A DNA stretch of 64,000 nt, from the NCBI GenBank assembly GCA_964574595.1, contig CAZNOF010000008.1, positions 15 through 64,014 on the forward strand. The letters are read 5' to 3'. The notes beneath the pieces are model-generated. The model saw only the letters and a list, made by a program, of their open reading frames with translations. It was not told the DNA's origin and did no database searches. This DNA is from an uncultured Pseudomonadales bacterium. Lineage in GTDB: Bacteria > Patescibacteriota > Microgenomatia > UBA1400 > PJMF01. Position numbers and translations under genes: made by a program. This document shows positions 1-64,000 of the stretch, piece after piece. How positions within the stretch are numbered: the stretch's first letter is position 1; the number at the start of each line of letters is the position of its first letter.

Positions 1-481
1 TTTGATATTTCTGAACTACATCCTGTTTGGTGAATTCGCTAATTGCCACGATTCGTTTAGCATGTTTGACACTATATCTAGTCCACTCTCTGAGCTGGAG
101 TAAATCTTTTTTTCTGAACTGCTTATGAAAGTCAAAGTAAGCCAAGTCCATGACTGAGCTGACATATGGTATCGGGCTGAGTCTTGGGGCGTAGTGACCG
201 GGTGTGAAAAAGACATCATACTTTTGTCGATATAAGAACAAATACCAAGGTAATGCCCACTGAGTCCAAAATGGAACAGGTCCAAATACTCGATAACTCC
301 AGCCTTCTCGTTCGGCTGGGAAGTCAGGGAGAGCCGGAGTGGCCAACAGAATTTCCACCTGAATGTCTTTTTTATTTCTCAGGATTTGCTCCAACGCCAC
401 AATTAACTCATACGCGTAAGCGTTGCTGCCCACTCGTTGGGCGACGTTTGCTTCATTGCCATCTATTGCGATGCTAGTCAT
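1..481 (-). CDS. glycosyltransferase family 1 (GT4-type), N-terminal ~160 aa only; gene continues beyond window start
   Basis: Not in ORF track (no stop in window). Minus-strand frame from ATG at 481-479 reads MTSIAIDGNEANVAQRVGSNAYAYELIVALEQ...DVFFTPGHYAPRLSPIPYVSSVMDLAYFDFHKQF... with no stops down to position 1, a typical GT4 N-domain. Its ATG overlaps the TAG stop of the upstream gene (ATGACTAG). Confidence 0.75.
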   Translation of the reverse strand, partial: MTSIAIDGNEANVAQRVGSNAYAYELIVALEQILRNKKDIQVEILLATPALPDFPAEREGWSYRVFGPVPFWTQWALPWYLFLYRQKYDVFFTPGHYAPRLSPIPYVSSVMDLAYFDFHKQFRKKDLLQLREWTRYSVKHAKRIVAISEFTKQDVVQKYQ

Positions 482-1628
482 TGGTCACTTTTTCTGCAGC
501 TTTTCGATACACACGAATAGTCTCGTCCGCTGCTTTTCGCCAACTAAATAATTGTAATCTGATAATCATCCGTTGCATGCGTTTTTGTTGAGCTTCTCGA
601 TCTTCATTCAACACAGTTTCAATGCCTTTTCTGATACTGGCTACTGACATAGGGTCAACTAGTTCAGCCGCGTTGCCAGCTACTTCCGGCAAGGCAGAGA
701 CATTTGAAGTGACTACTGGCACACCATGGTAAAAGGCTTCCAAAATTGGCAAACCAAAGCCCTCGTACAAACTTGGAAAAACAAACAACTCTGCTTCACT
801 ATATAAAACAGCTAACTCTTTATCGCTGACTCGGCCAAGGAATCTTGGTTGTTTTCCAGATTTAGAGAGTTTACTTGTTTCATCCCAACCCTCTTCGCCA
901 GCAATCAATAACTCGACTTCACTATCTAAACCTTGCCATGCTTCAATTAATCGAAGTAAGTTCTTGCGAGGCTCACGCGTACCGACAAACAGTAAGTATG
1001 GCTTGTCCAACTTCATTTTCTGTTTCATCTTTTCGTAAATATCTTCTTCAATATGCTCAGCGACGTGCATGACTTCTTTAGGTAACGCTTCATATATGAC
1101 GTGAACTTTATCTGGTGAGAAACCAAGTAACTCAATGCAATCTTTTTTGGTGGTTTGACTGACAGCGATAATTTCTGCGTCTCGCTCTTTCAAGATTTTC
1201 CAGGCCTTAGTGTGTTGTTTGAGAACTTTTGGATTGACTGTTTCTGGAAATTTTAAGATTGCCAAATCATGAATCGTCGAAACTAACGACAAGTTTTTAT
1301 CTGGCGGCTGTAACCAGTCCCAAGAATGAAAGACGTTAACTCCAGGCATAAATGAAGTAATTTTATTGACACCTAATGTATTCCATAAGATGTCTATCAC
1401 TGAAGGCGGATATTTTTGAAAAAAAGTGGGAATATCGTTGCGAGCAAAAACCCGTTCTTGATTAATCTGTTTGGCAAAGTGGGTCAACTTATCGACCTGT
1501 CTCATACTGGATCCATAGAGCATTAAATCGACGTCTTTGCGCTGAGCAAGTTGAGAGACTAAGTTAGACGTATAACGAGATACGCCTCGGCCATAAATAA
1601 TGGAAGTGATGTCAATGCCAACCTTCAT
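474..1628 (-). CDS. glycosyltransferase family 1 (GT4-type)
   Basis: 384-aa ORF with C-terminal EGFGLPILEAF...GVPVVTSNVSALPEV motif typical of group-1 glycosyltransferases. Confidence 0.85.
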   Translation of the reverse strand: MKVGIDITSIIYGRGVSRYTSNLVSQLAQRKDVDLMLYGSSMRQVDKLTHFAKQINQERVFARNDIPTFFQKYPPSVIDILWNTLGVNKITSFMPGVNVFHSWDWLQPPDKNLSLVSTIHDLAILKFPETVNPKVLKQHTKAWKILKERDAEIIAVSQTTKKDCIELLGFSPDKVHVIYEALPKEVMHVAEHIEEDIYEKMKQKMKLDKPYLLFVGTREPRKNLLRLIEAWQGLDSEVELLIAGEEGWDETSKLSKSGKQPRFLGRVSDKELAVLYSEAELFVFPSLYEGFGLPILEAFYHGVPVVTSNVSALPEVAGNAAELVDPMSVASIRKGIETVLNEDREAQQKRMQRMIIRLQLFSWRKAADETIRVYRKAAEKVTND

Positions 1629-1634
1629 AATTCC

Positions 1635-3146
1635 CTATCTGAGTAATCCAATCACATCTGTGCTTTTAGCATACACCCTGACAAAGCCGAGTGGCGTGGC
1701 AGGCGTCAAATGATCTACTTCATGATACCCATATTGTTGTAATTGCGTTAGTACTTTATTTTGTGGGTCAGTTAAATCGCGCAAGTAATCGAACACTAAA
1801 ATGAAACGATACTTGGTGAGTTCTTTAGCATTTGGCAACTCTTCTTGACTGGATGTCGTTAACAAGCCGGTCGCATACGTAGGATACTTGCCATCGTCAT
1901 ACCACTGCCAGGGAGCAAATGGGGCAGGAAATGCAAAAGCAGCAGCTGAAAGTGGTCCAGGATACTTTTTCAAAATGGCAGCGTGCATCCCCTTCCAATC
2001 TTCTCTCTGGTACTTGGGATTTGAGAAGTAACTGATGGATGAGTAGAAATTGGTAATGAGTAAGGTGATAGCTAGGGTAATACCCACGAATCTCGTAGTG
2101 CGGGTATTTGAAAAGAAGCTTCTGCCGATTAACCAACTTAGGAGTAAGTAGAAGGCCGGCAGGCTGTATAAAACTCTCTTGGGTTGAAGTACCGGCACCA
2201 CAAAAGAAACCAGCCACGCCAATACGACTGGTACGACAAACCAAAATAGAATCAGAAAGACGGGCTTCATCTCAGCTGATTTTAGGCTTTTGAAATATGG
2301 CAACATCAGAAAAAGTGATGCTCCAACAATAATCAGTGTTACCAGTCCAAAGAAAAGTGACGTCTGTAGATCTAAAACACCAAAGCTAAACTTGCCAAAA
2401 ATGAGCAAAATAGACTTCAATTGATTAAAGCTGACCACATCCTGCCAACCTGGTAAATCTTGGCGAAGCGACTGACCGGCTTGTAGCTGCCCGAAGAAGG
2501 AAGGTATCCAAGGAAGAAATGTGAGTGAAGATGCTGTTACGGCTCCCAAAACTTCTTTCCGCCATTTTGGTTGAAAGCACAGAACGTAGCCAATTTGCGA
2601 TAAAAGTAAAAACGGATAGAGATAGGATGTGTAGAGTCCGGCTGCGGTGCTGATAAAAAACAGAATCAGTAATTTGATGTTCGTTTTTTTCTGATCAAAC
2701 AATAGAACAAGCGAATACCAACTCAGCGCTCCCAAGAAAGCTGGCATGGAGTATGGCCGTAGCTCTTGGGAATAAAAGACATGAAATGAGGAAGTACTGA
2801 GTAGAATCGCTGCCAGTACCCCGGTCTTTTTATCAAATAACTTTTCACCAATTTTATATGCCAGCCAGATTGTTAGTAATCCCGGTAAAACTGCTGCCCA
2901 GAGTCTGAGCCAAATTTCGCTTCTGGAAATCATCAACTCAAAGTGGACAAGAAGATGAAGTAAGGGTGGCTGAAAGTCATCTCTGATTTGAAGTTGCTGA
3001 GATAATGGTCGGGCGCTTTCTAAGGCTTGCGCTGCTTCATCTAGCCAAAAGGAACCTGTCAAAAGTGGAAGTCGCCAAAACGCGGCAAAAAGTATGACGA
3101 GTGAAATGAGCCAATTGCGTGAGACTAGTTGAGACAACTTCTTCAT
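1635..3146 (-). CDS. polytopic membrane glycosyltransferase, PMT_2/ArnT-like (GT39/GT83 superfamily, GT-C fold)
   Basis: 503 aa with >10 predicted TM helices. N-terminal periplasmic-loop motif FWLDEAAQALES (DE motif) is shared with six other paralogs in this window. Confidence 0.6.
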   Translation of the reverse strand: MKKLSQLVSRNWLISLVILFAAFWRLPLLTGSFWLDEAAQALESARPLSQQLQIRDDFQPPLLHLLVHFELMISRSEIWLRLWAAVLPGLLTIWLAYKIGEKLFDKKTGVLAAILLSTSSFHVFYSQELRPYSMPAFLGALSWYSLVLLFDQKKTNIKLLILFFISTAAGLYTSYLYPFLLLSQIGYVLCFQPKWRKEVLGAVTASSLTFLPWIPSFFGQLQAGQSLRQDLPGWQDVVSFNQLKSILLIFGKFSFGVLDLQTSLFFGLVTLIIVGASLFLMLPYFKSLKSAEMKPVFLILFWFVVPVVLAWLVSFVVPVLQPKRVLYSLPAFYLLLSWLIGRSFFSNTRTTRFVGITLAITLLITNFYSSISYFSNPKYQREDWKGMHAAILKKYPGPLSAAAFAFPAPFAPWQWYDDGKYPTYATGLLTTSSQEELPNAKELTKYRFILVFDYLRDLTDPQNKVLTQLQQYGYHEVDHLTPATPLGFVRVYAKSTDVIGLLR

Positions 3147-3186
3147 AGCGATCTATTATGGCATGATGCTACAATAATGAACACGT

Positions 3187-4206
3187 ATGAATACACTTCC
3201 TCAATTTGTTGCTGATTTTTTTCAAGGTAAAACCGTTTTAGTCACTGGTGGCGCTGGATTCATTGGCTCTCACTTGTGCGAAGCACTGGTCTCAGTCAAT
3301 GCCAACGTGATTGCCGTCGATAACTTTTTGACCGGACACATTGAAAATATTGATCATTTAAGAAGTCAATCGATTAAAAACTTTCGATTTATTCAAGGTG
3401 ATGTCTCACAGGAGCCCGAGAAATATTTGAAAATCTCCACAGTGCCTGATGTGGTTCTCCACTTTGCCTCCCCAGCTAGTCCTCCACGCTATCAGCAGTT
3501 CCCGATTGAGACATACTCAGTCAATAGTTTTGGCACGCATCATTTACTGCGTTACTTAATGGCCAGAAATCCTAAAGCTATTTTTCTCTATGCTAGTACT
3601 TCAGAAGTGTACGGTGATCCACAGGTCCATCCACAAGTAGAAACGTATTGGGGAAATGTGAATCCAAATGGCATTCGTTCTTGTTATGACGAAGCGAAGC
3701 GATTAGGTGAAACGATTTGTGGCGTGCATGCCAGAAACTTTCATTTCGATGCTCGAATTGTCCGCATTTTCAATACTTACGGTCCCCGAATGGATTTACA
3801 TGATGGTCGGGTAATTCCTAATTACATTGATGCAGCAATTCATCGCCAACCGCTAGCCATTTTTGGCGATGGCAAACAGACTCGATCTTATTGCTATGTC
3901 ACGGATTTGGTTGAAGGTATTTTGAGATATGCCGCGACACCAAACTTAGGTGGTCAAACAATTAACATGGGAAATCCTGGCGAGTTTACGATTGAAGAAA
4001 CTGTCCATGTCATGCAAGAAGTGATTGGTTCACTTGCACCACAGCTCAGTCCATTAACGACCGTCTCCCAACCACTCCCTAAAGACGATCCTGTTCGCCG
4101 AAAACCAGATATCACCAAAGCCAACCAACTTTTGGGCTGGCACCCGGGCATCTCATTTAAAGAAGGTTTAGCTGAAACAGTTCGTTATTACCTAGCTAGG
4201 CGCTAA
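3187..4206 (+). CDS. UDP-glucuronate decarboxylase family (UXS / ArnA C-domain-like extended SDR)
   Basis: VLVTGGAGFIGSHL Rossmann motif, YDEAKR (YxxxK) and RIFNTYGPRM signature shared by UDP-xylose synthase and the ArnA decarboxylase domain. Confidence 0.75.
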   Translation: MNTLPQFVADFFQGKTVLVTGGAGFIGSHLCEALVSVNANVIAVDNFLTGHIENIDHLRSQSIKNFRFIQGDVSQEPEKYLKISTVPDVVLHFASPASPPRYQQFPIETYSVNSFGTHHLLRYLMARNPKAIFLYASTSEVYGDPQVHPQVETYWGNVNPNGIRSCYDEAKRLGETICGVHARNFHFDARIVRIFNTYGPRMDLHDGRVIPNYIDAAIHRQPLAIFGDGKQTRSYCYVTDLVEGILRYAATPNLGGQTINMGNPGEFTIEETVHVMQEVIGSLAPQLSPLTTVSQPLPKDDPVRRKPDITKANQLLGWHPGISFKEGLAETVRYYLARR

Positions 4207-5509
4207 CTTTAGCTAGCTCATCTCGATTCCTTTTTCTCAATGCATATATCGCGAATCCGATACTAAAGAGCAGTAAGAAAAGTCGAGTTAACACTTTCAC
4301 CCAAACTGCTCCGGCTAATCCAAACAGAGGAATAAAGACAACGCCTCCAATCACCGTAATTAAAATCTGCCCAAGCCCGCTTAGTGAGAAGTATCTGGGG
4401 TGGTCCAAACTGTAAAACAAGGCGCTGAATGGTACGCTGGCGATCAGCAAGAAGCCTGACAACATCAGCCATGGCAAAAAGGGTTCTCCGGCAAAGTATT
4501 GACTTCCCACCGTAATTTGAAGGGATAAATGCGTCAGTGGATAGTAGACGATAAAGCCGAATACAGCGCCTAAAACAATCACCATACTTTTCTTCAGAAA
4601 CGAGTGAAGCTCCGTCAGCTTGTGGTATCGTGCCACTCTGGCATCTAGAACAGCGCTCAGTGAATATGCCACTAGAGTGACTGCTGTAGTCAGTTGTGCT
4701 AAGCCTCCGTAAATACCAGTTTCAAAAGGTGTAGTGTACTTTTGGACAAAGAGAATATCTAAATAATCAATAATCCCGACCGTCCCTACAAGAATAACCG
4801 AGTGCTTCATAATTCGCCATAGCTTCCCTTCTACTTCTGGATCATGGGTCAGTTTTAATACAGTCACTTGTTTTGGCAAGGCAGCAAAGAAAACTGGAAA
4901 TGACAGCAGTGGGACCGCATAAAAACAGTAGAAAAGGAAGGTTACTGAATCGATTCCCAAAAACTGAACGCTTAACGCGACTCCCAATTTCAACGCCGCT
5001 TGCGCTACGAGCATCAAGACACTGGCCGAAAAGATGTGAATCATCTGTAAAATGGTGGTGCCATATTCAAAAAGCATGATGACGCTGGCAAACAGAAAGC
5101 TGCCAAACAAAATAATTGGATGTGGAAAGTGAAGCAGATTTGCTAGCGGAATTGCCACGATAGCTCCGAGTAACGTTGAACTCATCATAATGAACATGTT
5201 CATTCGTGACGAAACGTGGATTAAGTGTGAGACCTTTTTCTCCCAGTTTGATTCATGAAAGTACGGGCCGGCTATTTTTTGGAGAGCCACATTCAGGCCA
5301 AGGCTCTGAATTTTGGTGATAATCACCATCAGTGAATATCCCACCGTAAACTCGGCAAACAAAACAGGACCAAGATGCCGAGAAATCATGATTAAGGCTA
5401 CGGCTGTAAAAACTCCCGCGAAGAGGCTGCCACCAACCAAGATCAAAGATTGCCGAAGCCCAGATGAAGAAAGTGCTAGTCGAATGAGTTTTTTCACTCG
5501 CTCCATCAT
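4196..5509 (-). CDS. Wzx-like oligosaccharide flippase (MOP superfamily polysaccharide biosynthesis protein)
   Basis: 437 aa, about 12-14 hydrophobic helices, no soluble domain. Overlaps the DegT gene by 4 bp (operon). Confidence 0.55.
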
Positions 5510-6621
5510 ATATGAGGAAAGAGGGTTTTGAGAATCTGAATTACTTTTGCTTGGTGAGCTTCCGACATGCCAGCATAAAGAGGCAAGCTGAGTTCTTGTC
5601 GGTGAATTTTTTCAGTAATTGGTAATTTGCCTTGTAAATGAGCCCATTCCGAGTAGGCCTCTTGGAAGTGCATTGGAACTGGATAGTGAATCATCGTTTC
5701 AATTCCCTGCTCCGCCAAACTCTTTTGCAACTCGTCCCTGTTTTCAACTAATATCGGGAAAATATGCCAAACGTGCTCGGTTTCTTCTTCAATCTGAGGC
5801 AGCTGCAAACCGTCTAAGTTGGCCAGCTCTGTAAGATACATATTGGCGAGTCGCCTACGCTCTGTATTCCATTGGTTTAAGTGAGGGAGTTTGGCACTGA
5901 GGACGGCGGCATGAATTTCGTCCAAACGAGAGTTCATTCCTTTGTATCTAAAAATGTACTTTTTCTGTTGACCATAGTTTGCCAGTTGGCGAACTTTATC
6001 TGCTAGTTCTTTACTGTTTGTAGTGACTGCGCCGGCATCGCCAAAAGCACCTAGATTTTTACCTGGGTAAAAACTATTAGCTGCAATGTCCCCAATTCCA
6101 CCAGTCACTCGTCCATCAACTCTGGCACCATGCGCCTGGGCATTATCTTCAACTACTTTAAGGTGGTACTTCTTGGCCAGCTTGAGAATTGGTTTCATAT
6201 GGGCTGGCTGCCCGTAAAGATGAACGACTAAAATGGCTTTGGTTTTAGAGGTGATCTGCTCCTCTATTCTCTCTGGGTCAATGTTGTAGGTGCCTGGCTT
6301 CGGTTCGACCAGAATTGGCACACCCCCCACAGATGAGACGGCAATCGCCGTAGCGATGTACGTATTTGCTGGAATGATGACTTCATCACCGGGTTCAATG
6401 CCAATTGCCAAGAGCGCGAGTTTGATTGCGTCTAAGCCATTCGCAACTCCCACACAGTACTTCACTCCAATATAGTCGGCATATGCCTTCTCAAATTGAG
6501 CCACTTCTTTTCCTAGTAAATACCAGCCACTGCTCAGTGTTCGCTGAATAGCCGCATCAATTTCTACTTGCAGATCTAGGTACTTCAGTTTTAAATCGAG
6601 ATACGGATAAAAGGTAGTCAT
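5506..6621 (-). CDS. DegT/DnrJ/EryC1/StrS-family PLP-dependent sugar aminotransferase (4-keto sugar transaminase)
   Basis: [31 protein letters not shown] and [15 protein letters not shown] (PLP-lysine context) are typical of ArnB/WecE/Per-type transaminases. Confidence 0.85.
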
Positions 6622-6679
6622 AGTTGTCTAAATTTATAGTAAGCTATACTTATCTGAATACAAGTTCTGGATTTTTAGC

Positions 6680-8116
6680 ATGAAATTTTCTCTTTTTGCA
6701 TTTGTGTTTCTGCTGTTACTTTTTTTCTTCACCCGGCTGTATGCAATTACAGATTCATTTTTGTACTTAAATGACATGGGTCGGGACTCGCTTGTTTTGC
6801 TGGATTGGCAAGAAGCAAAAAAACCACCCCTGCTAGGTCCGCAAACCAGCGCTCTGCCTTTTAACCAGAGTGCGGTGTACTTCTACCTGCTGTATCCAAT
6901 GTTTTTACTCACCCAGGGTTCACCTTTTGCGGCGGTGTACACTTTGGATATCTACTATGTTGTGATATTTTCGCTGACTTTCCTGATGGTGTATCGAACC
7001 AAACAGAAGGACGCGATGATCATCTTCCTGTGCAGCTTATTGCTGATGATTTTTCATCCGCAGTTTATTATTCAAAATCGCTTTGTTTGGAATCCTAGTT
7101 TTGTGGGACCGTTAATTCTTTTTTCATACTTCGCCTTTTATTTTTTGACGCAACACTTTACACGTCGCAAAATTGTGGCACTGGGTGGTGCTCTTGCTCT
7201 CGCTACTTCCCTAAGTTATTCAGTGATTCCAATTGTAATTGGGTTTGGCGTAGCATCAATTTATTTTTTCAGAAAGAAATGTCTTTGGATTGGAGTAAGC
7301 TTAGCTGCCTGGTTAGCCTTTTTTAATCTGCCAACGTTACTTTTTGAGTTACGACACCATTTTCTACTCACTCAAATGATGCTCAATCAACCAAAAGTTA
7401 AACAGGTAAATATCGATTTGCCCAGCAAAATGAAAAATATTTTTGATTTCATGTTTACGGCCATGACGCCTGATTGGGAAAGAGTACTAGCTGCATTTTT
7501 TGCGTTCTTTGTACTAGTGAGTGCTTTTATATACTGGAAGATGAGAAATCAAAAACAGAGTAAAAATGCTGGCTCGAGATCTTTTCTGGCGGCGTTTGTA
7601 ATTTTGGCGGTGGGTGTGGCCATGACCATGGTGTTGCCAATTCCAATCTTAGCTCATTACATTTTTGGTGTGGTAGTCTTGGGTTGTATTTTGATTGCCA
7701 CCTTCCCCGTACCATTAAGAAATGGAATTATGGTCATCTTTATTGGCATGTGGGCATTTAGTTTCCTAAATCAACAATACACCAAGCCTGCAGTAAGAAC
7801 TGTTTCACAAATGGAATCTTGTTACCGAAATTTCTGTTTGTACGAAAAGGAGCCACTCTTCGTCTCTATGCAAAGTGGCCTCTTACCATTTCATAATGGG
7901 CCAGAGCATCGTTACCTCCTGAAAAAAGCTGGTTGTACGGTTAAAGACATTGAGACAGAAGCTGGCCAGGCAGACACGATGGCCATCGTAGTTGAAAGTT
8001 CTGAGTTTCAGTTTGGGCAGACCGACTACAATGAGCTGTCAGCATTTGGTCCGAAAAAACTCGGCAAAACATATACCTGCCAAGATAATCTTCAGGTTGT
8101 AACAGTCACACATTAA
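6680..8116 (+). CDS. polytopic membrane protein, paralog family A (putative GT-C glycosyltransferase)
   Basis: 478 aa, many TM helices. N-terminus FTRLYAITDSFLYLNDMGRDSL...GPQTS...SPFAAVY aligns with family-A members at 12133-13680 and 44004-45539. Confidence 0.5.
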   Translation: MKFSLFAFVFLLLLFFFTRLYAITDSFLYLNDMGRDSLVLLDWQEAKKPPLLGPQTSALPFNQSAVYFYLLYPMFLLTQGSPFAAVYTLDIYYVVIFSLTFLMVYRTKQKDAMIIFLCSLLLMIFHPQFIIQNRFVWNPSFVGPLILFSYFAFYFLTQHFTRRKIVALGGALALATSLSYSVIPIVIGFGVASIYFFRKKCLWIGVSLAAWLAFFNLPTLLFELRHHFLLTQMMLNQPKVKQVNIDLPSKMKNIFDFMFTAMTPDWERVLAAFFAFFVLVSAFIYWKMRNQKQSKNAGSRSFLAAFVILAVGVAMTMVLPIPILAHYIFGVVVLGCILIATFPVPLRNGIMVIFIGMWAFSFLNQQYTKPAVRTVSQMESCYRNFCLYEKEPLFVSMQSGLLPFHNGPEHRYLLKKAGCTVKDIETEAGQADTMAIVVESSEFQFGQTDYNELSAFGPKKLGKTYTCQDNLQVVTVTH

Positions 8117-8122
8117 TTGAAA

Positions 8123-9061
8123 CTATTTTGACTCTTCAAAATAGTGAAGTAAGTAGTCAACGCTTTCCGCCAGACCTTTTTCAAATGGTATCTGGGCACT
8201 CCAACCGAGAATTTTGTGCGCTTTGGTGGCATCTGCTACTAGAACGAGCGGGTCACCTGGTCGATTTGGGAAATGTTTGACATTTGCTTTCTTGCCCATG
8301 ATCTTCTCAAGAGCAGAAATGACCTCAGCCACACTGGTTGGTGACTCCGCAGAAAGATTAAAGTAATGGTACTTGTTTGGTTGCTGATGCGCTAAATCAA
8401 TGGCATTTAAATGAGCGGCAACTACGTCCATGATATGAATGTAGTCTCGTTTGTGCTCACCTTGACCCCATACCGTTACTTCTTGATTCAGATGGATTTG
8501 TTTCACAAATCGAGGAATAACGTGTGTCTCTGGTTCATGAGCCTCTCCCGGTCCGTAAAGGTTGAAGTATCTGAGCGCGATGCCTGTTAATCCATAACTT
8601 GCTACATATGACGAAATCAGGGCTTCCATGGCCAATTTAGTCATGCCATATGGGTTGATGGGCATTGTCCGATCATCCTCTTGAATCGGTGTTGTCAATG
8701 GTTCTCCATACACAGCCGCGCTTGAGGAGAAAATGATCGTTTTAACACTATTCAGTCGCATGGCTTCCAGAACAGCAATACTACCTGATACGTTTGTGTC
8801 CACAAATCGCTGTGGGAATTTTACTGACTCACCAGCTTCAATCAGCGCGGCAAGATGAAACACGACCTCAGCATCTTTAATATGTTCTTTCATCGCTTCA
8901 ACATCTTTTATATCTGCTAGGACTGTTTCCACTTCGGGATTGTCTCGAAGGTCGATGTTTTTTACTTGAAAGCCTTTTTCTAGGAGTGTTCGGCAAAGAT
9001 GCTTTCCTAAAAATCCAGATCCCCCTGTAACAATTATTCTTGGTTTATCAGAGTAGTTCAT
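8123..9061 (-). CDS. NAD-dependent epimerase/dehydratase (GalE-like UDP-sugar 4-epimerase)
   Basis: IIVTGGSGFLGKHL Rossmann motif, YGMTK (YxxxK) catalytic motif, 312 aa. Confidence 0.7.
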   Translation of the reverse strand: MNYSDKPRIIVTGGSGFLGKHLCRTLLEKGFQVKNIDLRDNPEVETVLADIKDVEAMKEHIKDAEVVFHLAALIEAGESVKFPQRFVDTNVSGSIAVLEAMRLNSVKTIIFSSSAAVYGEPLTTPIQEDDRTMPINPYGMTKLAMEALISSYVASYGLTGIALRYFNLYGPGEAHEPETHVIPRFVKQIHLNQEVTVWGQGEHKRDYIHIMDVVAAHLNAIDLAHQQPNKYHYFNLSAESPTSVAEVISALEKIMGKKANVKHFPNRPGDPLVLVADATKAHKILGWSAQIPFEKGLAESVDYLLHYFEESK

Positions 9062-9073
9062 GTGTTCCTCTCG

Positions 9074-10312
9074 TTATGCAATCCAGAAGCCTTGTATAAA
9101 CAAGGCCGTATTAATGATGAGTAGTACTATCGAGACCGCAAACCATACTATAGCAACTTTATGATGTTTGTGTAGTAACTGCGCAATGAGCATATAGATG
9201 GGAAAACAGACTAATACATATCTTGGCATACTAGAAAAAGAACCCGTGAGTGTAGGAATAATAAAGGCTCCGAGTGAGAAAAAAAGATGAGACAGTCGGA
9301 CTTTTCTTGAGGAAAGGAAAATCGCAATTAACCCAATAGTTCCTGCCAGAAACTCCTGGACATAAGACCAGTAACGGAAATTAAATGGCCTGGCAGTTAA
9401 AAGTATTTTGACTGACCGATACAAAACCTGAGGATACATAGTCCAGACTTCGGTATTTCGGCCGCTGCCAAATGAGGCCTGCACATGAGCAAAATATAAG
9501 GGATCTTTGAATGTTACATCCAGGAATATCATATAGAACAAAGTTCCTAAAACACCGCAGCATAGCCAGATAATCTTCCACCAGTTGTGTTGACTGAACA
9601 AAATAATCTCTTGGTAGGTACATTCGACAGTTTTCTGATAGTCCCTGGACTTTTGCCAGGTTTTTTTGCAGATAGCAAGATTAAACTCCTTCCTGAACAG
9701 CTCGATGAGCAAAGCTGGCACAATAAAAACACCGACAATTCTAGTCGAGGAGGCTAATAAACCAAGGAGTCCAGCAGCTCGCCAATTATTCTGTTCGGCA
9801 AAATAAAAGGCGCCCACAATCAGCAGGAGAAATAAACTCTCTGTATAAAGAGCGCCTAAAAAGAATGAAGTTGGAAAAACCAACATTACAAATAAACTCA
9901 TCCAAGCTATCTCGGCATTCTTAAATTTTTTGACAAATGCAAACCAGATTATTAGTAAGCCTAATGTGGCGAGGTTGCTGACCAGCAGCCCCCAAAAGAG
10001 TCCATTAAAATGCCCGCCGAGCAACAGCTTTATGCCATGGAGAATCACAAACGGGAAAAGTGGGAAAAACGCCTGAATCGAACCGGTTCCAATGTATCCC
10101 TTATCTGCAATGGTCAGGTAGTGCACGCCATCAAAATTAGCCCAGCTATAAATCCATTGTGGTAAGTGATAGATCGGAAGTAGTTCATCAAAGTAAGGAA
10201 AACTTGGCTTATATGGGAGAAACAAGGGGGCTATTATGCCAATTAAGAAAAGAATTGCTCTCCAACCACAGAAGAGAAAAACAATTTTTTTCATCTCTTG
10301 AGAAGTAGGCAT
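9074..10312 (-). CDS. polytopic membrane protein, GT-C type; tentatively PIG-V/Gpi18-like mannosyltransferase
   Basis: 412 aa, multiple TM helices. WANFDGVHYLTIADKGY...AFFPLFP resembles the first-loop motif of PIG-V-type mannosyltransferases; family assignment from memory only. Confidence 0.4.
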   Translation of the reverse strand: MPTSQEMKKIVFLFCGWRAILFLIGIIAPLFLPYKPSFPYFDELLPIYHLPQWIYSWANFDGVHYLTIADKGYIGTGSIQAFFPLFPFVILHGIKLLLGGHFNGLFWGLLVSNLATLGLLIIWFAFVKKFKNAEIAWMSLFVMLVFPTSFFLGALYTESLFLLLIVGAFYFAEQNNWRAAGLLGLLASSTRIVGVFIVPALLIELFRKEFNLAICKKTWQKSRDYQKTVECTYQEIILFSQHNWWKIIWLCCGVLGTLFYMIFLDVTFKDPLYFAHVQASFGSGRNTEVWTMYPQVLYRSVKILLTARPFNFRYWSYVQEFLAGTIGLIAIFLSSRKVRLSHLFFSLGAFIIPTLTGSFSSMPRYVLVCFPIYMLIAQLLHKHHKVAIVWFAVSIVLLIINTALFIQGFWIA

Positions 10313-10315
10313 ATA

Positions 10316-11353
10316 TTAGGACTCTGAATTTCCTTGAGCAATCTGTCTATAAATAATAGCAGTTTCATGAGCTGTGCGTGTCCAGGAAAATTGATCTACC
10401 CAGCTTCTTCCTTTTTTAATTAACTCTTTTCTCTCATCTGCTGTGAGTTGAAGAATCTTTTTTACACCTTCGGCGATTGATTCAGCATTTGGTTCAACAT
10501 ATTGTGAGACTTCCCCACCGACTTCAACGAGGGAAGAGTTCTTGCAACTCACAACAGGAGTCTCACATGTAAATGCCTCAACGACCGGCAAGCCAAATCC
10601 CTCATATAGTGACGGTTGAACGTAACAGATGGCGCCACTATAAATTGCTGACAGAATCTGATCGCTGTCTGCACCCAACTTAGTCAAAAAATGCACTCGG
10701 CTACTTACATCACTTAACGCCAACTGCACTTCGATGGCTTCCCACTCAGGAATCGGATGGGCAAAAAAATTCTTCCCAACGCAGACTAAATGAATATCTT
10801 CGTGGAGAAATTTGAGTGATTTGATCAACTGTGGGAGGTTTTTATTATAATTAATATCTCCTACGTATAAAATATATTTTTTAGGCAGTTGGAACACTGC
10901 CGTCAGTTGATCAATTTCGTGTTTGGCAACTGGACGAAGATTTGGATTCGGTGCTAAGGCAACTACATGGACTTTGCTCTCTGGCACTGCAAGGTATTTG
11001 ATAATATCTGCTTTGGATGCGTTTGAGTCAGTGATGATCGCTTTAGTTGATCGAAGTGCAATTTTTTGACGAAGTAAATTGAACGTGCCTCTTTTTCCGG
11101 CTTTATACTGTTTTGGAAAAACAAGTGGGATCACATCATGAATTGTGACGACAGTAGCAGCCTTCTTTTTAAGAGGAAGCGTAGCGAAGAAAAAATCGAA
11201 AAAAGGATAATGAATAATATCTGGGTGGTCTGAAACAAGCTCAATGTCCGAAATCTTCCGCAACTCCGACTGTAAGAATCTGGTGTAGACACCGACCCCA
11301 CGGTGAGCATTTTCGTTTTGTAATGGAGATGTCTCGAGTAAAATTTTTGGCAT
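10316..11353 (-). CDS. glycosyltransferase family 1 (GT4-type)
   Basis: C-terminal EGFGLPVVEAFTCETPVVSCKNSSLVEVGG motif. Confidence 0.85.
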   Translation of the reverse strand: MPKILLETSPLQNENAHRGVGVYTRFLQSELRKISDIELVSDHPDIIHYPFFDFFFATLPLKKKAATVVTIHDVIPLVFPKQYKAGKRGTFNLLRQKIALRSTKAIITDSNASKADIIKYLAVPESKVHVVALAPNPNLRPVAKHEIDQLTAVFQLPKKYILYVGDINYNKNLPQLIKSLKFLHEDIHLVCVGKNFFAHPIPEWEAIEVQLALSDVSSRVHFLTKLGADSDQILSAIYSGAICYVQPSLYEGFGLPVVEAFTCETPVVSCKNSSLVEVGGEVSQYVEPNAESIAEGVKKILQLTADERKELIKKGRSWVDQFSWTRTAHETAIIYRQIAQGNSES

Positions 11354-11359
11354 ATCCAG

Positions 11360-12145
11360 TTAGGCCTTTTGAGTCATTTCCCACAGCTTTAAGTATGCCA
11401 CAAAATGATGAAACCCGCTGAAAAGTGCAAACACAAGTCCTGGTACGCCATCAACAAACCCCTTATGGCGAAGATACAAAGATAAAAACGTGGAGAGCGG
11501 CATGAAAACGAGATAGTTACACGAGTTCAGAAAGGAAATCTTGACCCCTCGATCTGAAAGTTGCTGGGCTTTAAAACTGGTATAGGTATTAAATTTGCGC
11601 AGATAATCTGAAAATGATGGATTCCCGTAGTGAAGCAAGTGACCTTCTGCCCAACCAACCTCGCCATCAACGACCATTTGCTCGTGGACATCTTTTTGTG
11701 GAAGTTTGGCTTTGCCTTTTTTGTAGAGTCGAATAACGGGATCAGGATACTGGCCACCTTTTTTCAAGAATTGACCCATAAAGTAATTTTTTCGCCTGAT
11801 CCACCAAGCACTTTCTTTTATGTCAGATGTATTCTGTGAGATCAATCGCTTGATAAAGTTTGCTAACTCTTCATCAACTACCTCGTCAGCATCAAGTTGC
11901 AAAATCAGATCACCTTTCGCTTCGTCCATCGCAATTTGTTTATTAATATGAAAGTTGGCTTTATTTGTCGTGGAGATCACTTTTGCGCCTAAGGATTTTG
12001 CCAATGCAACTGTGCCATCAGTTGACTCGCCGTCAACCACAATGATTTCATCGCTGAAATTTTTTACGGCGATCAGGCATCTTTTTAAGTTTGCTTCTTC
12101 GTTATGTGTGGTTAGAACAACTGAAAACATACTTACTTTCTCCAA
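11360..12145 (-). CDS. glycosyltransferase family 2
   Basis: FSVVLTTHNEEANLKRCL...VVDGESTDGT...LQLDADE (DxD) typical GT2-A domain. Confidence 0.8.
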   Translation of the reverse strand: MEKVSMFSVVLTTHNEEANLKRCLIAVKNFSDEIIVVDGESTDGTVALAKSLGAKVISTTNKANFHINKQIAMDEAKGDLILQLDADEVVDEELANFIKRLISQNTSDIKESAWWIRRKNYFMGQFLKKGGQYPDPVIRLYKKGKAKLPQKDVHEQMVVDGEVGWAEGHLLHYGNPSFSDYLRKFNTYTSFKAQQLSDRGVKISFLNSCNYLVFMPLSTFLSLYLRHKGFVDGVPGLVFALFSGFHHFVAYLKLWEMTQKA

Positions 12146-13680
12146 ATTTCGATATTAGGACCTTCAAGGTTGGGAATTTTGATGATGCTCTTGGGTTTAC
12201 CGAACACTTGAATTTGATAAGCTGGAATTGTATCAGCAGCTTTATTTTTCTGATTTTCGTTGATAATGACAAGGGTGGTGACAGGTTCACTAATGTCATA
12301 CGGAATTGGTGGAATAGTTGTGGCATTTAAGAAGTAGCGATAGTTTAAGGCGTAAAAGTCACCTGACTCTGATAACAGGACAACATCATACTTCTCGCCT
12401 TGATGAAGTTGAGGGAAAACTTGATCAGAAATATGTTTGACGTTATAGATAGTCCAACCCTGACTTTTTAATGGCAGGTTTCTTAAATTAAACCAGCCAA
12501 ATATTGCCAAGAAGGTAATCAGCAATATTTTGCCAAGCAATTTCTTCTCTACATTTGCCAACAGACCGCCCCAAAAAAGTAAACTCATTGGCACCATGAA
12601 AAGTAAGTAATGATCGAAAATTGAACGTTTATAGGCAGAGATTCCGGCGATACTTAGTAGTAAATAAATCAGTACTAGAAACTGACCATCCCAGTGTTGA
12701 ATGTTCTTACGCCATTTAAAGAAATAAACCAAGTAAGCACCGAGCGCAATCAGTAAGAAGTTCTGTATTTCAGTAAGTTTGCCAAAGAATAGGGTGAACA
12801 TAACCTCCAATGTTCTCCCGTGGCTCTCTCTCATGACTCCCAAAAGAACTTCCGAGAGTCTGGTCTCCGATTTATCAGTCAGAATTTTCTCTGACACAAA
12901 AATAGATTGAAAGGCTTTTGTATTAACCCAGTTGTGCTTAAGATCAAATAAAAATAAGGGTGTAAAAGAAATAATCACTATCAAGACGCTACCAAGGGTA
13001 GCTGCAAAAAAAGTTGTCAGCGATGTTTTTGACAGTTTGTCTTTACTTCTAATCAGCGTAACGAGTGAAACCAACCAAAAGAAGCCGGCTCCTCCCAACA
13101 TTAAGAGGGTGATGTAGTGCAGTTGGAGCAAAATACTAAAACAGACAGCAACTGCCATCCAGTAGCGTACATTCTTTTTCCAGGCTAGGTATGTAAAGTA
13201 CATCATTAAGAGCGCTACAAACGGTGCGGGATTTGGATTCCAGCTGAAGCGAGCAAAATAAATAAGCGTTGAAGAAACGGCGGCTAAAAGAGCAGCGATC
13301 CACCCGCCAAACTCGCCAATCATTTTTGATCCAATATAGTAAAAAGCGTAGACAGTAAGGATACTTAAGATAGCAACACCATAGGCTGGTCCTAATGGAC
13401 TCGGATACGTTAGAGCCAAAAATGGCAACATAAAGTAGTAGTACAAAGGTCCTAAGTACATGTTCCCTACACTGGTGACTGGACCGATGAACACGAGCTT
13501 ATGCTGAACAAGGATTCGACTAACGAGTAAGGCATCTCTAGCTTGATCTGCCTGAAAGATCATCGTGTTTGGCAAATTGTAGAGTCTGAAAAAAGCAGCC
13601 AGAATGAGTAAAGCTGTAAGTAACAACGTTTTCATTTTGTTTTTTTGAAGTGAGTGCTGTAATGAAGTGAGTAATTTCAT
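12133..13680 (-). CDS. polytopic membrane protein, paralog family A (putative GT-C glycosyltransferase)
   Basis: FRLYNLPNTMIFQADQARDALLVSRIL...GPVTSVGNMYLGPLYYYFMLPFLALTYPSPLGPAY is nearly collinear with the 44004-45539 product. The ORF-track start at 13725 would overlap the upstream gene by 43 bp, so the internal ATG at 13680 (MKLLTS...) is preferred; 13635 is also possible. Confidence 0.55.
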   Translation of the reverse strand: MKLLTSLQHSLQKNKMKTLLLTALLILAAFFRLYNLPNTMIFQADQARDALLVSRILVQHKLVFIGPVTSVGNMYLGPLYYYFMLPFLALTYPSPLGPAYGVAILSILTVYAFYYIGSKMIGEFGGWIAALLAAVSSTLIYFARFSWNPNPAPFVALLMMYFTYLAWKKNVRYWMAVAVCFSILLQLHYITLLMLGGAGFFWLVSLVTLIRSKDKLSKTSLTTFFAATLGSVLIVIISFTPLFLFDLKHNWVNTKAFQSIFVSEKILTDKSETRLSEVLLGVMRESHGRTLEVMFTLFFGKLTEIQNFLLIALGAYLVYFFKWRKNIQHWDGQFLVLIYLLLSIAGISAYKRSIFDHYLLFMVPMSLLFWGGLLANVEKKLLGKILLITFLAIFGWFNLRNLPLKSQGWTIYNVKHISDQVFPQLHQGEKYDVVLLSESGDFYALNYRYFLNATTIPPIPYDISEPVTTLVIINENQKNKAADTIPAYQIQVFGKPKSIIKIPNLEGPNIEIWRK

Positions 13681-13682
13681 GT

Positions 13683-15290
13683 TTAAAATTGATGTATCAG
13701 CCATTCGCTTTTCGACGCGTCCCATTCCAAAACGGTCTTTTCATCTGTGCGTCTGTCTAGTACTTTCCCAATAAAATGGAACCGTCCTACTTGTTCGCCA
13801 TATTTAAAGTTAATCTTATCTGGAAGCTGCTTTTTCACAGTAGATGAAAATTGAGCTGGGGTCATTTTTAAATACCACGCAAGTAAAATATAGTTGAATC
13901 CACGTTGATCAACAATGGCTAAAGGACCAGAACTCTCCTCGTTTACTTTTTGCAAAGCTTTATCAAAACCTGGTTCAAACATGCCTTGCAGTTGATTGCT
14001 CCGTCCATAAACGTTGAAGTAGAAGTACTGGTACTGAAAAACCTCGATCAGTAACAGTGCGCAAAAAAGAGCTAACAGAGTTATATTCAGTTTTGGATTG
14101 TGAGCTTTTTTTGATAACCAGTTACTCGTTAATAAAAGACCAGATGCGGCAAATAAGCACCACAAAAAGAAAAATAATAAACTTCGCGTGGCTTGGGGTG
14201 AATTAACGGTAATGATTGACGGCAACAGTGAGGTGAAGAAAAGAAATAAGACAGCGAGTTGTGTCAAATTCCCTTTCTTTTTGTAGATAATTTCACGTAC
14301 CGCCATAAATAGCGCTGAGAAAATGCCAATTAAACCAAAGATATAAATTGTCCAGTTTAAATATCCATATCCCACCATGGTATGCCAAGGATGACCACCA
14401 ACGTTGTAAAGCAAGAATGCTGGCGACCATGATTTAGCATAGTTTTGCGCCATCAATTGACCATAGAAAAGGTATTTATTTCCCAGTATTGAGCTAGCAA
14501 TGCCGTGGAACTGTGCTCGGTACTCTCCAAATTGCTGTAAGGTGGTTTCATCTCCAAATAGTGTGATCTTGCTTTTCTGCTGTGTAAGCGGCCAAAAATA
14601 GGCAAAGAAGCAAAGCCAGATTGCTGAAATGACGATAATTGGTCTGATCCACCTTTGCCAATGAACGATGTTTTGGGAGAGAATGAAGGTTGCTATGATG
14701 ATTGGAACGAGCAGAACAGGTGAGTTATATGTCAGCAAAGCCAACAAGAACAAAAGACTAGCGAAGAGCTCAAGGAGTATTTTGTTTTTGGAAGTTGTCA
14801 GTAATCTAGATTGAAATAGCAAGCTTAAACCACTCAGTAAGTAGGCCAGTGTCACCATTGCCTCAAAGGCAACTCTCGAGTAGAAGAAAAACACCGGCAC
14901 GGTTGCGATCAAACTTGCCGCTAACAATGCTTCGGACTTTTTCTTTCCTAGCTGCAACGTGAGAATGTAGGCAAGGACAATCAAGGCTGAGCCGGCAATC
15001 AGCGAAGGCAGTTTTACTACCCAGTCGGCATAGCCAAATAGTTGAAATGAACCAACTACTAATGCTGGATAACCAATTAATTTCTGATCTCCAAAAGCGT
15101 CTAGGACCAGCGGCCATTGTTTACCCCACTCGTCCTTTCCTGTTTCTTTCAACAGGACTGCATTGTAGGCAATTGAGGCTTCGTCTGGATTTAGAATCTT
15201 GGGCACTTCTCCGAGCTTAAAGAAGTGCAACCCTGTCGTGATTAAAACGATCAAAACGAGCCATTTGTGAGTTATCAAGAGTGATCTCAT
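13683..15290 (-). CDS. PMT_2/ArnT-like membrane glycosyltransferase (GT39/GT83 superfamily), tandem paralog 1
   Basis: 535 aa polytopic protein. LNPDEASIAYNAVLLKETGKDEWGKQWPL loop motif (DE catalytic dyad). Confidence 0.65.
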   Translation of the reverse strand: MRSLLITHKWLVLIVLITTGLHFFKLGEVPKILNPDEASIAYNAVLLKETGKDEWGKQWPLVLDAFGDQKLIGYPALVVGSFQLFGYADWVVKLPSLIAGSALIVLAYILTLQLGKKKSEALLAASLIATVPVFFFYSRVAFEAMVTLAYLLSGLSLLFQSRLLTTSKNKILLELFASLLFLLALLTYNSPVLLVPIIIATFILSQNIVHWQRWIRPIIVISAIWLCFFAYFWPLTQQKSKITLFGDETTLQQFGEYRAQFHGIASSILGNKYLFYGQLMAQNYAKSWSPAFLLYNVGGHPWHTMVGYGYLNWTIYIFGLIGIFSALFMAVREIIYKKKGNLTQLAVLFLFFTSLLPSIITVNSPQATRSLLFFFLWCLFAASGLLLTSNWLSKKAHNPKLNITLLALFCALLLIEVFQYQYFYFNVYGRSNQLQGMFEPGFDKALQKVNEESSGPLAIVDQRGFNYILLAWYLKMTPAQFSSTVKKQLPDKINFKYGEQVGRFHFIGKVLDRRTDEKTVLEWDASKSEWLIHQF

Positions 15291-17044
15291 GGCATCCCCT
15301 TTTTGACTTTGGCAACCTGATAGGTGGTTTGATGGCCTGCTTTGACGGTCTGAGCAGAAAGCAGCTGGTAGCGAGATTTCTGAACGAACTCTTCAACCTG
15401 CTGCTCTGTTCCCACTACAACTGCCTCGCTCGCTAAGTCAGTGGGAAGGTGTTCTGTGTAAATCTGATCGAAGTCCCGAACTTGAAACTGTGTTTTAGGA
15501 AGCTGCTGAATTTGCTGAGGAGTGTAAGGTCCATACGCGAGTAACCATAAATAGAATCGATCATCAAAAGGCATTACATAAACCGCCTTCTTATTATCCC
15601 GTTGGATGAAGATTTGCATCGCCATTTCTTCAAAACCGCCCTGCCAGGCTGAAGCAGACAGCGAGGGATAAATCGAAAAATAAAACTGACTAAATTGTAG
15701 GAGAGAGATGATAAGTACGAAAGAAAAACCAGAAAAACTTAAGGTTGACAGTAGAGATCCAGTTTTTCTCAACATCAAAAAACTAACAGCCAGTCCAACT
15801 CCAATCACTGAGGCAAGCGGTAACAAGGCATTTATGGAGCGGAGGGCGTGTGGGGTGGTATTAGGCACAGAAGCTGGCAGCAATGAGAACATCCACCAAC
15901 AGAAGAAAAGGAAGGCAATTTTTGGGTAACTTCTAAATAAAGCGTACCAGCCAATGAAGAAGAATGGCATAAAAATCAAGAAGAAAAGCCCATGTTCGCC
16001 AGTTCCGTGTCGTAGGTTTGGATCACCAGAAACAAATAAGAAATTGAGAGACAAATTGTCAGCATAATTTGATAACAACTTTTTCCCTGTTAGCCACCAT
16101 CGATAGAAAATGATTCGATCTAGTCGCGTATTCCCTGCTTGTTCACGGTAAACATTTGACTGAATGACGTCAGCATCATTCTTTAAAACGGAATCTGTGC
16201 TTAATCGGAAAGTATTACTCGCCGCATAAAGTGGTGATTTCAGCATTGGTAGCAACCCAACTCCAAAAATGATGAGGGGCAATACAACTGCCAGAATTAG
16301 CTCTGTGAATGAGCGCTTAATGTTGTGCTCCCAGGAGCGTAGTTTAGGAAGTGCAATAAATAGGAATGCAAATACCAGAAAAACGCCAATCCACACGAAC
16401 CTTACTGAGAAGTAGCTGTACGTAGCCAAGAGACCCAACACCGGTGAAAGTAAAATGAGCCACCGATTTTTTAAACTCATCACGGCAAAAAGGATGGATG
16501 CAGCTAATAAGGCTTGTCCTACATGAGCTTCGAACCCTGTTCGAGAAAAAAGAATTGACCATGGAGATAGAGCCACGCTTAAACTGGTCAAAACACCGGC
16601 TAACTTTGGCAAAGGAACTATTTGTCGCTTATTTTGATTTCTGTGGCCAGCACCTAAACGCTGACCAGACTCTAGCTCAAGCAATTTCTTGATTAAAACA
16701 CCGGAAATGAGAATTGTTGAGAAACCAGCAACTGCGCTTGGTACTCTAACGGCTAAGTCATTTGCTCCGAAGAGTTTAACGCTGGCTGCTGTCGCCCAAA
16801 TATACACCGGCAATTTGTAATCTCCATAAGAGGGGTAAATGACCTGGTACCAAGGTCGCCCATGCATATCTTTCCCTGTTTCAGCAACAGATTTCGCATC
16901 AATCAGAATCGCTACCTCGTCCCAATACAGTCCAGTTGGAACACTGCCAAGTTGATAGACACGCAAGAAAAGAGACCACAAGAACAGAATTGTAATTCCA
17001 GCAATTAGAGAGAGCTGCCACTTATTCTGCATAAAAGTAATCAT
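15287..17044 (-). CDS. PMT_2/ArnT-like membrane glycosyltransferase, tandem paralog 2
   Basis: 585 aa polytopic protein. LYWDEVAILIDAKSVAETGKDMHGRPWYQ motif. 4-bp overlap with the downstream paralog. Confidence 0.65.
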   Translation of the reverse strand: MITFMQNKWQLSLIAGITILFLWSLFLRVYQLGSVPTGLYWDEVAILIDAKSVAETGKDMHGRPWYQVIYPSYGDYKLPVYIWATAASVKLFGANDLAVRVPSAVAGFSTILISGVLIKKLLELESGQRLGAGHRNQNKRQIVPLPKLAGVLTSLSVALSPWSILFSRTGFEAHVGQALLAASILFAVMSLKNRWLILLSPVLGLLATYSYFSVRFVWIGVFLVFAFLFIALPKLRSWEHNIKRSFTELILAVVLPLIIFGVGLLPMLKSPLYAASNTFRLSTDSVLKNDADVIQSNVYREQAGNTRLDRIIFYRWWLTGKKLLSNYADNLSLNFLFVSGDPNLRHGTGEHGLFFLIFMPFFFIGWYALFRSYPKIAFLFFCWWMFSLLPASVPNTTPHALRSINALLPLASVIGVGLAVSFLMLRKTGSLLSTLSFSGFSFVLIISLLQFSQFYFSIYPSLSASAWQGGFEEMAMQIFIQRDNKKAVYVMPFDDRFYLWLLAYGPYTPQQIQQLPKTQFQVRDFDQIYTEHLPTDLASEAVVVGTEQQVEEFVQKSRYQLLSAQTVKAGHQTTYQVAKVKKGMP

Positions 17045-17054
17045 AGCATGAAGC

Positions 17055-18746
17055 TTATTTTTTCAGGGGTGCGCTAGGTGTATATAGTGATGGTTCGAAC
17101 TGCACGAACGCATATGCTGCAGCGTTATCTTTGAAACCGACAACCTTCAGTTTTTTATAGTAGGTAGGCAGTTCGCAATAGGCTGGAATCACATAGAGCA
17201 TGTGTGGGTCTATCGTTAATGAACACTCTTCGGTGACAAATCGAAACTTGCCAATCGTGTAACTCGTTTGCTTCCTAACAGAGTAACTTTGGTGCATCTC
17301 AGAATGGGAAATAGTCCCATTCAAGGCTAAATAAATATAAGGATCGCCTGAGATTGAACGGGTAATTCTGACAGTTGTGAATTTTGATTGCAACTGCTTT
17401 ACGGCGGCAGCCATTTCTTGATCGGCGTAGTTACGGCTCCACGGATGGTAGTTTGGTTGTTGGACGAGATATTGATTGGCAAAGTATAAAGTGCCCCAAA
17501 GGTACCCTGCCAAAACAACTAGTTTCAAAAAACTAGACATCATTCCTCTGCCACCCCATAACTCAGTTATGGCAACGGAGACGAAATATAAGAGTGGCAA
17601 GACCATGGTGAAGGCTCGAATTTCGCTGGGTACCTCTTGGGTAGTTATTGCGGCTGCTAACGGAGAGAAAAGAAGCAGTAGGCCAAAGTAGCAGGCAATC
17701 TTTTGATGTTTTTTAAGACTGAAAGCTTTGACTAAGCCAAACAACAAAAGCGGTAATTCAATCAGGTACATAATTCCATGGAAGGGCACCGCGTACCTAG
17801 CGGGTGAGCCACCCTGAAAGAACAGGAAGTCAGGAGTGAAATGCTGGAAAAAGAGCTCGCTAATGGCCATGCCATAATTAACTAGTTTATTATGAAATAG
17901 CCGAATAAGGACTCCTGGGAGATATGGAGTTGCAATTCTGGTTTGCTCTTCCAAGATAAGTTGTGGATTTGCTTGAGAGAAAATGCTGACCTGACCAAAG
18001 CGAGTCAAGCCGCTTGCAAGACCAAACGAGATCTCAACAAATAACAGCACACTGACGATGAAAAGTGGAACGAACTGAATGAGTTGCCTTTTCTTTTCTT
18101 TAGTGAAAAAAAGATATGTAGCGAGCAGGGTGAGTGGCAGAAATACCTTGGCAGAGTGGTAACTATAAATAGCCAGAGCAAATGATCCTAACGTCACTAC
18201 GGCAGCTATGAGCCGTATTTTTCCTTTACAAAAATACGTAAATGAAAGTAAGCAAAGCATTGAAAAGAAAAATGACATAACAACTTCTTGAGTTGCTCTG
18301 GATAAGATCAGATGCCAGGGAGAGATCACCATCAAGAAAAGGAGTAAAATGGCCTGTTTTTTATCGATTACTTCCCTTGCAAGCAAGTATATGAAAACGA
18401 GCGACAATGACCCCATTAGCGCGGCCGGCATCCGAGAAGCTGCCGTTGTATTGCCCATCAGAGAAATAAAAGGGATTTGTAAATATGAGTAGAGAGCTGG
18501 CTTAGGATCTATGAAGGAGTTGAGAAAAATGGGCCATTTGCGATTATCTTCATCCTTGCCGGTTTCTTTTAAAGAAATTGCATTGTAAAAAAATGAGGCT
18601 TCGTCATTATGTAGTCCAGATGGATGTATTTCCAATTGTGTACTGCGAAGAACGAGTCCGAGGAACAGAAAAAAGCTTACCAAGATAGCCTGTTTCTTAG
18701 ATTTCCAGATATGAATAACTGCTTGCATAATTAAACTGGTATTCAC
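17055..18746 (-). CDS. PMT_2/ArnT-like membrane glycosyltransferase, tandem paralog 3
   Basis: 563 aa polytopic protein. LHNDEASFFYNAISLKETGKDEDNRKWPIFL motif. Confidence 0.65.
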   Translation of the reverse strand: MNTSLIMQAVIHIWKSKKQAILVSFFLFLGLVLRSTQLEIHPSGLHNDEASFFYNAISLKETGKDEDNRKWPIFLNSFIDPKPALYSYLQIPFISLMGNTTAASRMPAALMGSLSLVFIYLLAREVIDKKQAILLLFLMVISPWHLILSRATQEVVMSFFFSMLCLLSFTYFCKGKIRLIAAVVTLGSFALAIYSYHSAKVFLPLTLLATYLFFTKEKKRQLIQFVPLFIVSVLLFVEISFGLASGLTRFGQVSIFSQANPQLILEEQTRIATPYLPGVLIRLFHNKLVNYGMAISELFFQHFTPDFLFFQGGSPARYAVPFHGIMYLIELPLLLFGLVKAFSLKKHQKIACYFGLLLLFSPLAAAITTQEVPSEIRAFTMVLPLLYFVSVAITELWGGRGMMSSFLKLVVLAGYLWGTLYFANQYLVQQPNYHPWSRNYADQEMAAAVKQLQSKFTTVRITRSISGDPYIYLALNGTISHSEMHQSYSVRKQTSYTIGKFRFVTEECSLTIDPHMLYVIPAYCELPTYYKKLKVVGFKDNAAAYAFVQFEPSLYTPSAPLKK

Positions 18747-18770
18747 CCTAATGGTTGTTATACTAAGTAT

Positions 18771-19220
18771 ATGTCACTAAGTATCGGTTCGTCCGCACCA
18801 GATTTTCAATTACCTGACTTTGAAGGCGCAACTCACTCACTCTCTGATTATAAAGGTAAGTGGGTACTCCTCTACTTCTACCCAAAAGATGATACTCCAG
18901 GTTGCACCAAAGAAGCATGCAGTTTCCGTGACGCTTACTCAGAGTTGTCTCAATCTGTAGAAATAATTGGAGTGAGTGCCGACTCGGTAGAAAGTCACAA
19001 AGCTTTTAAGGAAAAGTATCACTTACCATTTCTCATTCTGTCCGATTCGAAAAAAGAGATCATTCATAGTTATCAAGTTGATGGTTCCCTCTTTCCTAAA
19101 CGAACAACCTTTTTAATTAATCCCGCTGGCCAGATTGCGAAAGTATATGACAAAGTGAACGTTAACACGCACACTGAGCAAATTCTGAGAGATGTTCAGG
19201 GATTGAAGTCGGAAAGTTAA
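18771..19220 (+). CDS. bcp: thiol peroxidase / peroxiredoxin Bcp (AhpC-TSA family)
   Basis: 149 aa with DDTPGCTKEACSFRD, the peroxidatic cysteine in the canonical PxxxTxxC context. Confidence 0.8.
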   Translation: MSLSIGSSAPDFQLPDFEGATHSLSDYKGKWVLLYFYPKDDTPGCTKEACSFRDAYSELSQSVEIIGVSADSVESHKAFKEKYHLPFLILSDSKKEIIHSYQVDGSLFPKRTTFLINPAGQIAKVYDKVNVNTHTEQILRDVQGLKSES

Positions 19221-19221
19221 G

Positions 19222-20496
19222 ATGAAGCGAAATCAGGCACTTCCCATATTGCTGATCGTGTTTTTTATTCTTTCTAGATTGTACATTTGGTTTGCTCGGC
19301 CAATGGCATTTACTGAGATTATTTACAGTTATATGCCTTATGCAAATCTTTGGGCCAGTGGCACGAAACCGTATCTGCAGCAGTGGTATGAGTACCCTCC
19401 AGCTACGATTCCACTGTTCTATATTCCCCACGTTATTGACATGGCAACTCGATTTAAGTTGGTACATCTGAACTATTTAGATGCTTACCGCTCTCAGTTA
19501 CTATTGTGGGACACCGGACTATTTTTCTTGCTTTGGCTGACACTTAAGAAGATTGCCAAGTCACAAAAAATGCACTGGATCGCTTTGTTGTACTACATTC
19601 TTCTCATGATGAAGGCTCATGACTTTGCTTACGATACGATGGACTTAACATTTGGTGCATCAATAATCCTGGGTGTGGTTGCTCCAGTTTTAGTAACAGG
19701 TTGGAAGGGTCAAATTACTTCGTGGTTTGGTTTCTTTTTGGCAACGGCCTTGAAGTACGTGAATGCACCATTAGCCCCGCTCTACGCATTGATTGAGAGG
19801 CGTGAGTTTAAACGCACCGCTATCTCAGCAATTATTGGTTTTCTGCTCATTTGGGCAGTTCCGTTAGCAATTTTCCGTTCATCAATTTTAGTCAGCTTGG
19901 TATACCAGAACATTCGTGGTATTCAAATTGATAGTGCACCCGCAATCGTTTTACGTACAATGAATGCTTTTACTCATTCCGAGCATGTTATTGAAGTATT
20001 TAAAAATTATGAAATTGCCGGTCCATTAACGGACAAAGCGAAGAGCATTGAAAAATATTTCTTCCCTGCAGCGGTTGCTGCCTACCTGCTAGCCAGTTCG
20101 GTATATGTGCTAAAGAATAAGTCACTCGATGCAAATTGGAGCAGAATTCATTTCACATATGGCTATGTGCTTATCTTTTTCTTAACAGGCAAGGTACTTT
20201 CAACTCCGTTCCTGCTTTGGATGATTCCGCTGGTAGCCGTCTATCCTTTTAGAAAAGATAAACAGCAGCTAACGGCAATTTTTCTGTCCTCACTGGCTAT
20301 CTTTGCCACCATGACTCGATTTTCGGATGACAGTATTGGCATCTTCCCCATTCCATTAATTGCTGGTTGGGTACGAACTCTCTCAATCTTGGGGTTATTT
20401 ATCCAGTGGTGCCTGATGGCCAAATTGGAAGTGCAAGCTACTCAATTACGTACAGCACCCAAACGATCTTCCCTGAAGGGTCTGAAATCTCGTTAA
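19222..20496 (+). CDS. polytopic membrane protein of unknown family (putative GT-C-type)
   Basis: 424 aa, about 10 TM helices, no recognisable soluble domain. Starts 2 nt after bcp. 3' end overlaps the convergent gene 20438-22255 by 59 bp. Confidence 0.4.
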   Translation: MKRNQALPILLIVFFILSRLYIWFARPMAFTEIIYSYMPYANLWASGTKPYLQQWYEYPPATIPLFYIPHVIDMATRFKLVHLNYLDAYRSQLLLWDTGLFFLLWLTLKKIAKSQKMHWIALLYYILLMMKAHDFAYDTMDLTFGASIILGVVAPVLVTGWKGQITSWFGFFLATALKYVNAPLAPLYALIERREFKRTAISAIIGFLLIWAVPLAIFRSSILVSLVYQNIRGIQIDSAPAIVLRTMNAFTHSEHVIEVFKNYEIAGPLTDKAKSIEKYFFPAAVAAYLLASSVYVLKNKSLDANWSRIHFTYGYVLIFFLTGKVLSTPFLLWMIPLVAVYPFRKDKQQLTAIFLSSLAIFATMTRFSDDSIGIFPIPLIAGWVRTLSILGLFIQWCLMAKLEVQATQLRTAPKRSSLKGLKSR

Positions 20497-22255
20497 GTAT
20501 TTTAGTATTCGAATGAGTTTGCAGTACTTCTGTGTATGCTTTCTTGGAAGAAGCAATCAGTGATTTCTCACTAAACTGAACTTGATCAACAAATGAAACG
20601 TTCTGAAATTTCAGGTATTCACCTTGATCTTTTGGGGCTTTGGCGTTCTCAGCTTGTACATCCTTTGGATTCGTCTTTGAATAAAACCAGTAATACATTG
20701 CTGGTCGACCGTATTCCCTTGTAATTTGAACTGGTAAATCAGGAAACTGAAGGCGGTCGTTTTGAAGTGATGTCACCATCTCTTTGTAACCGAATTGCCA
20801 CTCACTCGCATATTGTCTTGGATAAATTAGTGAGTAAAAACGCCAATAGCTGACAAATTGCCATCCGTAAAACACCATGAACGCACTCAGTACTAGAATC
20901 TTCAATAGAGTATCTTTTTGAGGTATCGTCGTCCTCATCAACATACTATTCAGTAGCCCGTATGCCCAAAACGAAACTTGAAATCCACCAAGCCCAAGCA
21001 GAAGAAGCCAAGCCGGCATACTGGGAAGGATTCGTAGAGCGTGAGGTGTGGCTGTGGTTAAAGCTGCTGGAAGAATTCCGACAAATAACCAAGCCAGTAC
21101 TAAATACATGACCGAATTTCGATAACGGATCAAGAAAATGATGCCAGCAAACAGTAGAACTATTTCCCCCGTGTAAAAAAGGCCTACGAACTGAGTTGAG
21201 TGACGAGGGTTAATGTCGCCAGTAAGAAAGAGGAAGGAAAGTGAAAAATGCTTCAAGTAATTTTCGGTAATCATTTGAGCACTGATCACGTAACGATGGT
21301 AGACAATCTTACCTAGCCATTTGGGATTGCTTAACTCAATGAGGCGATTACTTAAAGTTACTTGCCGGCCGTCCGCAAACAAGCTCGTTTCGGCAAAACG
21401 TTGTTGAGTCTGACTACTCTTCAATGAAATGAGTACTGGCGAAATCAGTGCCGTAAAGATGCAACCAGCCAAGATAATAATTCCTAGCTTTTTTTTAATA
21501 AATGTCGTAACCCCGTTGATGGTATTGGTGCCTTGATTCCAAAGTTCTACAACGATATCCAACCAAAAGAAGCCTAATAAGACTGGTGCCACCACTCGTG
21601 TGGCATGGTAGGTATATAAAGATAAAGCTGTAGAAACAACACTCAGCATGAGAACTGGTAGTATTTGTTGCGGTGTTAACATTTTTTCGGAGAGGAGCTT
21701 CTTTCGAACTAGCAATGTCAGGTACATCCCAAGCGTCAGCAACATCGTTGCTTCATTTACTTCCCAACCTCCTCGAGAAAACTGAATGGCCCAAGGGTTC
21801 ACCGCTGCAATGAACATCGTGAAGAGTTGCAAGAGCTGGGGGAAGAATAACGGCAATCCTTGTTTCTTTTTCACTGTTGCCTCCCCGATTTCCTTTGCCA
21901 ACAATCCGAGTAAGACCACAATCACAACTCCGCTCACGGCACTTGGAAAGCGAACAGCAAAATCAGTTAAACCAAATACTGCAATGGAAGGAACTAGTGA
22001 GTAAAAGTAAAAGCTGGGTTTGTAGTCGCCAAAAGATTCAAATGCCACTAATGGTAGAAAGTGACCATGATGATCGCGTGCAGTTTGCAAAATTGAGTAA
22101 GCATCGTATCCCAAAGCAGCTTCCTCCCAATAAAGTGATGGCGGAAACTTGGTGAGTCCGACAAATCTTGTAAAAATCGAGATCAAAATACAGGCCACAA
22201 TTCCGAGAAAGATGAAACGTTGAGGCCAGTTGTGAGTTTGTTTTTTCAATGCCAT
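20438..22255 (-). CDS. PMT_2/ArnT-like membrane glycosyltransferase, tandem paralog 4 (EE variant of DE motif)
   Basis: 605 aa. LYWEEAALGYDAYSILQTARDHHGH aligns with the DE loop of the other paralogs but carries EE instead of DE. Confidence 0.6.
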   Translation of the reverse strand: MALKKQTHNWPQRFIFLGIVACILISIFTRFVGLTKFPPSLYWEEAALGYDAYSILQTARDHHGHFLPLVAFESFGDYKPSFYFYSLVPSIAVFGLTDFAVRFPSAVSGVVIVVLLGLLAKEIGEATVKKKQGLPLFFPQLLQLFTMFIAAVNPWAIQFSRGGWEVNEATMLLTLGMYLTLLVRKKLLSEKMLTPQQILPVLMLSVVSTALSLYTYHATRVVAPVLLGFFWLDIVVELWNQGTNTINGVTTFIKKKLGIIILAGCIFTALISPVLISLKSSQTQQRFAETSLFADGRQVTLSNRLIELSNPKWLGKIVYHRYVISAQMITENYLKHFSLSFLFLTGDINPRHSTQFVGLFYTGEIVLLFAGIIFLIRYRNSVMYLVLAWLFVGILPAALTTATPHALRILPSMPAWLLLLGLGGFQVSFWAYGLLNSMLMRTTIPQKDTLLKILVLSAFMVFYGWQFVSYWRFYSLIYPRQYASEWQFGYKEMVTSLQNDRLQFPDLPVQITREYGRPAMYYWFYSKTNPKDVQAENAKAPKDQGEYLKFQNVSFVDQVQFSEKSLIASSKKAYTEVLQTHSNTKILNEISDPSGKIVWVLYVIE

Positions 22256-22256
22256 A

Positions 22257-23903
22257 TTACTTCGTTTTCACCAAGACAAACTTGACTTTGCCATCAGAAC
22301 CGTAGACGAGTTGGTCAGCTTTTTCTGGTGGAATTTGGTCAGGCGTAGCCATTAGGACTGTGTTTTTTCTGGCAAGATCTCCCTCAGACAGTTTGTGCAA
22401 ATAGACGTACTTAATCATTGATCCTCCTTGGTACCAAATCGGATTTGTTTGTCGCACAAAGAGTGCAAAGATGTACGCTTGTCCATACGTGTCGCTAATT
22501 AAAATCTGGTCAGAAGTAGGCTCATTTTTTACAGCAAACTGGAAGGCTTCGATGAAGCCATCTTGAAAATCATTCGCTGACTCATGGGCAAAAGTTGTGT
22601 AGTAGTCATGTAGATAGCTCATTGAAAAGAGCGCGTGAAATAAAATTGTGACTCCAAGGACTGATTTCACCAGCAAGTGTGTCTCGCCTTTGCTGCCACT
22701 GACACTCTTATCTAAACTGGTTGTAGAAAGCCACTTCAATAGATAAAAGCCACCCAAAACCGCTAATAGGACAAAGCCGGGAAATGCTAAAATGGCTCGA
22801 TTGCCATGAGGGACGTCTGTGCCAATTACCGCAGGGAGTGTGCCAACAATTACCCAGGTTGTAGCTAGGAAAAGTGATAGCAACCCGTCAGGTAACATTC
22901 TTCGGTTTTGAAGAAATCGGTTGCCTTTGAGTAGAAAAAAGATCAAACCAGCGAGACCTAGGAGTAGGTCGGTAAGGTACAAAATGCCCCAATGGCCATC
23001 GCCATGTCTTAAGGTTACTGTTTGCCCAAATATTAGGTAGGCGGCTGAGAAATGAGCAAGAGTATGACTGGACAGAACTTGAATCAACTGAATGAGTGGT
23101 AGATGTTGGCCAAAGACAGTTGCTTGTCCAAAACGATCTCCCCCATTACCAAAAAATGAGTCCTTCATAAGAGGTAAAAGCAGCACACCCCCAAAAATTC
23201 CAGCCGAGATATACTGTTTCAGTCGGAGCTTTATTCCGTTCCAATTTGTTGCCGCAACGGCAAGAAAGACAAGCGGTGTGACGATCTTAGCACTGTGGTA
23301 CGTATAAAAAGATGCCACTGCAAAAAGAACACTCAGGACTAAAATAGCAATTTGCTTTCTTGATTGTGCTTTTGACTTTGGTAAAGAACAATCGAAAAAA
23401 TAGAGTAAGCAAACAACACCCCACATCAGGAATGAGAGAGCCATACCACTTTCAAAGCCGATTCGTGAAAAATGAATATGCCAAGGTGATAAGGCTGTAA
23501 TAAGACCCGCCGCAAGCCCGAGCACTTTGCTTTCATCTTCACTCATCCCTCGTTTAGCCAACAAGTACGTTAGGAGAATCATGGCAACCACAGATGAAGT
23601 ACCCACCAACGCAAACGGCAGACGGACAGCAAAAAGATTCATCCCTAAAAGAAAAGTAAAAGGTCCATTTAAGTAGATGGCCAACGGAGATTTATAGTCC
23701 CCAAATGACTTGAAGGAAATTGGCACTCGGTGCAGCCACTCGTCTCTGCGCGTGTGAAATATGGCAAATCCATTATACCCAATGGCTGCTTCATCCCAGG
23801 TCATCCCATGAGGAATGTTACCTAATTGATAAAGACGCAAAGCCCCAGCTAAGACGATGATCAATATGGACAAAATCACGAATGCTTTGCTTAGTTGTTT
23901 CAT
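22257..23903 (-). CDS. PMT_2/ArnT-like membrane glycosyltransferase, tandem paralog 5
   Basis: 548 aa. MTWDEAAIGYNGFAIFHTRRDEWLHRVPI loop motif. Confidence 0.65.
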   Translation of the reverse strand: MKQLSKAFVILSILIIVLAGALRLYQLGNIPHGMTWDEAAIGYNGFAIFHTRRDEWLHRVPISFKSFGDYKSPLAIYLNGPFTFLLGMNLFAVRLPFALVGTSSVVAMILLTYLLAKRGMSEDESKVLGLAAGLITALSPWHIHFSRIGFESGMALSFLMWGVVCLLYFFDCSLPKSKAQSRKQIAILVLSVLFAVASFYTYHSAKIVTPLVFLAVAATNWNGIKLRLKQYISAGIFGGVLLLPLMKDSFFGNGGDRFGQATVFGQHLPLIQLIQVLSSHTLAHFSAAYLIFGQTVTLRHGDGHWGILYLTDLLLGLAGLIFFLLKGNRFLQNRRMLPDGLLSLFLATTWVIVGTLPAVIGTDVPHGNRAILAFPGFVLLAVLGGFYLLKWLSTTSLDKSVSGSKGETHLLVKSVLGVTILFHALFSMSYLHDYYTTFAHESANDFQDGFIEAFQFAVKNEPTSDQILISDTYGQAYIFALFVRQTNPIWYQGGSMIKYVYLHKLSEGDLARKNTVLMATPDQIPPEKADQLVYGSDGKVKFVLVKTK

Positions 23904-23906
23904 ATA

Positions 23907-24776
23907 TTAAAACTTCTTGCCCATTTTCCAGCTCCAATACGGTTTCCAAATGAGGTACTGCAGCTTTTGAAGCCAGGTACTATTTTTAAGAGTGAAATAG
24001 TTGGCATTTTTCCAACTCATTTCCTCTATCTTCGTACTACCAAATGTTGATGAGTTGGTCGTCTCATGATTATGATCAACTTTTGCTTTACTTTCAAATA
24101 AGACTTTCCAGCCACGCTCTCGTGCTCTAAATGACAGGTCAACATCCTCCCAGTATGCAGGAGAATACGCTATGTCGAAGCCTCCCAGAACATTCCATTT
24201 TTCTTTATCAAACAATCCACTTCCACCACTAACCCAGGCGGTCTCTCCTGAATCCATTTTCGCTGCTCGATTATGCATGAACATGCCTCGTTCAAATCGA
24301 AGTACATTTTTTCCAGATGTGACTTGCTGGTTGTTTGAGGTCTTTTCATTTTCACTACAGCCCACTGCGAAAACAGTTGGATCCTCAAAGTGTGGCAGTA
24401 AGTGTTGCAATACATCCGGGTGAGGTTGGACGTCACTGTTTAGTAAAAAAAGGAGGTCATTTTTGGCAAGTGACACGGCGCGGTTTACATTTGCCGCAAA
24501 TCGCAAGTTAACTGCATTTCTCACAACTGTTAAATCAATCGTCTTCTTTTGGTACTGAACGAGTGCGTAATAAGTCTTGTAATCTTTGGTGGATTTTTCG
24601 GGTACCTCAGTCAGAAAATACTTGTCTTGCAAAAATCGCAATGAGTTATCTGTACTGTTATCGTCAATCACAATCACTTCATCATTGCTACGAAGCGTTT
24701 CAAAAACCAGCGGCAAGTTCTCAGCTAAGAGTGTGGCTCCGTTATAATTTGGAATGATAACTGACACAGACTTCAT
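23907..24776 (-). CDS. glycosyltransferase family 2
   Basis: VSVIIPNYNGATLL...VIVIDDNSTDNS...DxD; 289 aa. Confidence 0.8.
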   Translation of the reverse strand: MKSVSVIIPNYNGATLLAENLPLVFETLRSNDEVIVIDDNSTDNSLRFLQDKYFLTEVPEKSTKDYKTYYALVQYQKKTIDLTVVRNAVNLRFAANVNRAVSLAKNDLLFLLNSDVQPHPDVLQHLLPHFEDPTVFAVGCSENEKTSNNQQVTSGKNVLRFERGMFMHNRAAKMDSGETAWVSGGSGLFDKEKWNVLGGFDIAYSPAYWEDVDLSFRARERGWKVLFESKAKVDHNHETTNSSTFGSTKIEEMSWKNANYFTLKNSTWLQKLQYLIWKPYWSWKMGKKF

Positions 24777-25888
24777 TTGATCATCTCCGTGAGTGTTTTA
24801 ATAAATGGATCTTTCCCAAAATTCTTTGCTCGCGTCACTGCCTTCTCTGCCAATTCGTGACGCAGTTCGTCATTTTCGATAATTGAGGCTGTCATTTTTG
24901 TGAGTTCTTCAGTCTTCTGCCAGGCGAGATTTTTGAGCGAGCTGCCTAAAACCTCAATTTGGCCTCCTTTTCCAACAGGGAGTGGGATACATCCAAAATT
25001 CATGGCTTCTACAGTACTAATTCCAAAATGCTCTACTTTTTCTGGATTAAGTTGTTCGTCAACCTCAAATCCCGCTGCATGCCAGTAAAAAGTGGCTTGC
25101 TGATAGTACTTCAGCAGTTCTGTTCTGCTAAGTGAGTGATGTAGTTCAATCGAATATCCTTTTGCAAGCTCTTTAACTCGTTCTGCATACCGTGAATCTT
25201 CTATTGGACCAACTAAAACCAACTTCCAACCCTTCATCAGTTTCGGTTGCCGATCAACCATCTCTTTAAAAGCAGTCACCAAAACGTCCTGGCGCTTACT
25301 ATGCAAGTGATCAAAAAATCTGCCGACACTGAGGATTACTTTTTCTTTCTTTTTCTCTTCGTATGTAGCCTGTGGAATATCAATCATTGGATAATGAACA
25401 AACTGAATATGGGTCTGCCAGCTTTTTTCAACAACATGCTGCGTGAACTGAGAGTTGGCATTTCTGATTGACCAATTGGATAGTTTCAGCTTGTCTATGA
25501 ACGAAGTCTTAGACTGAGTGAATGGAATTTGAATATGAAGAATATTCTTCTTTGCCAGACTAAAAAATAAACTGCCATCGGTTACCAAATAGAGCATGTC
25601 AAACTGTTTAGTGAACTGAAGTTTTTCTAAAGCTGAATGCGCCGCGCCTAAGGGTGAGTGCTGAAATGTGATGCCATCTAATGAAGTTCCAAGAAAGAGT
25701 TGGTATTTTTCTTTGACTTCTCTCAGAAAGTTTTCATTTGCATCTATCTGGTTTTCTAACAATACAATTACTTGATGACCAAGATCGGCGAGTGACCGGG
25801 CGACATCGAAAAAGTATTTTTCTCCGCCACCTGCGTGAACAGGGACATATGGTGAGTAAAGCCCTATCTTCATTTTTCCTTTTTCCAA
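24773..25888 (-). CDS. glycosyltransferase family 1 (GT4-type)
   Basis: MKIGLYSPYVPVHAGGGEKY N-terminus and C-terminal GT1 fold signature (ISTVEAMNFGCIPL). Start may be the internal Met at 25873. Confidence 0.75.
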   Translation of the reverse strand: MEKGKMKIGLYSPYVPVHAGGGEKYFFDVARSLADLGHQVIVLLENQIDANENFLREVKEKYQLFLGTSLDGITFQHSPLGAAHSALEKLQFTKQFDMLYLVTDGSLFFSLAKKNILHIQIPFTQSKTSFIDKLKLSNWSIRNANSQFTQHVVEKSWQTHIQFVHYPMIDIPQATYEEKKKEKVILSVGRFFDHLHSKRQDVLVTAFKEMVDRQPKLMKGWKLVLVGPIEDSRYAERVKELAKGYSIELHHSLSRTELLKYYQQATFYWHAAGFEVDEQLNPEKVEHFGISTVEAMNFGCIPLPVGKGGQIEVLGSSLKNLAWQKTEELTKMTASIIENDELRHELAEKAVTRAKNFGKDPFIKTLTEMIK

Positions 25889-26691
25889 AGTTGAAGGAGC
25901 TCTTTTTCTTGCTCGAGGTACTTGTCTTCTAAAGAAGGATGTTGCTGCAACTCCCAGAGTTGGATATAGACTAAAATGCGATTAATTCCTTGCACTACGG
26001 CTTCAACCCAACCTTCCATTCCGTCTTTATAGCCGCCTTGAAGAATGTATCGCCTGAAAATCTCCATCACACCTTTTCTGACCAATGTGGTTTTTCTGAC
26101 AGAGGCAGTTCCACCTTCATAAAGCAGGCGTGCTTCAATTGGTGTCCAAGAAGTAGTTTTTTTCAGGCCATCAATCGTATTGCGGTGAGTAAGATGTAAC
26201 AAGGAACTGTGTAATAGAACTGGTTTTGATTGAAGTGAAGGACTTTCATGAATATCACCAGACCAACCAGTAAACGCACTCGTTCGAAAGACGCGTGTCT
26301 GTAAATCATTTTGCCACCCACCATGATGAAATACTTTCCCGTACATCATGTTTTCGCGGTTCATTTGCAGCGCTTCTGCTGAGGTTGTTTCTACCTGAAC
26401 CAGGATTTCTTTAGCCAATCTCGGTGAGACTCTCTCGTCTGCATCAATATAGAACACCCAGTCAAAATCCTTGGCCTTTTCTAAACCAAAGTTTCGAGAT
26501 TCTGAAAATGAAGTTGTGAGTTTGGTAAATACCTTCGCTTTGAGTTGTTCTGCGATTGATGTGGTTCGGTCATCTGACCCATTGTCGATGACAAAAACCT
26601 GATCACACCAGCCTAACGTCTCTAGACAGTTAGCCAGCATTTTCTCTTCATTCTTGGTGATAATAATCGCAGCTAACGTTGGTTTAGACAT
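25870..26691 (-). CDS. glycosyltransferase family 2
   Basis: LAAIIITKNEEKMLANCLETL...VIDNGSDDRT...YIDADE. ORF-track start (MGNGQNGQ...) trimmed to Met-18 (MSKPTL), which leaves a 12-bp gap to the upstream gene. Confidence 0.75.
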   Translation of the reverse strand: MSKPTLAAIIITKNEEKMLANCLETLGWCDQVFVIDNGSDDRTTSIAEQLKAKVFTKLTTSFSESRNFGLEKAKDFDWVFYIDADERVSPRLAKEILVQVETTSAEALQMNRENMMYGKVFHHGGWQNDLQTRVFRTSAFTGWSGDIHESPSLQSKPVLLHSSLLHLTHRNTIDGLKKTTSWTPIEARLLYEGGTASVRKTTLVRKGVMEIFRRYILQGGYKDGMEGWVEAVVQGINRILVYIQLWELQQHPSLEDKYLEQEKELLQLWKKEK

Positions 26692-26702
26692 ATTTCGTCC
26701 GC

Positions 26703-27659
26703 TTAAAACATGGTTTCTTTGCCCATTTTGCCCATTACCCAATCAAGGGCACCTTTTTGTTCTGGGGCAACACCGGTAATAAGTTTCATTATGGCAAACT
26801 TCCAGATGACAAGCAAATAATGAATATACTCTAATCCGTCACCAAATGCAGAATGGACTTGTCTGAGTGAGGCATACTTTGTAAAAAAGAATAATCGATT
26901 TCTGGTTTGGTAATATTGATGTAAGCCAGAACCTGCCCCACCACTTGAACCAGCATTTTTATGCCAAACGTGGGCCTCAGGGCAAAAAAGAAGTTTATAC
27001 CCAGCATTTCGAATTCTGACGCTCCAATCAACATCCTCTAAATAGAGAAAGTACCTTGCATCTAGTGTGCCAATACTCTCGGTAACTTTGCGTGGAATCA
27101 GGACACAGCAACCTGTAGCAAACTCACTTTCAGTCTGTTGTAAAAACTGGCCGCGATCAACTTCATCAACACCTCGATGGAAACAGTCTAGATTATCCCA
27201 GTCGATACTACCACCAGCGTACCAGATGACATTCCCCTGTTCATCAACTGGGTAACTCCCTTTGTGAAACTCACGGCCAGGAGAAAAATAAATAAGTGGA
27301 GAAACCATACCCACATCCGAGTTTTGTTCAGCACATTTCACAAGTTGGTTTAGAAATTGAGGATCAACGGTGGTGTCATTATTAAGGAGCAGTAAGTAGT
27401 CTGGACCAAAATTTTCGATGGCATGTTTAATACCCAAGTTATTGCCATCTGTGAAACCTAAATTTGTGTCACTTCGCAAAACAGTAACATTGGATGATTG
27501 GAGTTTATCAGGCAGTTGGAGCGTGTCTTTTGAACCATTATCAACTACCACAATCGAAATTGAGAAATGAGGATGCTTGACCTTCTTCAAGGATTGCAAA
27601 CACTCAATTGTATCTGCTTCACCACTATAGTGAACAATGATGATAGAGACGTGCAACAT
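26703..27659 (-). CDS. glycosyltransferase family 2 (rhamnosyltransferase-like)
   Basis: VSIIIVHYSGEADTIECLQSL...VVDNGSKD...LNNDT motifs; 318 aa. Confidence 0.75.
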   Translation of the reverse strand: MLHVSIIIVHYSGEADTIECLQSLKKVKHPHFSISIVVVDNGSKDTLQLPDKLQSSNVTVLRSDTNLGFTDGNNLGIKHAIENFGPDYLLLLNNDTTVDPQFLNQLVKCAEQNSDVGMVSPLIYFSPGREFHKGSYPVDEQGNVIWYAGGSIDWDNLDCFHRGVDEVDRGQFLQQTESEFATGCCVLIPRKVTESIGTLDARYFLYLEDVDWSVRIRNAGYKLLFCPEAHVWHKNAGSSGGAGSGLHQYYQTRNRLFFFTKYASLRQVHSAFGDGLEYIHYLLVIWKFAIMKLITGVAPEQKGALDWVMGKMGKETMF

Positions 27660-27702
27660 AACAATAATTGTACATCACCTTGAAACAGAGTGCTGTTTGG
27701 GA

Positions 27703-28623
27703 TTACAGTCTAAATTTTCGTCTGATTTGCCAAGCTATTTTACTTATTCCACTTGACCTTGCCACATGCCGGTCGGCTATCCAGTAATTCAGGTCAGACT
27801 TGAACTGATCTAGCTCTTGAAGAACGACCGTTTCCTCTAGTTGGGCCACTGGAAAACCGCTTCGTTCCCACACCTTCAAGTAAGTGGCAACTTGATACAT
27901 TGACTGCAAAAGTGATAATCCCACACCGTGAATCCCCTCTTTTATCCCATCCTCTTGAAAAAGCCGTCTGAAAAACTCATCACTGAACAGATGAAGTACT
28001 TTTGCTGAGTTGAATGAATCAGGTGATTTTTCAAGTTCTGCCTCAATGGATGTATACCTATTTAAGCGATCAATATACTGGTCTACGTGTTGAAAGTTGT
28101 GATGCAAAATAGTGGCATTTTGTTCAACTGGGAGGTAACCTGTCTTGCCATCAATCAATGGCGTACTGTGAATTTTGTCCGACCAACTAACTTTCCCTTT
28201 TTTAAATAGTCTCAGTTGGAAATCTGGCCACCAGCCAGTGCCAGTCATTTTTCTGCCAAAAATTTCATTTCTCCTAGCGACAAAAAAAGCTACTTCAGAG
28301 ACTTTGGTGTTTTCGACAACACTTTTAATTTCTTGAGCAAGTTCCGGTGTGACCTCTTCATCGGAATCTAAAATGAAAACCCAATCTGCTGTAGCTTTAC
28401 TAATTGCCAAATTTCTTGCTGGTTCGACGTAGTTACTGTCAGTGCCTGTTTCAAAAAACTCAACATTAAACTTTTTGGCAATCTGCTTTGTTTTGTCAGA
28501 ACTCTTCATGTCCATGATGACAATCTGGCTGGCAAAACTTTCGACACTTTTTAAAGCATCTGCCAAAGTTCCTTCAGAATTTTTGGTATTTATGACAACA
28601 CTCAGTGGTAACTTATCATTCAT
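27703..28623 (-). CDS. glycosyltransferase family 2
   Basis: LSVVINTKNSEGTLADAL...IMDMKSSDKT...ILDSDEE (DxD); 306 aa. Confidence 0.75.
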   Translation of the reverse strand: MNDKLPLSVVINTKNSEGTLADALKSVESFASQIVIMDMKSSDKTKQIAKKFNVEFFETGTDSNYVEPARNLAISKATADWVFILDSDEEVTPELAQEIKSVVENTKVSEVAFFVARRNEIFGRKMTGTGWWPDFQLRLFKKGKVSWSDKIHSTPLIDGKTGYLPVEQNATILHHNFQHVDQYIDRLNRYTSIEAELEKSPDSFNSAKVLHLFSDEFFRRLFQEDGIKEGIHGVGLSLLQSMYQVATYLKVWERSGFPVAQLEETVVLQELDQFKSDLNYWIADRHVARSSGISKIAWQIRRKFRL

Positions 28624-28645
28624 ATGTCAGCTTTCTTATCTCATA

Positions 28646-29254
28646 TTACGGTGTAATTGTTGTTTCATTTAACCATAACTTATGCTCAAGAATGTCTTTT
28701 TCTTTTTTTCCGTAATCGAAAAGACCTAATGTCGCTACCATTTCTTGTGTAGATCGCAAAAAAACGAGATGAATTTTACCGTCCCCGCTTTGAAAGGCGA
28801 TTCTATCAGGCTTGATTACTAGGGGCTTCACATTCTTCTGATTAGCAAACGACTCACCAATATAGTCCTCTGGTGTTTTCTCAACAATACTGTCCGTGCT
28901 CTCTAAGTGATCAGATGTAAATTTGAGGAGTACTGCTTTGCTGGTCGTTATTTCGTTAAATTGCAATGCACCCGCTAGACTTACCACCTGAGGGTCAAAT
29001 GTAAATGTTCCTGGTGTGTAAAACTCGCGGAACTGCCAGTAGTCTCTCATGGTAAAGGTACTATCTTGCATGTGAGATAAAAACTTAACAGCCTTTTGTT
29101 GACGAACAAACTTTTGACCTAGATGCAGAGCGGGGTGAAATAGTGCAGCTCCTAGTATGAAAAGAATAGTTATAACTCCTGCAAAAAAGAGCTGCTCACG
29201 AACTATATTTTTAGTATACAATTTCTGCATGACACGTCCAAAAGAATGGTACAT
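28646..29254 (-). CDS. hypothetical membrane-anchored protein (single N-terminal TM helix plus extracytoplasmic domain)
   Basis: 202-aa ORF with FFAGVITILFILGAALF helix. No recognisable motif. Start may be the Met at 29230. Confidence 0.5.
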   Translation of the reverse strand: MYHSFGRVMQKLYTKNIVREQLFFAGVITILFILGAALFHPALHLGQKFVRQQKAVKFLSHMQDSTFTMRDYWQFREFYTPGTFTFDPQVVSLAGALQFNEITTSKAVLLKFTSDHLESTDSIVEKTPEDYIGESFANQKNVKPLVIKPDRIAFQSGDGKIHLVFLRSTQEMVATLGLFDYGKKEKDILEHKLWLNETTITP

Positions 29255-30974
29255 TTATGTACTTTTATTCATTGTATCATTGATTTTTACAGCTGACTTG
29301 TTCATGCATTCTGGAAGACCTGTTACTTTTGATGGACCCACACACTTAACGACAATGGCTCAGTTTGCAACTGGGTTACTCCAACGTCAGTTTCCAGTTA
29401 GTTGGGCTGATGGCTTCGGCAATTACGGCATGCCAATTCCGATAATTGCTCAGCAGACGACTTCCTATCTCGGTGGTTTTTTCTATCTCATCGCACGCAA
29501 CATATTTGTCGCGTACAACCTGACTGTTTTGCTAGGCGCTTTTGTGTCCGTGATTGCTGTCTATGTTTGCTTAAGATATTGGTACTCACTTGAAAGCTCA
29601 CTAGCCGGCGCACTACTCTTCATGTTTGCCCCGTACCGCATGATCAATGTTTTCATCCGGGGAGATATTCCGGAGTTCTTCGTCAGCCGCTTCCTGCCAA
29701 TTACTAGTTTGGGCTTTCTGTTCACGATTCAAAAAAGAAAGTGGTGGGGATTAGGACTAGTTTCTCTAGGGGTTTCTGGAATTCTCTTCACTCATCCAAT
29801 CATGACTGTGCCACTAGGAATGTTATTAGGTCCGATTTGGTTAGTGTTAGCATTTACAAACAGAAGAAATTGGAAAGCACTCTTAGGGACAGTAATCGCT
29901 GCTGGATTTGGTGCTGTCATAGCTGCCTTTTATCTTGTCCCGCTTTTTGGAGAGATCAAGTACTTTTACTATGGGCTTGGCACTGAGCATTTAATTAATA
30001 ATCAGTACCTAAGTTTGCAGAACTTTTTTCACCCTGGATGGTTTTACTTTTGGCAAAATGACACGGGTCCTAGAGGCCAGTACTTCCATATGGGAAGTCT
30101 AGAGGGAGTCATCTTTTTGTTAGCGATTGCTGTTGCAATTTGGTCACTCACTCAAAAAAACAAGCAGCGATTCGCCTCACTCTACTTAGGCGTCGGACTG
30201 TGTGCATTGAGTATCTTTCTGACTTTGCCCGCATCTGATTTTATCTACCAACATGTTCTGCTCTTAAACAACATTCAGCACCCATGGCGAATGCTGACCG
30301 CCCTGATTTTCTTGCCGCCTTTCTTGTTAACAGATTTGTCTGAGCGTTTTTTGAAAAATGACAAGAGTAAGCAAATTCTCGTAGTGGGTGTGACGCTGTT
30401 TGTGATTCTGTTTAGAATTCCCCAAACCTATGGAAAGAACTACATTTACTATCCGGAAAGTATGTATTTCTTTACGATTACAAATTTACATGGCACCAAC
30501 CTAAACACCGTTTGGACGGGAAATACTCGAGATTACCCGGTAAAAGAAAAGAAGTATGAAGTAATTGAAGGGAATGGCACTGTCACTAAAGCAGTCGTGC
30601 AAAATGGCATTAGGCACTACACCGTCCAAGCAAGTGGTCCTGTCAGATTAGCAGACTATACCTTTTACTTCCCAGGTTGGAAGTTATCAGTGGATGGCAA
30701 GCCAGCTAGCATTGAGTTTCAAGACATGAACTATCGTGGTGTTATCACCTACAAGCTGGATGCCGGCACTCACCAGGTAGATCTAGTATTTGGAGACACT
30801 AATGTCCGAAAGGCCGGAAAAATACTTAGCCTTGCAGGCCTCTTGGGCCTAGGTATTTGGCTGTGGAGTGAAAGCACGTGGCACTGGTTACTCGGACTTG
30901 ATAATGGTCTACACACTTTGGTGAAACCAACAGTCCTACAGAAAAAAACTGTCAAAAATAAACGAGCTCGTTAA
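29229..30974 (+). CDS. polytopic membrane protein, paralog family B (putative GT-C glycosyltransferase)
   Basis: Start moved to the ATG at 29229 (MTRPKEWYIYVLLF...). HSGRPVTFDGPTHLTTMAQFATGLLQRQFPVSWADGFGNYGMPIP and a C-terminal ADYTFYFPGWK motif parallel those of 33194-34957. Confidence 0.5.
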   Translation: MTRPKEWYIYVLLFIVSLIFTADLFMHSGRPVTFDGPTHLTTMAQFATGLLQRQFPVSWADGFGNYGMPIPIIAQQTTSYLGGFFYLIARNIFVAYNLTVLLGAFVSVIAVYVCLRYWYSLESSLAGALLFMFAPYRMINVFIRGDIPEFFVSRFLPITSLGFLFTIQKRKWWGLGLVSLGVSGILFTHPIMTVPLGMLLGPIWLVLAFTNRRNWKALLGTVIAAGFGAVIAAFYLVPLFGEIKYFYYGLGTEHLINNQYLSLQNFFHPGWFYFWQNDTGPRGQYFHMGSLEGVIFLLAIAVAIWSLTQKNKQRFASLYLGVGLCALSIFLTLPASDFIYQHVLLLNNIQHPWRMLTALIFLPPFLLTDLSERFLKNDKSKQILVVGVTLFVILFRIPQTYGKNYIYYPESMYFFTITNLHGTNLNTVWTGNTRDYPVKEKKYEVIEGNGTVTKAVVQNGIRHYTVQASGPVRLADYTFYFPGWKLSVDGKPASIEFQDMNYRGVITYKLDAGTHQVDLVFGDTNVRKAGKILSLAGLLGLGIWLWSESTWHWLLGLDNGLHTLVKPTVLQKKTVKNKRAR

Positions 30975-31699
30975 TTATGGAATGCCTCAGTTGGGGGTAA
31001 ACCTTTTTTTATTTTAATTACTTTTCCAGTAACACTTTTGTCACCGTTACTGAGTGAAACTACTTCCTGAGCGATCTCCTCTGGTTCAATGGCATCTGGA
31101 ATATATTGAGGAAAGAACTTTGCGTAACTTTCAGTATTTGTATCAGATGGCGAAATACAGTTTACGTAGATCCCCTGTTCATTAAGGTCTTCAGCCAGCC
31201 CAACCGTAAAATCTTCTAGTGCCCTTTTTGCTACATAGTAAGGTAACCAACCCTTTGCTCCATCTTCAAAAGTCCCTGAGATGTTTACAATGTGAGAGTT
31301 CTGAGGCATTTTCTCGATTAATGCGTGGACGAGCAACATCGGTGCCACAATACCAACTTGGAGAGTCTCTGAGATGACATCATCGCGAAATTTGGCATAT
31401 TCTGTATTCGCATAGACTTCATTTTCTCCGTGCCAGATTCCAGCCACATTTACGATCAGGTCTACCGATGGATAATTCAGCCTGATCCCATTCGTTACAT
31501 TTTTAATAGCATCATTTGACAAAAGATCGACTAAAAAAATCGTTGACTGACCATGATTTTCATCTATGAGCTGCTTCGTTGCTTGAAGCTTGGATTCGTT
31601 TCGACCTAAAAGAAGCAGGTGATAATCGTGTTTAGCTAATTCAACGGCAATCGCTCTGCCTATTCCAGTACTCGCTCCAGTTACGATCGCAGTTTTCAT
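30971..31699 (-). CDS. short-chain dehydrogenase/reductase (classical SDR)
   Basis: MKTAIVTGASTGIGRAIA (TGxxxGxG) and YVAKRAL (YxxxK). ORF-track N-terminal extension trimmed to this Met, which gives a 4-bp overlap with the flippase gene. Confidence 0.75.
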   Translation of the reverse strand: MKTAIVTGASTGIGRAIAVELAKHDYHLLLLGRNESKLQATKQLIDENHGQSTIFLVDLLSNDAIKNVTNGIRLNYPSVDLIVNVAGIWHGENEVYANTEYAKFRDDVISETLQVGIVAPMLLVHALIEKMPQNSHIVNISGTFEDGAKGWLPYYVAKRALEDFTVGLAEDLNEQGIYVNCISPSDTNTESYAKFFPQYIPDAIEPEEIAQEVVSLSNGDKSVTGKVIKIKKGLPPTEAFHN

Positions 31700-33201
31700 C
31701 TCTTTCTCCGCAAACTTTTCAGTTCTTGAATCATTTTCTCTCTGCCAAAAAGTCCGAGTGAGGCAACATATGACAGTGAAGTTACGCCCATTCCAACGAC
31801 TAAGTAGATTAGACTTTGTGACCAAATAGGCATAAATAATAGTCCGACTGCGGTCATCACCATGGCTCCTAAAAATTGTCTCCAGATATTTCCGAAGACA
31901 TCAATTTTGACAATTTTATTGACGAAGTAGATCGGTAGGACAGATGTTAAGGAAATAATAAATGTGGCGATACCAACACCGTTGTATCCAAAGAGCCGAA
32001 TACAAATTGGCATCAGCACCCAAGTTAATATTAGCCAGAAGATCATTAACTTCAGCGTTGTGTTGATTTTGCCAATCGCGCTCAAGGTATTCGTCAGCGG
32101 TGTGGAGATGGCACCACCACCAATACTTAAAGTAAATAAAATAAATGACATGATTGCCGGCTGCCACTTCTCTAATTTAGGGATTAAGTGCGTCAGCGGA
32201 GTGATAAAAACACACATTCCTATCAAGAGTGGGAAAATAAAGAGTGAGATAAAAAAGAGTGTTTTTTCAATGGCTCGTTTCAACAAATGATGATCATTTT
32301 GCAAACGAGAGTAGGTTGGAAAGGTGATCGCAATCACGTTCTGAACGGTTAATGAATATGGAATTTGTGAGTTTGTTTGGGCAAATGAAATATAGCCAAA
32401 CTGTTTCAGTGGTAACCAAAACCCGAGTGCCAAGGTAGACAACTGATCTTTTACTCTAGCAAGCAGATCATTCAGTTGGAACTTGCTACCAGAACTAATG
32501 AGTTCCTTAATTGCGGCTTTATCCCAAGCCAAGCCGATTGACCAAGGCTGGAGATAGTAGATAGTCACAATTCCCACCACAGATCGAGCAAGAATGGCAT
32601 ACGTAAACGATCTGACTCCCATGCCTTCAAGAACACAGGCTACGAGTACTCCGTTATAAACAACTTGTTCAACGATTTGTGGAATCACAATCTTATTGAA
32701 GTTTAAATTTCGCTCCAACATGATTGAGGGAATTGTTTTGATAGATGCTAGTGGAAACGATAAACCCAATGCCAGCAAGACTAGCTCACCTTCAAACCCA
32801 ACTTTCGGCTCGATGACTCGACTCAAAGCAATGATAACGGTAATTCCGAAAATCGCCCAAGAAAGGAGCTGTTGAATCGTAAAAACCGTTCTGTACTCAA
32901 CCAGCTTTGGTGTAACCTTTTTTTGAATAAGTGTTGAAGCTAAACCGATGTCAGAAAAGAACGTCAAGATACCGGTGATTTGAGAGACTAAATTAAAAAT
33001 GGCAAACTCAGTCACTTGCAAATATAAAAGCAAAATGCTTTCTGCCACCAAACCAATTCCTAAGACAAAAATGGTTCTAATGAAGTAAGAAACAGCTCCC
33101 GAAATTGTCTTCTGCTTAATTGATTCCACATGCTCTGGTTCAAAAGAACCTAACATTTCAGTGGTCGGGACGATTAGTTCTTCGGTAGTACGTTTACTCA
33201 T
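31696..33201 (-). CDS. Wzx-like flippase / polysaccharide biosynthesis protein (MOP superfamily)
   Basis: 501 aa with about 14 TM helices; architecture typical of O-unit flippases. Confidence 0.55.
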   Translation of the reverse strand: MSKRTTEELIVPTTEMLGSFEPEHVESIKQKTISGAVSYFIRTIFVLGIGLVAESILLLYLQVTEFAIFNLVSQITGILTFFSDIGLASTLIQKKVTPKLVEYRTVFTIQQLLSWAIFGITVIIALSRVIEPKVGFEGELVLLALGLSFPLASIKTIPSIMLERNLNFNKIVIPQIVEQVVYNGVLVACVLEGMGVRSFTYAILARSVVGIVTIYYLQPWSIGLAWDKAAIKELISSGSKFQLNDLLARVKDQLSTLALGFWLPLKQFGYISFAQTNSQIPYSLTVQNVIAITFPTYSRLQNDHHLLKRAIEKTLFFISLFIFPLLIGMCVFITPLTHLIPKLEKWQPAIMSFILFTLSIGGGAISTPLTNTLSAIGKINTTLKLMIFWLILTWVLMPICIRLFGYNGVGIATFIISLTSVLPIYFVNKIVKIDVFGNIWRQFLGAMVMTAVGLLFMPIWSQSLIYLVVGMGVTSLSYVASLGLFGREKMIQELKSLRRKR

Positions 33202-34957
33202 ACAGCGGCTGTTCCTTTTTCATTTTTAAACGATTGGCAATCCAAAGACAGACAAACAGAATAGCACAGGCTAATGAAATTCGATCGCTGATTTGGCGAA
33301 TTGGAGTATCTAAGAATCGGGCAGTTACTAGATGTTCACCTTCAGGGATCTCAACTGAGATAGTACCTGTTTTCCCAATGAATTTTGGAGTCTCTTGATC
33401 ATCTACAAAGGTGCTCCACCCAGGATAATCCGCAATGGCAAAGTCGAGGGCAGTGTTTTTTGTAGCGATCACGTGGACGGTTTTTTCTTGCACTTTATTA
33501 ATGATCACTTCAACTTTCGCATCGTCAGGTGACCGAAATAAAATTTGACCAACCGGCACGGGTTCCAAATTCTCGGGCATCTGCTTTGGAATGTAGTCTG
33601 GCAAAATCGAACTCATATTTGTTCGAATCATCATGGCATCCGTGTAGTAAAACTCATCATTATTCTGTAAATAACCCACCGGTCTGAAGTATGAATAATT
33701 CGTCAAAATGATAAAGAACGACAAGAAGAAAACATAGAGATAACGCAAGAAACGTTGATGGATGTAGAGGGTGCCCATGCCAACTAAAAGCGCTAAAAAG
33801 AGAATCACAACAGATAACCATCTCCAAGGAAACTGCACGGTGACCATAAACGGCAATGCATCCCAAATGAATTTCGATTTTAAGAGGGTCATGAAAATAG
33901 CGACGCCCATTAGTACAACTGAAACTAACGGAAGAAACACAACCTCTTTTCTTTTAGAGAGTAACTCAACCCCCTTCTTTTTTAAGGCTGCAGCTTTCAG
34001 CCGGTTACTTAGTTCTTTCCCCAGCCAGATGAGCAACATTGCTAGGCCAAAGAGCTGTCCATACCCTAAGAAAAATGACAACCCATCATCTGGTCCCCAG
34101 ACTGAGCCACCGTATCCCCAATTCGGAACAAAGAACTGCCTAAAGTATAAGAAGTGATTGTTGTATGAGAAGTACCCTTGAAAAATTTGACCAACTTTGG
34201 TGAAACTGTTTTCTGTGAGCGCTGGAAAAAGATAGAATGCGGCGAGACCAATTCCAAACAAATACGTTAATCCAATCAGAATCAAAGAAACCATCTTGTT
34301 CAAATCAAACCATCCAGTCTTCATTTTCTTTGTGTAGTCGATAAACCAGTATGAGATTGCAAAAAGAACACTAATCGGAATGAAGATCAAGGTCGTAATA
34401 TTATGGCTGAGGAATAAGATACAAAGTCCAGCCAGAAGGTTCATCCAGCCATTCTGCTCTTTCTTAATAATTTGGACAATTCCCAACAAAATCCAAGGCA
34501 GAGCCATAATTCCCCAAGCCTCGCTAAGAGCGCCCCGGACATATAAGTTAACAGCTCGATATGGAGCCATGGTTAAAGCAACTGCAGATAATATTCCACC
34601 AGCTCTTCCAAATAATCTTGATCCCAAACGATACATACCAAGGAAAGTAAGAAAGGAACACAGTACAAATAACGTCTTTATTGCGGTAACTACGTTCATC
34701 CCAAGTAGGTACAAAATTGCACCCGTGTAGTAAGGAAGTGGGGCATAAAACTCAAACAACGGCATTCCAAAACCGTAACCAAAATTACTTGACCAACGAA
34801 CAGGGAAATCTCCATCCTTCAAGCTTCTGACAATCTCAATAATCCTAGCAGCGTGAACGTAGTCATGAGCTCTAAAGAAAGTGTTGTGAAATAACGGCAG
34901 ACTCACAGCAAGAACTGTGATGAAACAAAAAAACCAGATAGGAATCTTTTTAAACAT
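33194..34957 (-). CDS. polytopic membrane protein, paralog family B (putative GT-C glycosyltransferase)
   Basis: FFRAHDYVHAARIIEIVRSLKDGDFPVRWSSNFGYGFGMPLFEFYAPLPYY and C-terminal ADYPGWSTFVDD motif; 587 aa. Confidence 0.5.
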   Translation of the reverse strand: MFKKIPIWFFCFITVLAVSLPLFHNTFFRAHDYVHAARIIEIVRSLKDGDFPVRWSSNFGYGFGMPLFEFYAPLPYYTGAILYLLGMNVVTAIKTLFVLCSFLTFLGMYRLGSRLFGRAGGILSAVALTMAPYRAVNLYVRGALSEAWGIMALPWILLGIVQIIKKEQNGWMNLLAGLCILFLSHNITTLIFIPISVLFAISYWFIDYTKKMKTGWFDLNKMVSLILIGLTYLFGIGLAAFYLFPALTENSFTKVGQIFQGYFSYNNHFLYFRQFFVPNWGYGGSVWGPDDGLSFFLGYGQLFGLAMLLIWLGKELSNRLKAAALKKKGVELLSKRKEVVFLPLVSVVLMGVAIFMTLLKSKFIWDALPFMVTVQFPWRWLSVVILFLALLVGMGTLYIHQRFLRYLYVFFLSFFIILTNYSYFRPVGYLQNNDEFYYTDAMMIRTNMSSILPDYIPKQMPENLEPVPVGQILFRSPDDAKVEVIINKVQEKTVHVIATKNTALDFAIADYPGWSTFVDDQETPKFIGKTGTISVEIPEGEHLVTARFLDTPIRQISDRISLACAILFVCLWIANRLKMKKEQPLYE

Positions 34958-35045
34958 AGGTATGTGCAGTAATTGTAAAGCATATTGAGAAGTTATGGAG
35001 TAAGTAAATCAAGTTAATCAGCAAAAAATATGTCATAATAAAAAA

Positions 35046-36176
35046 ATGGCCAAACGCAAAGCAGCAAAATCTGTCAAGATACTTTTGCCACCAACTGAAC
35101 CAGTTCCAGGATTAGTCGCACTTTTCATACGATCGATGGCTTTATCTATTCTCTTTGCCTTCATTCTCATCACCTTTTCAGGTTTGCTCGTTCTTGGTTA
35201 TCTCTTGCACAAAAGTACCCAGTTCACAACTCCTGCTCAAGCAAGCTTAGTAGAGCTAGTTCAAATAGCTAAAACAGGCTGGCAAACTGTTCCGCAGCAA
35301 GATAAAGGACGAATTAACTTCCTGGTGTTAGGGAGTGATGAGTTGCCAAATCGAGATCACCAAACAGTCCTAACAGACACTATGTTGATTGCTTCACTGA
35401 ATCTGCAAAATGGTCAGGTTGGCCTCTACTCTTTTCCTAGAGACATCTGGATAACGACCTATCAAGAAAAAATCAATAAGTTATACGAATCAGGTAAGCA
35501 GCTCACACCTAGCAAACCTGAGCAACTACCTACTAAAGTAGTTGAGGATCTTTCAGGAATTCCGATTCACCACACAGTGATTATGAAATTAGATACCCTG
35601 TCAAAGTTGGTGGATTTAGTTGGTGGAGTTGATGTGATTGTGAAGGAAAGTTTTACAGACCCACTGTTTCCGAGAAGTGATGTAGACGTCACAGTAGTTC
35701 ACGATCCCAAGCTGCTTTATGAGACCGTCTCATTTGCTTCTGGATCTGCCCATATGAGTGGAAGCGAGGTGCTGAAGTATGTCCGAAGCCGTCATGCCGT
35801 GGGTGAACAAGGTTCAGACAATGCCCGAGGCAGCAGACAGCAGGACGTCATTCTGGCGCTCGTCCAGAAGTTAAAAGATCAAACGTTTTGGTACGACTTG
35901 CATCGTGATGGCCTCATCTATCACTTTTATATGACTGAGTTCAATCAATATTTGCCAGTGACCGAAGCAATCGGAATTGGCAAATTATTACGACCACATT
36001 TGAGCGGGATCAGCTTCTCTGAAGGGACACCTGGAGTCTACCCGACAGACCAACAAGGCACGATTTATCACCCAGAAGGTAGTGCTGCCAAGTATTTTGG
36101 GGCTTGGGTATACGAAATCAAAGATCAACAAAAGTTTAAGGATGCTATCAGAACTTCATTAGGATATGGTCAATAA
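35046..36176 (+). CDS. LytR-CpsA-Psr (LCP) family cell-envelope polymer ligase
   Basis: N-terminal TM anchor, then NFLVLGSDELPNRDHQTVLTDTMLIASLN...YSFPRDIWI, typical of the LCP domain. Confidence 0.75.
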   Translation: MAKRKAAKSVKILLPPTEPVPGLVALFIRSMALSILFAFILITFSGLLVLGYLLHKSTQFTTPAQASLVELVQIAKTGWQTVPQQDKGRINFLVLGSDELPNRDHQTVLTDTMLIASLNLQNGQVGLYSFPRDIWITTYQEKINKLYESGKQLTPSKPEQLPTKVVEDLSGIPIHHTVIMKLDTLSKLVDLVGGVDVIVKESFTDPLFPRSDVDVTVVHDPKLLYETVSFASGSAHMSGSEVLKYVRSRHAVGEQGSDNARGSRQQDVILALVQKLKDQTFWYDLHRDGLIYHFYMTEFNQYLPVTEAIGIGKLLRPHLSGISFSEGTPGVYPTDQQGTIYHPEGSAAKYFGAWVYEIKDQQKFKDAIRTSLGYGQ

Positions 36177-36209
36177 ACTTGCCTTTCTGATGATTTCTTC
36201 ATACAATCA

Positions 36210-36431
36210 GTGCAGATGTCATATCACCTGCCAGATTTAAAATTGCCCACTCAAAAACAATTACTACAAATTGCCGTTTTCACCATCGTAGTATTGGCAC
36301 TTTTGCTCGGCTACTATGCCACCACTTATCAATCGCTAATTCAACGGTATGATAGAAAAGAAAAAGATTTTAAACGACTGCAACGATATATAGGTACAGA
36401 TAAATCATTAGAGATCTTAAAGAAAGAGTAA
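36210..36431 (+). CDS. small single-TM membrane protein, unknown function
   Basis: 73-aa ORF with IAVFTIVVLALLLGYY helix. Ends 1 nt before rfbB. Confidence 0.4.
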   Translation: MQMSYHLPDLKLPTQKQLLQIAVFTIVVLALLLGYYATTYQSLIQRYDRKEKDFKRLQRYIGTDKSLEILKKE

Positions 36432-36432
36432 T

Positions 36433-37449
36433 ATGTCAAAATTGCTTGTGACCGGAGGCGCCGGTTTTATTGGATCAAACTTTGTTCACTATTGGTTGAA
36501 AAATCATCCTGAGGATCAAGTAGTGAATTTCGACAAATTAACTTACGCCGGAAATCTAGAAAACCTTCGCGATATTGAGACCAATCCGCAATATTCGTTT
36601 ATCAAAGGTGACATTACTGATCCAGCTGCCGTAGACGCTGCTATGGTTGGAATTGATATGGTGGTTCACTTTGCCGCGGAAACCCATGTTGATAGATCCA
36701 TCTTAGGACCAGGTGTCTTCCTACAAACAAATGTGATCGGCACACAAGTTTTACTTGATGCAGCTCTCAAATATAAAGTGAAACGATTCCATCACATATC
36801 TACTGATGAAGTCTTCGGCTCCCTCGAGCTTGGCTCCGCAAGTAAGTTTACTGAGCACACGCCCTACGACCCACGAAGTCCTTACTCAGCTAGTAAAGCC
36901 GGTTCCGATCATCTCGTCAGAGCTTATGGCGAAACCTTTAGCCTTCCATTTACCATTACCAACTGCTCGAACAACTATGGCGAGTTCATGTTTCCAGAAA
37001 AATTATTTGCCTTAGCTATCACCAACATTATTGAAGGCAAAAATGTACCAGTTTATGGAGACGGATTAAATGTCCGAGACTGGTTGTATGTTCAAGATCA
37101 CTGTTCCGCAATTGAAGCTGTTTTATTAAATGGCAAAGTTGGTGAGACATACACTGTTGGCGGCTTAGTCAAAGACTACAGTAACTTGGAAGTAGTTAAG
37201 CTGATGTTGAAATTAATGGGCAAATCAGAAGAAATGATTGAGTTTGTAAAGGATAGAGCTGGCCACGATCGTCGTTACGCTGTAGACTGGACAAAGATAA
37301 ATCAAGAACTCAATTGGTCCCCTTCTGTTACATTAGAAGAAGGTCTGCAAAAAACAATTGAATGGTATCAAACTCATGAGGCCTGGTGGAGACCTCTAAA
37401 AGAAAATGCTAAAGACTTTTTTAAACAAAATTACCAAAAGAACAGTTAA
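36433..37449 (+). CDS. rfbB: dTDP-glucose 4,6-dehydratase
   Basis: LLVTGGAGFIGSNFVHYWL, YSASKAGSDHLVRAY (YxxxK), TNCSNNYGEFMFPEKL; 338 aa. Confidence 0.9.
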   Translation: MSKLLVTGGAGFIGSNFVHYWLKNHPEDQVVNFDKLTYAGNLENLRDIETNPQYSFIKGDITDPAAVDAAMVGIDMVVHFAAETHVDRSILGPGVFLQTNVIGTQVLLDAALKYKVKRFHHISTDEVFGSLELGSASKFTEHTPYDPRSPYSASKAGSDHLVRAYGETFSLPFTITNCSNNYGEFMFPEKLFALAITNIIEGKNVPVYGDGLNVRDWLYVQDHCSAIEAVLLNGKVGETYTVGGLVKDYSNLEVVKLMLKLMGKSEEMIEFVKDRAGHDRRYAVDWTKINQELNWSPSVTLEEGLQKTIEWYQTHEAWWRPLKENAKDFFKQNYQKNS

Positions 37450-37456
37450 GGACACT

Positions 37457-37990
37457 ATGCAAGTTCATCAGTCATACACGGAAAAAGTAAGTACTCAGTC
37501 ATACAAATCTGTTCCCAAAATTGAAGGTGTTGAACTCGTTAATTTACCTTGGCATAGTGATGATGGTGGCAACTTCACTGAAATTTTCAGACTTTCATCT
37601 GGAAGTATTCAAGGCTTGAGTGAACCATTTGAAACGAAACAGGTCAGTATGTCTTTGTTAGTCCCTGGGACCGTCAAAGCATATCACTTGCATTACAAGC
37701 AAGATGATTTATGGTACGTACCTCCATTTCAACGACTCCTCGTCAATTTACACGATGTCCGCGAAGGTTCTCCAACTTTTGATCAGCATCAAAAACTCCT
37801 ATTGGGTGGAGGCAAAAACGTTCTTTTGAGAATTCCTCGTGGTGTTGCTCACGGTATTGCCAATATTTATCAACACGACATGATGATGTTTTATGCGACT
37901 ACAGAACAGTTTAATCCAGATGAACCAGATGAACATCGTTTGCCATGGGATATCTTTGGTACCGAGGTCTGGGAATTAAACAAAGGATAA
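37457..37990 (+). CDS. rfbC: dTDP-4-dehydrorhamnose 3,5-epimerase (cupin)
   Basis: About 177 aa after trimming the overlapping N-terminal extension. KAYHLHYKQDDLWYVPPF...GVAHGIANI resembles RmlC. Sits directly between rfbB and rfbD. Confidence 0.7.
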   Translation: MQVHQSYTEKVSTQSYKSVPKIEGVELVNLPWHSDDGGNFTEIFRLSSGSIQGLSEPFETKQVSMSLLVPGTVKAYHLHYKQDDLWYVPPFQRLLVNLHDVREGSPTFDQHQKLLLGGGKNVLLRIPRGVAHGIANIYQHDMMMFYATTEQFNPDEPDEHRLPWDIFGTEVWELNKG

Positions 37991-37991
37991 T

Positions 37992-38861
37992 ATGACTGTC
38001 ATTGGCACCGGCTTAAATGGTTTAGTCGGCTCAAAGCTGGTTCAAACCTTTCATAAGCAGTACGCCTTCTTAAATATTGATCGCCTCGATGAGAAAACAC
38101 CTATCGACATTACTAAACTTGATCAAGTAACCGAATTTATCGGTAAATCTGATGCGGAATGCATCGTTCACTTTGCCGCGTTCACAGATGTCACAAAAGC
38201 TTGGGAGCAAAAAGGTGATCTAAATGGTCCAGCCTATCAAGTAAATGTAATTGGAACGCGAAACATTGTTGCTGCCGCAAATGCCTCAAATAAACACGTG
38301 ATTCATATCTCCACAGCCTATGTGTTCGATGGCAATAATCCGGAAATGTATACAGAAGAAGACGTTGTCCATCCAATCGAATGGTATGGGGAAACCAAAG
38401 CAATGGCAGAAGATGAAGTAACAAACAAAGCAAAAAGTTGGACTATCTTGCGCATTGATCAGCCATTCCGTTCTGATCCATTTCCAAAAGTCGATCTAGC
38501 GCATCGGATTTTATCGGGACTCCAAAACGACACGCTCTACCCTCAGTTTTCCGATCACTTTATTGGCCCAACATTTATCGATGATTTTGTAAGAGTGATT
38601 GAATGGGTCATCAGAACGAAAAACACTGGCTTGTTTCACGCTTCATCTGGAGAAAAATGGTCAGACTTTGCCTTTGCCAATTTGCTGAATGAACAACTGC
38701 ACCTCGGCAAAACCGTTAAAGAAGGTCATTTGGCTGAGTACCTGAAGACATTGAGTAGACCGTATCAAAAAAATACAGCTCTAGATTGCACGAAATTACG
38801 GTCTAAACTTGATTTTGATTTGAGCACCATTCAACAAGCCGTTTCCAAGCTTCAACAGTAA
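37992..38861 (+). CDS. rfbD: dTDP-4-dehydrorhamnose reductase
   Basis: 289-aa SDR-like protein with IGTGLNGLVGSKL and a YGETKA (YxxxK) motif. Follows rfbC by 1 nt. Confidence 0.7.
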   Translation: MTVIGTGLNGLVGSKLVQTFHKQYAFLNIDRLDEKTPIDITKLDQVTEFIGKSDAECIVHFAAFTDVTKAWEQKGDLNGPAYQVNVIGTRNIVAAANASNKHVIHISTAYVFDGNNPEMYTEEDVVHPIEWYGETKAMAEDEVTNKAKSWTILRIDQPFRSDPFPKVDLAHRILSGLQNDTLYPQFSDHFIGPTFIDDFVRVIEWVIRTKNTGLFHASSGEKWSDFAFANLLNEQLHLGKTVKEGHLAEYLKTLSRPYQKNTALDCTKLRSKLDFDLSTIQQAVSKLQQ

Positions 38862-38872
38862 GGATCAATAAA

Positions 38873-39523
38873 TTATTGAACCCGCTGTTTTTCTCGCCAA
38901 GCTTCAATTTCTTTATGGTTTCCGTTGAGTAGTACTTCTGGAACTTTCCAACCGTTAAATTCTTCTGGTCTTGAGTATTGCGGAAAACCCATTTGACCGG
39001 GTACCGAGTGTGATTCATTCTGATTACTTGATTCATTTCCAAGCACTCCATCAATTAATCTGCTGACCGCATCTGTAATAACTGCGGCGGCGGGTTCTCC
39101 TCCAGTCAAAACGTAATCGCCAATGCGAATTTCTTCATCAACCAGATGCTCAGCGACTCGTTCATCTACTCCTTCATAATGACCACAAATGATCACTAAG
39201 TCCTCCAAAACAGCATATTCCTTTGCAACTTGCTGAGTGAACAATCTTCCTTTTGCCGAAGTCAGTAGAACTTTGGTTGAAGTTTCAGAACAGTTTTTTC
39301 TGGTGGCGGCTAATGCACCTGCAATTGGTTCAATTTTCATCACCATCCCCGGGCCACCGCCATAGGGGCGGTCGTCTGCAGTTTGGTGTTTATCTGTCGC
39401 AAAGTTTCGGATATTTACCACATCAAAGGTAACTAATTCCTTCTCTTGGGCTCTTTTGAGCATGGAACTGCCCAGTATATTCTCAAAATACTCGGGGAAA
39501 AGCGTCAGCAAATGAATTGTCAT
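38873..39523 (-). CDS. trmD: tRNA (guanine37-N1)-methyltransferase
   Basis: MTIHLLTLFPEYFENILGSSMLKRAQEK...GGGPGMVMKIEP...GDYVLTGGE are canonical TrmD motifs. Confidence 0.9.
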   Translation of the reverse strand: MTIHLLTLFPEYFENILGSSMLKRAQEKELVTFDVVNIRNFATDKHQTADDRPYGGGPGMVMKIEPIAGALAATRKNCSETSTKVLLTSAKGRLFTQQVAKEYAVLEDLVIICGHYEGVDERVAEHLVDEEIRIGDYVLTGGEPAAAVITDAVSRLIDGVLGNESSNQNESHSVPGQMGFPQYSRPEEFNGWKVPEVLLNGNHKEIEAWREKQRVQ

Positions 39524-39573
39524 AGCTGAATTATACTCGAAATATCATTTGTCGCCTGTTATACTCATCGAAT

Positions 39574-40899
39574 ATGAACATCTGTATCATCGGAACAGGA
39601 TTTGTCGGTGTTGTTTCAGCCGCAGTCTACGCCTCTTTTGGAAACAAAGTCATTGGTCTCGACATAGACCCACAAAAAATCGAAAAATTAAAACATGGTG
39701 AAGTCCCCTTTTTTGAACCGGGTCTGACCGAACTTCTCCTAGAGCAGCAAAAAACTGGGAATCTCCACTTTACGACTGATTACAAAGAAGCCATTTCTGA
39801 TTCAGAAATTATTTTTGTGGCCGTTGGAACTCCATCTGCACCTTCTGGAGAAGCCGATCTCAAGTACGTCTTCATGACTGCCGATTCCATGGCGCCTCAT
39901 TTAAAAGATCAAAGCATTATCGTTATTAAATCAACAGTGCCACCGGGTACTTTGACAGCCTACGCCGAAAGAATCAAAGCCAAGACAACGGTCCCATTCT
40001 TTATGGCCTCTGTTCCAGAGTTTTTGCGTGAAGGCACGGCAGTTAACGATACCCTCCATCCAGACAGAGTAGTCATTGGTGCAAATGAGCCTGAAGTTGC
40101 AGCTAAACTAACTGCGTTACACGAGCCACTCCAAACAGAAATTTTGGTGATGTCACCAGAATCCGCCCAGATGGCCAAGTACTCTGCTAATGCCTACTTA
40201 GCCACTAGAATTACCTTCATTAATCAAATTGCCGACTTATGCGAGAAAAACGGGGCTGATGTTCAAGAAGTTATTGAAGCAATTGGCTTCGACAAGCGAA
40301 TCGGACCCCAATACTGGTACCCAGGAATGGGATATGGCGGCTCCTGCTTCCCTAAGGACGTTAAAGAACTAGCTGCCTACTCAAAGTCCGTTGGTGAAAC
40401 CAGCAATTTACTTATCAAGATCAATGAAATTAACGAGAACCGAATTGAAAAGTTATTGAATCAATATGAAAGTGCTGTAGGCGGATGGTCAGGTAAGAAA
40501 GTCGCTGTATTAGGTCTTTCATTTAAGCCAAATACCAACGATATGCGCGAAGCACCAAGCGTGAAAGTTGTTCCACTGTTGCTGAGTAAAGGTGCCAACG
40601 TAGCTGGCTTTGACCCTAAAGCCGAGTGGCCAGCCAATGGTGATGTAGCCTTTTATACGGCCAGCCCTATCACTGCTGCCGCTGCGTCGAGAGCAAGTTT
40701 TACTCAAACCCAAACTATTGATGAGACGATTAAAGATGCAGACGTGATTATTGTCTTAATCGAGTGGCCAGAAATAACTTCATTCGATTTTGCTGCTTCA
40801 AAAGCAACCAAACCTCAGTGGTTTATTGACACTCGAGATCAATTCGAACCAAAACAGATTGAATCTGCAGGCTACACATATATTGGAGTTGGGAGATAA
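39574..40899 (+). CDS. ugd: UDP-glucose 6-dehydrogenase
   Basis: MNICIIGTGFVGVVSAAVYA, GGSCFPKD catalytic cysteine motif; 441 aa. Confidence 0.9.
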   Translation: MNICIIGTGFVGVVSAAVYASFGNKVIGLDIDPQKIEKLKHGEVPFFEPGLTELLLEQQKTGNLHFTTDYKEAISDSEIIFVAVGTPSAPSGEADLKYVFMTADSMAPHLKDQSIIVIKSTVPPGTLTAYAERIKAKTTVPFFMASVPEFLREGTAVNDTLHPDRVVIGANEPEVAAKLTALHEPLQTEILVMSPESAQMAKYSANAYLATRITFINQIADLCEKNGADVQEVIEAIGFDKRIGPQYWYPGMGYGGSCFPKDVKELAAYSKSVGETSNLLIKINEINENRIEKLLNQYESAVGGWSGKKVAVLGLSFKPNTNDMREAPSVKVVPLLLSKGANVAGFDPKAEWPANGDVAFYTASPITAAAASRASFTQTQTIDETIKDADVIIVLIEWPEITSFDFAASKATKPQWFIDTRDQFEPKQIESAGYTYIGVGR

Positions 40900-40903
40900 C
40901 AAC

Positions 40904-41854
40904 ATGAAAGATCAACCAATTCTCATTACTGGTGGCACTGGTTTTGCAGGTCAACACTTAATCAAGGCTTTGATTGATGCAGGCTATTCTAATATTCACT
41001 CAACTCATTATGGCCCACAGCCAATTCCAACATTTTCGATTCCTGTTACATTTCACCAACTGAATCTGACTGATCCAGAGGCCACTCAGCAGCTTTTTGC
41101 CGAGCTAAAACCGGCTCAGGTTTATCACTTGGCTTCATTTGCAGCGGTTGGGAAAAGTTTTGAGAGAGCAGCAAGTTTGTTACAAAACAACATCACCCTC
41201 CAGCTGAATGTTCTCAATGCGGCTGTCAAATCGAGCCCGGAAAGTAGGATTTTAATCATTGGCAGTGCTGAAGAGTACGGACGCACAAACTTAAAAGCTG
41301 GTGAATCAATCGATGAGAGCTTCCCGCTGAATCCGGCCGAGCCTTACGGAGTTTCCAAAGTAGCCCAAGATTTACTTGCTCAAACATACTTTTATGCCTT
41401 TAAATTACCAGTGATTCGAGTACGTCCTTTCAATCATATTGGTGAAGGTCAAACGGCCGACTTCGTAGTTGCAGCTTTCGCAAGTCAAATTGCCGCCATT
41501 GAAAAAGGACAACAGACCACTCTAAAAGTTGGTGAATTATCTGCCGTCCGTGATTTCACAGATGTGAAGGACATGGTTAAAGCCTATATTTTGCTGATGG
41601 AAAAAGGTGTGGCCGGTGAAGTCTATAATATCGGAAGTGGCCAAGGTCACTCAGTGCAAGAAGTGCTTGATATCTTGCTTTCTTTATCTGAGAAAGAGAT
41701 CACGGTTGAAACAGATCCTAGCCGAATGCGCCCATCCGATATACCATATTTCACAGCGAATGCCAGTAAAATGATGAAGTTGGGATGGAAACCGCAGATC
41801 CCATTAAAAGAAACATTACAAAGAGTCTTGAATGACTGGAGAAACCGCATATGA
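40904..41854 (+). CDS. NAD-dependent epimerase/dehydratase, probably GDP-4-keto-6-deoxy-D-mannose reductase (Rmd-like)
   Basis: Start moved to ATG 40904 ([19 protein letters not shown]) after RBS GGGAGA. PYGVSK (YxxxK). Immediately upstream of gmd with a 4-bp overlap. Confidence 0.55.
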
Positions 41855-42828
41855 AAAAAGCATTTATTACAGGTATTACTGGCCAAGATGGATCTTACTT
41901 AGCTGAACTTCTATTAGAAAAAGGCTACAAAGTCTACGGTTTGAATCGCCGCACCAGTACTCAAAATTTTGAGCGCATTCAACACATTATTCACAACCCA
42001 AATATTGAGTTAATTTCTGGTGACTTGCTAGATCAACACTCCTTAACAATTGCTTTAAAAGACATTCAACCAGATGAAATTTATAATTTAGCTGCACAGT
42101 CATTTGTCCAAACAAGTTGGGCTCAACCAGTTTTAACTGGTGAGTTCACAGCTTTGGGTGTGACTCGAGTTTTAGAAGCGATGCGATTTGCCGCTCCAAA
42201 AGCTAAATTCTACCAAGCTAGTTCTTCAGAAATGTTTGGAAAGGTTCAAGAAGTCCCTCAGGTTGAGACGACTCCTTTCTACCCTCGTTCACCATACGGT
42301 GTCGCCAAAGCCTATGGCCACTGGATTACTGTCAACTATCGAGAATCATTTGATTTATTCGCTGTTTCAGGCATGCTCTTTAACCATGAGTCTCCTCGTC
42401 GAGGACTTGAGTTTGTAACTCGAAAGATTGCCAATGCAGTTGCCAGAGTAAAATTAGGTAAACAAGAGTATGTCGAACTAGGCAACCTTGATTCAAAGCG
42501 AGACTGGGGCTACGCAAAAGACTACGTCGAGGCCATGTGGTTAATGCTTCAACAAGATGAACCGGACGATTACGTAATTGCCACAGGCGAGACACACTCC
42601 GTTCAGGAATTCTTGGAATTAAGTTGCAAGGTGGCTGGCATTGCCGATTGGAAAACTGCCTACAAGCATAATCCAAAATTTGACCGCCCAGCCGAAGTTG
42701 ATCTGTTAATTGGAAACCCAGCAAAAGCAAAACAGAAACTTGGTTGGGAACCAAAAGTGGGATTTGCAGAATTAGTCGAGATCATGGTCAAAGCTGAGCT
42801 CGAGTTAGAAAGCAATTCGAATTCATGA
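41851..42828 (+). CDS. gmd: GDP-mannose 4,6-dehydratase
   Basis: [36 protein letters not shown]...YGVAKAY...[11 protein letters not shown] are canonical Gmd motifs. Confidence 0.9.
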
Positions 42829-44000
42829 AAACCGGCATTGTGATTATTCCCACTTATAACGAGCGGGAAAACATTCAAAAAGTCGTCCCTATTTTGGAAG
42901 ACGTTTTTAAAAAGGTCTCTCACTGGAATTTGGGTATTTTGGTTGTCGACGATACCTCTCCTGACAAAACGTATGATGTCGTCGCAGACATGCAGCAGAA
43001 GTACAAAAACCTGCATTTATTCGTGAATAAGAAAAAAAGCGGTTTGGGTGGCGCCTATCTCAAAGGGATGGATGAAGCGTTTCATCGTCTTCATGCGGAT
43101 GTAGTGTTTGAGTTTGATGCCGACCTATCCCATGACCCTCAAAAAATTCCTGATTTCCTTAAGAAAATTGACTTAGGGTATGACATGGTGCTTGGCTCAC
43201 GGTATATTCCCGGCGGAGGGATTCCTCAGGATTGGGGCTGGCACCGAAAACTTCTCAGTGTCTGGGGAAATCTCTTCATTAATATCGTTTTAGCTGACTT
43301 CAGAATCCGAGATTGGACCGGCGGCTACCGAGCCATCACTAAGCCAGTCTATGATGCAGTCATTTCAGAGATGCAATCAGAACGATTTACTGGGTATACT
43401 TTTCAGATAGGGTTTTTGCATAAAGCCGTCAAAAATGGATTTAAGATATCAGAAGTTCCTTTTCACTTCGTGGATCGAACTGTCGGCGAGTCGAAAATGG
43501 GCATGGATTACATCAAAAATAGCTTGATCTTCATCCTAAAGGTTAGGCTAAAGGACATTATGACAAATCGTTTGTTTAAGTTTATTGTGGTCGGCGGAGT
43601 GGGTGCGGCAATTCAATTTATTGCTCTCTTTTTGTTCTCCAAAATTGCTACTTTTTTAATTGCAGATTTCTTTGCCATTGAAATTGCTATTTTGTCAAAC
43701 TTTTTAATCAATAACGCCTGGACCTTTTCTGATCGAAAACTCACCTTGGCTCAATATCCTGTTCAATTCTTTAAATTTAATGTTGCCTCAGCCGGCTCTG
43801 TCATTATTCAACTCATTGTGGCATTTATTGGTAAAACCCTCTTCGGAACTGGCGACTTGTTTATGATCCCAGTCGTTCAAAAAGGATTTAGTTTGAAGTA
43901 CATCTATGCTGGCGTCGGGATTTTACTTGGTATGATCTGGAACTTCTTTGCCTATAACACGTTCATTTGGCGAAAGTCCAAGTCCAAGTCCAAGTCATAA
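42825..44000 (+). CDS. GT2 polyprenyl-phosphate glycosyltransferase (DPM1/ArnC/GtrB-like) fused to a C-terminal GtrA-like 4-TM domain
   Basis: [13 protein letters not shown]...[10 protein letters not shown]...FDADLSH (GT2-A fold), then [22 protein letters not shown]...[10 protein letters not shown] (GtrA-like). Ends in KSKSKSKS. Confidence 0.75.
43974..43997 (+). repeat. hexanucleotide tandem repeat (aagtcc)x3 plus aagtca, encoding a C-terminal KSKSKSKS tail
   Basis: Read directly from the sequence at the 3' end of CDS 42825-44000. Confidence 0.9.
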
Positions 44001-44003
44001 ACT

Positions 44004-45539
44004 ATGCGATCTTTGAAACAATTTTTGAAGAACATTCCCTGGACACAAGTGATTATCATTCTGTGCTTGAGTTTAGGCGCATTTTTGAGGTTGTGGAACT
44101 TTCCAAACAATTTGCAATTCTTAGGTGATCAGGGCCGAGATGCCATTATTGCCAAACGCATTCTAATTGATCATGATCCAGCCCTCATTGGGCCTGTCAC
44201 TAGCACGGGCAACATGTATCTTGGACCGTTTTATTACTACTTTATGGTGCCATTCCTGGCGCTCAGCTACCCAAGTCCGATTGGACCAGCTTATGCCGTT
44301 GCCATCTTCTCAATTATCACCATCGGACTTATTTACTATTTGGGAAGGCAACTCGTTGGTGAGAGACCAGCTCTGATCGCTACGGTACTCGCCGCATTTG
44401 CGAACAGCTTTGTCTACTTTGGCCGATTTAGTTGGAACCCCAATATCTCGCCATTTGTTTCCATTATTTTGGTTTGGGCTACATATAAAGCCTTCTCCAA
44501 AAATCCTTGGTACTGGGCTGTGGTTGGGTTGTGCCTCGCCATTTTGGTGCAACTTCACTACATTACATTACTCTGTATTCCAGCCGCAGGAATTATCTGG
44601 CTGGTCCAGTTGAAGAGATATATTGATTCGGCACGAAACAAAAAACAAACTACATTGCAAAAGGAAAGTAAATCTTTTGCATTCGGAACAGTGTTAGCTA
44701 TCGCTATTTTCTTACTCTCGTTTGCCCCATTAGTCCTTTTCGACTTCCGGCATAATTTTATCAACTCACAATCATTCATTCATTTTGTAACAGCCGATCT
44801 AGGTCCGAACCAAAGCTCGTTAATTGACCGAGCCCGGTTGATTATCACCAGACTGTTTCTAAGAGCAAATCAAACCTTATTTCAAGAATTCATTTGGTCA
44901 AACATTTTTGCTTCTACAGCTGCACTTGTTGCACTTGTCGTGACCCTCTTCAACTTGCTTAAGAAGACAAACCAGTACAAGCCTGGATTACTGATTATTT
45001 TAACTTACATTGGAGTGAGCGTACTTGGTCTAGGCTATTATCGCGGTGCTATTTTCAGCCATTACTTTATCTACCTCTTTCCCTTTTCTATACTGCTTTG
45101 GGGAGTGGTGCTAGATACATGGTTGCGAACAAAAGTTGGGAAAGTGCTTTTCCTTGCTGTCTGCATCACCTTCTTCATTTGGAATTTTAGTGAGTACGCG
45201 ATCTTCAAACCTACTTGGAGCATCGAACAGATTCAGGCAGTCGACAGTACTATCTTGGGTCGTTTACACGACAAGGATAAATACAATATAATCCTTTTAT
45301 CCGGCACAGGAGACATTGAAGGACAGAACTATCGATACTTTTTGGACGTCAGCTCTCATCCTCCACTAGCGCAAGCTGATTGGGGAACAGTCGATACTCT
45401 TTTTATTATTAATGAAGATCACAAACTTAAAAATGTCGTGGATTCTCCAATCTACGAAATTGTGGTCTTTCCAAACAAGAGTCCTGCTCAAGTGTATACC
45501 GTGCCAGGTGGACCAGAAATTACTGTCCTCAGGAGATAG
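44004..45539 (+). CDS. polytopic membrane protein, paralog family A (putative GT-C glycosyltransferase)
   Basis: FLRLWNFPNNLQFLGDQGRDAIIAKRIL...GPVTSTGNMYLGPFYYYFMVPFLALSYPSPIGPAY; 511 aa. Confidence 0.55.
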   Translation: MRSLKQFLKNIPWTQVIIILCLSLGAFLRLWNFPNNLQFLGDQGRDAIIAKRILIDHDPALIGPVTSTGNMYLGPFYYYFMVPFLALSYPSPIGPAYAVAIFSIITIGLIYYLGRQLVGERPALIATVLAAFANSFVYFGRFSWNPNISPFVSIILVWATYKAFSKNPWYWAVVGLCLAILVQLHYITLLCIPAAGIIWLVQLKRYIDSARNKKQTTLQKESKSFAFGTVLAIAIFLLSFAPLVLFDFRHNFINSQSFIHFVTADLGPNQSSLIDRARLIITRLFLRANQTLFQEFIWSNIFASTAALVALVVTLFNLLKKTNQYKPGLLIILTYIGVSVLGLGYYRGAIFSHYFIYLFPFSILLWGVVLDTWLRTKVGKVLFLAVCITFFIWNFSEYAIFKPTWSIEQIQAVDSTILGRLHDKDKYNIILLSGTGDIEGQNYRYFLDVSSHPPLAQADWGTVDTLFIINEDHKLKNVVDSPIYEIVVFPNKSPAQVYTVPGGPEITVLRR

Positions 45540-45542
45540 TTT

Positions 45543-46310
45543 ATGAAGCCGTTTTTATCAGTGATCATTCCATCCTACAATGAAATGAAGAACGTGAAAC
45601 GCGGTGTCTTGGACACTGTCATCGAATATTTAGGCAAACAAAAATATGCCTGGGAGTTAATTCTGACCGATGATGGATCTACTGACGGCACCGCTGAGTA
45701 CTTAGCTGACTTTGCTGCAAAACATCAAAAGCAGTTCCCGAAGCAAATTACCTATTTGAAAAATATCCATGCTGGCAAAGGTCCAACCGTCCAAGCAGGC
45801 ATGCTGGAAGCTAAAGGTGACTGGAGATTGTTTACGGACTTCGATCAATCGACTCCAGTAAAAGAGGTAGAAGAACTCCTAGCCTACAAAGACGGTTTTC
45901 AAGTGGTGATTGGATCAAGAGAGATTGCGGGAGCCAAGAGGAATCGTGAGCCACTCCATCGTCACATCATGGGAAAAGCCTTCAATATTTTTACACAAGT
46001 TTTGGCAATTCCCGGTATTCAAGATACTCAATGTGGCTTCAAACTTTTTTCTGCCGAAGCAACACAGGCAATTTTTTCCAAACTGCATGTCTATGGTAGA
46101 CAAGCTGCTCGAAAGGATGCGTTTACGGGCGCCTTTGACGTTGAGGCATTATTTTTGGCTAGAAAACTCGGCTATAAAATCAAAGAGGTCCCAATATTCT
46201 GGCAGCACAATGAAACTGACCGTGTGAATCCAATTAAAGATTCTAGTAGAATGGTAAGAGATATACTGTATGTCCGTTTAGCGGATTTACAGGGAAAATA
46301 CTCTAAATGA
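45543..46310 (+). CDS. GT2 polyprenyl-phosphate glycosyltransferase-like (DPM1/ArnC-like), soluble
   Basis: LSVIIPSYNEMKNV...LTDDGSTDGT...TDFDQS, then QCGFKLF motif typical of Dpm1-type enzymes; 255 aa. Confidence 0.7.
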   Translation: MKPFLSVIIPSYNEMKNVKRGVLDTVIEYLGKQKYAWELILTDDGSTDGTAEYLADFAAKHQKQFPKQITYLKNIHAGKGPTVQAGMLEAKGDWRLFTDFDQSTPVKEVEELLAYKDGFQVVIGSREIAGAKRNREPLHRHIMGKAFNIFTQVLAIPGIQDTQCGFKLFSAEATQAIFSKLHVYGRQAARKDAFTGAFDVEALFLARKLGYKIKEVPIFWQHNETDRVNPIKDSSRMVRDILYVRLADLQGKYSK

Positions 46311-47551
46311 AAAAGCTGATTGGGGCATCATACTTTTTAGTTATTTGTGCCTATGCCATTTTCTCCTTTTCATTGACCGATCCCAATCTAGTTCTGACAA
46401 CGTGGCATCCTTACTGGGTGTTTCAACAATGGATGTGGCAAACTTTTTTCAGCAATGCCCCATTGTTAAGCGAAGTCTATACTCTTCTGATCACTGCCAT
46501 GTTCGCTTGTTACTTTGGTTTCATGTATTTAGCATCTCGAGTTACCAAAAAAACAGATCTGAAACGAAGTCGGTGGTGGTTAATTTTACTCATCGCCTTG
46601 CCGCTCTTTTTCTCATACAACGCACTCTCTCATGATATTTTTAATTACATTTTCAATGCCAAAATGGTGTTGGTATATCATGGGAATCCTCAGCAACAGA
46701 TCGCTCTCGACTTTCCGCAAGACTCTTGGGTACGCTTCATGCACAATACAAATACACCCGCACCCTATGGCTATGGATGGATTGGGATTTCTTTGATCCC
46801 TTCAGCATTAGGTTTTGGCAAGTTTACCATCACCTGGCTCTTATTCAGGCTCTTCAGCGTAATTAGTATCTGCTTTTTGATACTTTCTTCAATCGCGCTC
46901 ACTCGCATAGATCTTCATAAAGAGAAGGTCGTTTGGACTGGTATTCTATCCGTGATTCTCAATCCACTTTTCTTAATTGAAGTGATTAGTAATAGCCATA
47001 ATGATGTTTGGATGATGGCTCCCGCACTATTAAGTTTTGCGGTGCTTCACAACACAAAAAGGCCACACCTCCTGAGATGGGTCTTTTCTACGCTCTTATT
47101 ATTCTTCTCTATCTCCATCAAATTAAGCACCGTTGTTCTGATTCCTGTCTGGATTGCTATTTTTATTGAACAAGGCTTGTCACAGTATCGTTTGCCCAGA
47201 ATAATTAGAGTAGCTACTTCATTTATCCATCAGCACTACGCTGACGTTTCGGCGCTACTTCTGTTCATTCCGCTTTTGACACCGCGCTCACAACTCTTCA
47301 ATTCTTGGTATTTGATCTGGCTACTTGTCTGGATTCCATTTATGCGCTGGCAGTGGTTACGATCAGCCGTACTCGTCCTTTCCTTAAGCTCACTGCTTCG
47401 GTACCTTCCGTGGTTACTTGCGGGCGGATTCTCTGATCAAATTGTTTTGGAACAACGACTCATTACCTTTGTGCCCCTAGTTGTTTTTCTGATCTACACG
47501 CTGCTTCAGAAGCTGCTGACTCGATCTTTTGCAAATTCCAGCGTACAATAA
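46307..47551 (+). CDS. polytopic membrane protein of unknown family (putative GT-C-type)
   Basis: 414 aa, about 11 TM helices. Loop motif ALSHDIFNYIFNAKMVLVYHGNP. 4-bp overlap with the upstream GT2. Confidence 0.4.
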   Translation: MKKLIGASYFLVICAYAIFSFSLTDPNLVLTTWHPYWVFQQWMWQTFFSNAPLLSEVYTLLITAMFACYFGFMYLASRVTKKTDLKRSRWWLILLIALPLFFSYNALSHDIFNYIFNAKMVLVYHGNPQQQIALDFPQDSWVRFMHNTNTPAPYGYGWIGISLIPSALGFGKFTITWLLFRLFSVISICFLILSSIALTRIDLHKEKVVWTGILSVILNPLFLIEVISNSHNDVWMMAPALLSFAVLHNTKRPHLLRWVFSTLLLFFSISIKLSTVVLIPVWIAIFIEQGLSQYRLPRIIRVATSFIHQHYADVSALLLFIPLLTPRSQLFNSWYLIWLLVWIPFMRWQWLRSAVLVLSLSSLLRYLPWLLAGGFSDQIVLEQRLITFVPLVVFLIYTLLQKLLTRSFANSSVQ

Positions 47552-47554
47552 ACT

Positions 47555-49108
47555 GTGTTCAAAAAGTATCTCGTACCCATCTCATTGCTTCTGCTCTATC
47601 TCGTAACGCATTTATGGCAGTTAACTTTGTTACCAGTATTTGCTGATGAAAGTATCTATATTCGGTGGGCTCAGTTGGTCATGGATAACTGGCAGCAATA
47701 TGCTTTTTTTCCTCTCAATGATGGCAAAACACCTCTTTTCATCTGGAGTTTAATCCCGTTTCAATCACTATTTGCTGATCAATTATTTGCTGCGAGATTT
47801 GTTGCCGTTCTAGTTGGCTTTCTGCAGCTCTTTGTAGTCAAAGAAATTGTCAAAGAATTAGGAGGGAGAAAAAAAGCTCAGTGGTTGAGCATGTTGTTGG
47901 TGGCAATACTGCCATTTTGGTACATCTATCATCGCTTTGCCTTGATGGACGGGATGATGACATTATTTCTGTCATTGGTCATCTTGACTACACTCAAAAC
48001 TGTTCACATTCAGAAGCCTACATTAGCAAAGTTGATGCCAATGGCGCTATTAAGTGGTCTATTCTTGGGACTTGGAATCTGGACAAAAATACCGGCCGTC
48101 TTTATCGTTCCTGCACTCCCATTTTTTGTATTCTTACCTGAAAAAACAAATCGTCAGAAAGTATTTTTCCAGCAATCAAGTATCGGTCTCAGCGTTTTCA
48201 TCGGCTTGGTGCTTTTCGTTACCTTAAGAATCAGTCCTGCTTTTGGACAGCTTTTTCATCGCAGTTCTGATTTTTCATTTCCAATGGGCGATGTCTTACT
48301 ACATGGTCAGTGGCAACAAACACTCGCCAGTGTACCCACCTACATGAATTACTTCTTCACTTATTTGACCTGGCCAGTTCTTGTGCTGGCTCTAGCTGGC
48401 GTCTTCTCAACCACAAACAGAAGAAAAACCTTCGTTATGCTGGCCGTAGCAGTTGCTTTTTCAGGGTATTTCGTCTTGTTTGGACGAGTAGTCTATTCAA
48501 GATATTTTCTGCCAGTTGCCATACCGTTTACGGTCATGGCGAGTATTAATGCTCAAGCGCTGTTTGATATCTATTTCACCAGACAAAAATCATTACTCAG
48601 AAAATCTTTGGCGGCAGTCATCGTCACTGTTTTCTTGGGTAGCGTTATCTCTATTTCGGCACATACAATTTTTCCGGCATTAACAGATCCATCGACAATT
48701 CCCTTCGTCAGTTCAGATACCGAACAATACTTAACAACCTGGTCATCCGGAATAGGTATTCCAGAGACGGTATCGTATATCCAGGAACAAAGTCAGAACC
48801 ATACCATTGCTGTGGCTACAGAGGGTCGATTTGGAACCCTACCTGATGGTTTGCTGCTGTATTTCCACGATCGAAATGTAAACAATATCTATATTGAAGG
48901 TACCGGCCAATATCCAGTCAAAACGATTCCTGATTTCTTTGCTGAACGAGCCAAGAACTTTGATCAATCAATTCTTGTTGTCAATTCAGATAGAATGCAG
49001 TTACCATTGCTGCCCTCTGCCCTCATTCATCAATACTGTCGCCCATTTCATGCCTCTTGTCTACAAATTTGGGATATTACCTCACAAGTAAAACAACTAG
49101 CCAAGTAA
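47555..49108 (+). CDS. PMT_2/ArnT-like membrane glycosyltransferase (GT39/GT83 superfamily)
   Basis: 517 aa polytopic protein. LPVFADESIYIRWAQLV (DE loop motif). Confidence 0.6.
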   Translation: MFKKYLVPISLLLLYLVTHLWQLTLLPVFADESIYIRWAQLVMDNWQQYAFFPLNDGKTPLFIWSLIPFQSLFADQLFAARFVAVLVGFLQLFVVKEIVKELGGRKKAQWLSMLLVAILPFWYIYHRFALMDGMMTLFLSLVILTTLKTVHIQKPTLAKLMPMALLSGLFLGLGIWTKIPAVFIVPALPFFVFLPEKTNRQKVFFQQSSIGLSVFIGLVLFVTLRISPAFGQLFHRSSDFSFPMGDVLLHGQWQQTLASVPTYMNYFFTYLTWPVLVLALAGVFSTTNRRKTFVMLAVAVAFSGYFVLFGRVVYSRYFLPVAIPFTVMASINAQALFDIYFTRQKSLLRKSLAAVIVTVFLGSVISISAHTIFPALTDPSTIPFVSSDTEQYLTTWSSGIGIPETVSYIQEQSQNHTIAVATEGRFGTLPDGLLLYFHDRNVNNIYIEGTGQYPVKTIPDFFAERAKNFDQSILVVNSDRMQLPLLPSALIHQYCRPFHASCLQIWDITSQVKQLAK

Positions 49109-49110
49109 GC

Positions 49111-49779
49111 CTATCGATCGCTGATCATGTAACCAAATCCGCGAACTGTTTTAATTTGATATCCAGTTTTGCCTAATCTCATTCGAATTCGACGAATATA
49201 GACTGCAATTGTAGAATCTACTGGCATAGACTCTTCCTTCCAGATGTTCTCAATTAATGACTCTTTTGAAATAATTCTATTTTTGTGCCTGATCAGAAAG
49301 CTCAGAATCTCACATTCTTTTTTGCGCAGTTGGACGGTTTCATCTTTGACACACACCGTTCCGCTTTGCGGGAACACACTGACTTGGCCCACATGTAAAG
49401 CAAATGCGTCAATTTGTTTCACTTTCGTCAGCAACTTTTCAATTCGCAACATGAGTTCATCCATTGAGAAGGGCTTAGGTAAGTAGTCATCAGCGCCTTT
49501 TCTCAGTCCTCTGATTCTGTCCTCGGTACTACTCCTTTCAGAAAGAATCAAAAGGGCAATTTCACGATGTGACCAATAGAGATCTTCAGCAATACTAATA
49601 CCGTCTCCATCTGGCAGATTGCGATCAAGAATCACTAAATCATACTTATTTCTATCTAGAAAAGACCTGGCTTGCTCAACAGATCTAGCGACAGACGAAA
49701 AGTAGAGATCTGGAGAAAGCATGGCTGTGATATGCTTGGCGGTACTAATGTTGTCTTCAACAAGTAAAATGTGGTACAT
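49111..49779 (-). CDS. OmpR/PhoB-family response regulator (receiver plus winged-helix); no adjacent histidine kinase
   Basis: MYHILLVEDN...DLVILDRNLPDGDG (phospho-acceptor Asp)...KPF...winged-helix C-terminus with RGFGY. ORF-track start trimmed to MYHILL. Confidence 0.85.
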   Translation of the reverse strand: MYHILLVEDNISTAKHITAMLSPDLYFSSVARSVEQARSFLDRNKYDLVILDRNLPDGDGISIAEDLYWSHREIALLILSERSSTEDRIRGLRKGADDYLPKPFSMDELMLRIEKLLTKVKQIDAFALHVGQVSVFPQSGTVCVKDETVQLRKKECEILSFLIRHKNRIISKESLIENIWKEESMPVDSTIAVYIRRIRMRLGKTGYQIKTVRGFGYMISDR

Positions 49780-49824
49780 GTTTTGTACTATACGTACAAA
49801 AATGAAAAGAAGATGAAACCCTGC

Positions 49825-49830
49825 TATAAT
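49825..49830 (+). promoter_or_regulatory. candidate -10 box (TATAAT) 10 nt upstream of tRNA-Gln
   Basis: Exact TATAAT hexamer; no convincing -35 was found. Confidence 0.3.
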
Positions 49831-49840
49831 ATTCAAGCAT

Positions 49841-49911
49841 TCCCAGGTAGTGCAATGGCAGCACAGCAGGTTCTGACCCTGTTAATCTAGGTTCGAATCC
49901 TAGCCTGGGAT
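49841..49911 (+). tRNA. tRNA-Gln (anticodon CUG), CCA not encoded
   Basis: Manual cloverleaf: acceptor tcccagg/cctggga (U1:A72), U8, D-stem gtgc/gcac with GG loop, anticodon stem gcagg/cctgt with loop ttCTGac, 4-nt variable loop, T-arm ctagg-ttcgaat-cctag, discriminator U. Confidence 0.85.
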
Positions 49912-49993
49912 CACATTTTTCCCCAATAAATTGCTTTTTTTAGTTTCCCCTATAAAATAACCTCAACGGTAACCGAGTTTTTAGGACAGGATC

Positions 49994-50248
49994 ATGATGA
50001 ATCTGGCTGGGACTTCGGTTGTAAATCTGGTTGGGACGACCTTCTGTGATACGGTCTATATTGAAGTCAAAGTTGTCAAAGTCTGGGCAAACCCAGACAC
50101 TGATACGCTGTACATCGAGATAGATCGCCCTTGGTCGAGTTTGACGCCGAGCATTCAGAATGAACTGAATACAGAGGCTGCTAAACTCCTGAAGAGTTGG
50201 CCCGGTTTGACTGCAGATCGCACATACGAAATTCGCGGTATTCAGTGA
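49994..50248 (+). CDS. hypothetical small protein (84 aa), islet gene A
   Basis: ORF preceded by an AGGA RBS and followed by a strong intrinsic terminator. GC about 50% versus about 42% in the flanks. No recognisable motif. Confidence 0.5.
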   Translation: MMNLAGTSVVNLVGTTFCDTVYIEVKVVKVWANPDTDTLYIEIDRPWSSLTPSIQNELNTEAAKLLKSWPGLTADRTYEIRGIQ

Positions 50249-50312
50249 TCGCAGTCATCAATAGATAAGATCTGGGAGATGAAATACTCTCCCAGAACTT
50301 TAAATGAATAGC

Positions 50313-50347
50313 AAAAAGCCGGGCACTATGTCCCGGCTTCTTTTTTA
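50313..50347. terminator. bidirectional rho-independent terminator between convergent islet genes
   Basis: aaaaa-gccgggc-actatg-tcccggc-ttcttttttat: GC stem flanked by an A-run and a T-run. Preceded at 50271-50296 by a perfect 9-bp inverted repeat tctgggaga/tctcccaga. Confidence 0.7.
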
Positions 50348-50425
50348 TGTACGATCATGGTCTAGTGGTGCGCAATGCATCCAACAGATCATTTCACGAT
50401 TGTTTTGTCTAGTAAGTTGTCTGGT

Positions 50426-50842
50426 CTATCGCGGCTTCAGGTTCACAAAAGCAGTTTGCACCTTCTCTACCATAGCAGCGTAGTAACGATGAGTTGTGGT
50501 CAACGAAATAAGCCGGCGTTGAGCTTCAACTGTTTCATCGCCCGTAAAGCAACGAATATTGTTGCGATATTGTCGTTCCCACGTGGTAAACTGGCGGTCG
50601 CGATCACCGTAGGCTCGCATAATACCAGTTTTGTTGAACTTCTTGTCCAAGCCAAGCACTGAGTGGTCATCGACCACTGCCGCTTGAATTTTCGATTGCT
50701 GTGTTTCAATTTTGATTGCCAGCTCAGCCGCCTTTTTATGGTCTTGTGCCTGAGTAGCATCAAATTGAGCAAGTTGCAAAGTTTCTAACGTGTCATACAG
50801 CGCCTTATATTGGTCAACCGTAAATGAGGTGGAAGTAGCCAA
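50426..50842 (-). CDS. hypothetical protein (138 aa), islet paralog B
   Basis: GGAGA RBS 5 nt upstream. Candidate extended -10 TGGTATAAT on the minus strand at 50901-50909. Aligns with the 51050-51478 product (TVDQYKALYDTLETL / TVTEYVALHKELEGL; DDHSVLGLD / DPFDVLGVP). Confidence 0.55.
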   Translation of the reverse strand: MATSTSFTVDQYKALYDTLETLQLAQFDATQAQDHKKAAELAIKIETQQSKIQAAVVDDHSVLGLDKKFNKTGIMRAYGDRDRQFTTWERQYRNNIRCFTGDETVEAQRRLISLTTTHRYYAAMVEKVQTAFVNLKPR

Positions 50843-51049
50843 TTTCTATTCTCCAGAGAACATAATTATTTTAAAGGACGAAACTTAACGAGACAGGGAT
50901 ATTATACCACTTGTTATAGGACGAAGTGTAATAGGTGTGTAGATATGAAAAGACCAGTCCTTTTGAGACCGGTCTCCTGCAGTGTTCGATTAAGAGCAGC
51001 AATCATGCGCTTGGCAGATGCTGACCTTTCTTCGAGTTGGTTGGTTTCG

Positions 51050-51478
51050 CTAGGCAGCAGATGCTGACAAGGATTGCAGCGCGTAACCGAGATGGCAACG
51101 CATGTTCGTCGCTAGCATGACGCCGGTGTTGGCCGTAACTGCCCGCTCACGATCCTCGTCACGCTTGGAGCCCTTGAAGTTCCCGAAGTCGCGGCTGTGA
51201 ATACTCAAGCTTGCTTGGTACTCTTGCAGCTTGGCGGAATAAGCGGCTGATATTGTGTCAGCAGACGCATCATACGGGACGCCAAGGACATCAAACGGAT
51301 CAAGTTCGGCGCTGGCAATGTCGGCTTCAACAGCAACGATGTGCTGCTGTATGCAGCCCCCTTCTTTCAGGGCGGCAATTCGCAATCCTTCAAGTTCCTT
51401 GTGCAATGCAACATATTCAGTTACAGTTATCACTTTGTCTCTCCATGAATCTATAAAGGACAAAAAAGAACTAACCAA
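51050..51478 (-). CDS. hypothetical protein (142 aa), islet paralog C with a J-domain-like helix I/II motif lacking HPD
   Basis: DPFDVLGVPYDASADTISAAYSAKLQEY matches the J-domain consensus DYYEILGVxxDASxEEIKKAYRKLA, but HPD is replaced by IHSRD. Local GC is 55-62% (33/60 and 37/60 counted). Confidence 0.55.
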   Translation of the reverse strand: MVSSFLSFIDSWRDKVITVTEYVALHKELEGLRIAALKEGGCIQQHIVAVEADIASAELDPFDVLGVPYDASADTISAAYSAKLQEYQASLSIHSRDFGNFKGSKRDEDRERAVTANTGVMLATNMRCHLGYALQSLSASAA

Positions 51479-51521
51479 ACCAGAGGAGATTATACACCCG
51501 CTTTTTTTTAGCTGAGAAGAA

Positions 51522-51794
51522 CTATTTTGTGGGCTGGCCAGTTGGCTGGCTGAACTGAACGTGCATGGAGATATCGAGCTGTGTTTTATACCAACCTAAG
51601 AGGTACATACCCACAATAAAGAGGCTGCCCAAGGCAATCACGATTAGGAATGCGTTTTTGGCAAAGGAAGGCGATTCTGGCTCTTCAAGAGCGGGAGTAA
51701 TGTACGCTTGCACGGGTGTCTTAATCTCTGACACTGGCATTTGAGGTGCATTTATTTGTGGTGGCGCTGGAATTTGTGGTTGTGGCTGTTCCAT
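51522..51794 (-). CDS. small proline-rich single-TM membrane protein (90 aa)
   Basis: MEQPQPQIPAPPQINAPQMP... then AFLIVIALGSLFIVGMYLLGWY helix. Stop lies 2 nt from the P-type ATPase start (co-transcribed). Confidence 0.45.
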   Translation of the reverse strand: MEQPQPQIPAPPQINAPQMPVSEIKTPVQAYITPALEEPESPSFAKNAFLIVIALGSLFIVGMYLLGWYKTQLDISMHVQFSQPTGQPTK

Positions 51795-51796
51795 GT

Positions 51797-54364
51797 CTAA
51801 ATTGTCTTTACTACATAATCTTGGCTAATACGCTCTTTGATATGAAAATAAAATTTCTTCTTTAGCCATTCTACAATTAAAAAGTAGGTAATGATAAGCA
51901 CGGCGAGCAAACCGTAGTACTGTGCTGGTAATCTCACAAACTGAAAGACCTCTGCCAACGGGCTAATTGGCAAGAGTAAACCAACCGAGATAATCACAAA
52001 CATACTCAATACCAAGAAACGACTGGCCTTGCTTTTCAAGAACGGTACTTTACTCGTTCTAATGCTAAACAAAATAAACGACTGTGTCAGTAGGCTTTCC
52101 ACAAAAACACCAGTTCTAAACATCTCAGGCGTTGCTCTAAGGGCAAACAACAAAATGGCGCCAGCAATTAAATCAAAAAATGAACTCACCGGTCCAAAAA
52201 TCAGCATAAACCGCTGAATAAACTTGATATCCCAACGATGTGGCTTCCTCAGCTCTTCTGCATCAACATGATCACTTGGTAAAGCGAGTTGAGAGGCATC
52301 ATACAGTAAGTCGTTTAAAAGTAACTGGATTGGCAGCATTGGGATAAAAGGCAAGACAATGGAGGCGACCGCCACACTTAACATGTTTCCAAAATTAGAA
52401 CTTGTCCCCATCATGATGTACTTCATGATATTAGCGTGGGTTTTTCTGCCTTCAACCACACCGTCTTTTAAGACATGCAGATCCTTATGCATCAAAATCA
52501 AATCCGCGCTTTCCTTGGCTACATCAGTGCCCGTATTGACGGAAATGCCCACGTCAGCAGTTCTGAGTGACGGCGAATCATTAATTCCATCACCCAAGAA
52601 GCCAATCACTTCATTCCCCTTCTTTAGGGCTGCAATAATTCGGCGCTTATCTTCCGGAGAAAGGTCAGCAAAAATTGTGGTTTGACGAGCTTTCAAAAGC
52701 AGGTGAGGTTCATTTAAATGACGCATTTCGGCGGCGGTTAAAATGCCTTTAACTTCCAAATTCAGATCCTGACAAATCTTGGCGGTCACGTACTTGTTGT
52801 CCCCAGTTAGAATCTTGATCTCAACTTTGTGTTGCTCGAGTAGCTTTAATGCCTCGCCAGCAGAAGCTTTGGGCTCATCTTTGAAGAGTAGGAGCCCTTC
52901 AAATATCATCTTATCTTCTAAATGCATCCCAAATTGGCTGACACCCTCCACATCTTTGGTCGCCACAGCCAAAACCCGAATTCCTTTTTTATTCAGTTCT
53001 GTAATCCGATCGCTGACTTTCTGTCTCAAACGTGAGTTCATGGGAACTAAGCGATTTTTATCTCTAGCACTGCTACAGACTGTCAAAACTGATTCTGCCA
53101 TGCCCTTCGTGATCAACTGCTCCGCCTTCCCGTGTTTCACAACTACTGAGACTCTTTTTCGATGGTAGTCATACTTAATTTCATGAACCTTTTGAAATTG
53201 AGAAACCTTAAGATCCGGATTATTAGCCAGAATAGCTAAGTCTAGAAAGTTACGGATGGTGGTTTGAAAGGTACTGTTCAGCCAACCATAATCAAACACG
53301 GCCTGCATCGGCTTTTCGTTCATATCTTCAAACCCATTCAAAGTAATCTTGCCCTCAGTCAGAGTGCCAGTTTTGTCAGTACACAGCACATCCATACTTC
53401 CGAGGTTTTGAATTGCTGCTAAGTCTTTGACGACCACACCTTTTTTGGACATCCGCATGGCACCTTTTGACAGCGTGACCGTAATGATCATTGGTAAAAG
53501 CTCAGGTGTGAGGCCAATCGCAATTGCTAAGGCAAATAGAAAGGATTCCAAGATATCGTGTTTAAAGAAAGCCAATGTGAAGAAGACAAACAGCACAAGG
53601 GCGAAGGTGACTTTTAACAGAAAATATCCAAACTGCTCAACGCCTAGCATGAACTCTGTCTTAGGTCTTGATTGAGAAAGAGATTGTCCTATCAATCCAA
53701 GTTGACTACTCCTGCCAACTCTCGTCACAACAGCCAGACCTTGACCACTCACTACCAACGTTCCTAAAAAGACAGAATTCAGTTGCTCGCTGACTGGTGT
53801 AGAAATTTTTTCAATTCTTGTCGATTTTGCTTGAGGCGCAGACTCTCCTGTCAAGGTTGACTGATCAATCTGCAGTTCACTCTCAGAAATAATTCGACCA
53901 TCGGCTGGCACAATATTTCCGGGAGCTAAAACAAACACATCTCCATACGTTAAGTGTGACGCGGGAATCGTCGTTACCACCCCATCTCGATAAACGTTTG
54001 CCGACAGTGAGACTCGCTTTTTGAGCTTCTCGGCAATATTGTTGGCTTGAAATTCTTGAAAGAAATCTAAGAAAATACTCATCAGTAAAATTACAGCGAT
54101 GATCAAAGAGCTGGTCACTTCACCTAAAAAGGCAGAAATTGCATTGGCAAAAAGGAGAATGATGATTAAGGGATTTGCAAACTTGGAGAGAAGTAGTTTC
54201 CAAACTGGTTTTTGTTTGACTTGGACTTCATTTTTTCCGTACAAAAGCGCTCTACGCTCGGCTTCAACTTGTGACAAACCAGTCTCTGTAGAAACATACT
54301 CTTTGAGGAGTTGAGGCAGTGGAATAGACCAAAATGGCTCAAGAGTAAATTGAGGAATCCGCAT
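51797..54364 (-). CDS. P-type cation-transporting ATPase (P2/P3-type, MgtA/Ca-ATPase-like)
   Basis: ICTDKTGTLT (phosphorylation motif), TGDN, GDGINDSPSL hinge motif, 10 predicted TM helices; 855 aa. Confidence 0.85.
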   Translation of the reverse strand: MRIPQFTLEPFWSIPLPQLLKEYVSTETGLSQVEAERRALLYGKNEVQVKQKPVWKLLLSKFANPLIIILLFANAISAFLGEVTSSLIIAVILLMSIFLDFFQEFQANNIAEKLKKRVSLSANVYRDGVVTTIPASHLTYGDVFVLAPGNIVPADGRIISESELQIDQSTLTGESAPQAKSTRIEKISTPVSEQLNSVFLGTLVVSGQGLAVVTRVGRSSQLGLIGQSLSQSRPKTEFMLGVEQFGYFLLKVTFALVLFVFFTLAFFKHDILESFLFALAIAIGLTPELLPMIITVTLSKGAMRMSKKGVVVKDLAAIQNLGSMDVLCTDKTGTLTEGKITLNGFEDMNEKPMQAVFDYGWLNSTFQTTIRNFLDLAILANNPDLKVSQFQKVHEIKYDYHRKRVSVVVKHGKAEQLITKGMAESVLTVCSSARDKNRLVPMNSRLRQKVSDRITELNKKGIRVLAVATKDVEGVSQFGMHLEDKMIFEGLLLFKDEPKASAGEALKLLEQHKVEIKILTGDNKYVTAKICQDLNLEVKGILTAAEMRHLNEPHLLLKARQTTIFADLSPEDKRRIIAALKKGNEVIGFLGDGINDSPSLRTADVGISVNTGTDVAKESADLILMHKDLHVLKDGVVEGRKTHANIMKYIMMGTSSNFGNMLSVAVASIVLPFIPMLPIQLLLNDLLYDASQLALPSDHVDAEELRKPHRWDIKFIQRFMLIFGPVSSFFDLIAGAILLFALRATPEMFRTGVFVESLLTQSFILFSIRTSKVPFLKSKASRFLVLSMFVIISVGLLLPISPLAEVFQFVRLPAQYYGLLAVLIITYFLIVEWLKKKFYFHIKERISQDYVVKTI

Positions 54365-54378
54365 GCAATAAGTATATA

Positions 54379-55608
54379 CTATTTGCCATCGTAAAATGTG
54401 AATTGGCCATCTTTATAGATGATTTTTTCTTCACCATTTTTTAATTTTGCAGTGACTATCCGGTCAGTGGTAGAGATGATGTCTGTGTGCTCCGCAGAGT
54501 GATTAAATCCTCGTTCTGCCCACTCTTCGGCCGTGATATCTGCTGGATTTCCGCGGAAACAGTCGTGATAGGAACGACCAATTGCTAAGTGAGTATTTCC
54601 AAATGGTCCACTAATATTCTCGTCAAAAAGCGTCTCCGCCATTACATGCGTAATTCTCGACATCCGTTTGTCAGTCAATGAGTACTCGCCAATTTTGTTG
54701 GCATTCGGTGTCTTCAACATTTCTGAGAGTAAAGCCTGACCCACTTGTGCCTCGGCTTTGACTACCAATCCATCTTTAAACTCTAATCGAACGTCTTTCA
54801 TGACCTGGCCGTAGCGGTAAACTGGTTGATTGAACTTAATCCACCCGTAAGTTCCTCGCCAGTCTGGAGAGGTGAAGATTTCAAAACTTGGTACATTACG
54901 ACCACTACCACCATTCCAAACTCGGTCACTTCCCAACTGAATATGCAAATCGGCATCAGCACCTTGGACGTGCAACCATTGAATGTCCATATCATTCAAG
55001 GTCTTTTTAATAAATTCTTGAGAAGCATTAATTTGGCGCCATTCTGCCACTGGATCGGCCTTATCTAGATAACAAGCTTCAATGATTTGCTGCCAATATT
55101 CCTCGAGCGGTAAACCCACTTCATCGGCCTTTGCCTGCGTTCCCCAAAGACCAAGCGTCCAAGTGAATTTGCCTTGATTTTCTTTCAAATTGAGCCACTC
55201 CATATAAGGGCTCTTAGAACTTAATGCCTTCATGATTTTCTCTGGCAAAATATCTTTCAGTTCATCAGGATAAACATCAGCAATAATTGAAATATTGTGG
55301 TCCAAAAGATCCGTTCTCGCTTTGAGATAATCGGTCGGAAAGAAGGTTAATTGGTCATCATTGGCATTTTGGAAGAAATCATGATCGAAGCCCGTTGGAA
55401 TCAACCGGATCATGGGATGCGCGCCTGCTTTTAATAACACATTTTGGAGCGCCAGTGCCAAGGGCTTGGCAATATCTGGCACATTGCACTGGACTACTTC
55501 GCCTGGTTTAACACCTTTTCCGGAATTGAGAGCAAAATTGACGAGCAAATCAGCATATTTATAGAGAATTTCCTGGCTAGGAATAAAGCCTGAGATCGTA
55601 TTCGGCAT
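54379..55608 (-). CDS. aminopeptidase, M29 family (AmpS/aminopeptidase T-like)
   Basis: 409 aa. N-terminal EILYKYADLLVNFALNSGKGVKPGEVV and overall similarity to thermophilic-type aminopeptidases, recalled from memory. Confidence 0.6.
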   Translation of the reverse strand: MPNTISGFIPSQEILYKYADLLVNFALNSGKGVKPGEVVQCNVPDIAKPLALALQNVLLKAGAHPMIRLIPTGFDHDFFQNANDDQLTFFPTDYLKARTDLLDHNISIIADVYPDELKDILPEKIMKALSSKSPYMEWLNLKENQGKFTWTLGLWGTQAKADEVGLPLEEYWQQIIEACYLDKADPVAEWRQINASQEFIKKTLNDMDIQWLHVQGADADLHIQLGSDRVWNGGSGRNVPSFEIFTSPDWRGTYGWIKFNQPVYRYGQVMKDVRLEFKDGLVVKAEAQVGQALLSEMLKTPNANKIGEYSLTDKRMSRITHVMAETLFDENISGPFGNTHLAIGRSYHDCFRGNPADITAEEWAERGFNHSAEHTDIISTTDRIVTAKLKNGEEKIIYKDGQFTFYDGK

Positions 55609-55622
55609 ATCTGGAATCTTTC

Positions 55623-56210
55623 TTACTTCTGGTCTAAATAGTTCTTTAACTTTTCAAGAGCTCGAGAGCGATGACTTAGGTTATTTTTTACTTCTTGGCC
55701 CAGTTCAGCAAAGGTTTTTGTATACCCGTCTGGGATAAAAACCGGATCGTAGCCAAAACCATCACCATTGGTAATTTCTTCAGCGATTTTTCCGTCTACT
55801 CGACCCTCGAAAAACGTTGAAGTGTTCAACTCTGGATCATATAAACAAAGTACCGTAATGAAAGCTGCCGCACGATCGTCTTTCCCTTCCATTTCACTGA
55901 GCAACTTCACATTTCGATCATGATCACTGCCAGGAGCATATCGCTTTGAGTAAACCCCGGGTCTACCACCTAATGCGTCAACACTTAGTCCGGAATCGTC
56001 TGCTAAGGTAAGCATCAAGGCCACTCGACTGAAGGCAATCGCTTTGAGCTCAGCATTCTGCTCATAGGTTTCACCCGTCTCCTCAACATCAAAGTCCACA
56101 TCAATTCCAACATCAATCGGAGTGAGAATTTTGTAGTCGCTGTTTGAAAGAATCGCCCGAATTTCGGCCAATTTGCCTTGATTTTGAGTTGCAATCAACA
56201 GCTCTGGCAC
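55623..56210 (-). CDS. rdgB: non-canonical purine NTP pyrophosphatase (RdgB/HAM1)
   Basis: LLIATQNQGKLAEIRAIL (ATxNxGKxxE motif); 195 aa. Confidence 0.85.
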   Translation of the reverse strand: MPELLIATQNQGKLAEIRAILSNSDYKILTPIDVGIDVDFDVEETGETYEQNAELKAIAFSRVALMLTLADDSGLSVDALGGRPGVYSKRYAPGSDHDRNVKLLSEMEGKDDRAAAFITVLCLYDPELNTSTFFEGRVDGKIAEEITNGDGFGYDPVFIPDGYTKTFAELGQEVKNNLSHRSRALEKLKNYLDQK

Positions 56211-56215
56211 AGGAA

Positions 56216-56503
56216 TTATCCTTGACCGCCACCCAGCATGCCGCCGAGTCCACCAGTCATTTGTTGTAATTTCTGAGCTGCCATTTCTTGAGATTTTTTA
56301 ATTGCACGATTTAAAACATCAATCACATCTGGACTACTAATGCCTTGAACTGAAAGTTCGACCACTCGTTGATCACCAGTGATAACCACACGAATATCGC
56401 CTTCTTCAAGCACAATTTGCTCTGATGCGAGTTCTTGCTGCATCTGTTTTGCTTGCTTGCGCAGCTGGTTAATGTCGCCTAATGCTTTGAATGGATTTGC
56501 CAT
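56216..56503 (-). CDS. ybaB: nucleoid-associated protein YbaB/EbfC
   Basis: 95 aa. MANPFKALGDINQLRKQAKQMQQELA...GGLGGMLGGG. Conserved position immediately downstream of dnaX. Confidence 0.85.
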   Translation of the reverse strand: MANPFKALGDINQLRKQAKQMQQELASEQIVLEEGDIRVVITGDQRVVELSVQGISSPDVIDVLNRAIKKSQEMAAQKLQQMTGGLGGMLGGGQG

Positions 56504-56554
56504 ATTGCTCCTACTTTTGTATCTATTTATTACCTTGAATTAGTCTCGATTGTA

Positions 56555-58222
56555 CTACACCAAGATATCCTTGGCGAGTTGGAGTAAATGATCTTCTTCG
56601 TTTACTTGACCAGATACAGTCGACATCTCTGCGCCTGGTTTTGCCTTCTGCGCGAGTACATACTCAAATTGAACATACCCACCGAGTAAAACCTTGACAC
56701 ATTCATCAATAATGACACCAAATTTGGCCTGTTGGAGCTGTTCTTTATGAAATTGGTAATAGACCTCGACTTGCGCCTTACCATCCGGCGTAACCCTTGG
56801 AGTAGATGAACGGAATAACGCCTCAAGAGTGAGGTTTCGCTGGCGTAGTTGAAGTAAGAATTGATTCCACTGAGCTATCAAGTCTGTAGCTGGCTTAGGA
56901 TCATTCTGCGAGACCACCTCCTCAGCTTGAACCTGCTGAATCGTAGGGAACTCATAGTCGACCACCGCCACAGGAACTACATTGGCAATTTCATCAAAGT
57001 TCTCAGCCAAAACTTCCAAAGACGTAACTGATTTCTGGTTTGGAACATCGGCCTGCATACTAGGAGAGGTTGGGACGACTGGCTTTTTTGGTAAAGCTGA
57101 TGGCTTGGCTGGTGGGTTTTCTTTGCCACCATCTCGCTCTTTGGCTTTAAAAACAATTTCTAAACTTTTTAGTTCTAATGATAGGAAAGGAATACTGGCT
57201 GCCGTATCAATTGGTAAATAGTGAAACTGAAGCAGAAGATAATGACTAATTTTCGCCGGAACGAGTACTTTTGGGTCGGTTGGGGCTGTCACAGAAAGCA
57301 GTAACTGTTGGTGCAAAAATTGCAGCCAAGATCGATAGAAATACTGCTCATTCACTTGCTCTTTACGCAACTGGGAGAAAAAGTTCACTACGCCCTCGGC
57401 ATTTTTCTGAGAAATCACTTCCACCAAATTGAGCATCTGTTTCCCGGAACTCAAATGAAAGATCTCTTCGATATCCTTTTGAGCCAGCTTTTTCTTACCC
57501 GCGGAAACTTGCTCAAGCATTTTGACCGCATCACGGAAACTTCCCTCAGCTAATTTGGCTACTTGTGAGACGGCTTCAAGCTCATACTCAATTTTCTCAG
57601 CGGCCAAGATTGCTGTCAGCGCAGCACTCAACTCTGCCTCAGAAGCAGTATGGAAGCGAATCACGGTGGTTCTAGAGATGACAGTCTCAGGTAACTTGTG
57701 CAATTCGGTCGTGGCCAAAATAAAGACCACATGAGCAGGCGGTTCTTCGAGCAACTTTAGCAAAGCATTGAACGCTTCGGTCGTTAACATGTGAACTTCG
57801 TCCAAAATGTAAACTGACACCTTGCCCTCTTGCGGTGGTAAAAAGACTCGCTCTTTTAACTGACGAATATCATCAATGCCACGGTTACTGGCGGCATCTA
57901 GTTCTTGGACCGAGAATGAGTTACCGCGTTGGATACGTTGGACAATGTCCGCTGTGATGTCAGGTTCATGTAATGTGACTTGTTGTGGCGTCTCGCCAGC
58001 TTTGGCAAAAAAGAGCTGATCTACGGCGGCTGCATTTTGCGGGTCATTGAGAATGGCGCTAATGATTCTGGCGGCTGAAGTTTTGCCCGTGCCTTTTGGG
58101 CCAGCAAATAACAACGCATGAGGGAATTGCTTACTCTCCAGGAGGCGCAACAACTGTGCTCGAACATCAGTTAAATGAAGTCCGGCCAATTGGGTTGGTC
58201 GATATGTACGGTACCAAGACAT
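56555..58222 (-). CDS. dnaX: DNA polymerase III subunit gamma/tau
   Basis: GPKGTGKTSAARIISAIL Walker A, VYILDEVHMLT Walker B/DExx, clamp-loader AAA+ layout; 555 aa. Confidence 0.9.
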   Translation of the reverse strand: MSWYRTYRPTQLAGLHLTDVRAQLLRLLESKQFPHALLFAGPKGTGKTSAARIISAILNDPQNAAAVDQLFFAKAGETPQQVTLHEPDITADIVQRIQRGNSFSVQELDAASNRGIDDIRQLKERVFLPPQEGKVSVYILDEVHMLTTEAFNALLKLLEEPPAHVVFILATTELHKLPETVISRTTVIRFHTASEAELSAALTAILAAEKIEYELEAVSQVAKLAEGSFRDAVKMLEQVSAGKKKLAQKDIEEIFHLSSGKQMLNLVEVISQKNAEGVVNFFSQLRKEQVNEQYFYRSWLQFLHQQLLLSVTAPTDPKVLVPAKISHYLLLQFHYLPIDTAASIPFLSLELKSLEIVFKAKERDGGKENPPAKPSALPKKPVVPTSPSMQADVPNQKSVTSLEVLAENFDEIANVVPVAVVDYEFPTIQQVQAEEVVSQNDPKPATDLIAQWNQFLLQLRQRNLTLEALFRSSTPRVTPDGKAQVEVYYQFHKEQLQQAKFGVIIDECVKVLLGGYVQFEYVLAQKAKPGAEMSTVSGQVNEEDHLLQLAKDILV

Positions 58223-58228
58223 ACACTC

Positions 58229-58621
58229 CTAATCGTCGTGATGATAGCCTAACAGGTGCATCAAGCCATGTTCTACAAAAAAACAAATTTGATCGTCTAC
58301 TAACTTACCAAACTTCCTGGCATTGTTGACTGCCTCTGGGAAACTCACCACGATATCCCCTAAATGAGGCGGCAAGCCTTCTGGAAGCGGGAAATCGTTC
58401 AGCTGATGGCGTTCGTGTTGCGGAAATGAAAGGACGTCCGTCGTACCTTCGTGTTTCAACTTTGATTCATTCAGTTCTTTCATTTTTCGCTCGCCAACAA
58501 TCGAGACATCCACTTGTGCGGAAGTGAGCTGATTTTCCGCTAAGACGCGTTCTACAGTTTGCCGAATTTTCTTTCTGTTAACTAAATATCTTGACTGGAC
58601 GAATAAATTTACTTGAATCAT
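58229..58621 (-). CDS. ybeY: rRNA maturation endoribonuclease YbeY
   Basis: HGLMHLLGYHHDD (H3xH5xH zinc motif); 130 aa. Confidence 0.85.
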   Translation of the reverse strand: MIQVNLFVQSRYLVNRKKIRQTVERVLAENQLTSAQVDVSIVGERKMKELNESKLKHEGTTDVLSFPQHERHQLNDFPLPEGLPPHLGDIVVSFPEAVNNARKFGKLVDDQICFFVEHGLMHLLGYHHDD

Positions 58622-59334
58622 ATTTTTAAGTGCAAATCCAAGAGACCGAGGCCAACTTTGTTTTCTGGATCATTCACCAAAAATACAAAAACTCTCCCCT
58701 GGCTTTTAGTGTCCCAAACCGCGAGCTGTCTGATGATTTCTGGTGAACCACCAAATTGATGTTGAATCCAATCACTTGGACCCAGATCACCAACACTCGC
58801 CACAATCGCTTTTTCATGAAAGGGATTAATGACTACTACTTTACGATATTTATACCACGTTTTTAAAGCTTGCGAATTTGTACTCCATTCTGGTAGTAGA
58901 TCAATTTGCAAAGAGACAAAATATTTTTCTCGTTCGATAGCAGCAGGAGTTAGTTGCCCCATTTCTGTAAACCACCCAAAACTACTGCGCTTTTCCGAAA
59001 TTCCGGCCTCCTGAGCAGCTGCATGATCTTTCAGGGTGTCCTGCGGGTGACGTTTCAAATGTGGCAATGCTTCAAGTGCACCCAAGGTATGTGGCAAGTG
59101 ATACCCATCAAGTTCGCTACTCACCTCGAAACCGAGTAAGTCAGTGAGCTGCTGTTCTAAATAAAGGCTTTGCTCTCGAGGCAAATTGCCAGCGGGCAGT
59201 TTGACAGTGGTACAAAGCTTTTCCATGATGGACCGATGCTCCTCAACGGAAATCCACTGCTTCACTTGGTTCGGTTGAGGCGGAGCTACTGGCAAAGGTC
59301 CATTGGACTGAGAGACATCAACCATAATAAGCAC
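58618..59334 (-). CDS. hypothetical protein (238 aa)
   Basis: Intact ORF with a 4-bp overlap to ybeY. No motif recognised. Confidence 0.5.
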   Translation of the reverse strand: MLIMVDVSQSNGPLPVAPPQPNQVKQWISVEEHRSIMEKLCTTVKLPAGNLPREQSLYLEQQLTDLLGFEVSSELDGYHLPHTLGALEALPHLKRHPQDTLKDHAAAQEAGISEKRSSFGWFTEMGQLTPAAIEREKYFVSLQIDLLPEWSTNSQALKTWYKYRKVVVINPFHEKAIVASVGDLGPSDWIQHQFGGSPEIIRQLAVWDTKSQGRVFVFLVNDPENKVGLGLLDLHLKI

Positions 59335-59337
59335 TTT

Positions 59338-60426
59338 CTATTTTGTCTGAGTAACTCCCGTATTGATCCAGGTTGGATCAAGCGCTGAAACGTAGCCAAT
59401 GAATCCGTTGTCGCCAGTGAATACATAAACTGGCTGCAAGTAATCTTGTTCTTGGTCGTCGTCGTAATACCCAAGCACCACATTTCTGACAACTGCGATG
59501 TCCGATGTACCTTTTTGAGCGACATATCCTTCCCCGGCTTGGAGAGTCTGCCAGGCTGTATTTACCGCTCTTAATGGGTAGGTTTCCACTTGAGTGTAGT
59601 CAACTTGGTGGTAGTTACTGACGATATCCATCACGCCATCTTTGCCTTGAAACGAGCCTGAAACGACGGCGTGGACAATTCCATCTACTCCGTTTGGTGT
59701 GAACATAGGATACAAACTATCTACTGGCGTTCTATCCAAATCAACTTTAAGAAAATCGGCATCTGAGAACGAAACAGCTGGTGAGACATCACCTCCGAGC
59801 GCTTTTAAGTAAGCGACTCGTCCAGATGTGGTAGCAATGTCTGGACCGATGGTTTGAGCAGTACTAATGAAACTTTTGACCAACTCCACCGCATCGCGCT
59901 CAATTGGCAACTTACGCTGTGCTAACAGCTCTGGCTTACTTAAGTAATTAGTGGTCATCTTAAAAGTGTAATTCTGAATGTCCATGTCCAGGGTAGCGAT
60001 CAACGGAGTTGTTTTATTCCAACGATACGTTCTATCGTTGAGAGCATTTGGCTGGAACAAGAATCCAAAGTTGGCGGCAATTTCTTTGGCGCGTTGGTCA
60101 GCTAACAGACTAGGTGACGATTTGACCATCAAAAATACCTTGGCTCGATCTTTAAATGCCGGGAAGTCGCCTTTACCTGTTTGTAATTGATAAGAGATGG
60201 GCTTTTCTGCTTGAGTTTTGGTTGGGAAATGAGGACCAGGAATTCTGCCAAATCCAACTGTGGGTGGTGGAGGTGCCGCAGGATGTGTGGCGACCCAGTA
60301 CCCAACTGCTGCCGTCAAAAAGACCCGTCCGACAATCAAAACGACTAGAGCAATGGCGCTAAATTTCACGCCTTGTCGTCCAAAATAAGCAATTTGAGTG
60401 AGGTTGGCTCCCGTATTTTCTGGCAT
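59338..60426 (-). CDS. hypothetical membrane-anchored protein (362 aa)
   Basis: N-terminal TM helix (AIALVVLIVGRVFLTAAVGYWV), proline-rich linker, large extracytoplasmic domain. No motif recognised. Confidence 0.5.
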   Translation of the reverse strand: MPENTGANLTQIAYFGRQGVKFSAIALVVLIVGRVFLTAAVGYWVATHPAAPPPPTVGFGRIPGPHFPTKTQAEKPISYQLQTGKGDFPAFKDRAKVFLMVKSSPSLLADQRAKEIAANFGFLFQPNALNDRTYRWNKTTPLIATLDMDIQNYTFKMTTNYLSKPELLAQRKLPIERDAVELVKSFISTAQTIGPDIATTSGRVAYLKALGGDVSPAVSFSDADFLKVDLDRTPVDSLYPMFTPNGVDGIVHAVVSGSFQGKDGVMDIVSNYHQVDYTQVETYPLRAVNTAWQTLQAGEGYVAQKGTSDIAVVRNVVLGYYDDDQEQDYLQPVYVFTGDNGFIGYVSALDPTWINTGVTQTK

Positions 60427-60439
60427 CTTGTTTAGTGTA

Positions 60440-61366
60440 TCAGTTTTCCGCTATTTTTTGCCATTGATAATGTGCAAATATCCATTGAATAATCTGCTTC
60501 GTTTCGCCAAATCGGTCAGTACTGCCCAGCACTACGATAATCACTTGATGACCATCACGGTCCACTTCTGTGATCAAGTTTTCGCCCGCAAACTCCGTTG
60601 TCCCGGTTTTAATCCCCACCACACCTGGGACTTCACCAAACAACTCTTGAGTGCTTCGTAAGTAATGAGTAATCTTGCCGGTAGAATCCTTGATGGTGGT
60701 TTGTGGGGTAGCCACAATCTCCTTCAAGACTGGATCTTTCACCACTTGATTGGCTAGCAAAGCTAAATCTCTGGCACTGGACAGTTCATTATCCGCATCA
60801 AGGCCAGAAACATTGTTAAAGACTGTTTGAGTTAAATGAAGGCTCACCGCCATCTGGTTCATTTGCTTAATAAATCCTTGGTAACCAAATGGATGATTTT
60901 GACCAAGAACCAATGCGGCATCATTGCCAGAGGGAATTAATAACGCTTTCAGAAGATTCTGAACGCTCATTTTCTCTCCCAACTTCAGGCCCGAAACAGT
61001 GCCCGTGGTATAAGCTGCATCGCTAACCGTCAAAACCTTATCCAATGAATAAATTTGTCTGGCCACCAGCGCGGTCATAAGCTTAGCGGTGGATGCAGGG
61101 TATCTTGGATCATTGGCATTTTTTTGATACAGAATTGCACCGGACTCTCGATCCATCACGTAAACCGCAGAAGCCGAGATAGAAGATATTTCCGTTCCTA
61201 ACTCCGATGAACCCACGTAAACTGGCACAGTCACAGGCGAAATGAGTGCAGGAGTTGTTATTGCTTCCACTTCTTCGACTTTAAGAGGCGCCGCAGTTCT
61301 CATCAGCAGCAAGAAGCCACTAACCAACAACAAACTCACCCATTGATCAAAACGAAGTTTCGGCAC
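60440..61366 (-). CDS. D-alanyl-D-alanine carboxypeptidase (S11 peptidase, PBP5-like low-MW PBP)
   Basis: All three PBP motifs are present: ASTAK (SxxK), PSGN (SxN), KTGT (KTG). N-terminal signal/TM segment. Confidence 0.85.
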   Translation of the reverse strand: MPKLRFDQWVSLLLVSGFLLLMRTAAPLKVEEVEAITTPALISPVTVPVYVGSSELGTEISSISASAVYVMDRESGAILYQKNANDPRYPASTAKLMTALVARQIYSLDKVLTVSDAAYTTGTVSGLKLGEKMSVQNLLKALLIPSGNDAALVLGQNHPFGYQGFIKQMNQMAVSLHLTQTVFNNVSGLDADNELSSARDLALLANQVVKDPVLKEIVATPQTTIKDSTGKITHYLRSTQELFGEVPGVVGIKTGTTEFAGENLITEVDRDGHQVIIVVLGSTDRFGETKQIIQWIFAHYQWQKIAEN

Positions 61367-61459
61367 GATTGATTATTGTACAGAAAAAGATGTCTCAGGA
61401 AAATTAGCACAACGGACGTACTAATCGAGAGTTTTGATATCTTTTGATATAATAATCAA

Positions 61460-62623
61460 ATGCCCAACCAAGAACAGCGTTCCTATACTCCAGAACGCCA
61501 ACCTATCCCATTCGAGCAAATCGCCTTGGACAATCAAGATATCCGATTAAGCAGCCATCCTAACTCGCCTGATATTATCAAGCAGTACACGCAGCTCCAA
61601 GATCCCTTATTAAGTGGCTTAGACATACCCTCTGCCGATTTATTTCTCCAGCTTCCATATAACGATCAACTCAAGCTTGCTGAACGCTTCATGGAAAGTA
61701 ATCGCAAAAGGAAATTAAGAGGCTTAGAAAAGGATGCCTTTTATCAGCGGATTGCCTCTAATGAAACAGAAATGAGGGTTGAACAAGCCGCCTCACCCTT
61801 AGCCAGACCGTTTAAACTGTATGATCGGAACATGGTTGGCAAAGAATATCGAGCTATATACGATTTTGATTTACCAATCACCACGGAAGAGTCTGTTACT
61901 CGAATTCATTACCGAAGTTTGCAAATGCTAACAGGTGGTTCTGAGATTAGTTATTTTACGTTACGCAAAATTACGCCGAATGGTGTCGATGAATTAGATC
62001 TACTGAACCCAAATCAAAGTGTGTTTGTTTTTGAAGGCAATGCCGGAAATAGCGCGCAGTACTATCGCCAAAATGTTTACCTGAACCAGGCACCGTTGTC
62101 ACTCAGACAGTTAACCATCTTCAAGCATGAGGCTCACCACTTGCTGAACGAGGGTGCTAATGATGTTCACCACTTTTTAGGTTCAGCAAAAATGAAACTG
62201 TTACTCCTTTTCAAAGATATCCCTTTTACACAACAAACTCAGGACGAGCTCCTAGATATGTTAAAGAAGAATTACAAAGAGTGGTACTTGGCACTCTTAG
62301 AACCCTTCACAATCGCGGAAGCCGTCAGCATGTATCAAGATGAAGTGACTGCATCTGCAGGAGCATCAAATGAAATGGCAGACGTGCTAGAATTTCTGGG
62401 ACCAGAGTTTCAACCACTCCAAAAAGATGTAGACTTATTACTGGCCGACTCACTTTCTACCTACCTGCTTGGTTTTCAGTATGTGATCGGAAAATGCTTG
62501 CTGCCACAGAGGTATCTTGAGCTGACTGTACAGGAGCGACAGCGAATCGCCGAAATCAAAGCTAATTTGGCGAAGCAATCTGAGAAGAGTAAAAAAAGCA
62601 TGATTAATCAATCTGAATATTAA
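61460..62623 (+). CDS. hypothetical protein with HExxH motif (387 aa)
   Basis: IFKHEAHHLLNEG contains HEAHH. No TM segments. Otherwise unrecognised. Confidence 0.5.
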   Translation: MPNQEQRSYTPERQPIPFEQIALDNQDIRLSSHPNSPDIIKQYTQLQDPLLSGLDIPSADLFLQLPYNDQLKLAERFMESNRKRKLRGLEKDAFYQRIASNETEMRVEQAASPLARPFKLYDRNMVGKEYRAIYDFDLPITTEESVTRIHYRSLQMLTGGSEISYFTLRKITPNGVDELDLLNPNQSVFVFEGNAGNSAQYYRQNVYLNQAPLSLRQLTIFKHEAHHLLNEGANDVHHFLGSAKMKLLLLFKDIPFTQQTQDELLDMLKKNYKEWYLALLEPFTIAEAVSMYQDEVTASAGASNEMADVLEFLGPEFQPLQKDVDLLLADSLSTYLLGFQYVIGKCLLPQRYLELTVQERQRIAEIKANLAKQSEKSKKSMINQSEY

Positions 62624-62744
62624 CCCACCTCTATTAGCAGTCTCTAGTCTTGAGTGCTAATATCAAACAGTATCAATACACATCAGAAACTGCTAATTAA
62701 TATCAAACATCACTATATCGCGATAGCTCGCTGACATTTTATTT

Positions 62745-62912
62745 ATCCCGTGATATCATTCATCTATTACGTTGATCGTTTGGCACACGGGAGTAATACA
62801 AAAAGTGAAAGAGGCCCGATGGTCATCGGGCAAGTAGGGTGGAACCGCGATTCAAATAGATTGAACCGTCCCTACAGTTCGTAATTACGGATTGTAGAGA
62901 CGGTTTTTTTGT
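62745..62912 (+). promoter_or_regulatory. T-box riboswitch leader (glycine-specific candidate) controlling glyQS
   Basis: T-box consensus AGGGTGGAACCGCG at 62836-62849 with a UGGA bulge (complements tRNA UCCA). Antiterminator pairing gtaggg(62834-39)/ccctac(62870-75). Mutually exclusive terminator 62866-62910. Candidate specifier GGC+A at 62782-62785 next to the helix cccgtg/cacggg. Stem III gcccgat/atcgggc. Confidence 0.6.
62866..62910 (+). terminator. intrinsic terminator of the T-box leader
   Basis: ccgtccctacag...ttgtagagacgg stem (one mismatch) followed by TTTTTTT at 62904-62910. Confidence 0.6.
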
Positions 62913-62933
62913 ACCGTCTCGGAAAGGATGCAG

Positions 62934-64000
62934 ATGTCTGCTCCAACCTTAGATCAACTCAGTTCTTTGTGTCGTCGCCGTGGCTTTGTCTACCCGACTT
63001 CAGATATTTACGGCGGTCTTGCCAATTCTTACGACTACGGTCCAGTTGGCGTAGAGTTACTTCGCAACATCAAAAACTTGTGGTGGCAAACGTTCATTCA
63101 CGGCCGAACCGACATGGTCGGTCTTGATTCGCAAATTTTACTGCATCCAGAAACTTGGGTGGCTTCCGGACACGTTGGTTCCTTTTCTGATCCATTAGTA
63201 GAAGATAAAGTGTCTAAGAAGCGCTTTCGAGCTGATCATTTAATAGAAGCTTGGATTGGCAAGCAAAAAGATCCAGCCCAGTTCCCTACTGTGGAAAATA
63301 TGAAAATCGATGAGATGGCGGCGTTCATTAAAGAACATCACATTATCAGCCCTGATGGTAATGAACTGACCGATCCGAAAAGCTTTAACTTGCTCTTTGA
63401 GTCGTCAATTGGTGTAGTAGCGGGCGAAAAATCGAAAGTCTACCTGCGAGGTGAAACTGCTCAAGGTATTTTTTCTGATTTCAAACCCATTTTAGACTCC
63501 AGTCGTGTTCAGTTACCTTTTGGTGTGGGACAGATCGGTCGGAGTTTCAGAAACGAAATTACGATGGGTCAATTTATCTTCCGAACCATTGAGTTCGAGC
63601 AAGCTGAAATTGAGTACTTCTTTGATCCTACAAAAATGGATTGGGCTAAGTTAATGAAAGATTGGCAAGCTAACATGTGGTCATTCATTACTGAGACCTT
63701 GGGGATTCAGGAAGAGCACCTTCGCTGGCGCCAACACACTGACAAAGAACGCAGTCACTACAGCAAAGATACCTATGATTTGGATTACCAATTCGCATTT
63801 GGTTGGAAAGAGCTGTGGGGTATCGCCTATAGAACTGATTACGACTTAAAACAACATATGCAGTTCTCTGGGAAGAGTTTGGAGTACACCGACCCGGTCA
63901 CGGCTGAAAAGATGGTGCCTCATGTCATTGAGCCAGCACTAGGTCTGAATCGAGCATTCTTAATGGTCCTGTCTGATAGTTTCTGGATTGATGAAGAGAA
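62934..64000 (+). CDS. glyQS: glycine--tRNA ligase (class II, alpha2 GlyQS type), 5' part; continues beyond window end
   Basis: Frame not in ORF track (no stop in window). MSAPTLDQLSSLCRRRGFVYPTSDIYGGLANSYDYGPVGVELLRNIKNLWW...GIAYRTDYDLKQH. An alternative in-frame ATG lies at 62928. Confidence 0.85.
   Translation, partial: MSAPTLDQLSSLCRRRGFVYPTSDIYGGLANSYDYGPVGVELLRNIKNLWWQTFIHGRTDMVGLDSQILLHPETWVASGHVGSFSDPLVEDKVSKKRFRADHLIEAWIGKQKDPAQFPTVENMKIDEMAAFIKEHHIISPDGNELTDPKSFNLLFESSIGVVAGEKSKVYLRGETAQGIFSDFKPILDSSRVQLPFGVGQIGRSFRNEITMGQFIFRTIEFEQAEIEYFFDPTKMDWAKLMKDWQANMWSFITETLGIQEEHLRWRQHTDKERSHYSKDTYDLDYQFAFGWKELWGIAYRTDYDLKQHMQFSGKSLEYTDPVTAEKMVPHVIEPALGLNRAFLMVLSDSFWIDEE

Follow-up and report, generated by a model that had tools for sequence, protein, structure and literature searches.

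The window analyzed here, a 64-kb stretch of DNA, comes from the genome of an ultra-small bacterium of the Patescibacteria. Within it, 47 kb (1635-49108) hold 15 genes for membrane-embedded GT-C-type proteins together with helper genes (Table 1; in the text, genes are called by their first coordinate). The 15 polytopic proteins take up 23.5 kb, 37% of the window, and comprise a five-gene array (cluster I), a three-member PMT_2 family (cluster II: 12133, 44004, and 6680; E 1e-114 and 1e-12) and a two-member PTPS_related family (cluster III: 29157 and 33194; E about 1e-27); the remainder are one PMT, one further PMT_2, a PIG-V-like protein, a member of the MptA/B family, and one protein without a sequence model. 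The first-pass annotation, made from the sequence, had counted about 15 such genes, among them families of three and two and three singletons (9074, 19222, and 46307), and this inventory holds; the seven genes that it singled out for a shared DE motif are also present and encode polytopic proteins (5-12 hydropathy segments each). On the minus strand, genes follow one another nearly without intergenic space from 34957 to 8123, where the GalE-like epimerase gene ends the long run and a terminator-like hairpin comes next (8084-8060(-)).

Table 1. Features of the region, with window coordinates and the basis of each assignment.
Position	Strand	Feature	Basis
1635..3146	-	GT-C, PMT_2 family singleton, 503 aa	PMT_2 42.8 bits (gathering score 26.1)
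3187..4206	+	SDR-type nucleotide-sugar epimerase/dehydratase	Pfam Epimerase 170.5, GDP_Man_Dehyd 169.1 bits
4196..5509	-	12-TM membrane protein, possible second MOP/Wzx-type flippase (weak)	hydropathy, K/R
5506..6621	-	DegT-family sugar aminotransferase	Pfam DegT 393 bits
6680..8116	+	GT-C cluster II, divergent member, 478 aa, motif NDMGRD	phmmer to 44004, 12133
8123..9061	-	GalE-like epimerase	Pfam Epimerase 203.6 bits
9074..10312	-	GT-C, PIG-V-like, 412 aa, motifs FDEL and NFDGVHY	matches of homologs
12133..13725	-	GT-C cluster II member IIa, 530 aa, motif ADQARD	38% identity to 44004, E 1e-114
13683..15290	-	GT-C cluster I paralog Ia, 535 aa, DE motif	paralogy E 1e-15 to 1e-23
15287..17044	-	GT-C cluster I paralog Ib, 585 aa, DE motif	E 4e-52 to 20438
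17055..18746	-	GT-C cluster I paralog Ic, 563 aa, DE motif	PMT_2 47.9 bits
19222..20496	+	GT-C-fold protein N19, 424 aa, no sequence model	predicted fold
20438..22255	-	GT-C cluster I paralog Id, 605 aa, EE motif	paralogy with array
22257..23903	-	GT-C cluster I paralog Ie, 548 aa, DE motif	E 8e-43 to 20438
23907..28623	-	Five cytoplasmic glycosyltransferases (GT2, GT4, GT2, GT2, GT2)	Pfam Glycos_transf_2, Glycos_transf_1
29157..30974	+	GT-C cluster III member IIIa, PTPS_related, 605 aa	PF10131 45.5 bits (gathering score 26.4)
31696..33201	-	Wzx/MOP-type flippase, 501 aa	Polysacc_synt_3 142.3 bits
33194..34957	-	GT-C cluster III member IIIb, PTPS_related, 587 aa	PF10131 30.2 bits; E 5e-27 to 29157
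35046..36176	+	LCP (LytR-CpsA-Psr) glycopolymer ligase	PF03816 100.3 bits
36433..38861	+	dTDP-rhamnose genes RmlB, RmlC-like, RmlD-like	NCBIfam, Pfam
39574..42828	+	UDP-glucose 6-dehydrogenase type, epimerase/dehydratase, GDP-mannose 4,6-dehydratase	NCBIfam, Pfam
42825..44000	+	GT2 polyprenyl-phosphate-sugar synthase-like, fused to GtrA flippase-type domain	Glycos_transf_2 88, GtrA_DPMS_TM 56.8 bits
44004..45539	+	GT-C cluster II member IIb, 511 aa, motif GDQGRD	PMT_2 34.9 bits, above gathering score
45543..46310	+	GT2, Dpm1/Ppm1/GtrB-like polyprenyl-phosphate-sugar synthase, 255 aa	Glycos_transf_2 79.6 bits
46307..47551	+	GT-C, MptA_B_family, 414 aa	PF26314 recorded for this exact protein
47555..49108	+	GT-C, PMT-type, 517 aa	Pfam PMT 48.7 bits (gathering score 22.7), PMT_2 47.3 bits

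The array (13683-23903, minus strand) is broken solely by two plus-strand genes at 18771-20496, and its five members are true paralogs (phmmer E 1e-15 to 1e-52), as had been claimed. Do the other two genes of the DE set belong with them? Because 47555 is joined to the array weakly (E 1.6e-5) and 1635 is unlinked to it by pairwise search, the seven, which had been called paralogs, constitute a motif class and not one paralog family. They had also been described as PMT_2/ArnT-like, which is borne out for 1635, 17055 (the only array member to exceed the PMT_2 threshold), and 47555, all of which pass PMT_2 and/or PMT; 15287 has a sub-threshold PMT_2 match only, and 13683, 20438, and 22257 have none at E ≤ 0.01. 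Nor is this likeness limited to the seven: 44004, left out of that count, passes the PMT_2 threshold. Of other families, 13683 matches GtrII at 28.0 bits, under the gathering score of 30; 20438 has no Pfam match itself, and among its homologs PF13231 is present in some and the JGI label is "ArnT-like".

The acidic pair is found in all seven, 10-15 residues past the first hydrophobic segment: LDEA in 1635 (DE at residues 35-36), PDEA in 13683, WDEV in 15287, NDEA in 17055, WDEA in 22257, ADES in 47555 (residues 30-31), and, with EE instead of DE, WEEA in 20438. In a survey of 292 cluster I orthologs from about 80 other genomes, DE is present in 100% of the proteins in clades Ia (58/58), Ib (51/51), Ic, and Ie (67/67), the Id clade has EE in 78/90 and DE in 11/90, and the [D/E]E and FSR..E motifs are kept across all five clades; conserved to this extent, the motif is not a product of chance. 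PimE, ALG6, ArnT, and PglB use as catalytic base an aspartate that sits at the tip of their first outer loop (PMC12041525). On which side of the membrane, then, does the DE loop lie? The K/R bias places the N-terminus inside in 1635 (16 vs 9), in 47555 (18 vs 8) and, at the family level, in 19222 (16.9 vs 8.8), and supports a predicted location of the DE loop outside the membrane for some of the proteins. For the array proteins, a crude analysis combining a 12-segment hydropathy parse with K/R bias would have the N-terminus outside and the DE loop on the inner side; the canonical N-in, C-out arrangement requires that the weakest segment (residues 80-96) be non-spanning.

The GT-C proteins outside the array are diverse. 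In cluster II, 6680 has no Pfam match of its own and is tied to 44004 (phmmer E 8e-13) and 12133 (1.8e-5) over its N-terminal ~240 aa; 12133 scores 21.3 bits against PMT_2, below threshold. In cluster III, 33194 has additional weak PMT_2 and GT-C_AftD matches. The PIG-V-like protein, 9074, lacks a Pfam match itself and has 9060 relatives at E ≤ 0.001; Mannosyl_trans2 (PIG-V) is found in 21 of 50 homologs, PMT_2 in 10 and GT87 in two. Neither N19 (19222) nor its listed homologs (129 found) match any Pfam or NCBIfam model; it has an invariant E57-Y-P-P in loop 1, and its AF2 model (pLDDT 94.9) is matched by Foldseek to PimE (E 2e-5, TM 0.56/0.61) and also to PIG-M, ALG3, PIG-U, and ArnT. The MptA/B-family protein, 46307, has an invariant D110 in SHD(I/V)FNY; all but one of the 120 proteins listed in its search carry PF26314, and hhalign links it to cluster I at 78%. 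Its AF2 model (pLDDT 90.7) gives weak Foldseek matches only, none of them significant among solved structures. Some known GT-C enzymes carry a carbohydrate-binding domain at the C-terminus (PMC11127046).

Among the helper genes, the LCP ligase called earlier is present; of the two flippases, the Wzx gene, which lies upstream of the conserved array genes in 27 of 48 related loci (see below), is secure and 4196 is only faintly flippase-like, with 12 hydropathy segments, short loops, a K/R count of 26 inside vs 3 outside, a faint Polysacc_synt match (E 0.26), and no match in PDB and NCBIfam searches. Three GT2 polyprenyl-phosphate-sugar synthases had been proposed; only 42825 and its paralog 45543 resemble the Dpm1/GtrB/ArnC type, and the window has only two lipid-sugar synthases vs 15 GT-C enzymes. 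Both match PgfS, ArnC, and dolichyl-P-hexose transferase in NCBIfam (42825 also AglJ), all under cut-offs, and both are directly upstream of GT-C genes: 44004 begins 4 bp past the GT2-GtrA gene, and 45543 overlaps 46307 by 4 bp. The five cytoplasmic glycosyltransferase genes, one of which (26703-27659) has weak rhamnosyltransferase and GlfT1 matches, are directly upstream of the array and are retained in a related locus (L001). As for nucleotide sugars, RmlB (472.5 bits) exceeds its equivalog cut-off of 365 and Gmd (437.1 bits) its cut-off of 415; the NDP-sugar dehydrogenase scores 425.6 bits, and RmlC and RmlD are assigned via Pfam (RmlD 141 bits, under cut-off). Most NCBIfam matches of island proteins fall far below equivalog cut-offs; under cut-offs are also those of 3187 (best, dTDP-glucose 4,6-dehydratase and TviC), 5506 (PseC, WecE, and ArnB), and 8123 (GalE). 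A Pfam scan recognizes no priming phosphoglycosyltransferase, RmlA, or Wzy polymerase in the window.

Did these genes multiply in this genome, as the first-pass annotation had it in speaking of an extreme expansion? Among 48 related Microgenomates-type loci, each at least 20 kb, 28 contain the cassette Ie-Id-Ib-Ia complete and in unchanged order, in species labeled Pacebacteria, Woesebacteria, Beckwithbacteria, and Microgenomatus; a strong ortholog of 9074 lies inside the cassette flanks in 20 of the 48. In neighbour-joining tree analysis, the ortholog clades reach F1 values of 0.90 (Ia), 1.00 (Ib), 0.95 (Id), and 0.98 (Ie), and orthologs (40-48% identity) are closer than paralogs (20-29%). 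The nearest relative, GCA_040384245.1, keeps the whole 46-kb island in full synteny at about 62% protein identity. Nor does the window stand out from its clade, in which the median is 7 GT-C-like ORFs per 21 kb. Judging from these comparisons, the array is an ancient cassette with the fixed order Ie-Id-[N19]-[Ic]-Ib-Ia, common to dozens of Microgenomates-type species. The earlier observation is confirmed and its interpretation partly supported: the GT-C gene set exists, but as an old trait common to this bacterial group and not as a recent expansion here.

What could such a set of genes be for? The region is probably a cell-envelope glycan biosynthesis island of Microgenomates-type Patescibacteria (CPR), each step being assigned by homology, and it most likely builds a complex sugar coat outside the cell. 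Island enzymes would supply dTDP-rhamnose, GDP-mannose derivatives, UDP-glucuronate derivatives, and an amino sugar; inside the cell, GT2 and GT4 enzymes would assemble a lipid-linked precursor for export by the Wzx flippase, and the two Dpm1/GtrB-like GT2 enzymes, one GtrA-fused, would attach single sugars to polyprenyl phosphate. [quoted passage not shown] The surrounding genes fit the earlier proposal that lipid-linked sugars are made inside and transferred outside; extracytoplasmic glycosylation with three and four components, including an LCP step, is known (PMC9574508). Speaking against this reading are the missing priming enzyme, RmlA, and Wzy, the small number of lipid-sugar synthases, the low NCBIfam scores, the ambiguous topology of the array proteins, and the lack of a significant structural match for 46307.

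It is extremely improbable that the polytopic proteins are transporters, other membrane proteins or dead scaffolds with a coincidental DE motif. Eight of the 15 (6680, 9074, 12133, 13683, 15287, 19222, 20438, and 22257) have no above-threshold Pfam match, a sequence search against solved structures (PDB) finds no match, and the crude topology analysis is ambiguous; however, profile searches match none of the 15 to a transporter family, and the informative matches are all to GT-C families (PMT, PMT_2, PTPS_related, GtrII, AftD, PIG-V, GT87, and MptA_B), which is how the HMM scan suggested earlier turned out. Gathering scores are passed by four proteins for PMT_2 and/or PMT (1635, 17055, 44004, and 47555) and by two for PTPS_related (29157 and 33194), hhalign profile-profile links lead from cluster I to cluster II (97%), PMT (91%), and cluster III (90%), the predicted fold of 19222 matches PimE, PIG-M, and ALG3, and the acidic motif is conserved over about 290 orthologs. 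Together, these results place all 15 among the GT-C-type glycosyltransferases. Also very unlikely is a recent lineage-specific expansion for variable surface decoration, in which each paralog would be a changeable specificity, modeled on serotype-converting Gtr systems and variable O-antigen/capsule loci. The tandem arrangement, the sequence diversity of GT-C components in three-component systems (PMC9574508) and the variable positions Ic (just 4 loci with a strong ortholog) and N19 (9 of 48) would agree with it, but the orthologs are more alike across many species than the paralogs are here, gene order is shared, catalytic motifs are kept in every clade, and the nearest relative retains the entire island; for the core array, ortholog identity, shared order, and motif conservation largely refute such an expansion. 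The claim of many specificities survives insofar as the paralogs look functionally distinct; their roles appear fixed and conserved, not a diversifying repertoire.

The acceptor could also be a protein instead of a polysaccharide. That the GT-C enzymes mainly glycosylate proteins (an S-layer protein, pilins, or secreted proteins) in PMT fashion, and not wall polysaccharide, is unlikely, though several features point that way: 47555 passes the Pfam PMT threshold and comes after a Dpm1/Ppm1-like GT2 gene and the MptA/B-family gene, an arrangement like that of paired Ppm1 and Pmt in Actinobacteria; in NCBIfam, both GT2 proteins match best to PgfS, named for a streptococcal glycosyltransferase; and the array proteins fall within the PMT_2 neighbourhood. 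By contrast, Wzx, the LCP ligase, the rhamnose genes, and seven cytoplasmic GT2/GT4 enzymes are typical polysaccharide pathway genes, and no acceptor protein is encoded nearby. The protein and polysaccharide readings are compatible, and a subset of the 15 may have protein acceptors.

Within the envelope glycan island, each array paralog has its own ortholog lineage and an intact catalytic motif, which points to distinct, fixed linkage-forming steps; together, these steps would build one conserved envelope structure. In this respect, the array bears a closer resemblance to the assembly line for mycobacterial arabinogalactan/lipomannan than to a variable surface antigen.

The window (42% GC, densely coding) holds 15 candidate glycosyltransferases of the GT-C class, named here by their start coordinates; their genes sum to 23,496 bp, which amounts to 37% of the window and to half of the stretch from 1635 to 49108. 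Hydropathy analysis finds 17 polytopic proteins within this stretch, the two besides the candidates being the Wzx/MOP flippase 31696 and the 12-helix protein 4196, and assigns 5-12 segments to each of the 15 candidates (superfamily expectation, ~8-13 TM helices); the first-pass annotation had arrived at the same total, as 7 + 3 + 2 + 3. All-against-all BLASTP and phmmer sort the 15 into three clusters and five singletons without strong pairwise links (Table). The five genes of cluster I (Ia-Ie) are 24-34% identical at the protein level (E 1e-15 to 1e-52); in cluster II, 12133 and 44004 form a close pair (38% identity, E 1e-114), which 6680 joins at E 8e-13; cluster III is a single pair (E 5e-27). 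Seven genes, cluster I together with 1635 and 47555, had been described as paralogs on the strength of a common DE-loop motif: the five of cluster I are true paralogs, but 1635 and 47555 have only the motif and the superfamily in common with them, 47555 reaching Ic at no better than E 1.6e-5 and 1635 having no significant BLASTP or phmmer link to any of the other 14.

Table. GT-C candidates, helper genes and other features of the window. Numbers are bits unless marked; gathering thresholds are 26.1 for PMT_2 (PF13231; ArnT/GT39/GT83-like), 22.7 for PMT (PF02366) and 26.4 for PTPS_related (PF10131).
Coordinates (strand)	Assignment	Family match
1635-3146	GT-C, singleton	PMT_2 42.8
13683-15290	GT-C, cluster I (Ia)	PMT_2 none; GtrII 28.0 (below 30)
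15287-17044	GT-C, cluster I (Ib)	PMT_2 18.1 (below threshold)
17055-18746	GT-C, cluster I (Ic)	PMT_2 47.9
20438-22255 (-)	GT-C, cluster I (Id)	PMT_2 none
22257-23903	GT-C, cluster I (Ie)	PMT_2 12.7 (below threshold)
12133-13725	GT-C, cluster II	PMT_2 21.3 (below threshold)
44004-45539	GT-C, cluster II	PMT_2 34.9
6680-8116	GT-C, cluster II	
29157-30974	GT-C, cluster III	PTPS_related 45.5
33194-34957	GT-C, cluster III	PTPS_related 30.2; PMT_2 22.6 and GT-C_AftD 18.8 (both below threshold)
47555-49108	GT-C, singleton	PMT_2 47.3; PMT 48.7
9074-10312	GT-C, singleton	
19222-20496 (+)	GT-C, singleton	
46307-47551	GT-C, singleton	PF26314 (MptA_B_family), from database record
42825-44000	GT2-GtrA fusion	GT2 88; GtrA_DPMS_TM 56.8 (threshold 26.1)
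45543-46310	GT2, Dpm1/GtrB/ArnC-like	
31696-33201	Wzx/MOP flippase	Polysacc_synt_3 142
4196-5509	candidate flippase, 12 helices	Polysacc_synt E 0.26
35046-36176	LCP ligase	LytR_cpsA_psr 100.3 (threshold 24.6)
3187-4206	SDR-type epimerase/dehydratase	ArnA-decarboxylase-like
8123-9061	SDR-type epimerase/dehydratase	
40790-41854	SDR-type epimerase/dehydratase	
28646-29254 (-)	202-aa ORF	none
18771-19220 (+)	Bcp/AhpC peroxiredoxin	
38873-39523 (-)	TrmD tRNA methyltransferase	
49111-49836 (-)	OmpR-type response regulator	
49841-49912	tRNA-Gln	
8084-8060 (-)	terminator-like hairpin	9-bp stem, then TTTTTT

Minus-strand genes from 34957 to 8123 adjoin or overlap, and the terminator-like hairpin, 39 bp past the last of them, closes this ~27-kb co-directional run; the other terminator-like matches of the region lie within coding sequence. 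Four listed ORFs (12133-13725, 37406-37990, 30971-31825 and 40790-41854) start 13-130 bp inside their upstream neighbors and so gain N-terminal extensions of ~30-45 aa without homology; translation probably begins at later start codons.

How secure is the GT-C assignment? None of the polytopic proteins matches a transporter family, and a transporter identity is rejected; the HMM outcome that the first-pass annotation had named as refuting its claim thus did not occur. The PMT_2-likeness claimed for all seven motif-bearing genes holds for 1635, 17055 and 47555; the rest fall below threshold or have no match, while 44004, from outside the seven, passes. Six proteins (12133, 15287, 33194, 22257, 13683 and 20438) are tied to PMT_2 at the profile level only. 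Several homologs of 20438, among the best 120 of 1006, carry PF13231 and the JGI name "ArnT-like." The PMT model matches 47555 and none of the other 14. Profile comparison by hhalign links cluster I to cluster II (97.4%), to cluster III (90.3%) and to the PMT 47555 (91.0%), and cluster II to cluster III (89.9%). Against NCBIfam, the GT-C proteins score below threshold throughout, and the matches are uninformative. Among solved structures, neither the cluster I profile, nor that of the 46307 family, nor 47555 or 17055 as a single sequence has any sequence match, and the 9074 profile and 4196 have only weak ones to unrelated proteins (best E 0.069).

Three proteins call for separate treatment. 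Protein 9074 has no match to Mannosyl_trans2 (PIG-V, PF04188) even at E<=10; among 50 homologs, 21 match PIG-V (best E 8.6e-10), 10 PMT_2 and two GT87. Because its homologs match and 9074 itself does not, it is best described as a PIG-V relative and not a demonstrated member. The family model PF26314 is on the database record for the exact 46307 protein and on all but one of 120 listed homologs; no match to the MptB-type models of NCBIfam was found. Its profile aligns with cluster I at 78% in hhalign, and its AF2 model is an all-helical bundle (pLDDT 90.7) for which Foldseek against the PDB finds nothing significant, the best plausible hits being PimE and ALG3 (probability ~0.86, TM ~0.38). 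Together with 6680, which is assigned through its paralogy to 44004 only, 46307 is the weakest of the GT-C cases.

Protein 19222 belongs to a family with no sequence model: neither it nor any listed homolog (129 found, all Patescibacteria-type) matches Pfam or NCBIfam. The AF2 model is again an all-helical bundle (pLDDT 94.9, pTM 0.93), and Foldseek places it on PimE (E 2e-5, TM 0.56/0.61), followed by GPI mannosyltransferase I, ALG3, PIG-U, ArnT, Emb, Pmt4 and ALG6; TM values against PimE, PIG-M and ALG3 range from 0.54 to 0.66. The GT-C fold predicted for 19222 is a very confident one. Its resemblance to PimE is one of fold only, as no sequence model supports a GT87/PimE-like membership.

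The motif that first drew attention to these genes, an acidic pair just past the first helix, is indeed found in all seven, as DE in six and as EE in 20438. Among 292 cluster I orthologs, all those of Ia, Ib, Ic and Ie have DE, and those of Id have either EE or DE; a further motif, FSR..(F/W)E, is conserved as fully. Other families carry their own acidic signatures: D-x-x-R-D in cluster II; an invariant D61 in the 9074 family; an invariant Glu, E57 (WYEYPP), in loop 1 of the 19222 family, not an Asp as in PimE; and an invariant D110 in the 46307 family, located in loop 3 past what appear to be two extra N-terminal helices. In PimE, ALG6, ArnT and PglB, the first juxtamembrane helix on the outer side has at its tip an Asp that serves as catalytic base, D58 in PimE (PMC12041525); by homology to these enzymes, the conserved acidic residues are likely catalytic bases here.

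Such a role would place the motif outside, and topology was read from hydropathy and the positive-inside rule. The distribution of K/R favors a cytoplasmic N-terminus, and hence an outward first loop, in 1635, 47555, 44004, 12133, 33194, 46307 and 19222, and at the family level in the 19222 and 46307 families. Cluster I is less straightforward: when its family-averaged hydropathy is parsed into 12 segments, the bias is reversed (10.8 vs 18.6) and the K/R-rich loops lie on the other side from the N-terminus. The weakest of the 12 segments is 80-96 (mean hydropathy 1.39); if it belongs to the first outer loop, cluster I proteins would have 11 helices, N-in and C-out, in the canonical arrangement of GT-C enzymes: seven helices would precede the long conserved loop (277-359), and the C-terminal domain of 135 residues would lie outside.

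As to helper genes, the window is only in part as annotated. The Pfam scan covered 48 of the 53 ORFs (100 aa or longer) that were treated as genes. Two GT2 proteins, 42825 and 45543, are Dpm1/GtrB/ArnC-like and lie directly upstream of GT-C genes; their best NCBIfam matches (PgfS, AglJ, ArnC and dolichyl-P-hexose transferase) are all below cut-off. The GT2-GtrA fusion is followed after 4 bp by the PMT_2 gene 44004, an arrangement retained in the nearest relative found (GCA_040384245.1, locus L082); genes for all the predicted parts of a three-component system (GT2 synthase, GtrA and GT-C) are present and adjacent. The other GT2 gene, 45543, is followed by 46307 and then 47555. A third polyprenyl-phosphate-sugar synthase had been proposed, and we reject it: the remaining five GT2 proteins have no Dpm1/GtrB-type matches and form two unrelated groups, one of them with weak rhamnosyltransferase and GlfT1 matches. 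One of two presumed flippases, the Wzx/MOP protein 31696, is well supported, but 4196 barely registers against Polysacc_synt; the LCP ligase is confirmed.

The island further encodes three GT4 proteins, RmlB (above the equivalog cut-off) with RmlC-like and RmlD-like proteins alongside, an NDP-sugar dehydrogenase, Gmd (above cut-off), a DegT aminotransferase and three further SDR-type epimerase/dehydratases. Models for Wzy, O-antigen ligase, Bac_transf and Glycos_transf_4 match nothing among the scanned ORFs, and a priming phosphoglycosyltransferase, RmlA and Wzy were not found in the window; of a Wzx/Wzy-dependent pathway, the scanned ORFs thus show Wzx but neither the priming enzyme nor Wzy, which may be encoded outside the window. 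The 202-aa ORF at 28646, between GT2 genes and the PTPS_related gene, has one N-terminal hydrophobic segment and a counterpart of the same length at the matching position of the nearest relative (L001); as a PglC-type priming transferase, it is rejected, since Bac_transf does not match even at E<=10. A set of genes, spread over 3187-6621, 39574-40899 and 42825-46310, resembles the Ugd-ArnA-ArnB-ArnC-ArnT route to lipid-linked aminopentose: an Ugd-type dehydrogenase, an ArnA-decarboxylase-like SDR, DegT (ArnB sub-threshold), an ArnC-like GT2 and ArnT-like GT-C genes, all with matches below the equivalog cut-offs.

Is this GT-C set an oddity of one genome? Homologs come from Microgenomates-group Patescibacteria labeled Pacebacteria, Woesebacteria, Beckwithbacteria and Microgenomatus, and the nearest relative keeps the whole island in the same order (GCA_040384245.1, 465197-511505) at ~62-67% protein identity. 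A survey of one genome per species yielded 226 loci with a cluster I relative, of which the best 80 were analyzed, 48 of them at least 20 kb long. These 48 loci have a median of seven GT-C-like ORFs (range 3-8) and the matching slice of the window has eight; the 15 genes are real, but what was first described as an extreme expansion is ordinary in its clade, with the window typical. In 28 of the 48 loci, Ie, Id, Ib and Ia all have strong orthologs, in this order on one strand, and 38 loci have at least three of the four; Wzx is found upstream in 27, and 20 have a strong PIG-V-like ortholog in the flanks. The 19222-type gene, which in the window overlaps the 3' end of Id by 59 bp on the opposite strand, accompanies Id in nine of the 48 and stands between Ie and Id on the same strand in Beckwithbacteria-type loci; homologs of both also come from contigs of matching size (4752, 4184, 4741 and 6774 bp). 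In a neighbor-joining tree of cluster I relatives rooted on PMT, ortholog clades are recovered with F1 values of 0.90 (Ia), 1.00 (Ib), 0.95 (Id) and 0.98 (Ie), each including the window paralog, and median identity is 40-48% between orthologs vs 20-29% between paralogs; the cluster I duplications are therefore older than the split of these lineages, and a recent origin of the expansion is rejected.

The peroxiredoxin and the housekeeping TrmD gene sit inside the island at the same positions in the nearest relative (L001 and L082). The response regulator directly follows the PMT gene in convergent orientation, with no adjacent histidine kinase, and the two also neighbor each other in L082 and on a short contig (L083). 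Beyond it, the tRNA gene is followed by ~1.9 kb of small ORFs without family match (to 51797; GC is higher, 0.458, in the 50001-52000 bin), and L082 has different genes between the response regulator and a P-type ATPase (a 315-aa ORF, an epimerase, an Acyl_transf_3 protein and a 79-aa ORF); 49841-51797 looks like a variable spot. Many public MAG records with the cassette bear titles such as "uncultured Pseudomonadales bacterium," "Methylococcaceae," "Limisphaerales" or "Vitreimonas sp." (L002, L005-L007, L010, L044 and others; P0019/P0307); the cassette being Patescibacteria-type, these labels are probably wrong.

What would so many GT-C enzymes do? From gene content, the region is probably a two-stage envelope-glycan island, for which multi-component glycosylation systems and Gram-positive rhamnose-rich wall polysaccharides are known models (PMC9574508; PMC11127046). 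A precursor would be built by the cytoplasmic GT2 and GT4 enzymes and exported by Wzx; outside the membrane, the GT-C enzymes would elongate or branch it from polyprenyl-phosphate sugars, and LCP would finally ligate the glycan to peptidoglycan. Gene order being conserved and the motifs intact, a series of steps that are fixed and distinct is indicated, and it is very improbable that the genes form a recent, variable decoration repertoire, a reading that the orthology data contradict. We consider it unlikely that the GT-C enzymes serve mainly protein O-glycosylation, an activity that is compatible with the two-stage island. That the polytopic proteins are not glycosyltransferases at all is hardly credible. 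A bolder reading, which we offer tentatively, is that Microgenomates-type Patescibacteria might share a clade-defining heteropolysaccharide on peptidoglycan or lipid, polymerized mostly on the outer side by a fixed line of four to six GT-C enzymes of ancient divergence, the 19222-type included; if so, the arabinogalactan/lipomannan system of mycobacteria would have an independent parallel in genomes of ~1 Mb or less, and the glycan would be a candidate surface for attachment to hosts.

Despite the tiny genomes of Patescibacteria, which depend on other cells, 23.5 kb is spent here on 15 glycosyltransferases predicted to face outward; in a genome of 0.6-1.2 Mb, the range of the relatives' large contigs, these genes would take up ~2-4%. 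Conservation of the core set in order and sequence across the clade suggests that it makes an important envelope glycan or glycoprotein layer, the surface that is shown to hosts and phages. The enzyme class and general mechanism are already well known; the specific families are uncharacterized members, one of them lacking a sequence model, and what this analysis adds is the ortholog groups Ia, Ib, Id and Ie, their putative catalytic motifs and that GT-C family. The finding is descriptive, with function predicted by homology. The full-text literature searched, which excludes most subscription journals, yielded no paper on this multi-GT-C cassette and nothing relevant on Patescibacteria/CPR with GT-C, ArnT, COG1807, PMT_2 or GT39, and a review of Patescibacteria does not mention glycans (PMC11665869); the conserved cassette appears to be undescribed so far.

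Among known systems, those of extracytoplasmic glycosylation with three or four components (GtrA/GtrB/GtrC of Shigella and Salmonella phages, CsdAB-CflA of Lactococcus, GacIJKL of Streptococcus pyogenes and ArnC-ArnT) are like the window in three respects: a GT2, which here would charge polyprenyl phosphate with a sugar; a GtrA-type domain (here fused to the GT2) or Wzx-type flippase; and a polytopic GT-C gene immediately downstream of the GT2. They differ in ratio, one-to-one in known multi-component systems as opposed to 15 GT-C enzymes per two synthases here, although Lactococcus has up to three GT-C enzymes per flippase; and in tempo, since their GT-C genes are accessory and variable, unlike this ancient, order-conserved cassette. 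Scores of window proteins to named equivalogs of these systems are all below cut-off. As here, rhamnose-rich wall polysaccharide loci keep an LCP ligase and rhamnose genes in one island (PMC9574508). The protein O-mannosyltransferases (PMTs; yeast Pmt1-Pmt2 and actinobacterial Pmt) are resembled by 47555, which passes both PMT and PMT_2, has a DE pair after the first helix and lies near a Dpm1/Ppm1-like GT2; in contrast to them, no MIR domain is detected, a single protein of the 15 reaches the PMT model, and 47555 has no sequence match to solved Pmt structures.

Another parallel is the mycobacterial and corynebacterial envelope (Ppm1, PimE, MptA/MptB, Pmt, Emb/Aft arabinosyltransferases, GlfT1/2, rhamnose linker and Lcp1), in which many different GT-C enzymes work one after another on the outer side, using polyprenyl-phosphate sugars. 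M. tuberculosis has roughly 15-20 GT-C genes in 4.4 Mb. The host here, by contrast, is monoderm-like with a tiny genome and no mycolate context; its five-paralog PMT_2-like array has no mycobacterial ortholog, and no window protein passes a Pfam threshold for Emb/Aft-type enzymes, the AftD match of 33194 being the sole one. Counterparts in the window are the MptA_B_family protein (46307), the PMT (47555), the PimE-like fold (19222), a Ppm1-like GT2 (45543), a weakly GlfT1/rhamnosyltransferase-like GT2 (26703), RmlBCD and LCP. In both cases, the set is conserved clade-wide as a core envelope feature; as a whole, it resembles the Ppm1/PimE/MptA-B/Pmt/Emb-Aft/Lcp1 system of mycobacteria, with several families common to both.

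Follow-up and report, generated by a model that had tools for sequence, protein, structure and literature searches.

A lineage-specific gene islet next to tRNA-Gln(CUG) in a Patescibacteria-like genome

Segment 49913–51521 of the analysed 64-kb stretch of DNA (the window) probably represents what one lineage now carries at a long-lived hotspot of gene gain and loss at the 3′ end of tRNA-Gln(CUG), that is, an "additive" flexible islet in a Patescibacteria (Microgenomates-like) clade. The data support its classification as accessory DNA and not as conserved core genome.

Limits and composition of the islet

The locus comprises the following features:

49111–49779, minus strand: OmpR-family response regulator of 222 aa (from the ATG of MYHILL), with Pfam Response_reg and Trans_reg_C
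49802–49830, plus strand: promoter-like site of the tRNA, ATGAAA-17-TATAAT with TG (promoter scan)
49841–49912, plus strand: tRNA-Gln(CUG) (ARAGORN; Rfam 65 bits)
49913–51521, no strand: islet proper, lineage-specific cargo of ca. 1.6 kb with three genes, 45.9% GC
49994–50248, plus strand: 84-aa orphan gene, convergent with the paralog genes, predicted alpha/beta protein
50313–50342, no strand: bidirectional intrinsic terminator common to the 84-aa and 138-aa genes (hairpin folding)
50426–50842, minus strand: 138-aa orphan gene (paralog A), predicted all-helical, J-domain-like helix I–II motif DDHSVLGLDKKFNKTGIMRAY, no HPD motif
50891–50899, minus strand: extended −10 element TGGTATAAT, ca. 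49 nt upstream of the 138-aa start codon (read from the sequence)
50946–50981, minus strand: hairpin of an intrinsic terminator downstream of the 127-aa gene, with UUUUCAU following (−18.1 kcal/mol, z −3.8)
51050–51433, minus strand: 127-aa orphan gene (paralog B), motif DPFDVLGVPYDASADTISAAY, 53.6% GC, GC3 0.56, core of the GC anomaly
51489–51518, minus strand: promoter-like site of the 127-aa gene, TTCTCA-18-TATAAT, 10/12 matches (promoter scan)
51522–51794, minus strand: 90-aa single-pass membrane protein, starting 3 nt past the ATPase stop codon
51797–54364, minus strand: P-type cation ATPase (Pfam), the right flank common to L081 and L082-84 (see below)

The left boundary of the islet coincides exactly with the 3′ end of tRNA-Gln(CUG), in agreement with an earlier note on this DNA, and the mapping of the tRNA to 49841–49912 on the plus strand fixes this position. 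The same note had extended the islet to 51796 at the ATPase operon and had possibly counted the 90-aa ORF among its genes. However, orthologs of the 90-aa protein are found directly after the ATPase in two relatives (L081, 58% identity, 1e-23; L082, 44%, 5e-13); the ORF is therefore assigned to the ATPase unit as a conserved partner, and the right boundary of the islet lies near 51521. The proposed ORFs of 84 and 138 aa were retained, and that of 142 aa is replaced by one of 127 aa.

On the basis of GC content and tetranucleotide distance, 49913–51521 is the most compositionally deviant segment of the 64 kb, the window being the only background for all composition statistics. The richest 300-bp GC window starts at 51077 and ranks at the top of the 64 kb (57.0% GC, z=5.0), compared with a mean of 42.4% for the window and 46.0% for dnaX. 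A recount of 60-nt blocks yielded 53.3% at 51061–51120 and 63.3% at 51121–51180, close to the 55% and 62% (and ca. 45% for dnaX) from which a GC-rich islet had originally been claimed. The anomaly is equally present in sliding windows: in tetranucleotide distance the islet ranks first of ca. 630 windows at 1600, 1000 and 500 bp, with z values of 3.8, 4.3 and 4.9, respectively. GC3 amounts to 0.47–0.56 in the islet genes versus 0.33–0.47 in the other long ORFs of the window. The strong GC anomaly is confined to the 127-aa gene and the excess elsewhere is modest; at the scale of the whole islet (46% GC, z=2.8) two housekeeping stretches near 57–59 kb are similar. A search for a hidden RNA under the GC bump with Rfam returned nothing besides the tRNA and, on the terminator, a His_leader match below threshold.

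The three genes and their possible functions

The islet ORFs look like real genes, as judged from paralogy, ribosome-binding sites, promoters, terminators and confident structural models. The 138-aa and 127-aa proteins are paralogous (BLASTP E=5e-5 over 110 aa), and both genes display the coding-like order GC1>GC3>GC2, in contrast to the 84-aa gene with GC3 above GC1. For the 127-aa gene a GTG start at 51433 is preceded by a GGAGA ribosome-binding site and the public annotation likewise gives 127 aa; an extension to a TTG at 51478 would produce the 142 aa postulated before, but the shorter form reads better. The AlphaFold2 model of the 138-aa protein reaches a pLDDT of 90.5, the 127-aa protein is also predicted to be all-helical, and a beta-beta-alpha-beta domain is predicted for residues 18–84 of the 84-aa protein.

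All three islet genes are read as autonomous promoter–gene–terminator units, and each paralog gene has its own predicted promoter and terminator. The extended −10 element described earlier was found as TGGTATAAT on the minus strand (50899–50891); it is missing from the promoter-scan list because it has no good −35 element. The strong bidirectional terminator, another feature of the initial description, is present at 50313–50342, where the minus strand folds at −17.9 kcal/mol (z −3.5) and the plus strand at −15.1 kcal/mol (z −2.4).

Among 5.8 billion clusters the paralogs matched only themselves, as singleton clusters. In an exhaustive profile search of 1.84 billion representatives the only matches were J or J-like repeat proteins (P0006–P0008) with E values of 5e-7 to 3e-4. 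For the 84-aa protein, a query joined to the 90-aa sequence gave no matches, not even to itself or to the known 90-aa orthologs, so this null result is unreliable; because the search missed the protein itself, the orphan status of the 84-aa protein rests on weaker tests.

Both paralogs carry a candidate helix I–II signature, D-x-[FH]-x-V-L-G-[LV]...I..AY, which resembles that of J domains (DnaJ/Hsp40, PF00226), and J domains are also their top sub-threshold matches in Pfam, the PDB and the library. The 127-aa protein scores E=0.017 and 15.6 bits against Pfam DnaJ (PF00226), below the gathering cutoff of 27.8 bits, and the 138-aa protein has no match to this model; hhalign assigned the latter a J-domain probability of 77% over 31 columns. 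In the PDB search 8 of 12 matches were J domains, all sub-significant. The 127-aa protein is closest to a J domain in P0008 that also lacks HPD (43% identity over 37 aa); the P0008 gene lies on a 1.5-kb contig with an uninformative neighbourhood. Unlike classical J-domain proteins, the paralogs lack the HPD tripeptide between helices II and III, where ...QEYQASLSI... and ...RQFTTWERQ... are found instead, and their J-domain alignments end at the HPD position. They should therefore be unable to act as classical Hsp70 co-chaperones. We propose that they are cytoplasmic helical proteins in which a helical hairpin at the N-terminus precedes a degenerate J-like segment without HPD. Our best guess, held with low confidence, is that they serve as protein-binding adaptors or decoys and not as enzymes. 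A more far-reaching scenario appears improbable to us: the paralogs would be the founders of a new family of small J-like proteins without HPD, travelling as autonomous cassettes in a tRNA-Gln hotspot of ultra-small Patescibacteria and acting as decoys or modulators of Hsp70/DnaK of the host or of a partner cell, e.g. as takeover or anti-takeover factors of mobile elements.

The islet had previously been read as a horizontally acquired mini-module with a toxin–antitoxin-like, anti-phage or phage-derived host-takeover function. The first part of this reading persists as accessory DNA in a tRNA-Gln hotspot; every proposed function was dropped for lack of a matching family, structure or collection entry. 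As to defence, the best PADLOC match was a chance-level one to Cas7f (12.7 bits), with nothing else. The islet resembles prophage "morons" in that both paralogs come with a sigma-70-like promoter and an intrinsic terminator of their own and have a composition unlike their surroundings; it differs in that its neighbourhood contains no prophage or phage gene and that it resembles no phage protein or structure (PHROGs E≥0.012; no matches in viral contigs, GenBank phages or BFVD structures). None of the three proteins matched plasmid records. With type II toxin–antitoxin modules the islet shares small adjacent genes in accessory DNA; however, the adjacent genes are paralogs of each other, are predicted to be transcribed separately as promoter–gene–terminator units with a terminator between them and not as a two-gene operon, and match no toxin or antitoxin family.

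The tRNA-Gln slot in relatives and how it is filled

Relatives were located via homologs of the response regulator and their contigs (L081, GCA_040384245.1; L082-84, JGI; L085, GCA_964746005.1). The 222-aa form of this regulator is present in the public collection and constitutes, in divergent orientation to tRNA-Gln, the conserved left flank. Its orthologs beside tRNA-Gln are 76–84% identical in L081, L082-84 and L085 and 73–84% across L081–L087, and the regulator/tRNA-Gln flank is kept in five distinct relatives. The motif "ctgctataat" or "ctgatataat" upstream of the tRNA is retained in L081, L082, L086 and L087, and in six relatives the tRNA gene itself shows either no change or a difference of 1 nt. 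A metagenome scan with the response regulator provided only relatives of at most 38% identity, which are of no use for synteny. In the four relatives with aligned DNA (L081–L085) blastn similarity to the window stops at 49913/49914, 1–2 nt past the tRNA, and it picks up again at 51653 (L081) or 51858 (L082), within or beside the small ATPase-linked gene. Next to the tRNA the window and its relatives carry seven different slot contents with no cross-similarity. Besides the islet of the window these are:

L081: acyltransferase, epimerase and a 315-aa protein
L082: 304-aa and 265-aa proteins
L085: NUDIX, nucleotidyltransferase and other genes
L086: 157-aa protein
L087: MscL with 148-aa and 157-aa proteins
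L168: CutA1, HNH, 158-aa and 153-aa proteins

The case considered in the earlier note, that all relatives carry the same genes, thus does not apply; their slot genes are different and unrelated. By tblastx/tblastn the islet showed no similarity to any of 168 loci, and the relatives' slot proteins gave essentially no matches to Pfam, PHROGs and PADLOC. In contrast to the slot, the relatives have conserved the housekeeping and glycosyltransferase genes around it. An empty tRNA-Gln slot, or an empty tRNA-Gln/ATPase junction as the earlier note had envisaged, was not encountered among the relatives compared.

L085, L168 and the P0019 contig lack the ATPase, and a scan of one genome per species revealed as best matches only 42–49% identical proteins from an archaeon and Proteobacteria, unrelated phyla that are of no help for synteny. 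Given this patchy distribution, the ATPase is probably itself an older acquisition in the tRNA-Gln slot.

We suggest that the cargo arrived by horizontal transfer, as indicated by composition and presence/absence, and most likely entered with small elements that integrated site-specifically at the tRNA 3′ end. Afterwards the recombinase would have disappeared together with the outer att repeat, and older layers, namely the ATPase with its small membrane partner, would have been displaced away from the tRNA. As the cargo lacks homologs, the search yielded no donor, and the horizontal origin therefore rests on composition and presence/absence only; rapid local turnover or gene birth de novo could conceivably have produced the cargo instead. 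The region 49913–51796 contains no gene for an integrase, recombinase, transposase or other mobile-element function in terms of ORFs, Pfam and family models, as the earlier note had already remarked for integrase and transposase, and its suggestion of a direct repeat of the tRNA 3′ end led to no att-like copy in the window. In L085, and among the relatives only there, an exact 14-nt direct repeat of the tRNA 3′ end occurs 143 nt downstream of the tRNA and looks like an integration scar. As the window itself lacks integrase, att-like repeat and mobile-element gene, the integration mechanism is deduced from this one relative and from analogy.

The missing integrase and att repeat would also be compatible with a slot varying by homologous recombination through its conserved flanks (tRNA/response regulator; ATPase or M29 peptidase), with DNA of relatives being taken up independently of any integrase. 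The conservation of the flanks (68–73% at the DNA level, 100% for the tRNA) and the similar slot sizes of 1.6–3.1 kb fit this scenario. We nevertheless regard it as unlikely, because similarity breaks exactly at the tRNA 3′ end in the genomes with aligned DNA and the partial tRNA repeat of L085 points to site-specific integration. Moreover, L168 has the response regulator/tRNA unit in inverted orientation and its variable genes still reside on the tRNA side, thus following the tRNA and not a fixed pair of flanks, and the right-hand flank varies between clades.

Still less probable, in our view very much so, is a vertical inheritance of three very fast-evolving genes or their de novo origin, with a composition reflecting amino-acid content and not foreign descent. 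Such an origin would be in line with the missing donor and homologs, with the local duplication and divergence evident from the two paralogs, and with a GC excess residing partly at codon positions 1 and 2. However, GC3 is raised as well, the tetranucleotide signature is the most deviant of the window, and no residual similarity links the islet genes to the slot genes of relatives. The latter vary in how many they are, in size and in orientation, and some belong to recognisable, unrelated families (Acyl_transf_3, Epimerase, MscL, CutA1, HNH), which argues for replacement and not for divergence. Spurious ORFs or a metagenome assembly artefact can practically be dismissed: the sequence comes from one public contig of 79 kb, the proteins are singletons and strain-variation hotspots are prone to assembly problems, but both junctions join cleanly to syntenic flanks, and ribosome-binding sites, promoters, terminators, protein-level paralogy and confident fold predictions speak for genuine genes.

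Relation to known islands and biological meaning

The preferred reading as a tRNA-anchored additive islet corresponds to precedents in other bacteria. Additive flexible genomic islands of Alteromonas (PMC4898812) and the islands of Prochlorococcus built by tycheposons (bioRxiv 10.1101/2020.12.28.424599) are both organised such that older insertions are pushed away from the tRNA. Common to these islands and the present one are the start at a tRNA 3′ end, conserved flanks, lineage-specific cassettes of deviant composition with cargo mostly of unknown function, a layered structure with the older cargo farther from the tRNA and, in one relative, a partial tRNA repeat. The islet differs from them in its very small size (1.6 kb, three genes), in the lack of a recombinase or tRNA-end repeat in the window copy, in its reduced Patescibacteria-like host and in that no cassette is common to any two sampled genomes. 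It is thus an ordinary tRNA-adjacent variable islet of a kind already known, revealing no new mechanism.

The analysis provides a base-by-base record of a tRNA-Gln-anchored gene-turnover hotspot in a clade of reduced Patescibacteria-like genomes. To our knowledge, mobile elements and routes of gene exchange are poorly described in Patescibacteria. Pangenome studies and annotation should count the slot as accessory and group the 90-aa gene with the ATPase. Structural or functional follow-up could take up the orphan proteins, although nothing yet sets them apart. Even genomes as small as these seem to reserve a "slot" which fills with orphan genes, here on top of an older acquired ATPase.

Variable DNA between conserved flanks at tRNA-Gln

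Comparison with related genomes, which the earlier note had asked for, was anchored on the response regulator beside tRNA-Gln(CUG), and the contigs of its orthologs (84%, 83%, 80%, 76% and 73% identity) were fetched; lower-scoring named matches come from Woesebacteria, Microgenomates and Patescibacteria, which makes the source a probable Patescibacteria (Microgenomates-like) genome. The P-type ATPase proved a poor anchor, as its top species-representative matches (an archaeon, Proteobacteria) are 42–49% identical.

Features of the region (window coordinates, strand, description)
49111–49779, −, OmpR-type response regulator, divergent from tRNA-Gln
49841–49912, +, tRNA-Gln(CUG)
49994–50248, +, 84-aa ORF, first ORF 3′ of tRNA-Gln
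50313–50342, both strands, bidirectional terminator common to the converging 84-aa and 138-aa genes
50426–50842, −, 138-aa ORF
50899–50891, −, promoter-like TGGTATAAT, ~49 nt upstream of the 138-aa ORF
50946–50981, −, terminator hairpin, −18.1 kcal/mol
51050–51478, −, ORF containing the 127-aa gene, credible start GTG 51433 after a GGAGA site
51518–51489, −, promoter-like site of the 127-aa gene
51522–51794, −, 90-aa ORF, start 3 nt past the ATPase stop codon
51797–54364, −, P-type ATPase

In all relatives the response regulator adjoins a tRNA-Gln(CUG) that is identical or 1 nt different, and the glycosyltransferase cluster behind it is kept. Blastn similarity spans the tRNA, ends at 49913/49914 in every aligned relative (L081–L085), and restarts at 51653 (L081) or 51858 (L082–84) to cover the ATPase, M29 peptidase, Ham1, YbaB and dnaX. 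Between these conserved flanks each genome carries different genes.

Contents of the slot 3′ of tRNA-Gln in fetched relative loci
L081 (GCA_040384245.1): Acyl_transf_3, epimerase, 315-aa unknown
L082–84 (JGI): 304-aa and 265-aa unknowns
L085 (GCA_964746005.1): unrelated genes over at least 9.8 kb (among them NUDIX, nucleotidyltransferase, AAA_5), without the ATPase
L086: 157-aa unknown
L087: MscL, 148-aa and 157-aa unknowns

All-against-all BLASTP showed these cargos to be dissimilar to each other and to the window genes, comparison of the islet by tblastx/tblastn with the full set of 168 fetched loci gave zero matches, and most cargo proteins of the relatives lack matches in Pfam, PHROG and PADLOC. 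Two less closely related genomes show the slot to be old. On the contig of a response-regulator homolog (P0019, 60% identical), M29-LytR-MFS is followed by a gap and then by the response regulator, with the ATPase absent. In locus L168 (response regulator 47% identical), the response regulator/tRNA-Gln unit (9844–10666) is inverted relative to its glycosyltransferase and dnaX flanks, M29 is directly abutted by the response regulator, and the tRNA 3′ side carries lineage-specific CutA1, HNH (HNH_5), 158-aa and 153-aa genes. From both layouts it follows that the variable DNA tracks the tRNA 3′ end. Synteny, an exact breakpoint and composition support the claim that the tRNA-Gln hotspot contains an islet of foreign or accessory DNA.

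On the opposite side of the tRNA, window ~1–49100 is mostly one very large envelope-glycosylation region with many 400–600-aa multi-pass membrane proteins (PMT/PMT_2/MptA_B-type in syntenic relatives), GT2 enzymes, epimerases and UDP-glucose dehydrogenase; its part from ~39.5 to 49.1 kb keeps synteny with relatives.

Composition and gene units of the islet

The compositional anomaly is real but concentrated. The two 60-mers counted by hand in the earlier note have 53.3% and 63.3% GC on recount, against 42.4% for the 64-kb window, and the 300-bp maximum of the entire 64 kb lies in the islet (57.0%, from 51077, z=5.0). Over the full extent first claimed GC is 46% (z=2.8), a value equalled by two housekeeping stretches near 57–59 kb. 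In the four small genes GC3 reaches 0.51, 0.47, 0.56 and 0.48, compared with 0.33–0.47 in the other 48 long ORFs, and the islet ranks first by strand-symmetric tetranucleotide distance (~630 windows ranked) at 1600, 1000 and 500 bp (z=3.8, 4.3, 4.9). Taken together, GC, GC3 and tetranucleotides make the islet the most atypical DNA of the window, with the 127-aa gene as main driver. This gene had been reported as 142 aa; from GTG 51433 it encodes 127 aa, also the length in a public collection.

The 138-aa and 127-aa genes each possess their own promoter-like element and terminator. As independent “moron-like” cassettes the islet genes are akin to morons, but unlike these they have no phage context around them. 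Among RNA features other than terminator hairpins, only the tRNA is supported in the region. A terminator is absent from 51480–51530 (−), between the 90-aa gene and the 127-aa promoter (fold −3.6 kcal/mol, z +0.5), and transcription of the ATPase operon may continue into the islet. For the response regulator, mechanical ORF calling places the start at a TTG that lies 19 codons before the true ATG (MYHILL...); the added stretch (49780–49836) would run into the promoter region of the tRNA, and the 222-aa form is the one found in public annotation and in all orthologs.

The islet proteins

The 138-aa protein is a paralog of the 127-aa protein (23–25% identity over 110 residues, pairwise E=5e-5). 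Their two-sequence profile retrieved self matches only from 5.8 billion clusters, while exhaustive HMMER against 1.84 billion representatives added three weak matches (E=5e-7 to 3e-4): one protein with a six-fold J-domain repeat and two whose J-like repeats lack HPD. Pfam DnaJ positions 1–28 align to the 127-aa protein below threshold (E=0.017), and 8 of 12 sub-significant PDB matches are J domains, aligned on helices I–II and stopping where HPD would start. Hhalign against a small, hand-written J-domain alignment aligned 31 columns with 77% probability. P0008, a library match to the profile, has an HPD-less J domain that is 43% identical to the 127-aa protein over 37 residues, including the replacement segment (KLQEYQASLSI in the 127-aa protein, KLIEAQYSASI in P0008). 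AlphaFold2 on the two-sequence alignment predicted a short helix linking two helical hairpins (pLDDT 90.5, pTM 0.82), and a search of the viral structure library gave zero matches. We interpret the paralogs as small helical proteins of the cytoplasm that carry a degenerate J-like segment. They do not pass the tests that define J-domain proteins; from what is established on Hsp40 function, a protein lacking HPD is unable to stimulate Hsp70.

The sole large-database search with the 84-aa protein, a word-indexed query concatenating it with another protein, missed both although the collection contains them, and empty results of such joined queries are not reliable; since even the 84-aa protein itself was missed, its orphan status rests on a singleton cluster and smaller collections. 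None of the three islet proteins matched GenBank phages, plasmids or viral contigs. The suggested toxin-antitoxin-like, anti-phage or phage-derived functions are left without support, and a toxin-antitoxin operon is rejected, the paralogs being separate promoter/terminator units.

A probable older ATPase layer and proposed integration at the tRNA

The 90-aa ORF was wrongly counted as an islet gene, as its orthologs directly follow the ATPase in L081 (58% identity, E=1e-23) and L082 (44%, E=5e-13), which places the right islet boundary near 51521. These single-pass membrane proteins of ~80–90 aa (window 51522–51794 (−), L081 6521–6760, L082 7682–7948) start 1–3 nt past the ATPase stop, have in common an N-terminus rich in Pro and a single hydrophobic helix followed by a conserved LGWYK.QL motif, and have no match in Pfam or NCBIfam. 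Other P-type ATPases have small protein partners; by analogy, this one may represent an accessory or regulatory subunit that annotation has missed. The ATPase is patchy: the window, L081 and L082 have it, and the corresponding neighbourhood of L085, of L168 and of the P0019 contig lacks it. Together with its small partner it looks like an older layer restricted to the window/L081/L082 subclade; the ATPase itself looks as if acquired horizontally at an earlier time, into the same slot, and its GC is now host-like.

For the window islet, site-specific integration at the tRNA 3′ end would be the mechanism, as inferred from relative L085 and by analogy. L085 contains an exact direct copy of the last 14 nt of the tRNA (CCTAGCCTGGGATC; 9652–9665, tRNA-Gln at 9808–9879) in the same orientation, 143 nt downstream of the tRNA, at a chance expectation of ~1.5e-4 for a given 14-mer in this locus. 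Such scars, made of part of a tRNA, typically mark site-specific integration. In the window, neither a recombinase nor a repeated tRNA 3′ terminus, for which the earlier note had suggested a search, was found; exchange of slot content through the conserved flanks is a live alternative to integration at the tRNA. A strong hairpin/T-run terminator lies between tRNA and repeat in L085, and another copy of the terminal 9 nt, which could be chance, occurs in an intergenic gap (4753–4761); this pattern suggests stacked integration scars in L085.

Older insertions are described as being serially pushed away from the tRNA in tRNA-adjacent islands of Alteromonas (PMC4898812) and of Prochlorococcus (bioRxiv 10.1101/2020.12.28.424599). 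The phenomenon belongs to a well-known class, the tRNA-adjacent additive islands, and is seen here with wholly orphan cargo in a Patescibacteria-like genome of small size.

Follow-up and report, generated by a model that had tools for sequence, protein, structure and literature searches.

The leader upstream of glyQS in the window (the whole 64-kb stretch of DNA analyzed) is likely to be a tRNA-Gly-sensing T-box transcription attenuator of reduced architecture, a reading that we base on sequence and on structural models. The observations behind it are the anatomy of the sequence, its conservation, covariation, purifying selection, and folding energetics. A T-box leader in front of glyQS in a candidate-phylum genome was the core of the original prediction, and it holds: the gene encodes an α2-type glycyl-tRNA synthetase (GlyRS), the host belongs to the Patescibacteria (CPR), and the discriminator half of the leader is canonical. 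The interesting part is the predicted architecture, a glycyl T-box of the terminator type with an ultrashort Stem I and no Stem II, conserved in Patescibacteria. All features described below are on the forward (+) strand. The 5' part of glyQS (62934–64000, Pfam tRNA-synt_2b) continues beyond the window; its ATG (62934–62936) is the start also called for P0001 in L201, the locus of a relative with 95% GlyRS identity. The names given to homologues of the window GlyRS (up to 95% identity) include glycyl-tRNA synthetase and glycine--tRNA ligase. The nearest relatives of this protein in the GTDB genome collection come from Patescibacteria metagenome-assembled genomes labeled Pacebacteria, Paceibacterota, Roizmanbacteria, Dojkabacteria, and Curtissbacteria, and remoter ones from Fibrobacterota, Desulfotignum, and Clostridia. 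(The NCBI taxonomy places Pacebacteria under Minisyncoccota.) No other aminoacyl-tRNA synthetase was found among the large open reading frames of the window.

The 14-nt T-box sequence AGGGUGGNACCGCG with its UGGNACC bulge is present without deviation, as the 14-mer AGGGTGGAACCGCG at 62836–62849, which has no second match in the 64 kb, even with one mismatch allowed, and occurred in none of 100 shuffles; the perfect core claimed at the outset is thus the sole match in the window. The UGGA bulge, part of the same claim, is found in UGGAACC at 62840–62846 and is present in all members of the class. U73 is the usual discriminator of bacterial tRNA-Gly, and UGGA would fit it; tRNA scans detected no tRNA-Gly in the 64-kb window or in 50 related loci. 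The antiterminator (62834–62875), aligned by the Rfam model at high posterior probability and supported by pair counts, consists of helix A1, in which GUAGGG (62834–62839) pairs with CCCUAC (62870–62875), and helix A2, in which 62847–62855 pairs with 62861–62869. Stem III (62814–62831, inverted repeat I6) reads GCCCGAU, loop GGUC, AUCGGGC. It is flanked by purines, with AAGAG before it and AA (62832–62833) after it, and the AAGAG corresponds to the RRRNG motif defined as flanking Stem III (PMC7778990). This motif ends a single-stranded, purine-rich linker, CAAAAAGUGAAAGAG (62799–62813); the linkers of relatives are usually purine-rich as well and end in AAAG(U/A)G. At 15 unpaired nucleotides between Stem I and Stem III, the linker is of insufficient length for a Stem II or a Stem IIA/B, and both the S-turn of Stem II and the IIA/B pseudoknot are absent.

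Searching 62500–63000 with RF00230 and permissive filters gave 34.3 bits (E = 5e-6), which is below the gathering score of 93 yet significant, and a covariance model of our own (R1, trained on 11 leaders of the K-turn class with explicit structure) scored the window at 114.8 bits, so the T-box assignment is upheld by the family search. In the RF00230 alignment, Stem III, the T-box, and the antiterminator were placed at high posterior probability; the alignment is confident in the 3' half only, and its Stem I portion was stretched implausibly into the upstream open reading frame. The near-total lack of Stem I accounts for the score of only 34 bits. The 3' half of the leader is canonical, and the 5' half misfits the family model. 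Relatives scored 32 to 44 bits against 97 to 99 for Clostridia controls, and detection of short leaders with RF00230 needed E-value mode: at the gathering threshold, RF00230 gave no T-box match in the window or in eight related leaders, the sole Rfam match at gathering score in the whole window being a tRNA-Gln. With scores of 32 to 44 bits against a cut-off of 93, annotation pipelines that apply the gathering score would miss the class. TBDB, which was built on the Rfam model plus a class II model restricted to Actinobacteria, and other databases that use the Rfam model would be expected to miss it too. Separately, a match to the DnaX frameshift element at 62833–62908 (14 bits, E = 1.4) was judged to be due to chance.

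The 5' half contains a predicted ultrashort Stem I at 62765–62798, which reads AUUAC-GUU-GA-U-CGU[UUGGCAC]ACG-G-GA-GUAAU (62766–62797) and has the same design in 10 other leaders. The original prediction spoke of a short Stem I; short it is, but the description understates a hairpin of the ultrashort type, in which the specifier lies in the terminal loop. The C-stem pairs 62765–62770 with 62793–62798 (5–6 bp) and is followed by a bulge, GUU (62771–62773), sheared G62774-A62792 and A62775-G62791, and U62776-G62790. Above these, the NC helix pairs CGU (62777–62779) with ACG (62787–62789; 3 bp) and closes on the 7-nt terminal loop UUGGCAC (62780–62786). The minimum free energy (MFE) fold of 62766–62878 is exactly this mini Stem I plus Stem III plus the antiterminator, the structure proposed here. 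Eleven leaders share the pattern C-stem, 3-nt bulge, GA, N, helix [GGC loop] helix, N, GA, C-stem; the base of their Stem I fits the K-turn consensus, with UGA and GAG invariant among the 11, and we infer a K-turn at this position, as in the T-box family.

The candidate specifier of the original prediction, GGC (glycine) followed by the purine A at 62782–62785, gains from this comparison, as about 19 homologous leaders preserve this loop with either GGC or GGA. Nearly all members have GGC as the triplet, and L206 has GGA, likewise a glycine codon; a purine comes next in all members but one, and the codon thus matches the GlyRS gene downstream, as expected of the family. The terminal loop, with the consensus YUU(U)GGCAA in the short leaders, is the most conserved portion of Stem I. 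Loops of 7 nt, found in the window, L201, L208, L149, and L200, follow the pattern U-U-GGC-A-N, which appears to resemble an anticodon loop (U33, R37). The distal Stem I platform is absent, since between the hairpin strands there is just the 7-nt loop. The distal-loop motif GGUGNRA, found in 12 of 13 canonical controls, is absent from the window; its one match among 20 short leaders lies on a helix strand and is coincidental.

About 19 distinct leaders of the ultrashort design were found upstream of GlyRS genes, mostly in Patescibacteria. They share a common plan of a -10 box, a short hairpin with a specifier loop, a linker, Stem III, a T-box and antiterminator, and a terminator with a U run. 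Among 35 representative Patescibacteria loci, eight have a T-box core just 5' of glyQS, and an R1 search of the same 35 loci gave no further carriers. A metagenome scan contributed L088, L089, L149, and L200, and the contigs of the closest GlyRS homologues (95–77% identity) contributed L201, L203, L206, L207, L208, L209, and L210. The scan pattern, TTGGCA-N35-65-GGGTGGAACC, was too loose: its 120 loci held six true T-boxes upstream of GlyRS, four short and two canonical. L014 is a doubtful member (R1 19.9 bits; GGA shifted in the loop; T-box 388 nt from the GlyRS match). In a rough neighbor-joining tree of GlyRS, carriers are spread across the Patescibacteria clade with non-carriers among them; the subclade of the window has eight members, every one of which carries the T-box, and L149 and L200 branch outside the Patescibacteria GlyRS clade. 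This distribution fits an old element that may often have been lost, and its presence in only 8 of 35 representative genomes implies that the element is dispensable. An AspRS/AsnRS-like neighbor gene in relatives had no T-box at E ≤ 0.01.

Helices of the leader are maintained by compensatory change. Because plain MAFFT misplaced the Stem I and Stem III columns, we used a covariance-model alignment, in which standard pairs fill 94.1% of cells across 12 leaders compared to 71.3% after shuffling (none of 500 shuffles reached the observed value) and 34 to 45% when partners are slid by 1–3 columns; these pair counts are biased toward the structure, since the alignment was fitted to it and includes the R1 training sequences. 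Counted in this way, 18 of 25 pairs over all helices change on both sides (C-stem 4/5, NC helix 2/3, Stem III 6/6). The raw sequences give the same kind of change between the window and L201, where C-stem UUAC/GUAA becomes UUGC/GCAA (A-U to G-C) and Stem III GCCCGAU/AUCGGGC becomes ACCCGCC/GGCGGGU. Riboswitch identity to the window is 85% in L201 and 66 to 73% in L203 and L206–L208, above that of four-fold-degenerate sites in glyQS (59% in L201 and about 43% in L203 and L206–L208), which indicates that the leader is under purifying selection.

These data bear on whether the element might be a decaying relic, that is, a canonical glyQS T-box that lost its distal Stem I and now acts as a leaky terminator that is constitutive and senses no tRNA. 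Two of the modules with which other T-boxes contact the tRNA are missing, most related genomes no longer have the element at all, and the Rfam score is low, all as a relic would have it. However, conservation extends to the short Stem I, with K-turn and glycine codon intact and compensatory changes in both of its helices; the leader evolves slower than synonymous sites; and the reduced design persists across GlyRS lineages that are just 50 to 75% identical. A decayed element would not retain GGC or GGA in its loop, and we regard decay as quite unlikely.

The conserved loop likewise argues against a division of labor in which the discriminator alone senses any uncharged tRNA ending in UCCA and the Stem I hairpin serves a structural or protein-binding role through its K-turn, with no decoding. 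Such a role is suggested by the ileS system, in which an ultrashort Stem I has very low affinity for tRNA when isolated, and the K-turn has been noted as one that could recruit an L7Ae-family protein (PMC7583486). On the other hand, YUU(U)GGCAA varies only to another glycine codon, and its position relative to the K-turn and the T-box core equals that of the canonical specifier. We therefore give little credence to a non-decoding Stem I and favor a tRNA-Gly-sensing T-box that decodes through the hairpin loop.

Where transcription starts determines how much of the 310-nt intergenic gap, between the end of the upstream open reading frame (62623) and the glyQS ATG, can belong to the RNA. A promoter scan placed a -35 box, CTGACA, at 62731–62736 (10/12 matches with TATCAT, at a 17-nt spacer) and an extended -10 box, TGaTATCAT, at 62751–62759, and the arrangement (C)TGAC(A/T) plus TGnTATNAT is shared with L201, L203, L206, L207, and L208. 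Every leader of the short class has a -10-like box a few to ~20 nt before Stem I, often of the extended form TGnTAnnAT. Transcription should therefore start near A62766, ~7 nt past the extended -10 box. The original prediction of a 310-nt leader is thus correct for the gap, but the transcribed part is probably ~168 nt (62766–62933). The palindrome to which it drew attention, TATCGCGATA, is at 62716–62725 rather than 62715–62724; it is upstream of the -35 box, probably outside the transcribed RNA and no part of the riboswitch, and it is not significant, with 1 match against 0.93 expected at up to one mismatch. The window and L201 are similar from the -35/-10 promoter onward, and the sequence upstream of that point is unrelated (38% identity, the random level) because the neighboring genes differ. 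In L001, L015, and L024, an upstream open reading frame of 180 aa ends 79 to 103 nt before the T-box core. Both arrangements leave no space for a long Stem I.

The same evidence decides against a longer Stem I that would draw on upstream sequence, either through inverted repeat I2 (62737–62752 with 62786–62801) or through hairpins in 62632–62697, with the promoter further upstream. In favor of it, I2 is a 16-nt repeat with 81% complementarity, and its pairing would leave an internal loop with GGC-A at the 3' edge; when the complete intergenic region is folded, the MFE structure draws on upstream sequence; and 62632–62735 is conserved in L207 and L208. The 5' arm of I2, however, overlaps the conserved -10 box and spacer, and its pairing is not kept in L201; the conserved upstream block is missing from L201, L203, and L206, all of which bear the T-box; in L001, L015, and L024 the space is filled by the protein-coding frame; and the platform motifs are absent. 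We consider a longer Stem I very improbable and retain the ultrashort hairpin. The long-range folds in the MFE structure of the 310-nt region were rejected, as they are not conserved and overlap the promoter.

Downstream of the antiterminator lies a predicted intrinsic terminator (62863–62910, inverted repeat I1), a hairpin of 19 bp (62863–62906) with U7 directly after it (62904–62910, read off the sequence). Its 5' strand shares 62863–62875 with the 3' strands of A2 and A1, so that the two folds are mutually exclusive, as in the T-box family; the originally claimed competition between GUAGGG/CCCUAC and a terminator with U7 is thus borne out. The terminator (MFE -26.2 kcal/mol) is more stable than the antiterminator (-13.2 kcal/mol), from which we expect the default state to be off, as in known T-boxes. 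A further element, ACCGUCUC (62913–62920), is the complement of the terminator 3' strand GAGACGGU (62897–62904), and the hairpin formed by the two (inverted repeat I7) has -13.8 kcal/mol; judged by eye, a similar complement is present in L201, L002, L024, L034, L015, and L001 and absent from L203, L207, and L026. Control of translation instead of transcription in the window would have precedents in the ultrashort Stem I T-boxes known so far (10.1101/2023.02.28.530422) and in L200, which has a seemingly Shine-Dalgarno-sequestering hairpin in place of a U-run terminator. Such control is extremely improbable given the 19-bp hairpin with U7, a putative Shine-Dalgarno sequence (AAAGGA, 62923–62928) that lies outside the terminator and is unpaired in both terminator and antiterminator conformers, and, by eye, a hairpin plus U run downstream of the antiterminator in 18 of 19 leaders, L200 being the exception.

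For a T-box attenuator of this kind, we infer tRNA binding and a regulatory outcome that would proceed as follows. The anticodon of tRNA-Gly(GCC) would pair with GGC in the Stem I loop, presumably as a loop-loop interaction. When the tRNA is uncharged, its 3' UCCA would pair with UGGA and stabilize the weak antiterminator (-13 kcal/mol) against the terminator (-26 kcal/mol), allowing RNA polymerase to read through into glyQS; charged tRNA would be incapable of pairing with UGGA, and transcription would end at U7. Recognition would rest on three G-C pairs, four acceptor-end pairs, and stacking. We lean toward the further view that the element is a natural minimal T-box, in which a kinetically controlled transcription decision would be made from two short Watson-Crick contacts (three G-C pairs in an anticodon-loop-like setting and four with NCCA), free of an elbow contact or a Stem II clamp.

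Reviews of T-boxes recognize two kinds: in transcriptional ones a long Stem I holds the tRNA by its elbow, and in translational ones Stem I is short and relies on Stem II. If it works, the class described here would challenge the need for either the elbow platform or Stem II, neither of which would then be intrinsically required for transcriptional T-box function, and would speak for the published proposal that the glycine codon-anticodon duplex, made of G-C pairs throughout, suffices by itself. With an aptamer of ~100 to 115 nt, it would lend itself well, as a minimal system, to structural studies and to the engineering of tRNA-responsive switches. It also documents a conserved cis-regulatory RNA in Patescibacteria, in which almost nothing is known about regulation (described as virtually unknown in PMC11665869), and tRNA sensing would be a native regulatory mechanism of the group if our reading is true.

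As to precedent, a search of open-access full text for T-boxes together with Patescibacteria, CPR, Saccharibacteria, Microgenomates, or Parcubacteria found nothing relevant, which does not show the class to be unpublished, and the papers searched did not describe a glycyl T-box of the terminator type that lacks Stem II and has its specifier in a terminal loop. Specifiers so placed are known only from the translational, Stem II-dependent ileS T-boxes of Actinobacteria (10.1101/2023.02.28.530422). All characterized transcriptional T-boxes have the distal Stem I elbow platform, which the window element lacks. Transcriptional T-boxes are said to need this platform, and a truncated Stem I alone, without Stem II, has barely detectable affinity for tRNA (PMC7583486); given these published requirements, a functional element with neither platform nor Stem II would be unexpected.

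The closest known systems are of two types. The first comprises the canonical glycyl (glyQS/glyS) T-boxes of Bacillota in RF00230 (Bacillus subtilis, G. kaustophilus, O. iheyensis), represented among our controls by the Clostridia loci L046 and L050. Shared with these are the GlyRS target gene and a glycine specifier (GGC or GGA) with a purine after it. The two also have homologous UGA...GAG strands in a K-turn at the foot of Stem I, lack Stem II and IIA/B, and span ~50 nt from specifier to T-box core. Both have a Stem III flanked by purines, the exact 14-mer, the UGGA bulge, and a terminator with a U run that competes with the antiterminator. The K-turn strands of the Clostridia controls read, for example, CAC-AAU-GA ... 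G-GA-GUG and carry a 4-bp helix, whose two strands are separated by ~85 nt that belong to the distal Stem I and contain AGAGA and GGUGNRA, in contrast to 2 to 4 nt in the short leaders. Unlike the canonical glycyl T-boxes, the window element has no S-turn, upper helix, AG bulge, or distal loop (the elbow-binding double T-loop platform). Its class has the specifier in a terminal loop of 7 to 9 nt because all parts distal to the specifier are absent, and Stem I measures ~33 nt in the window compared to ~90 to 100 nt. The hosts differ as well, Patescibacteria as opposed to Bacillota. Characterized glycyl T-boxes, which have no Stem II, retain the AG bulge and the apical loop, and the strong GGC:GCC duplex has been proposed as making Stem II unnecessary (PMC11404447).

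The second type comprises the ultrashort Stem I ileS T-boxes of Actinobacteria (Mycobacterium tuberculosis, M. smegmatis, N. farcinica), which make no elbow contact (10.1101/2023.02.28.530422; PMC10651847). In its Stem I, the window element fits the definition of that class (10.1101/2023.02.28.530422), with a 7-nt loop on a 3-bp helix above a predicted K-turn. The similarity ends with Stem I: in the ileS T-boxes, the S-turn of Stem II and the IIA/B pseudoknot are essential for tRNA binding, whereas the window element has a 15-nt linker; control there is translational, through a Shine-Dalgarno sequestrator, whereas the window element has an intrinsic terminator with U7 and a free Shine-Dalgarno sequence; and they are reported solely for ileS and tRNA-Ile, in contrast to the GlyRS gene and GGC specifier found here. 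As read from its sequence, the window element joins this known type of Stem I with the known glycyl discriminator and terminator.

Several leaders upstream of GlyRS genes in other loci depart from the minimal T-box of the window. A short-Stem-I glycyl T-box with the loop UUGGCAU lies on the plus strand of L200, a metagenome contig, at approximately 2400-2590, where we found no U-run terminator 3' of the antiterminator; in this contig, a hairpin (CCUAAAU/AUUUAGG) masks the AGGA Shine-Dalgarno sequence, 6 nt upstream of the ATG. On these sequence features, L200 looks like a translational form of the same minimal design. L206 (approximately 3574-4000) carries GGA in place of GGC as its loop specifier (CUUGGAAA), and its glyQS start lies farther from the terminator, owing to an insertion of about 270 nt. 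Stem I itself varies in L210 and L211 (approximately 2816-2950), and the 3' strand of L210 is interrupted by an extra hairpin (CUACGCCGUAG) that separates the helix from the K-turn GA. In the L026 variant (approximately 2040-2190), Stem III is long, and a further hairpin of about 45 nt, perhaps an analogue of Stem II, precedes it on the 3' side of Stem I. We regard the place of L014 in the short-Stem-I class as doubtful: its Stem I loop (GUUGGAU) is atypical, and 388 nt lie between the T-box core and the start of the GlyRS match, with TATAAGGTTTA-like tandem repeats (approximately 2700-2990) filling the gap from the terminator to glyQS.

Upstream of the T-box promoter, the window contains a noncoding block (62632-62735) that is 59 to 63% identical to L207 and L208, compared with approximately 43% identity at synonymous sites between the window and these two loci. 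Because the block is missing from L201 (the closest relative, with 95% GlyRS identity), L203, and L206, we place it outside the T-box. Within it are an inverted repeat (ATTAGCAGTC/GAGTGCTAAT) that shows a compensating change in relatives, a second inverted repeat (CTGCTAAT), two copies of TAATATCAAACA spaced by 40 nt, and GCGAT-N2-CTCGCTGAC, which reaches into the -35 box. The block looks operator-like. Gene order also changes here. When 61460-62623 of the window is compared with L201 (5336-10000), the 387-aa ORF of the window has a homologue in L201 that is separated from glyQS by three minus-strand genes: one for an AspRS/AsnRS-like synthetase that bears a tRNA_edit domain, and two small ORFs. 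All three are missing from the window; thus, a rearrangement breakpoint lies right at the T-box promoter.

Just 3' of the U run, the window carries a perfect complement (ACCGUCUC, 62913-62920) of the 3' strand of the terminator (62897-62904), and the hairpin formed by these two segments has a computed energy of -13.8 kcal/mol. Inspection by eye revealed a similar complement after the terminator in L201, L002, L024, L034, L015, and L001 and none in L203, L207, or L026. This element might keep the terminator strand sequestered in read-through transcripts or might act as a 5' stabilizer after processing.

Envelope and glycosylation genes are abundant in the window between 1635 and 49108. Glycosyltransferases of the PMT_2/PMT family are represented by at least five paralogues, alongside two PTPS_related membrane proteins, a UDP-glucose dehydrogenase, and a protein of polysaccharide synthesis (Polysacc_synt_3). 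Many of the large ORFs lack a Pfam match. Among the relatives, the record titles of many MAGs (L001, L006-L012, L015-L018, L022, L027, L030, and L031) read "uncultured Gammaproteobacteria" or "Pseudomonadales", and one (L024) reads "Limisphaerales". The GlyRS genes of these MAGs are nevertheless 53 to 73% identical to that of the window and group with those of Patescibacteria, and the names on these records look unreliable. In two Pacebacteria-type MAGs, AdoCbl/AdoCbl-II riboswitches match at the Rfam gathering level approximately 2 kb downstream of glyQS (L004, 6245-6343; L005, 6254-6382), and other riboswitch classes are therefore also present in the lineage.
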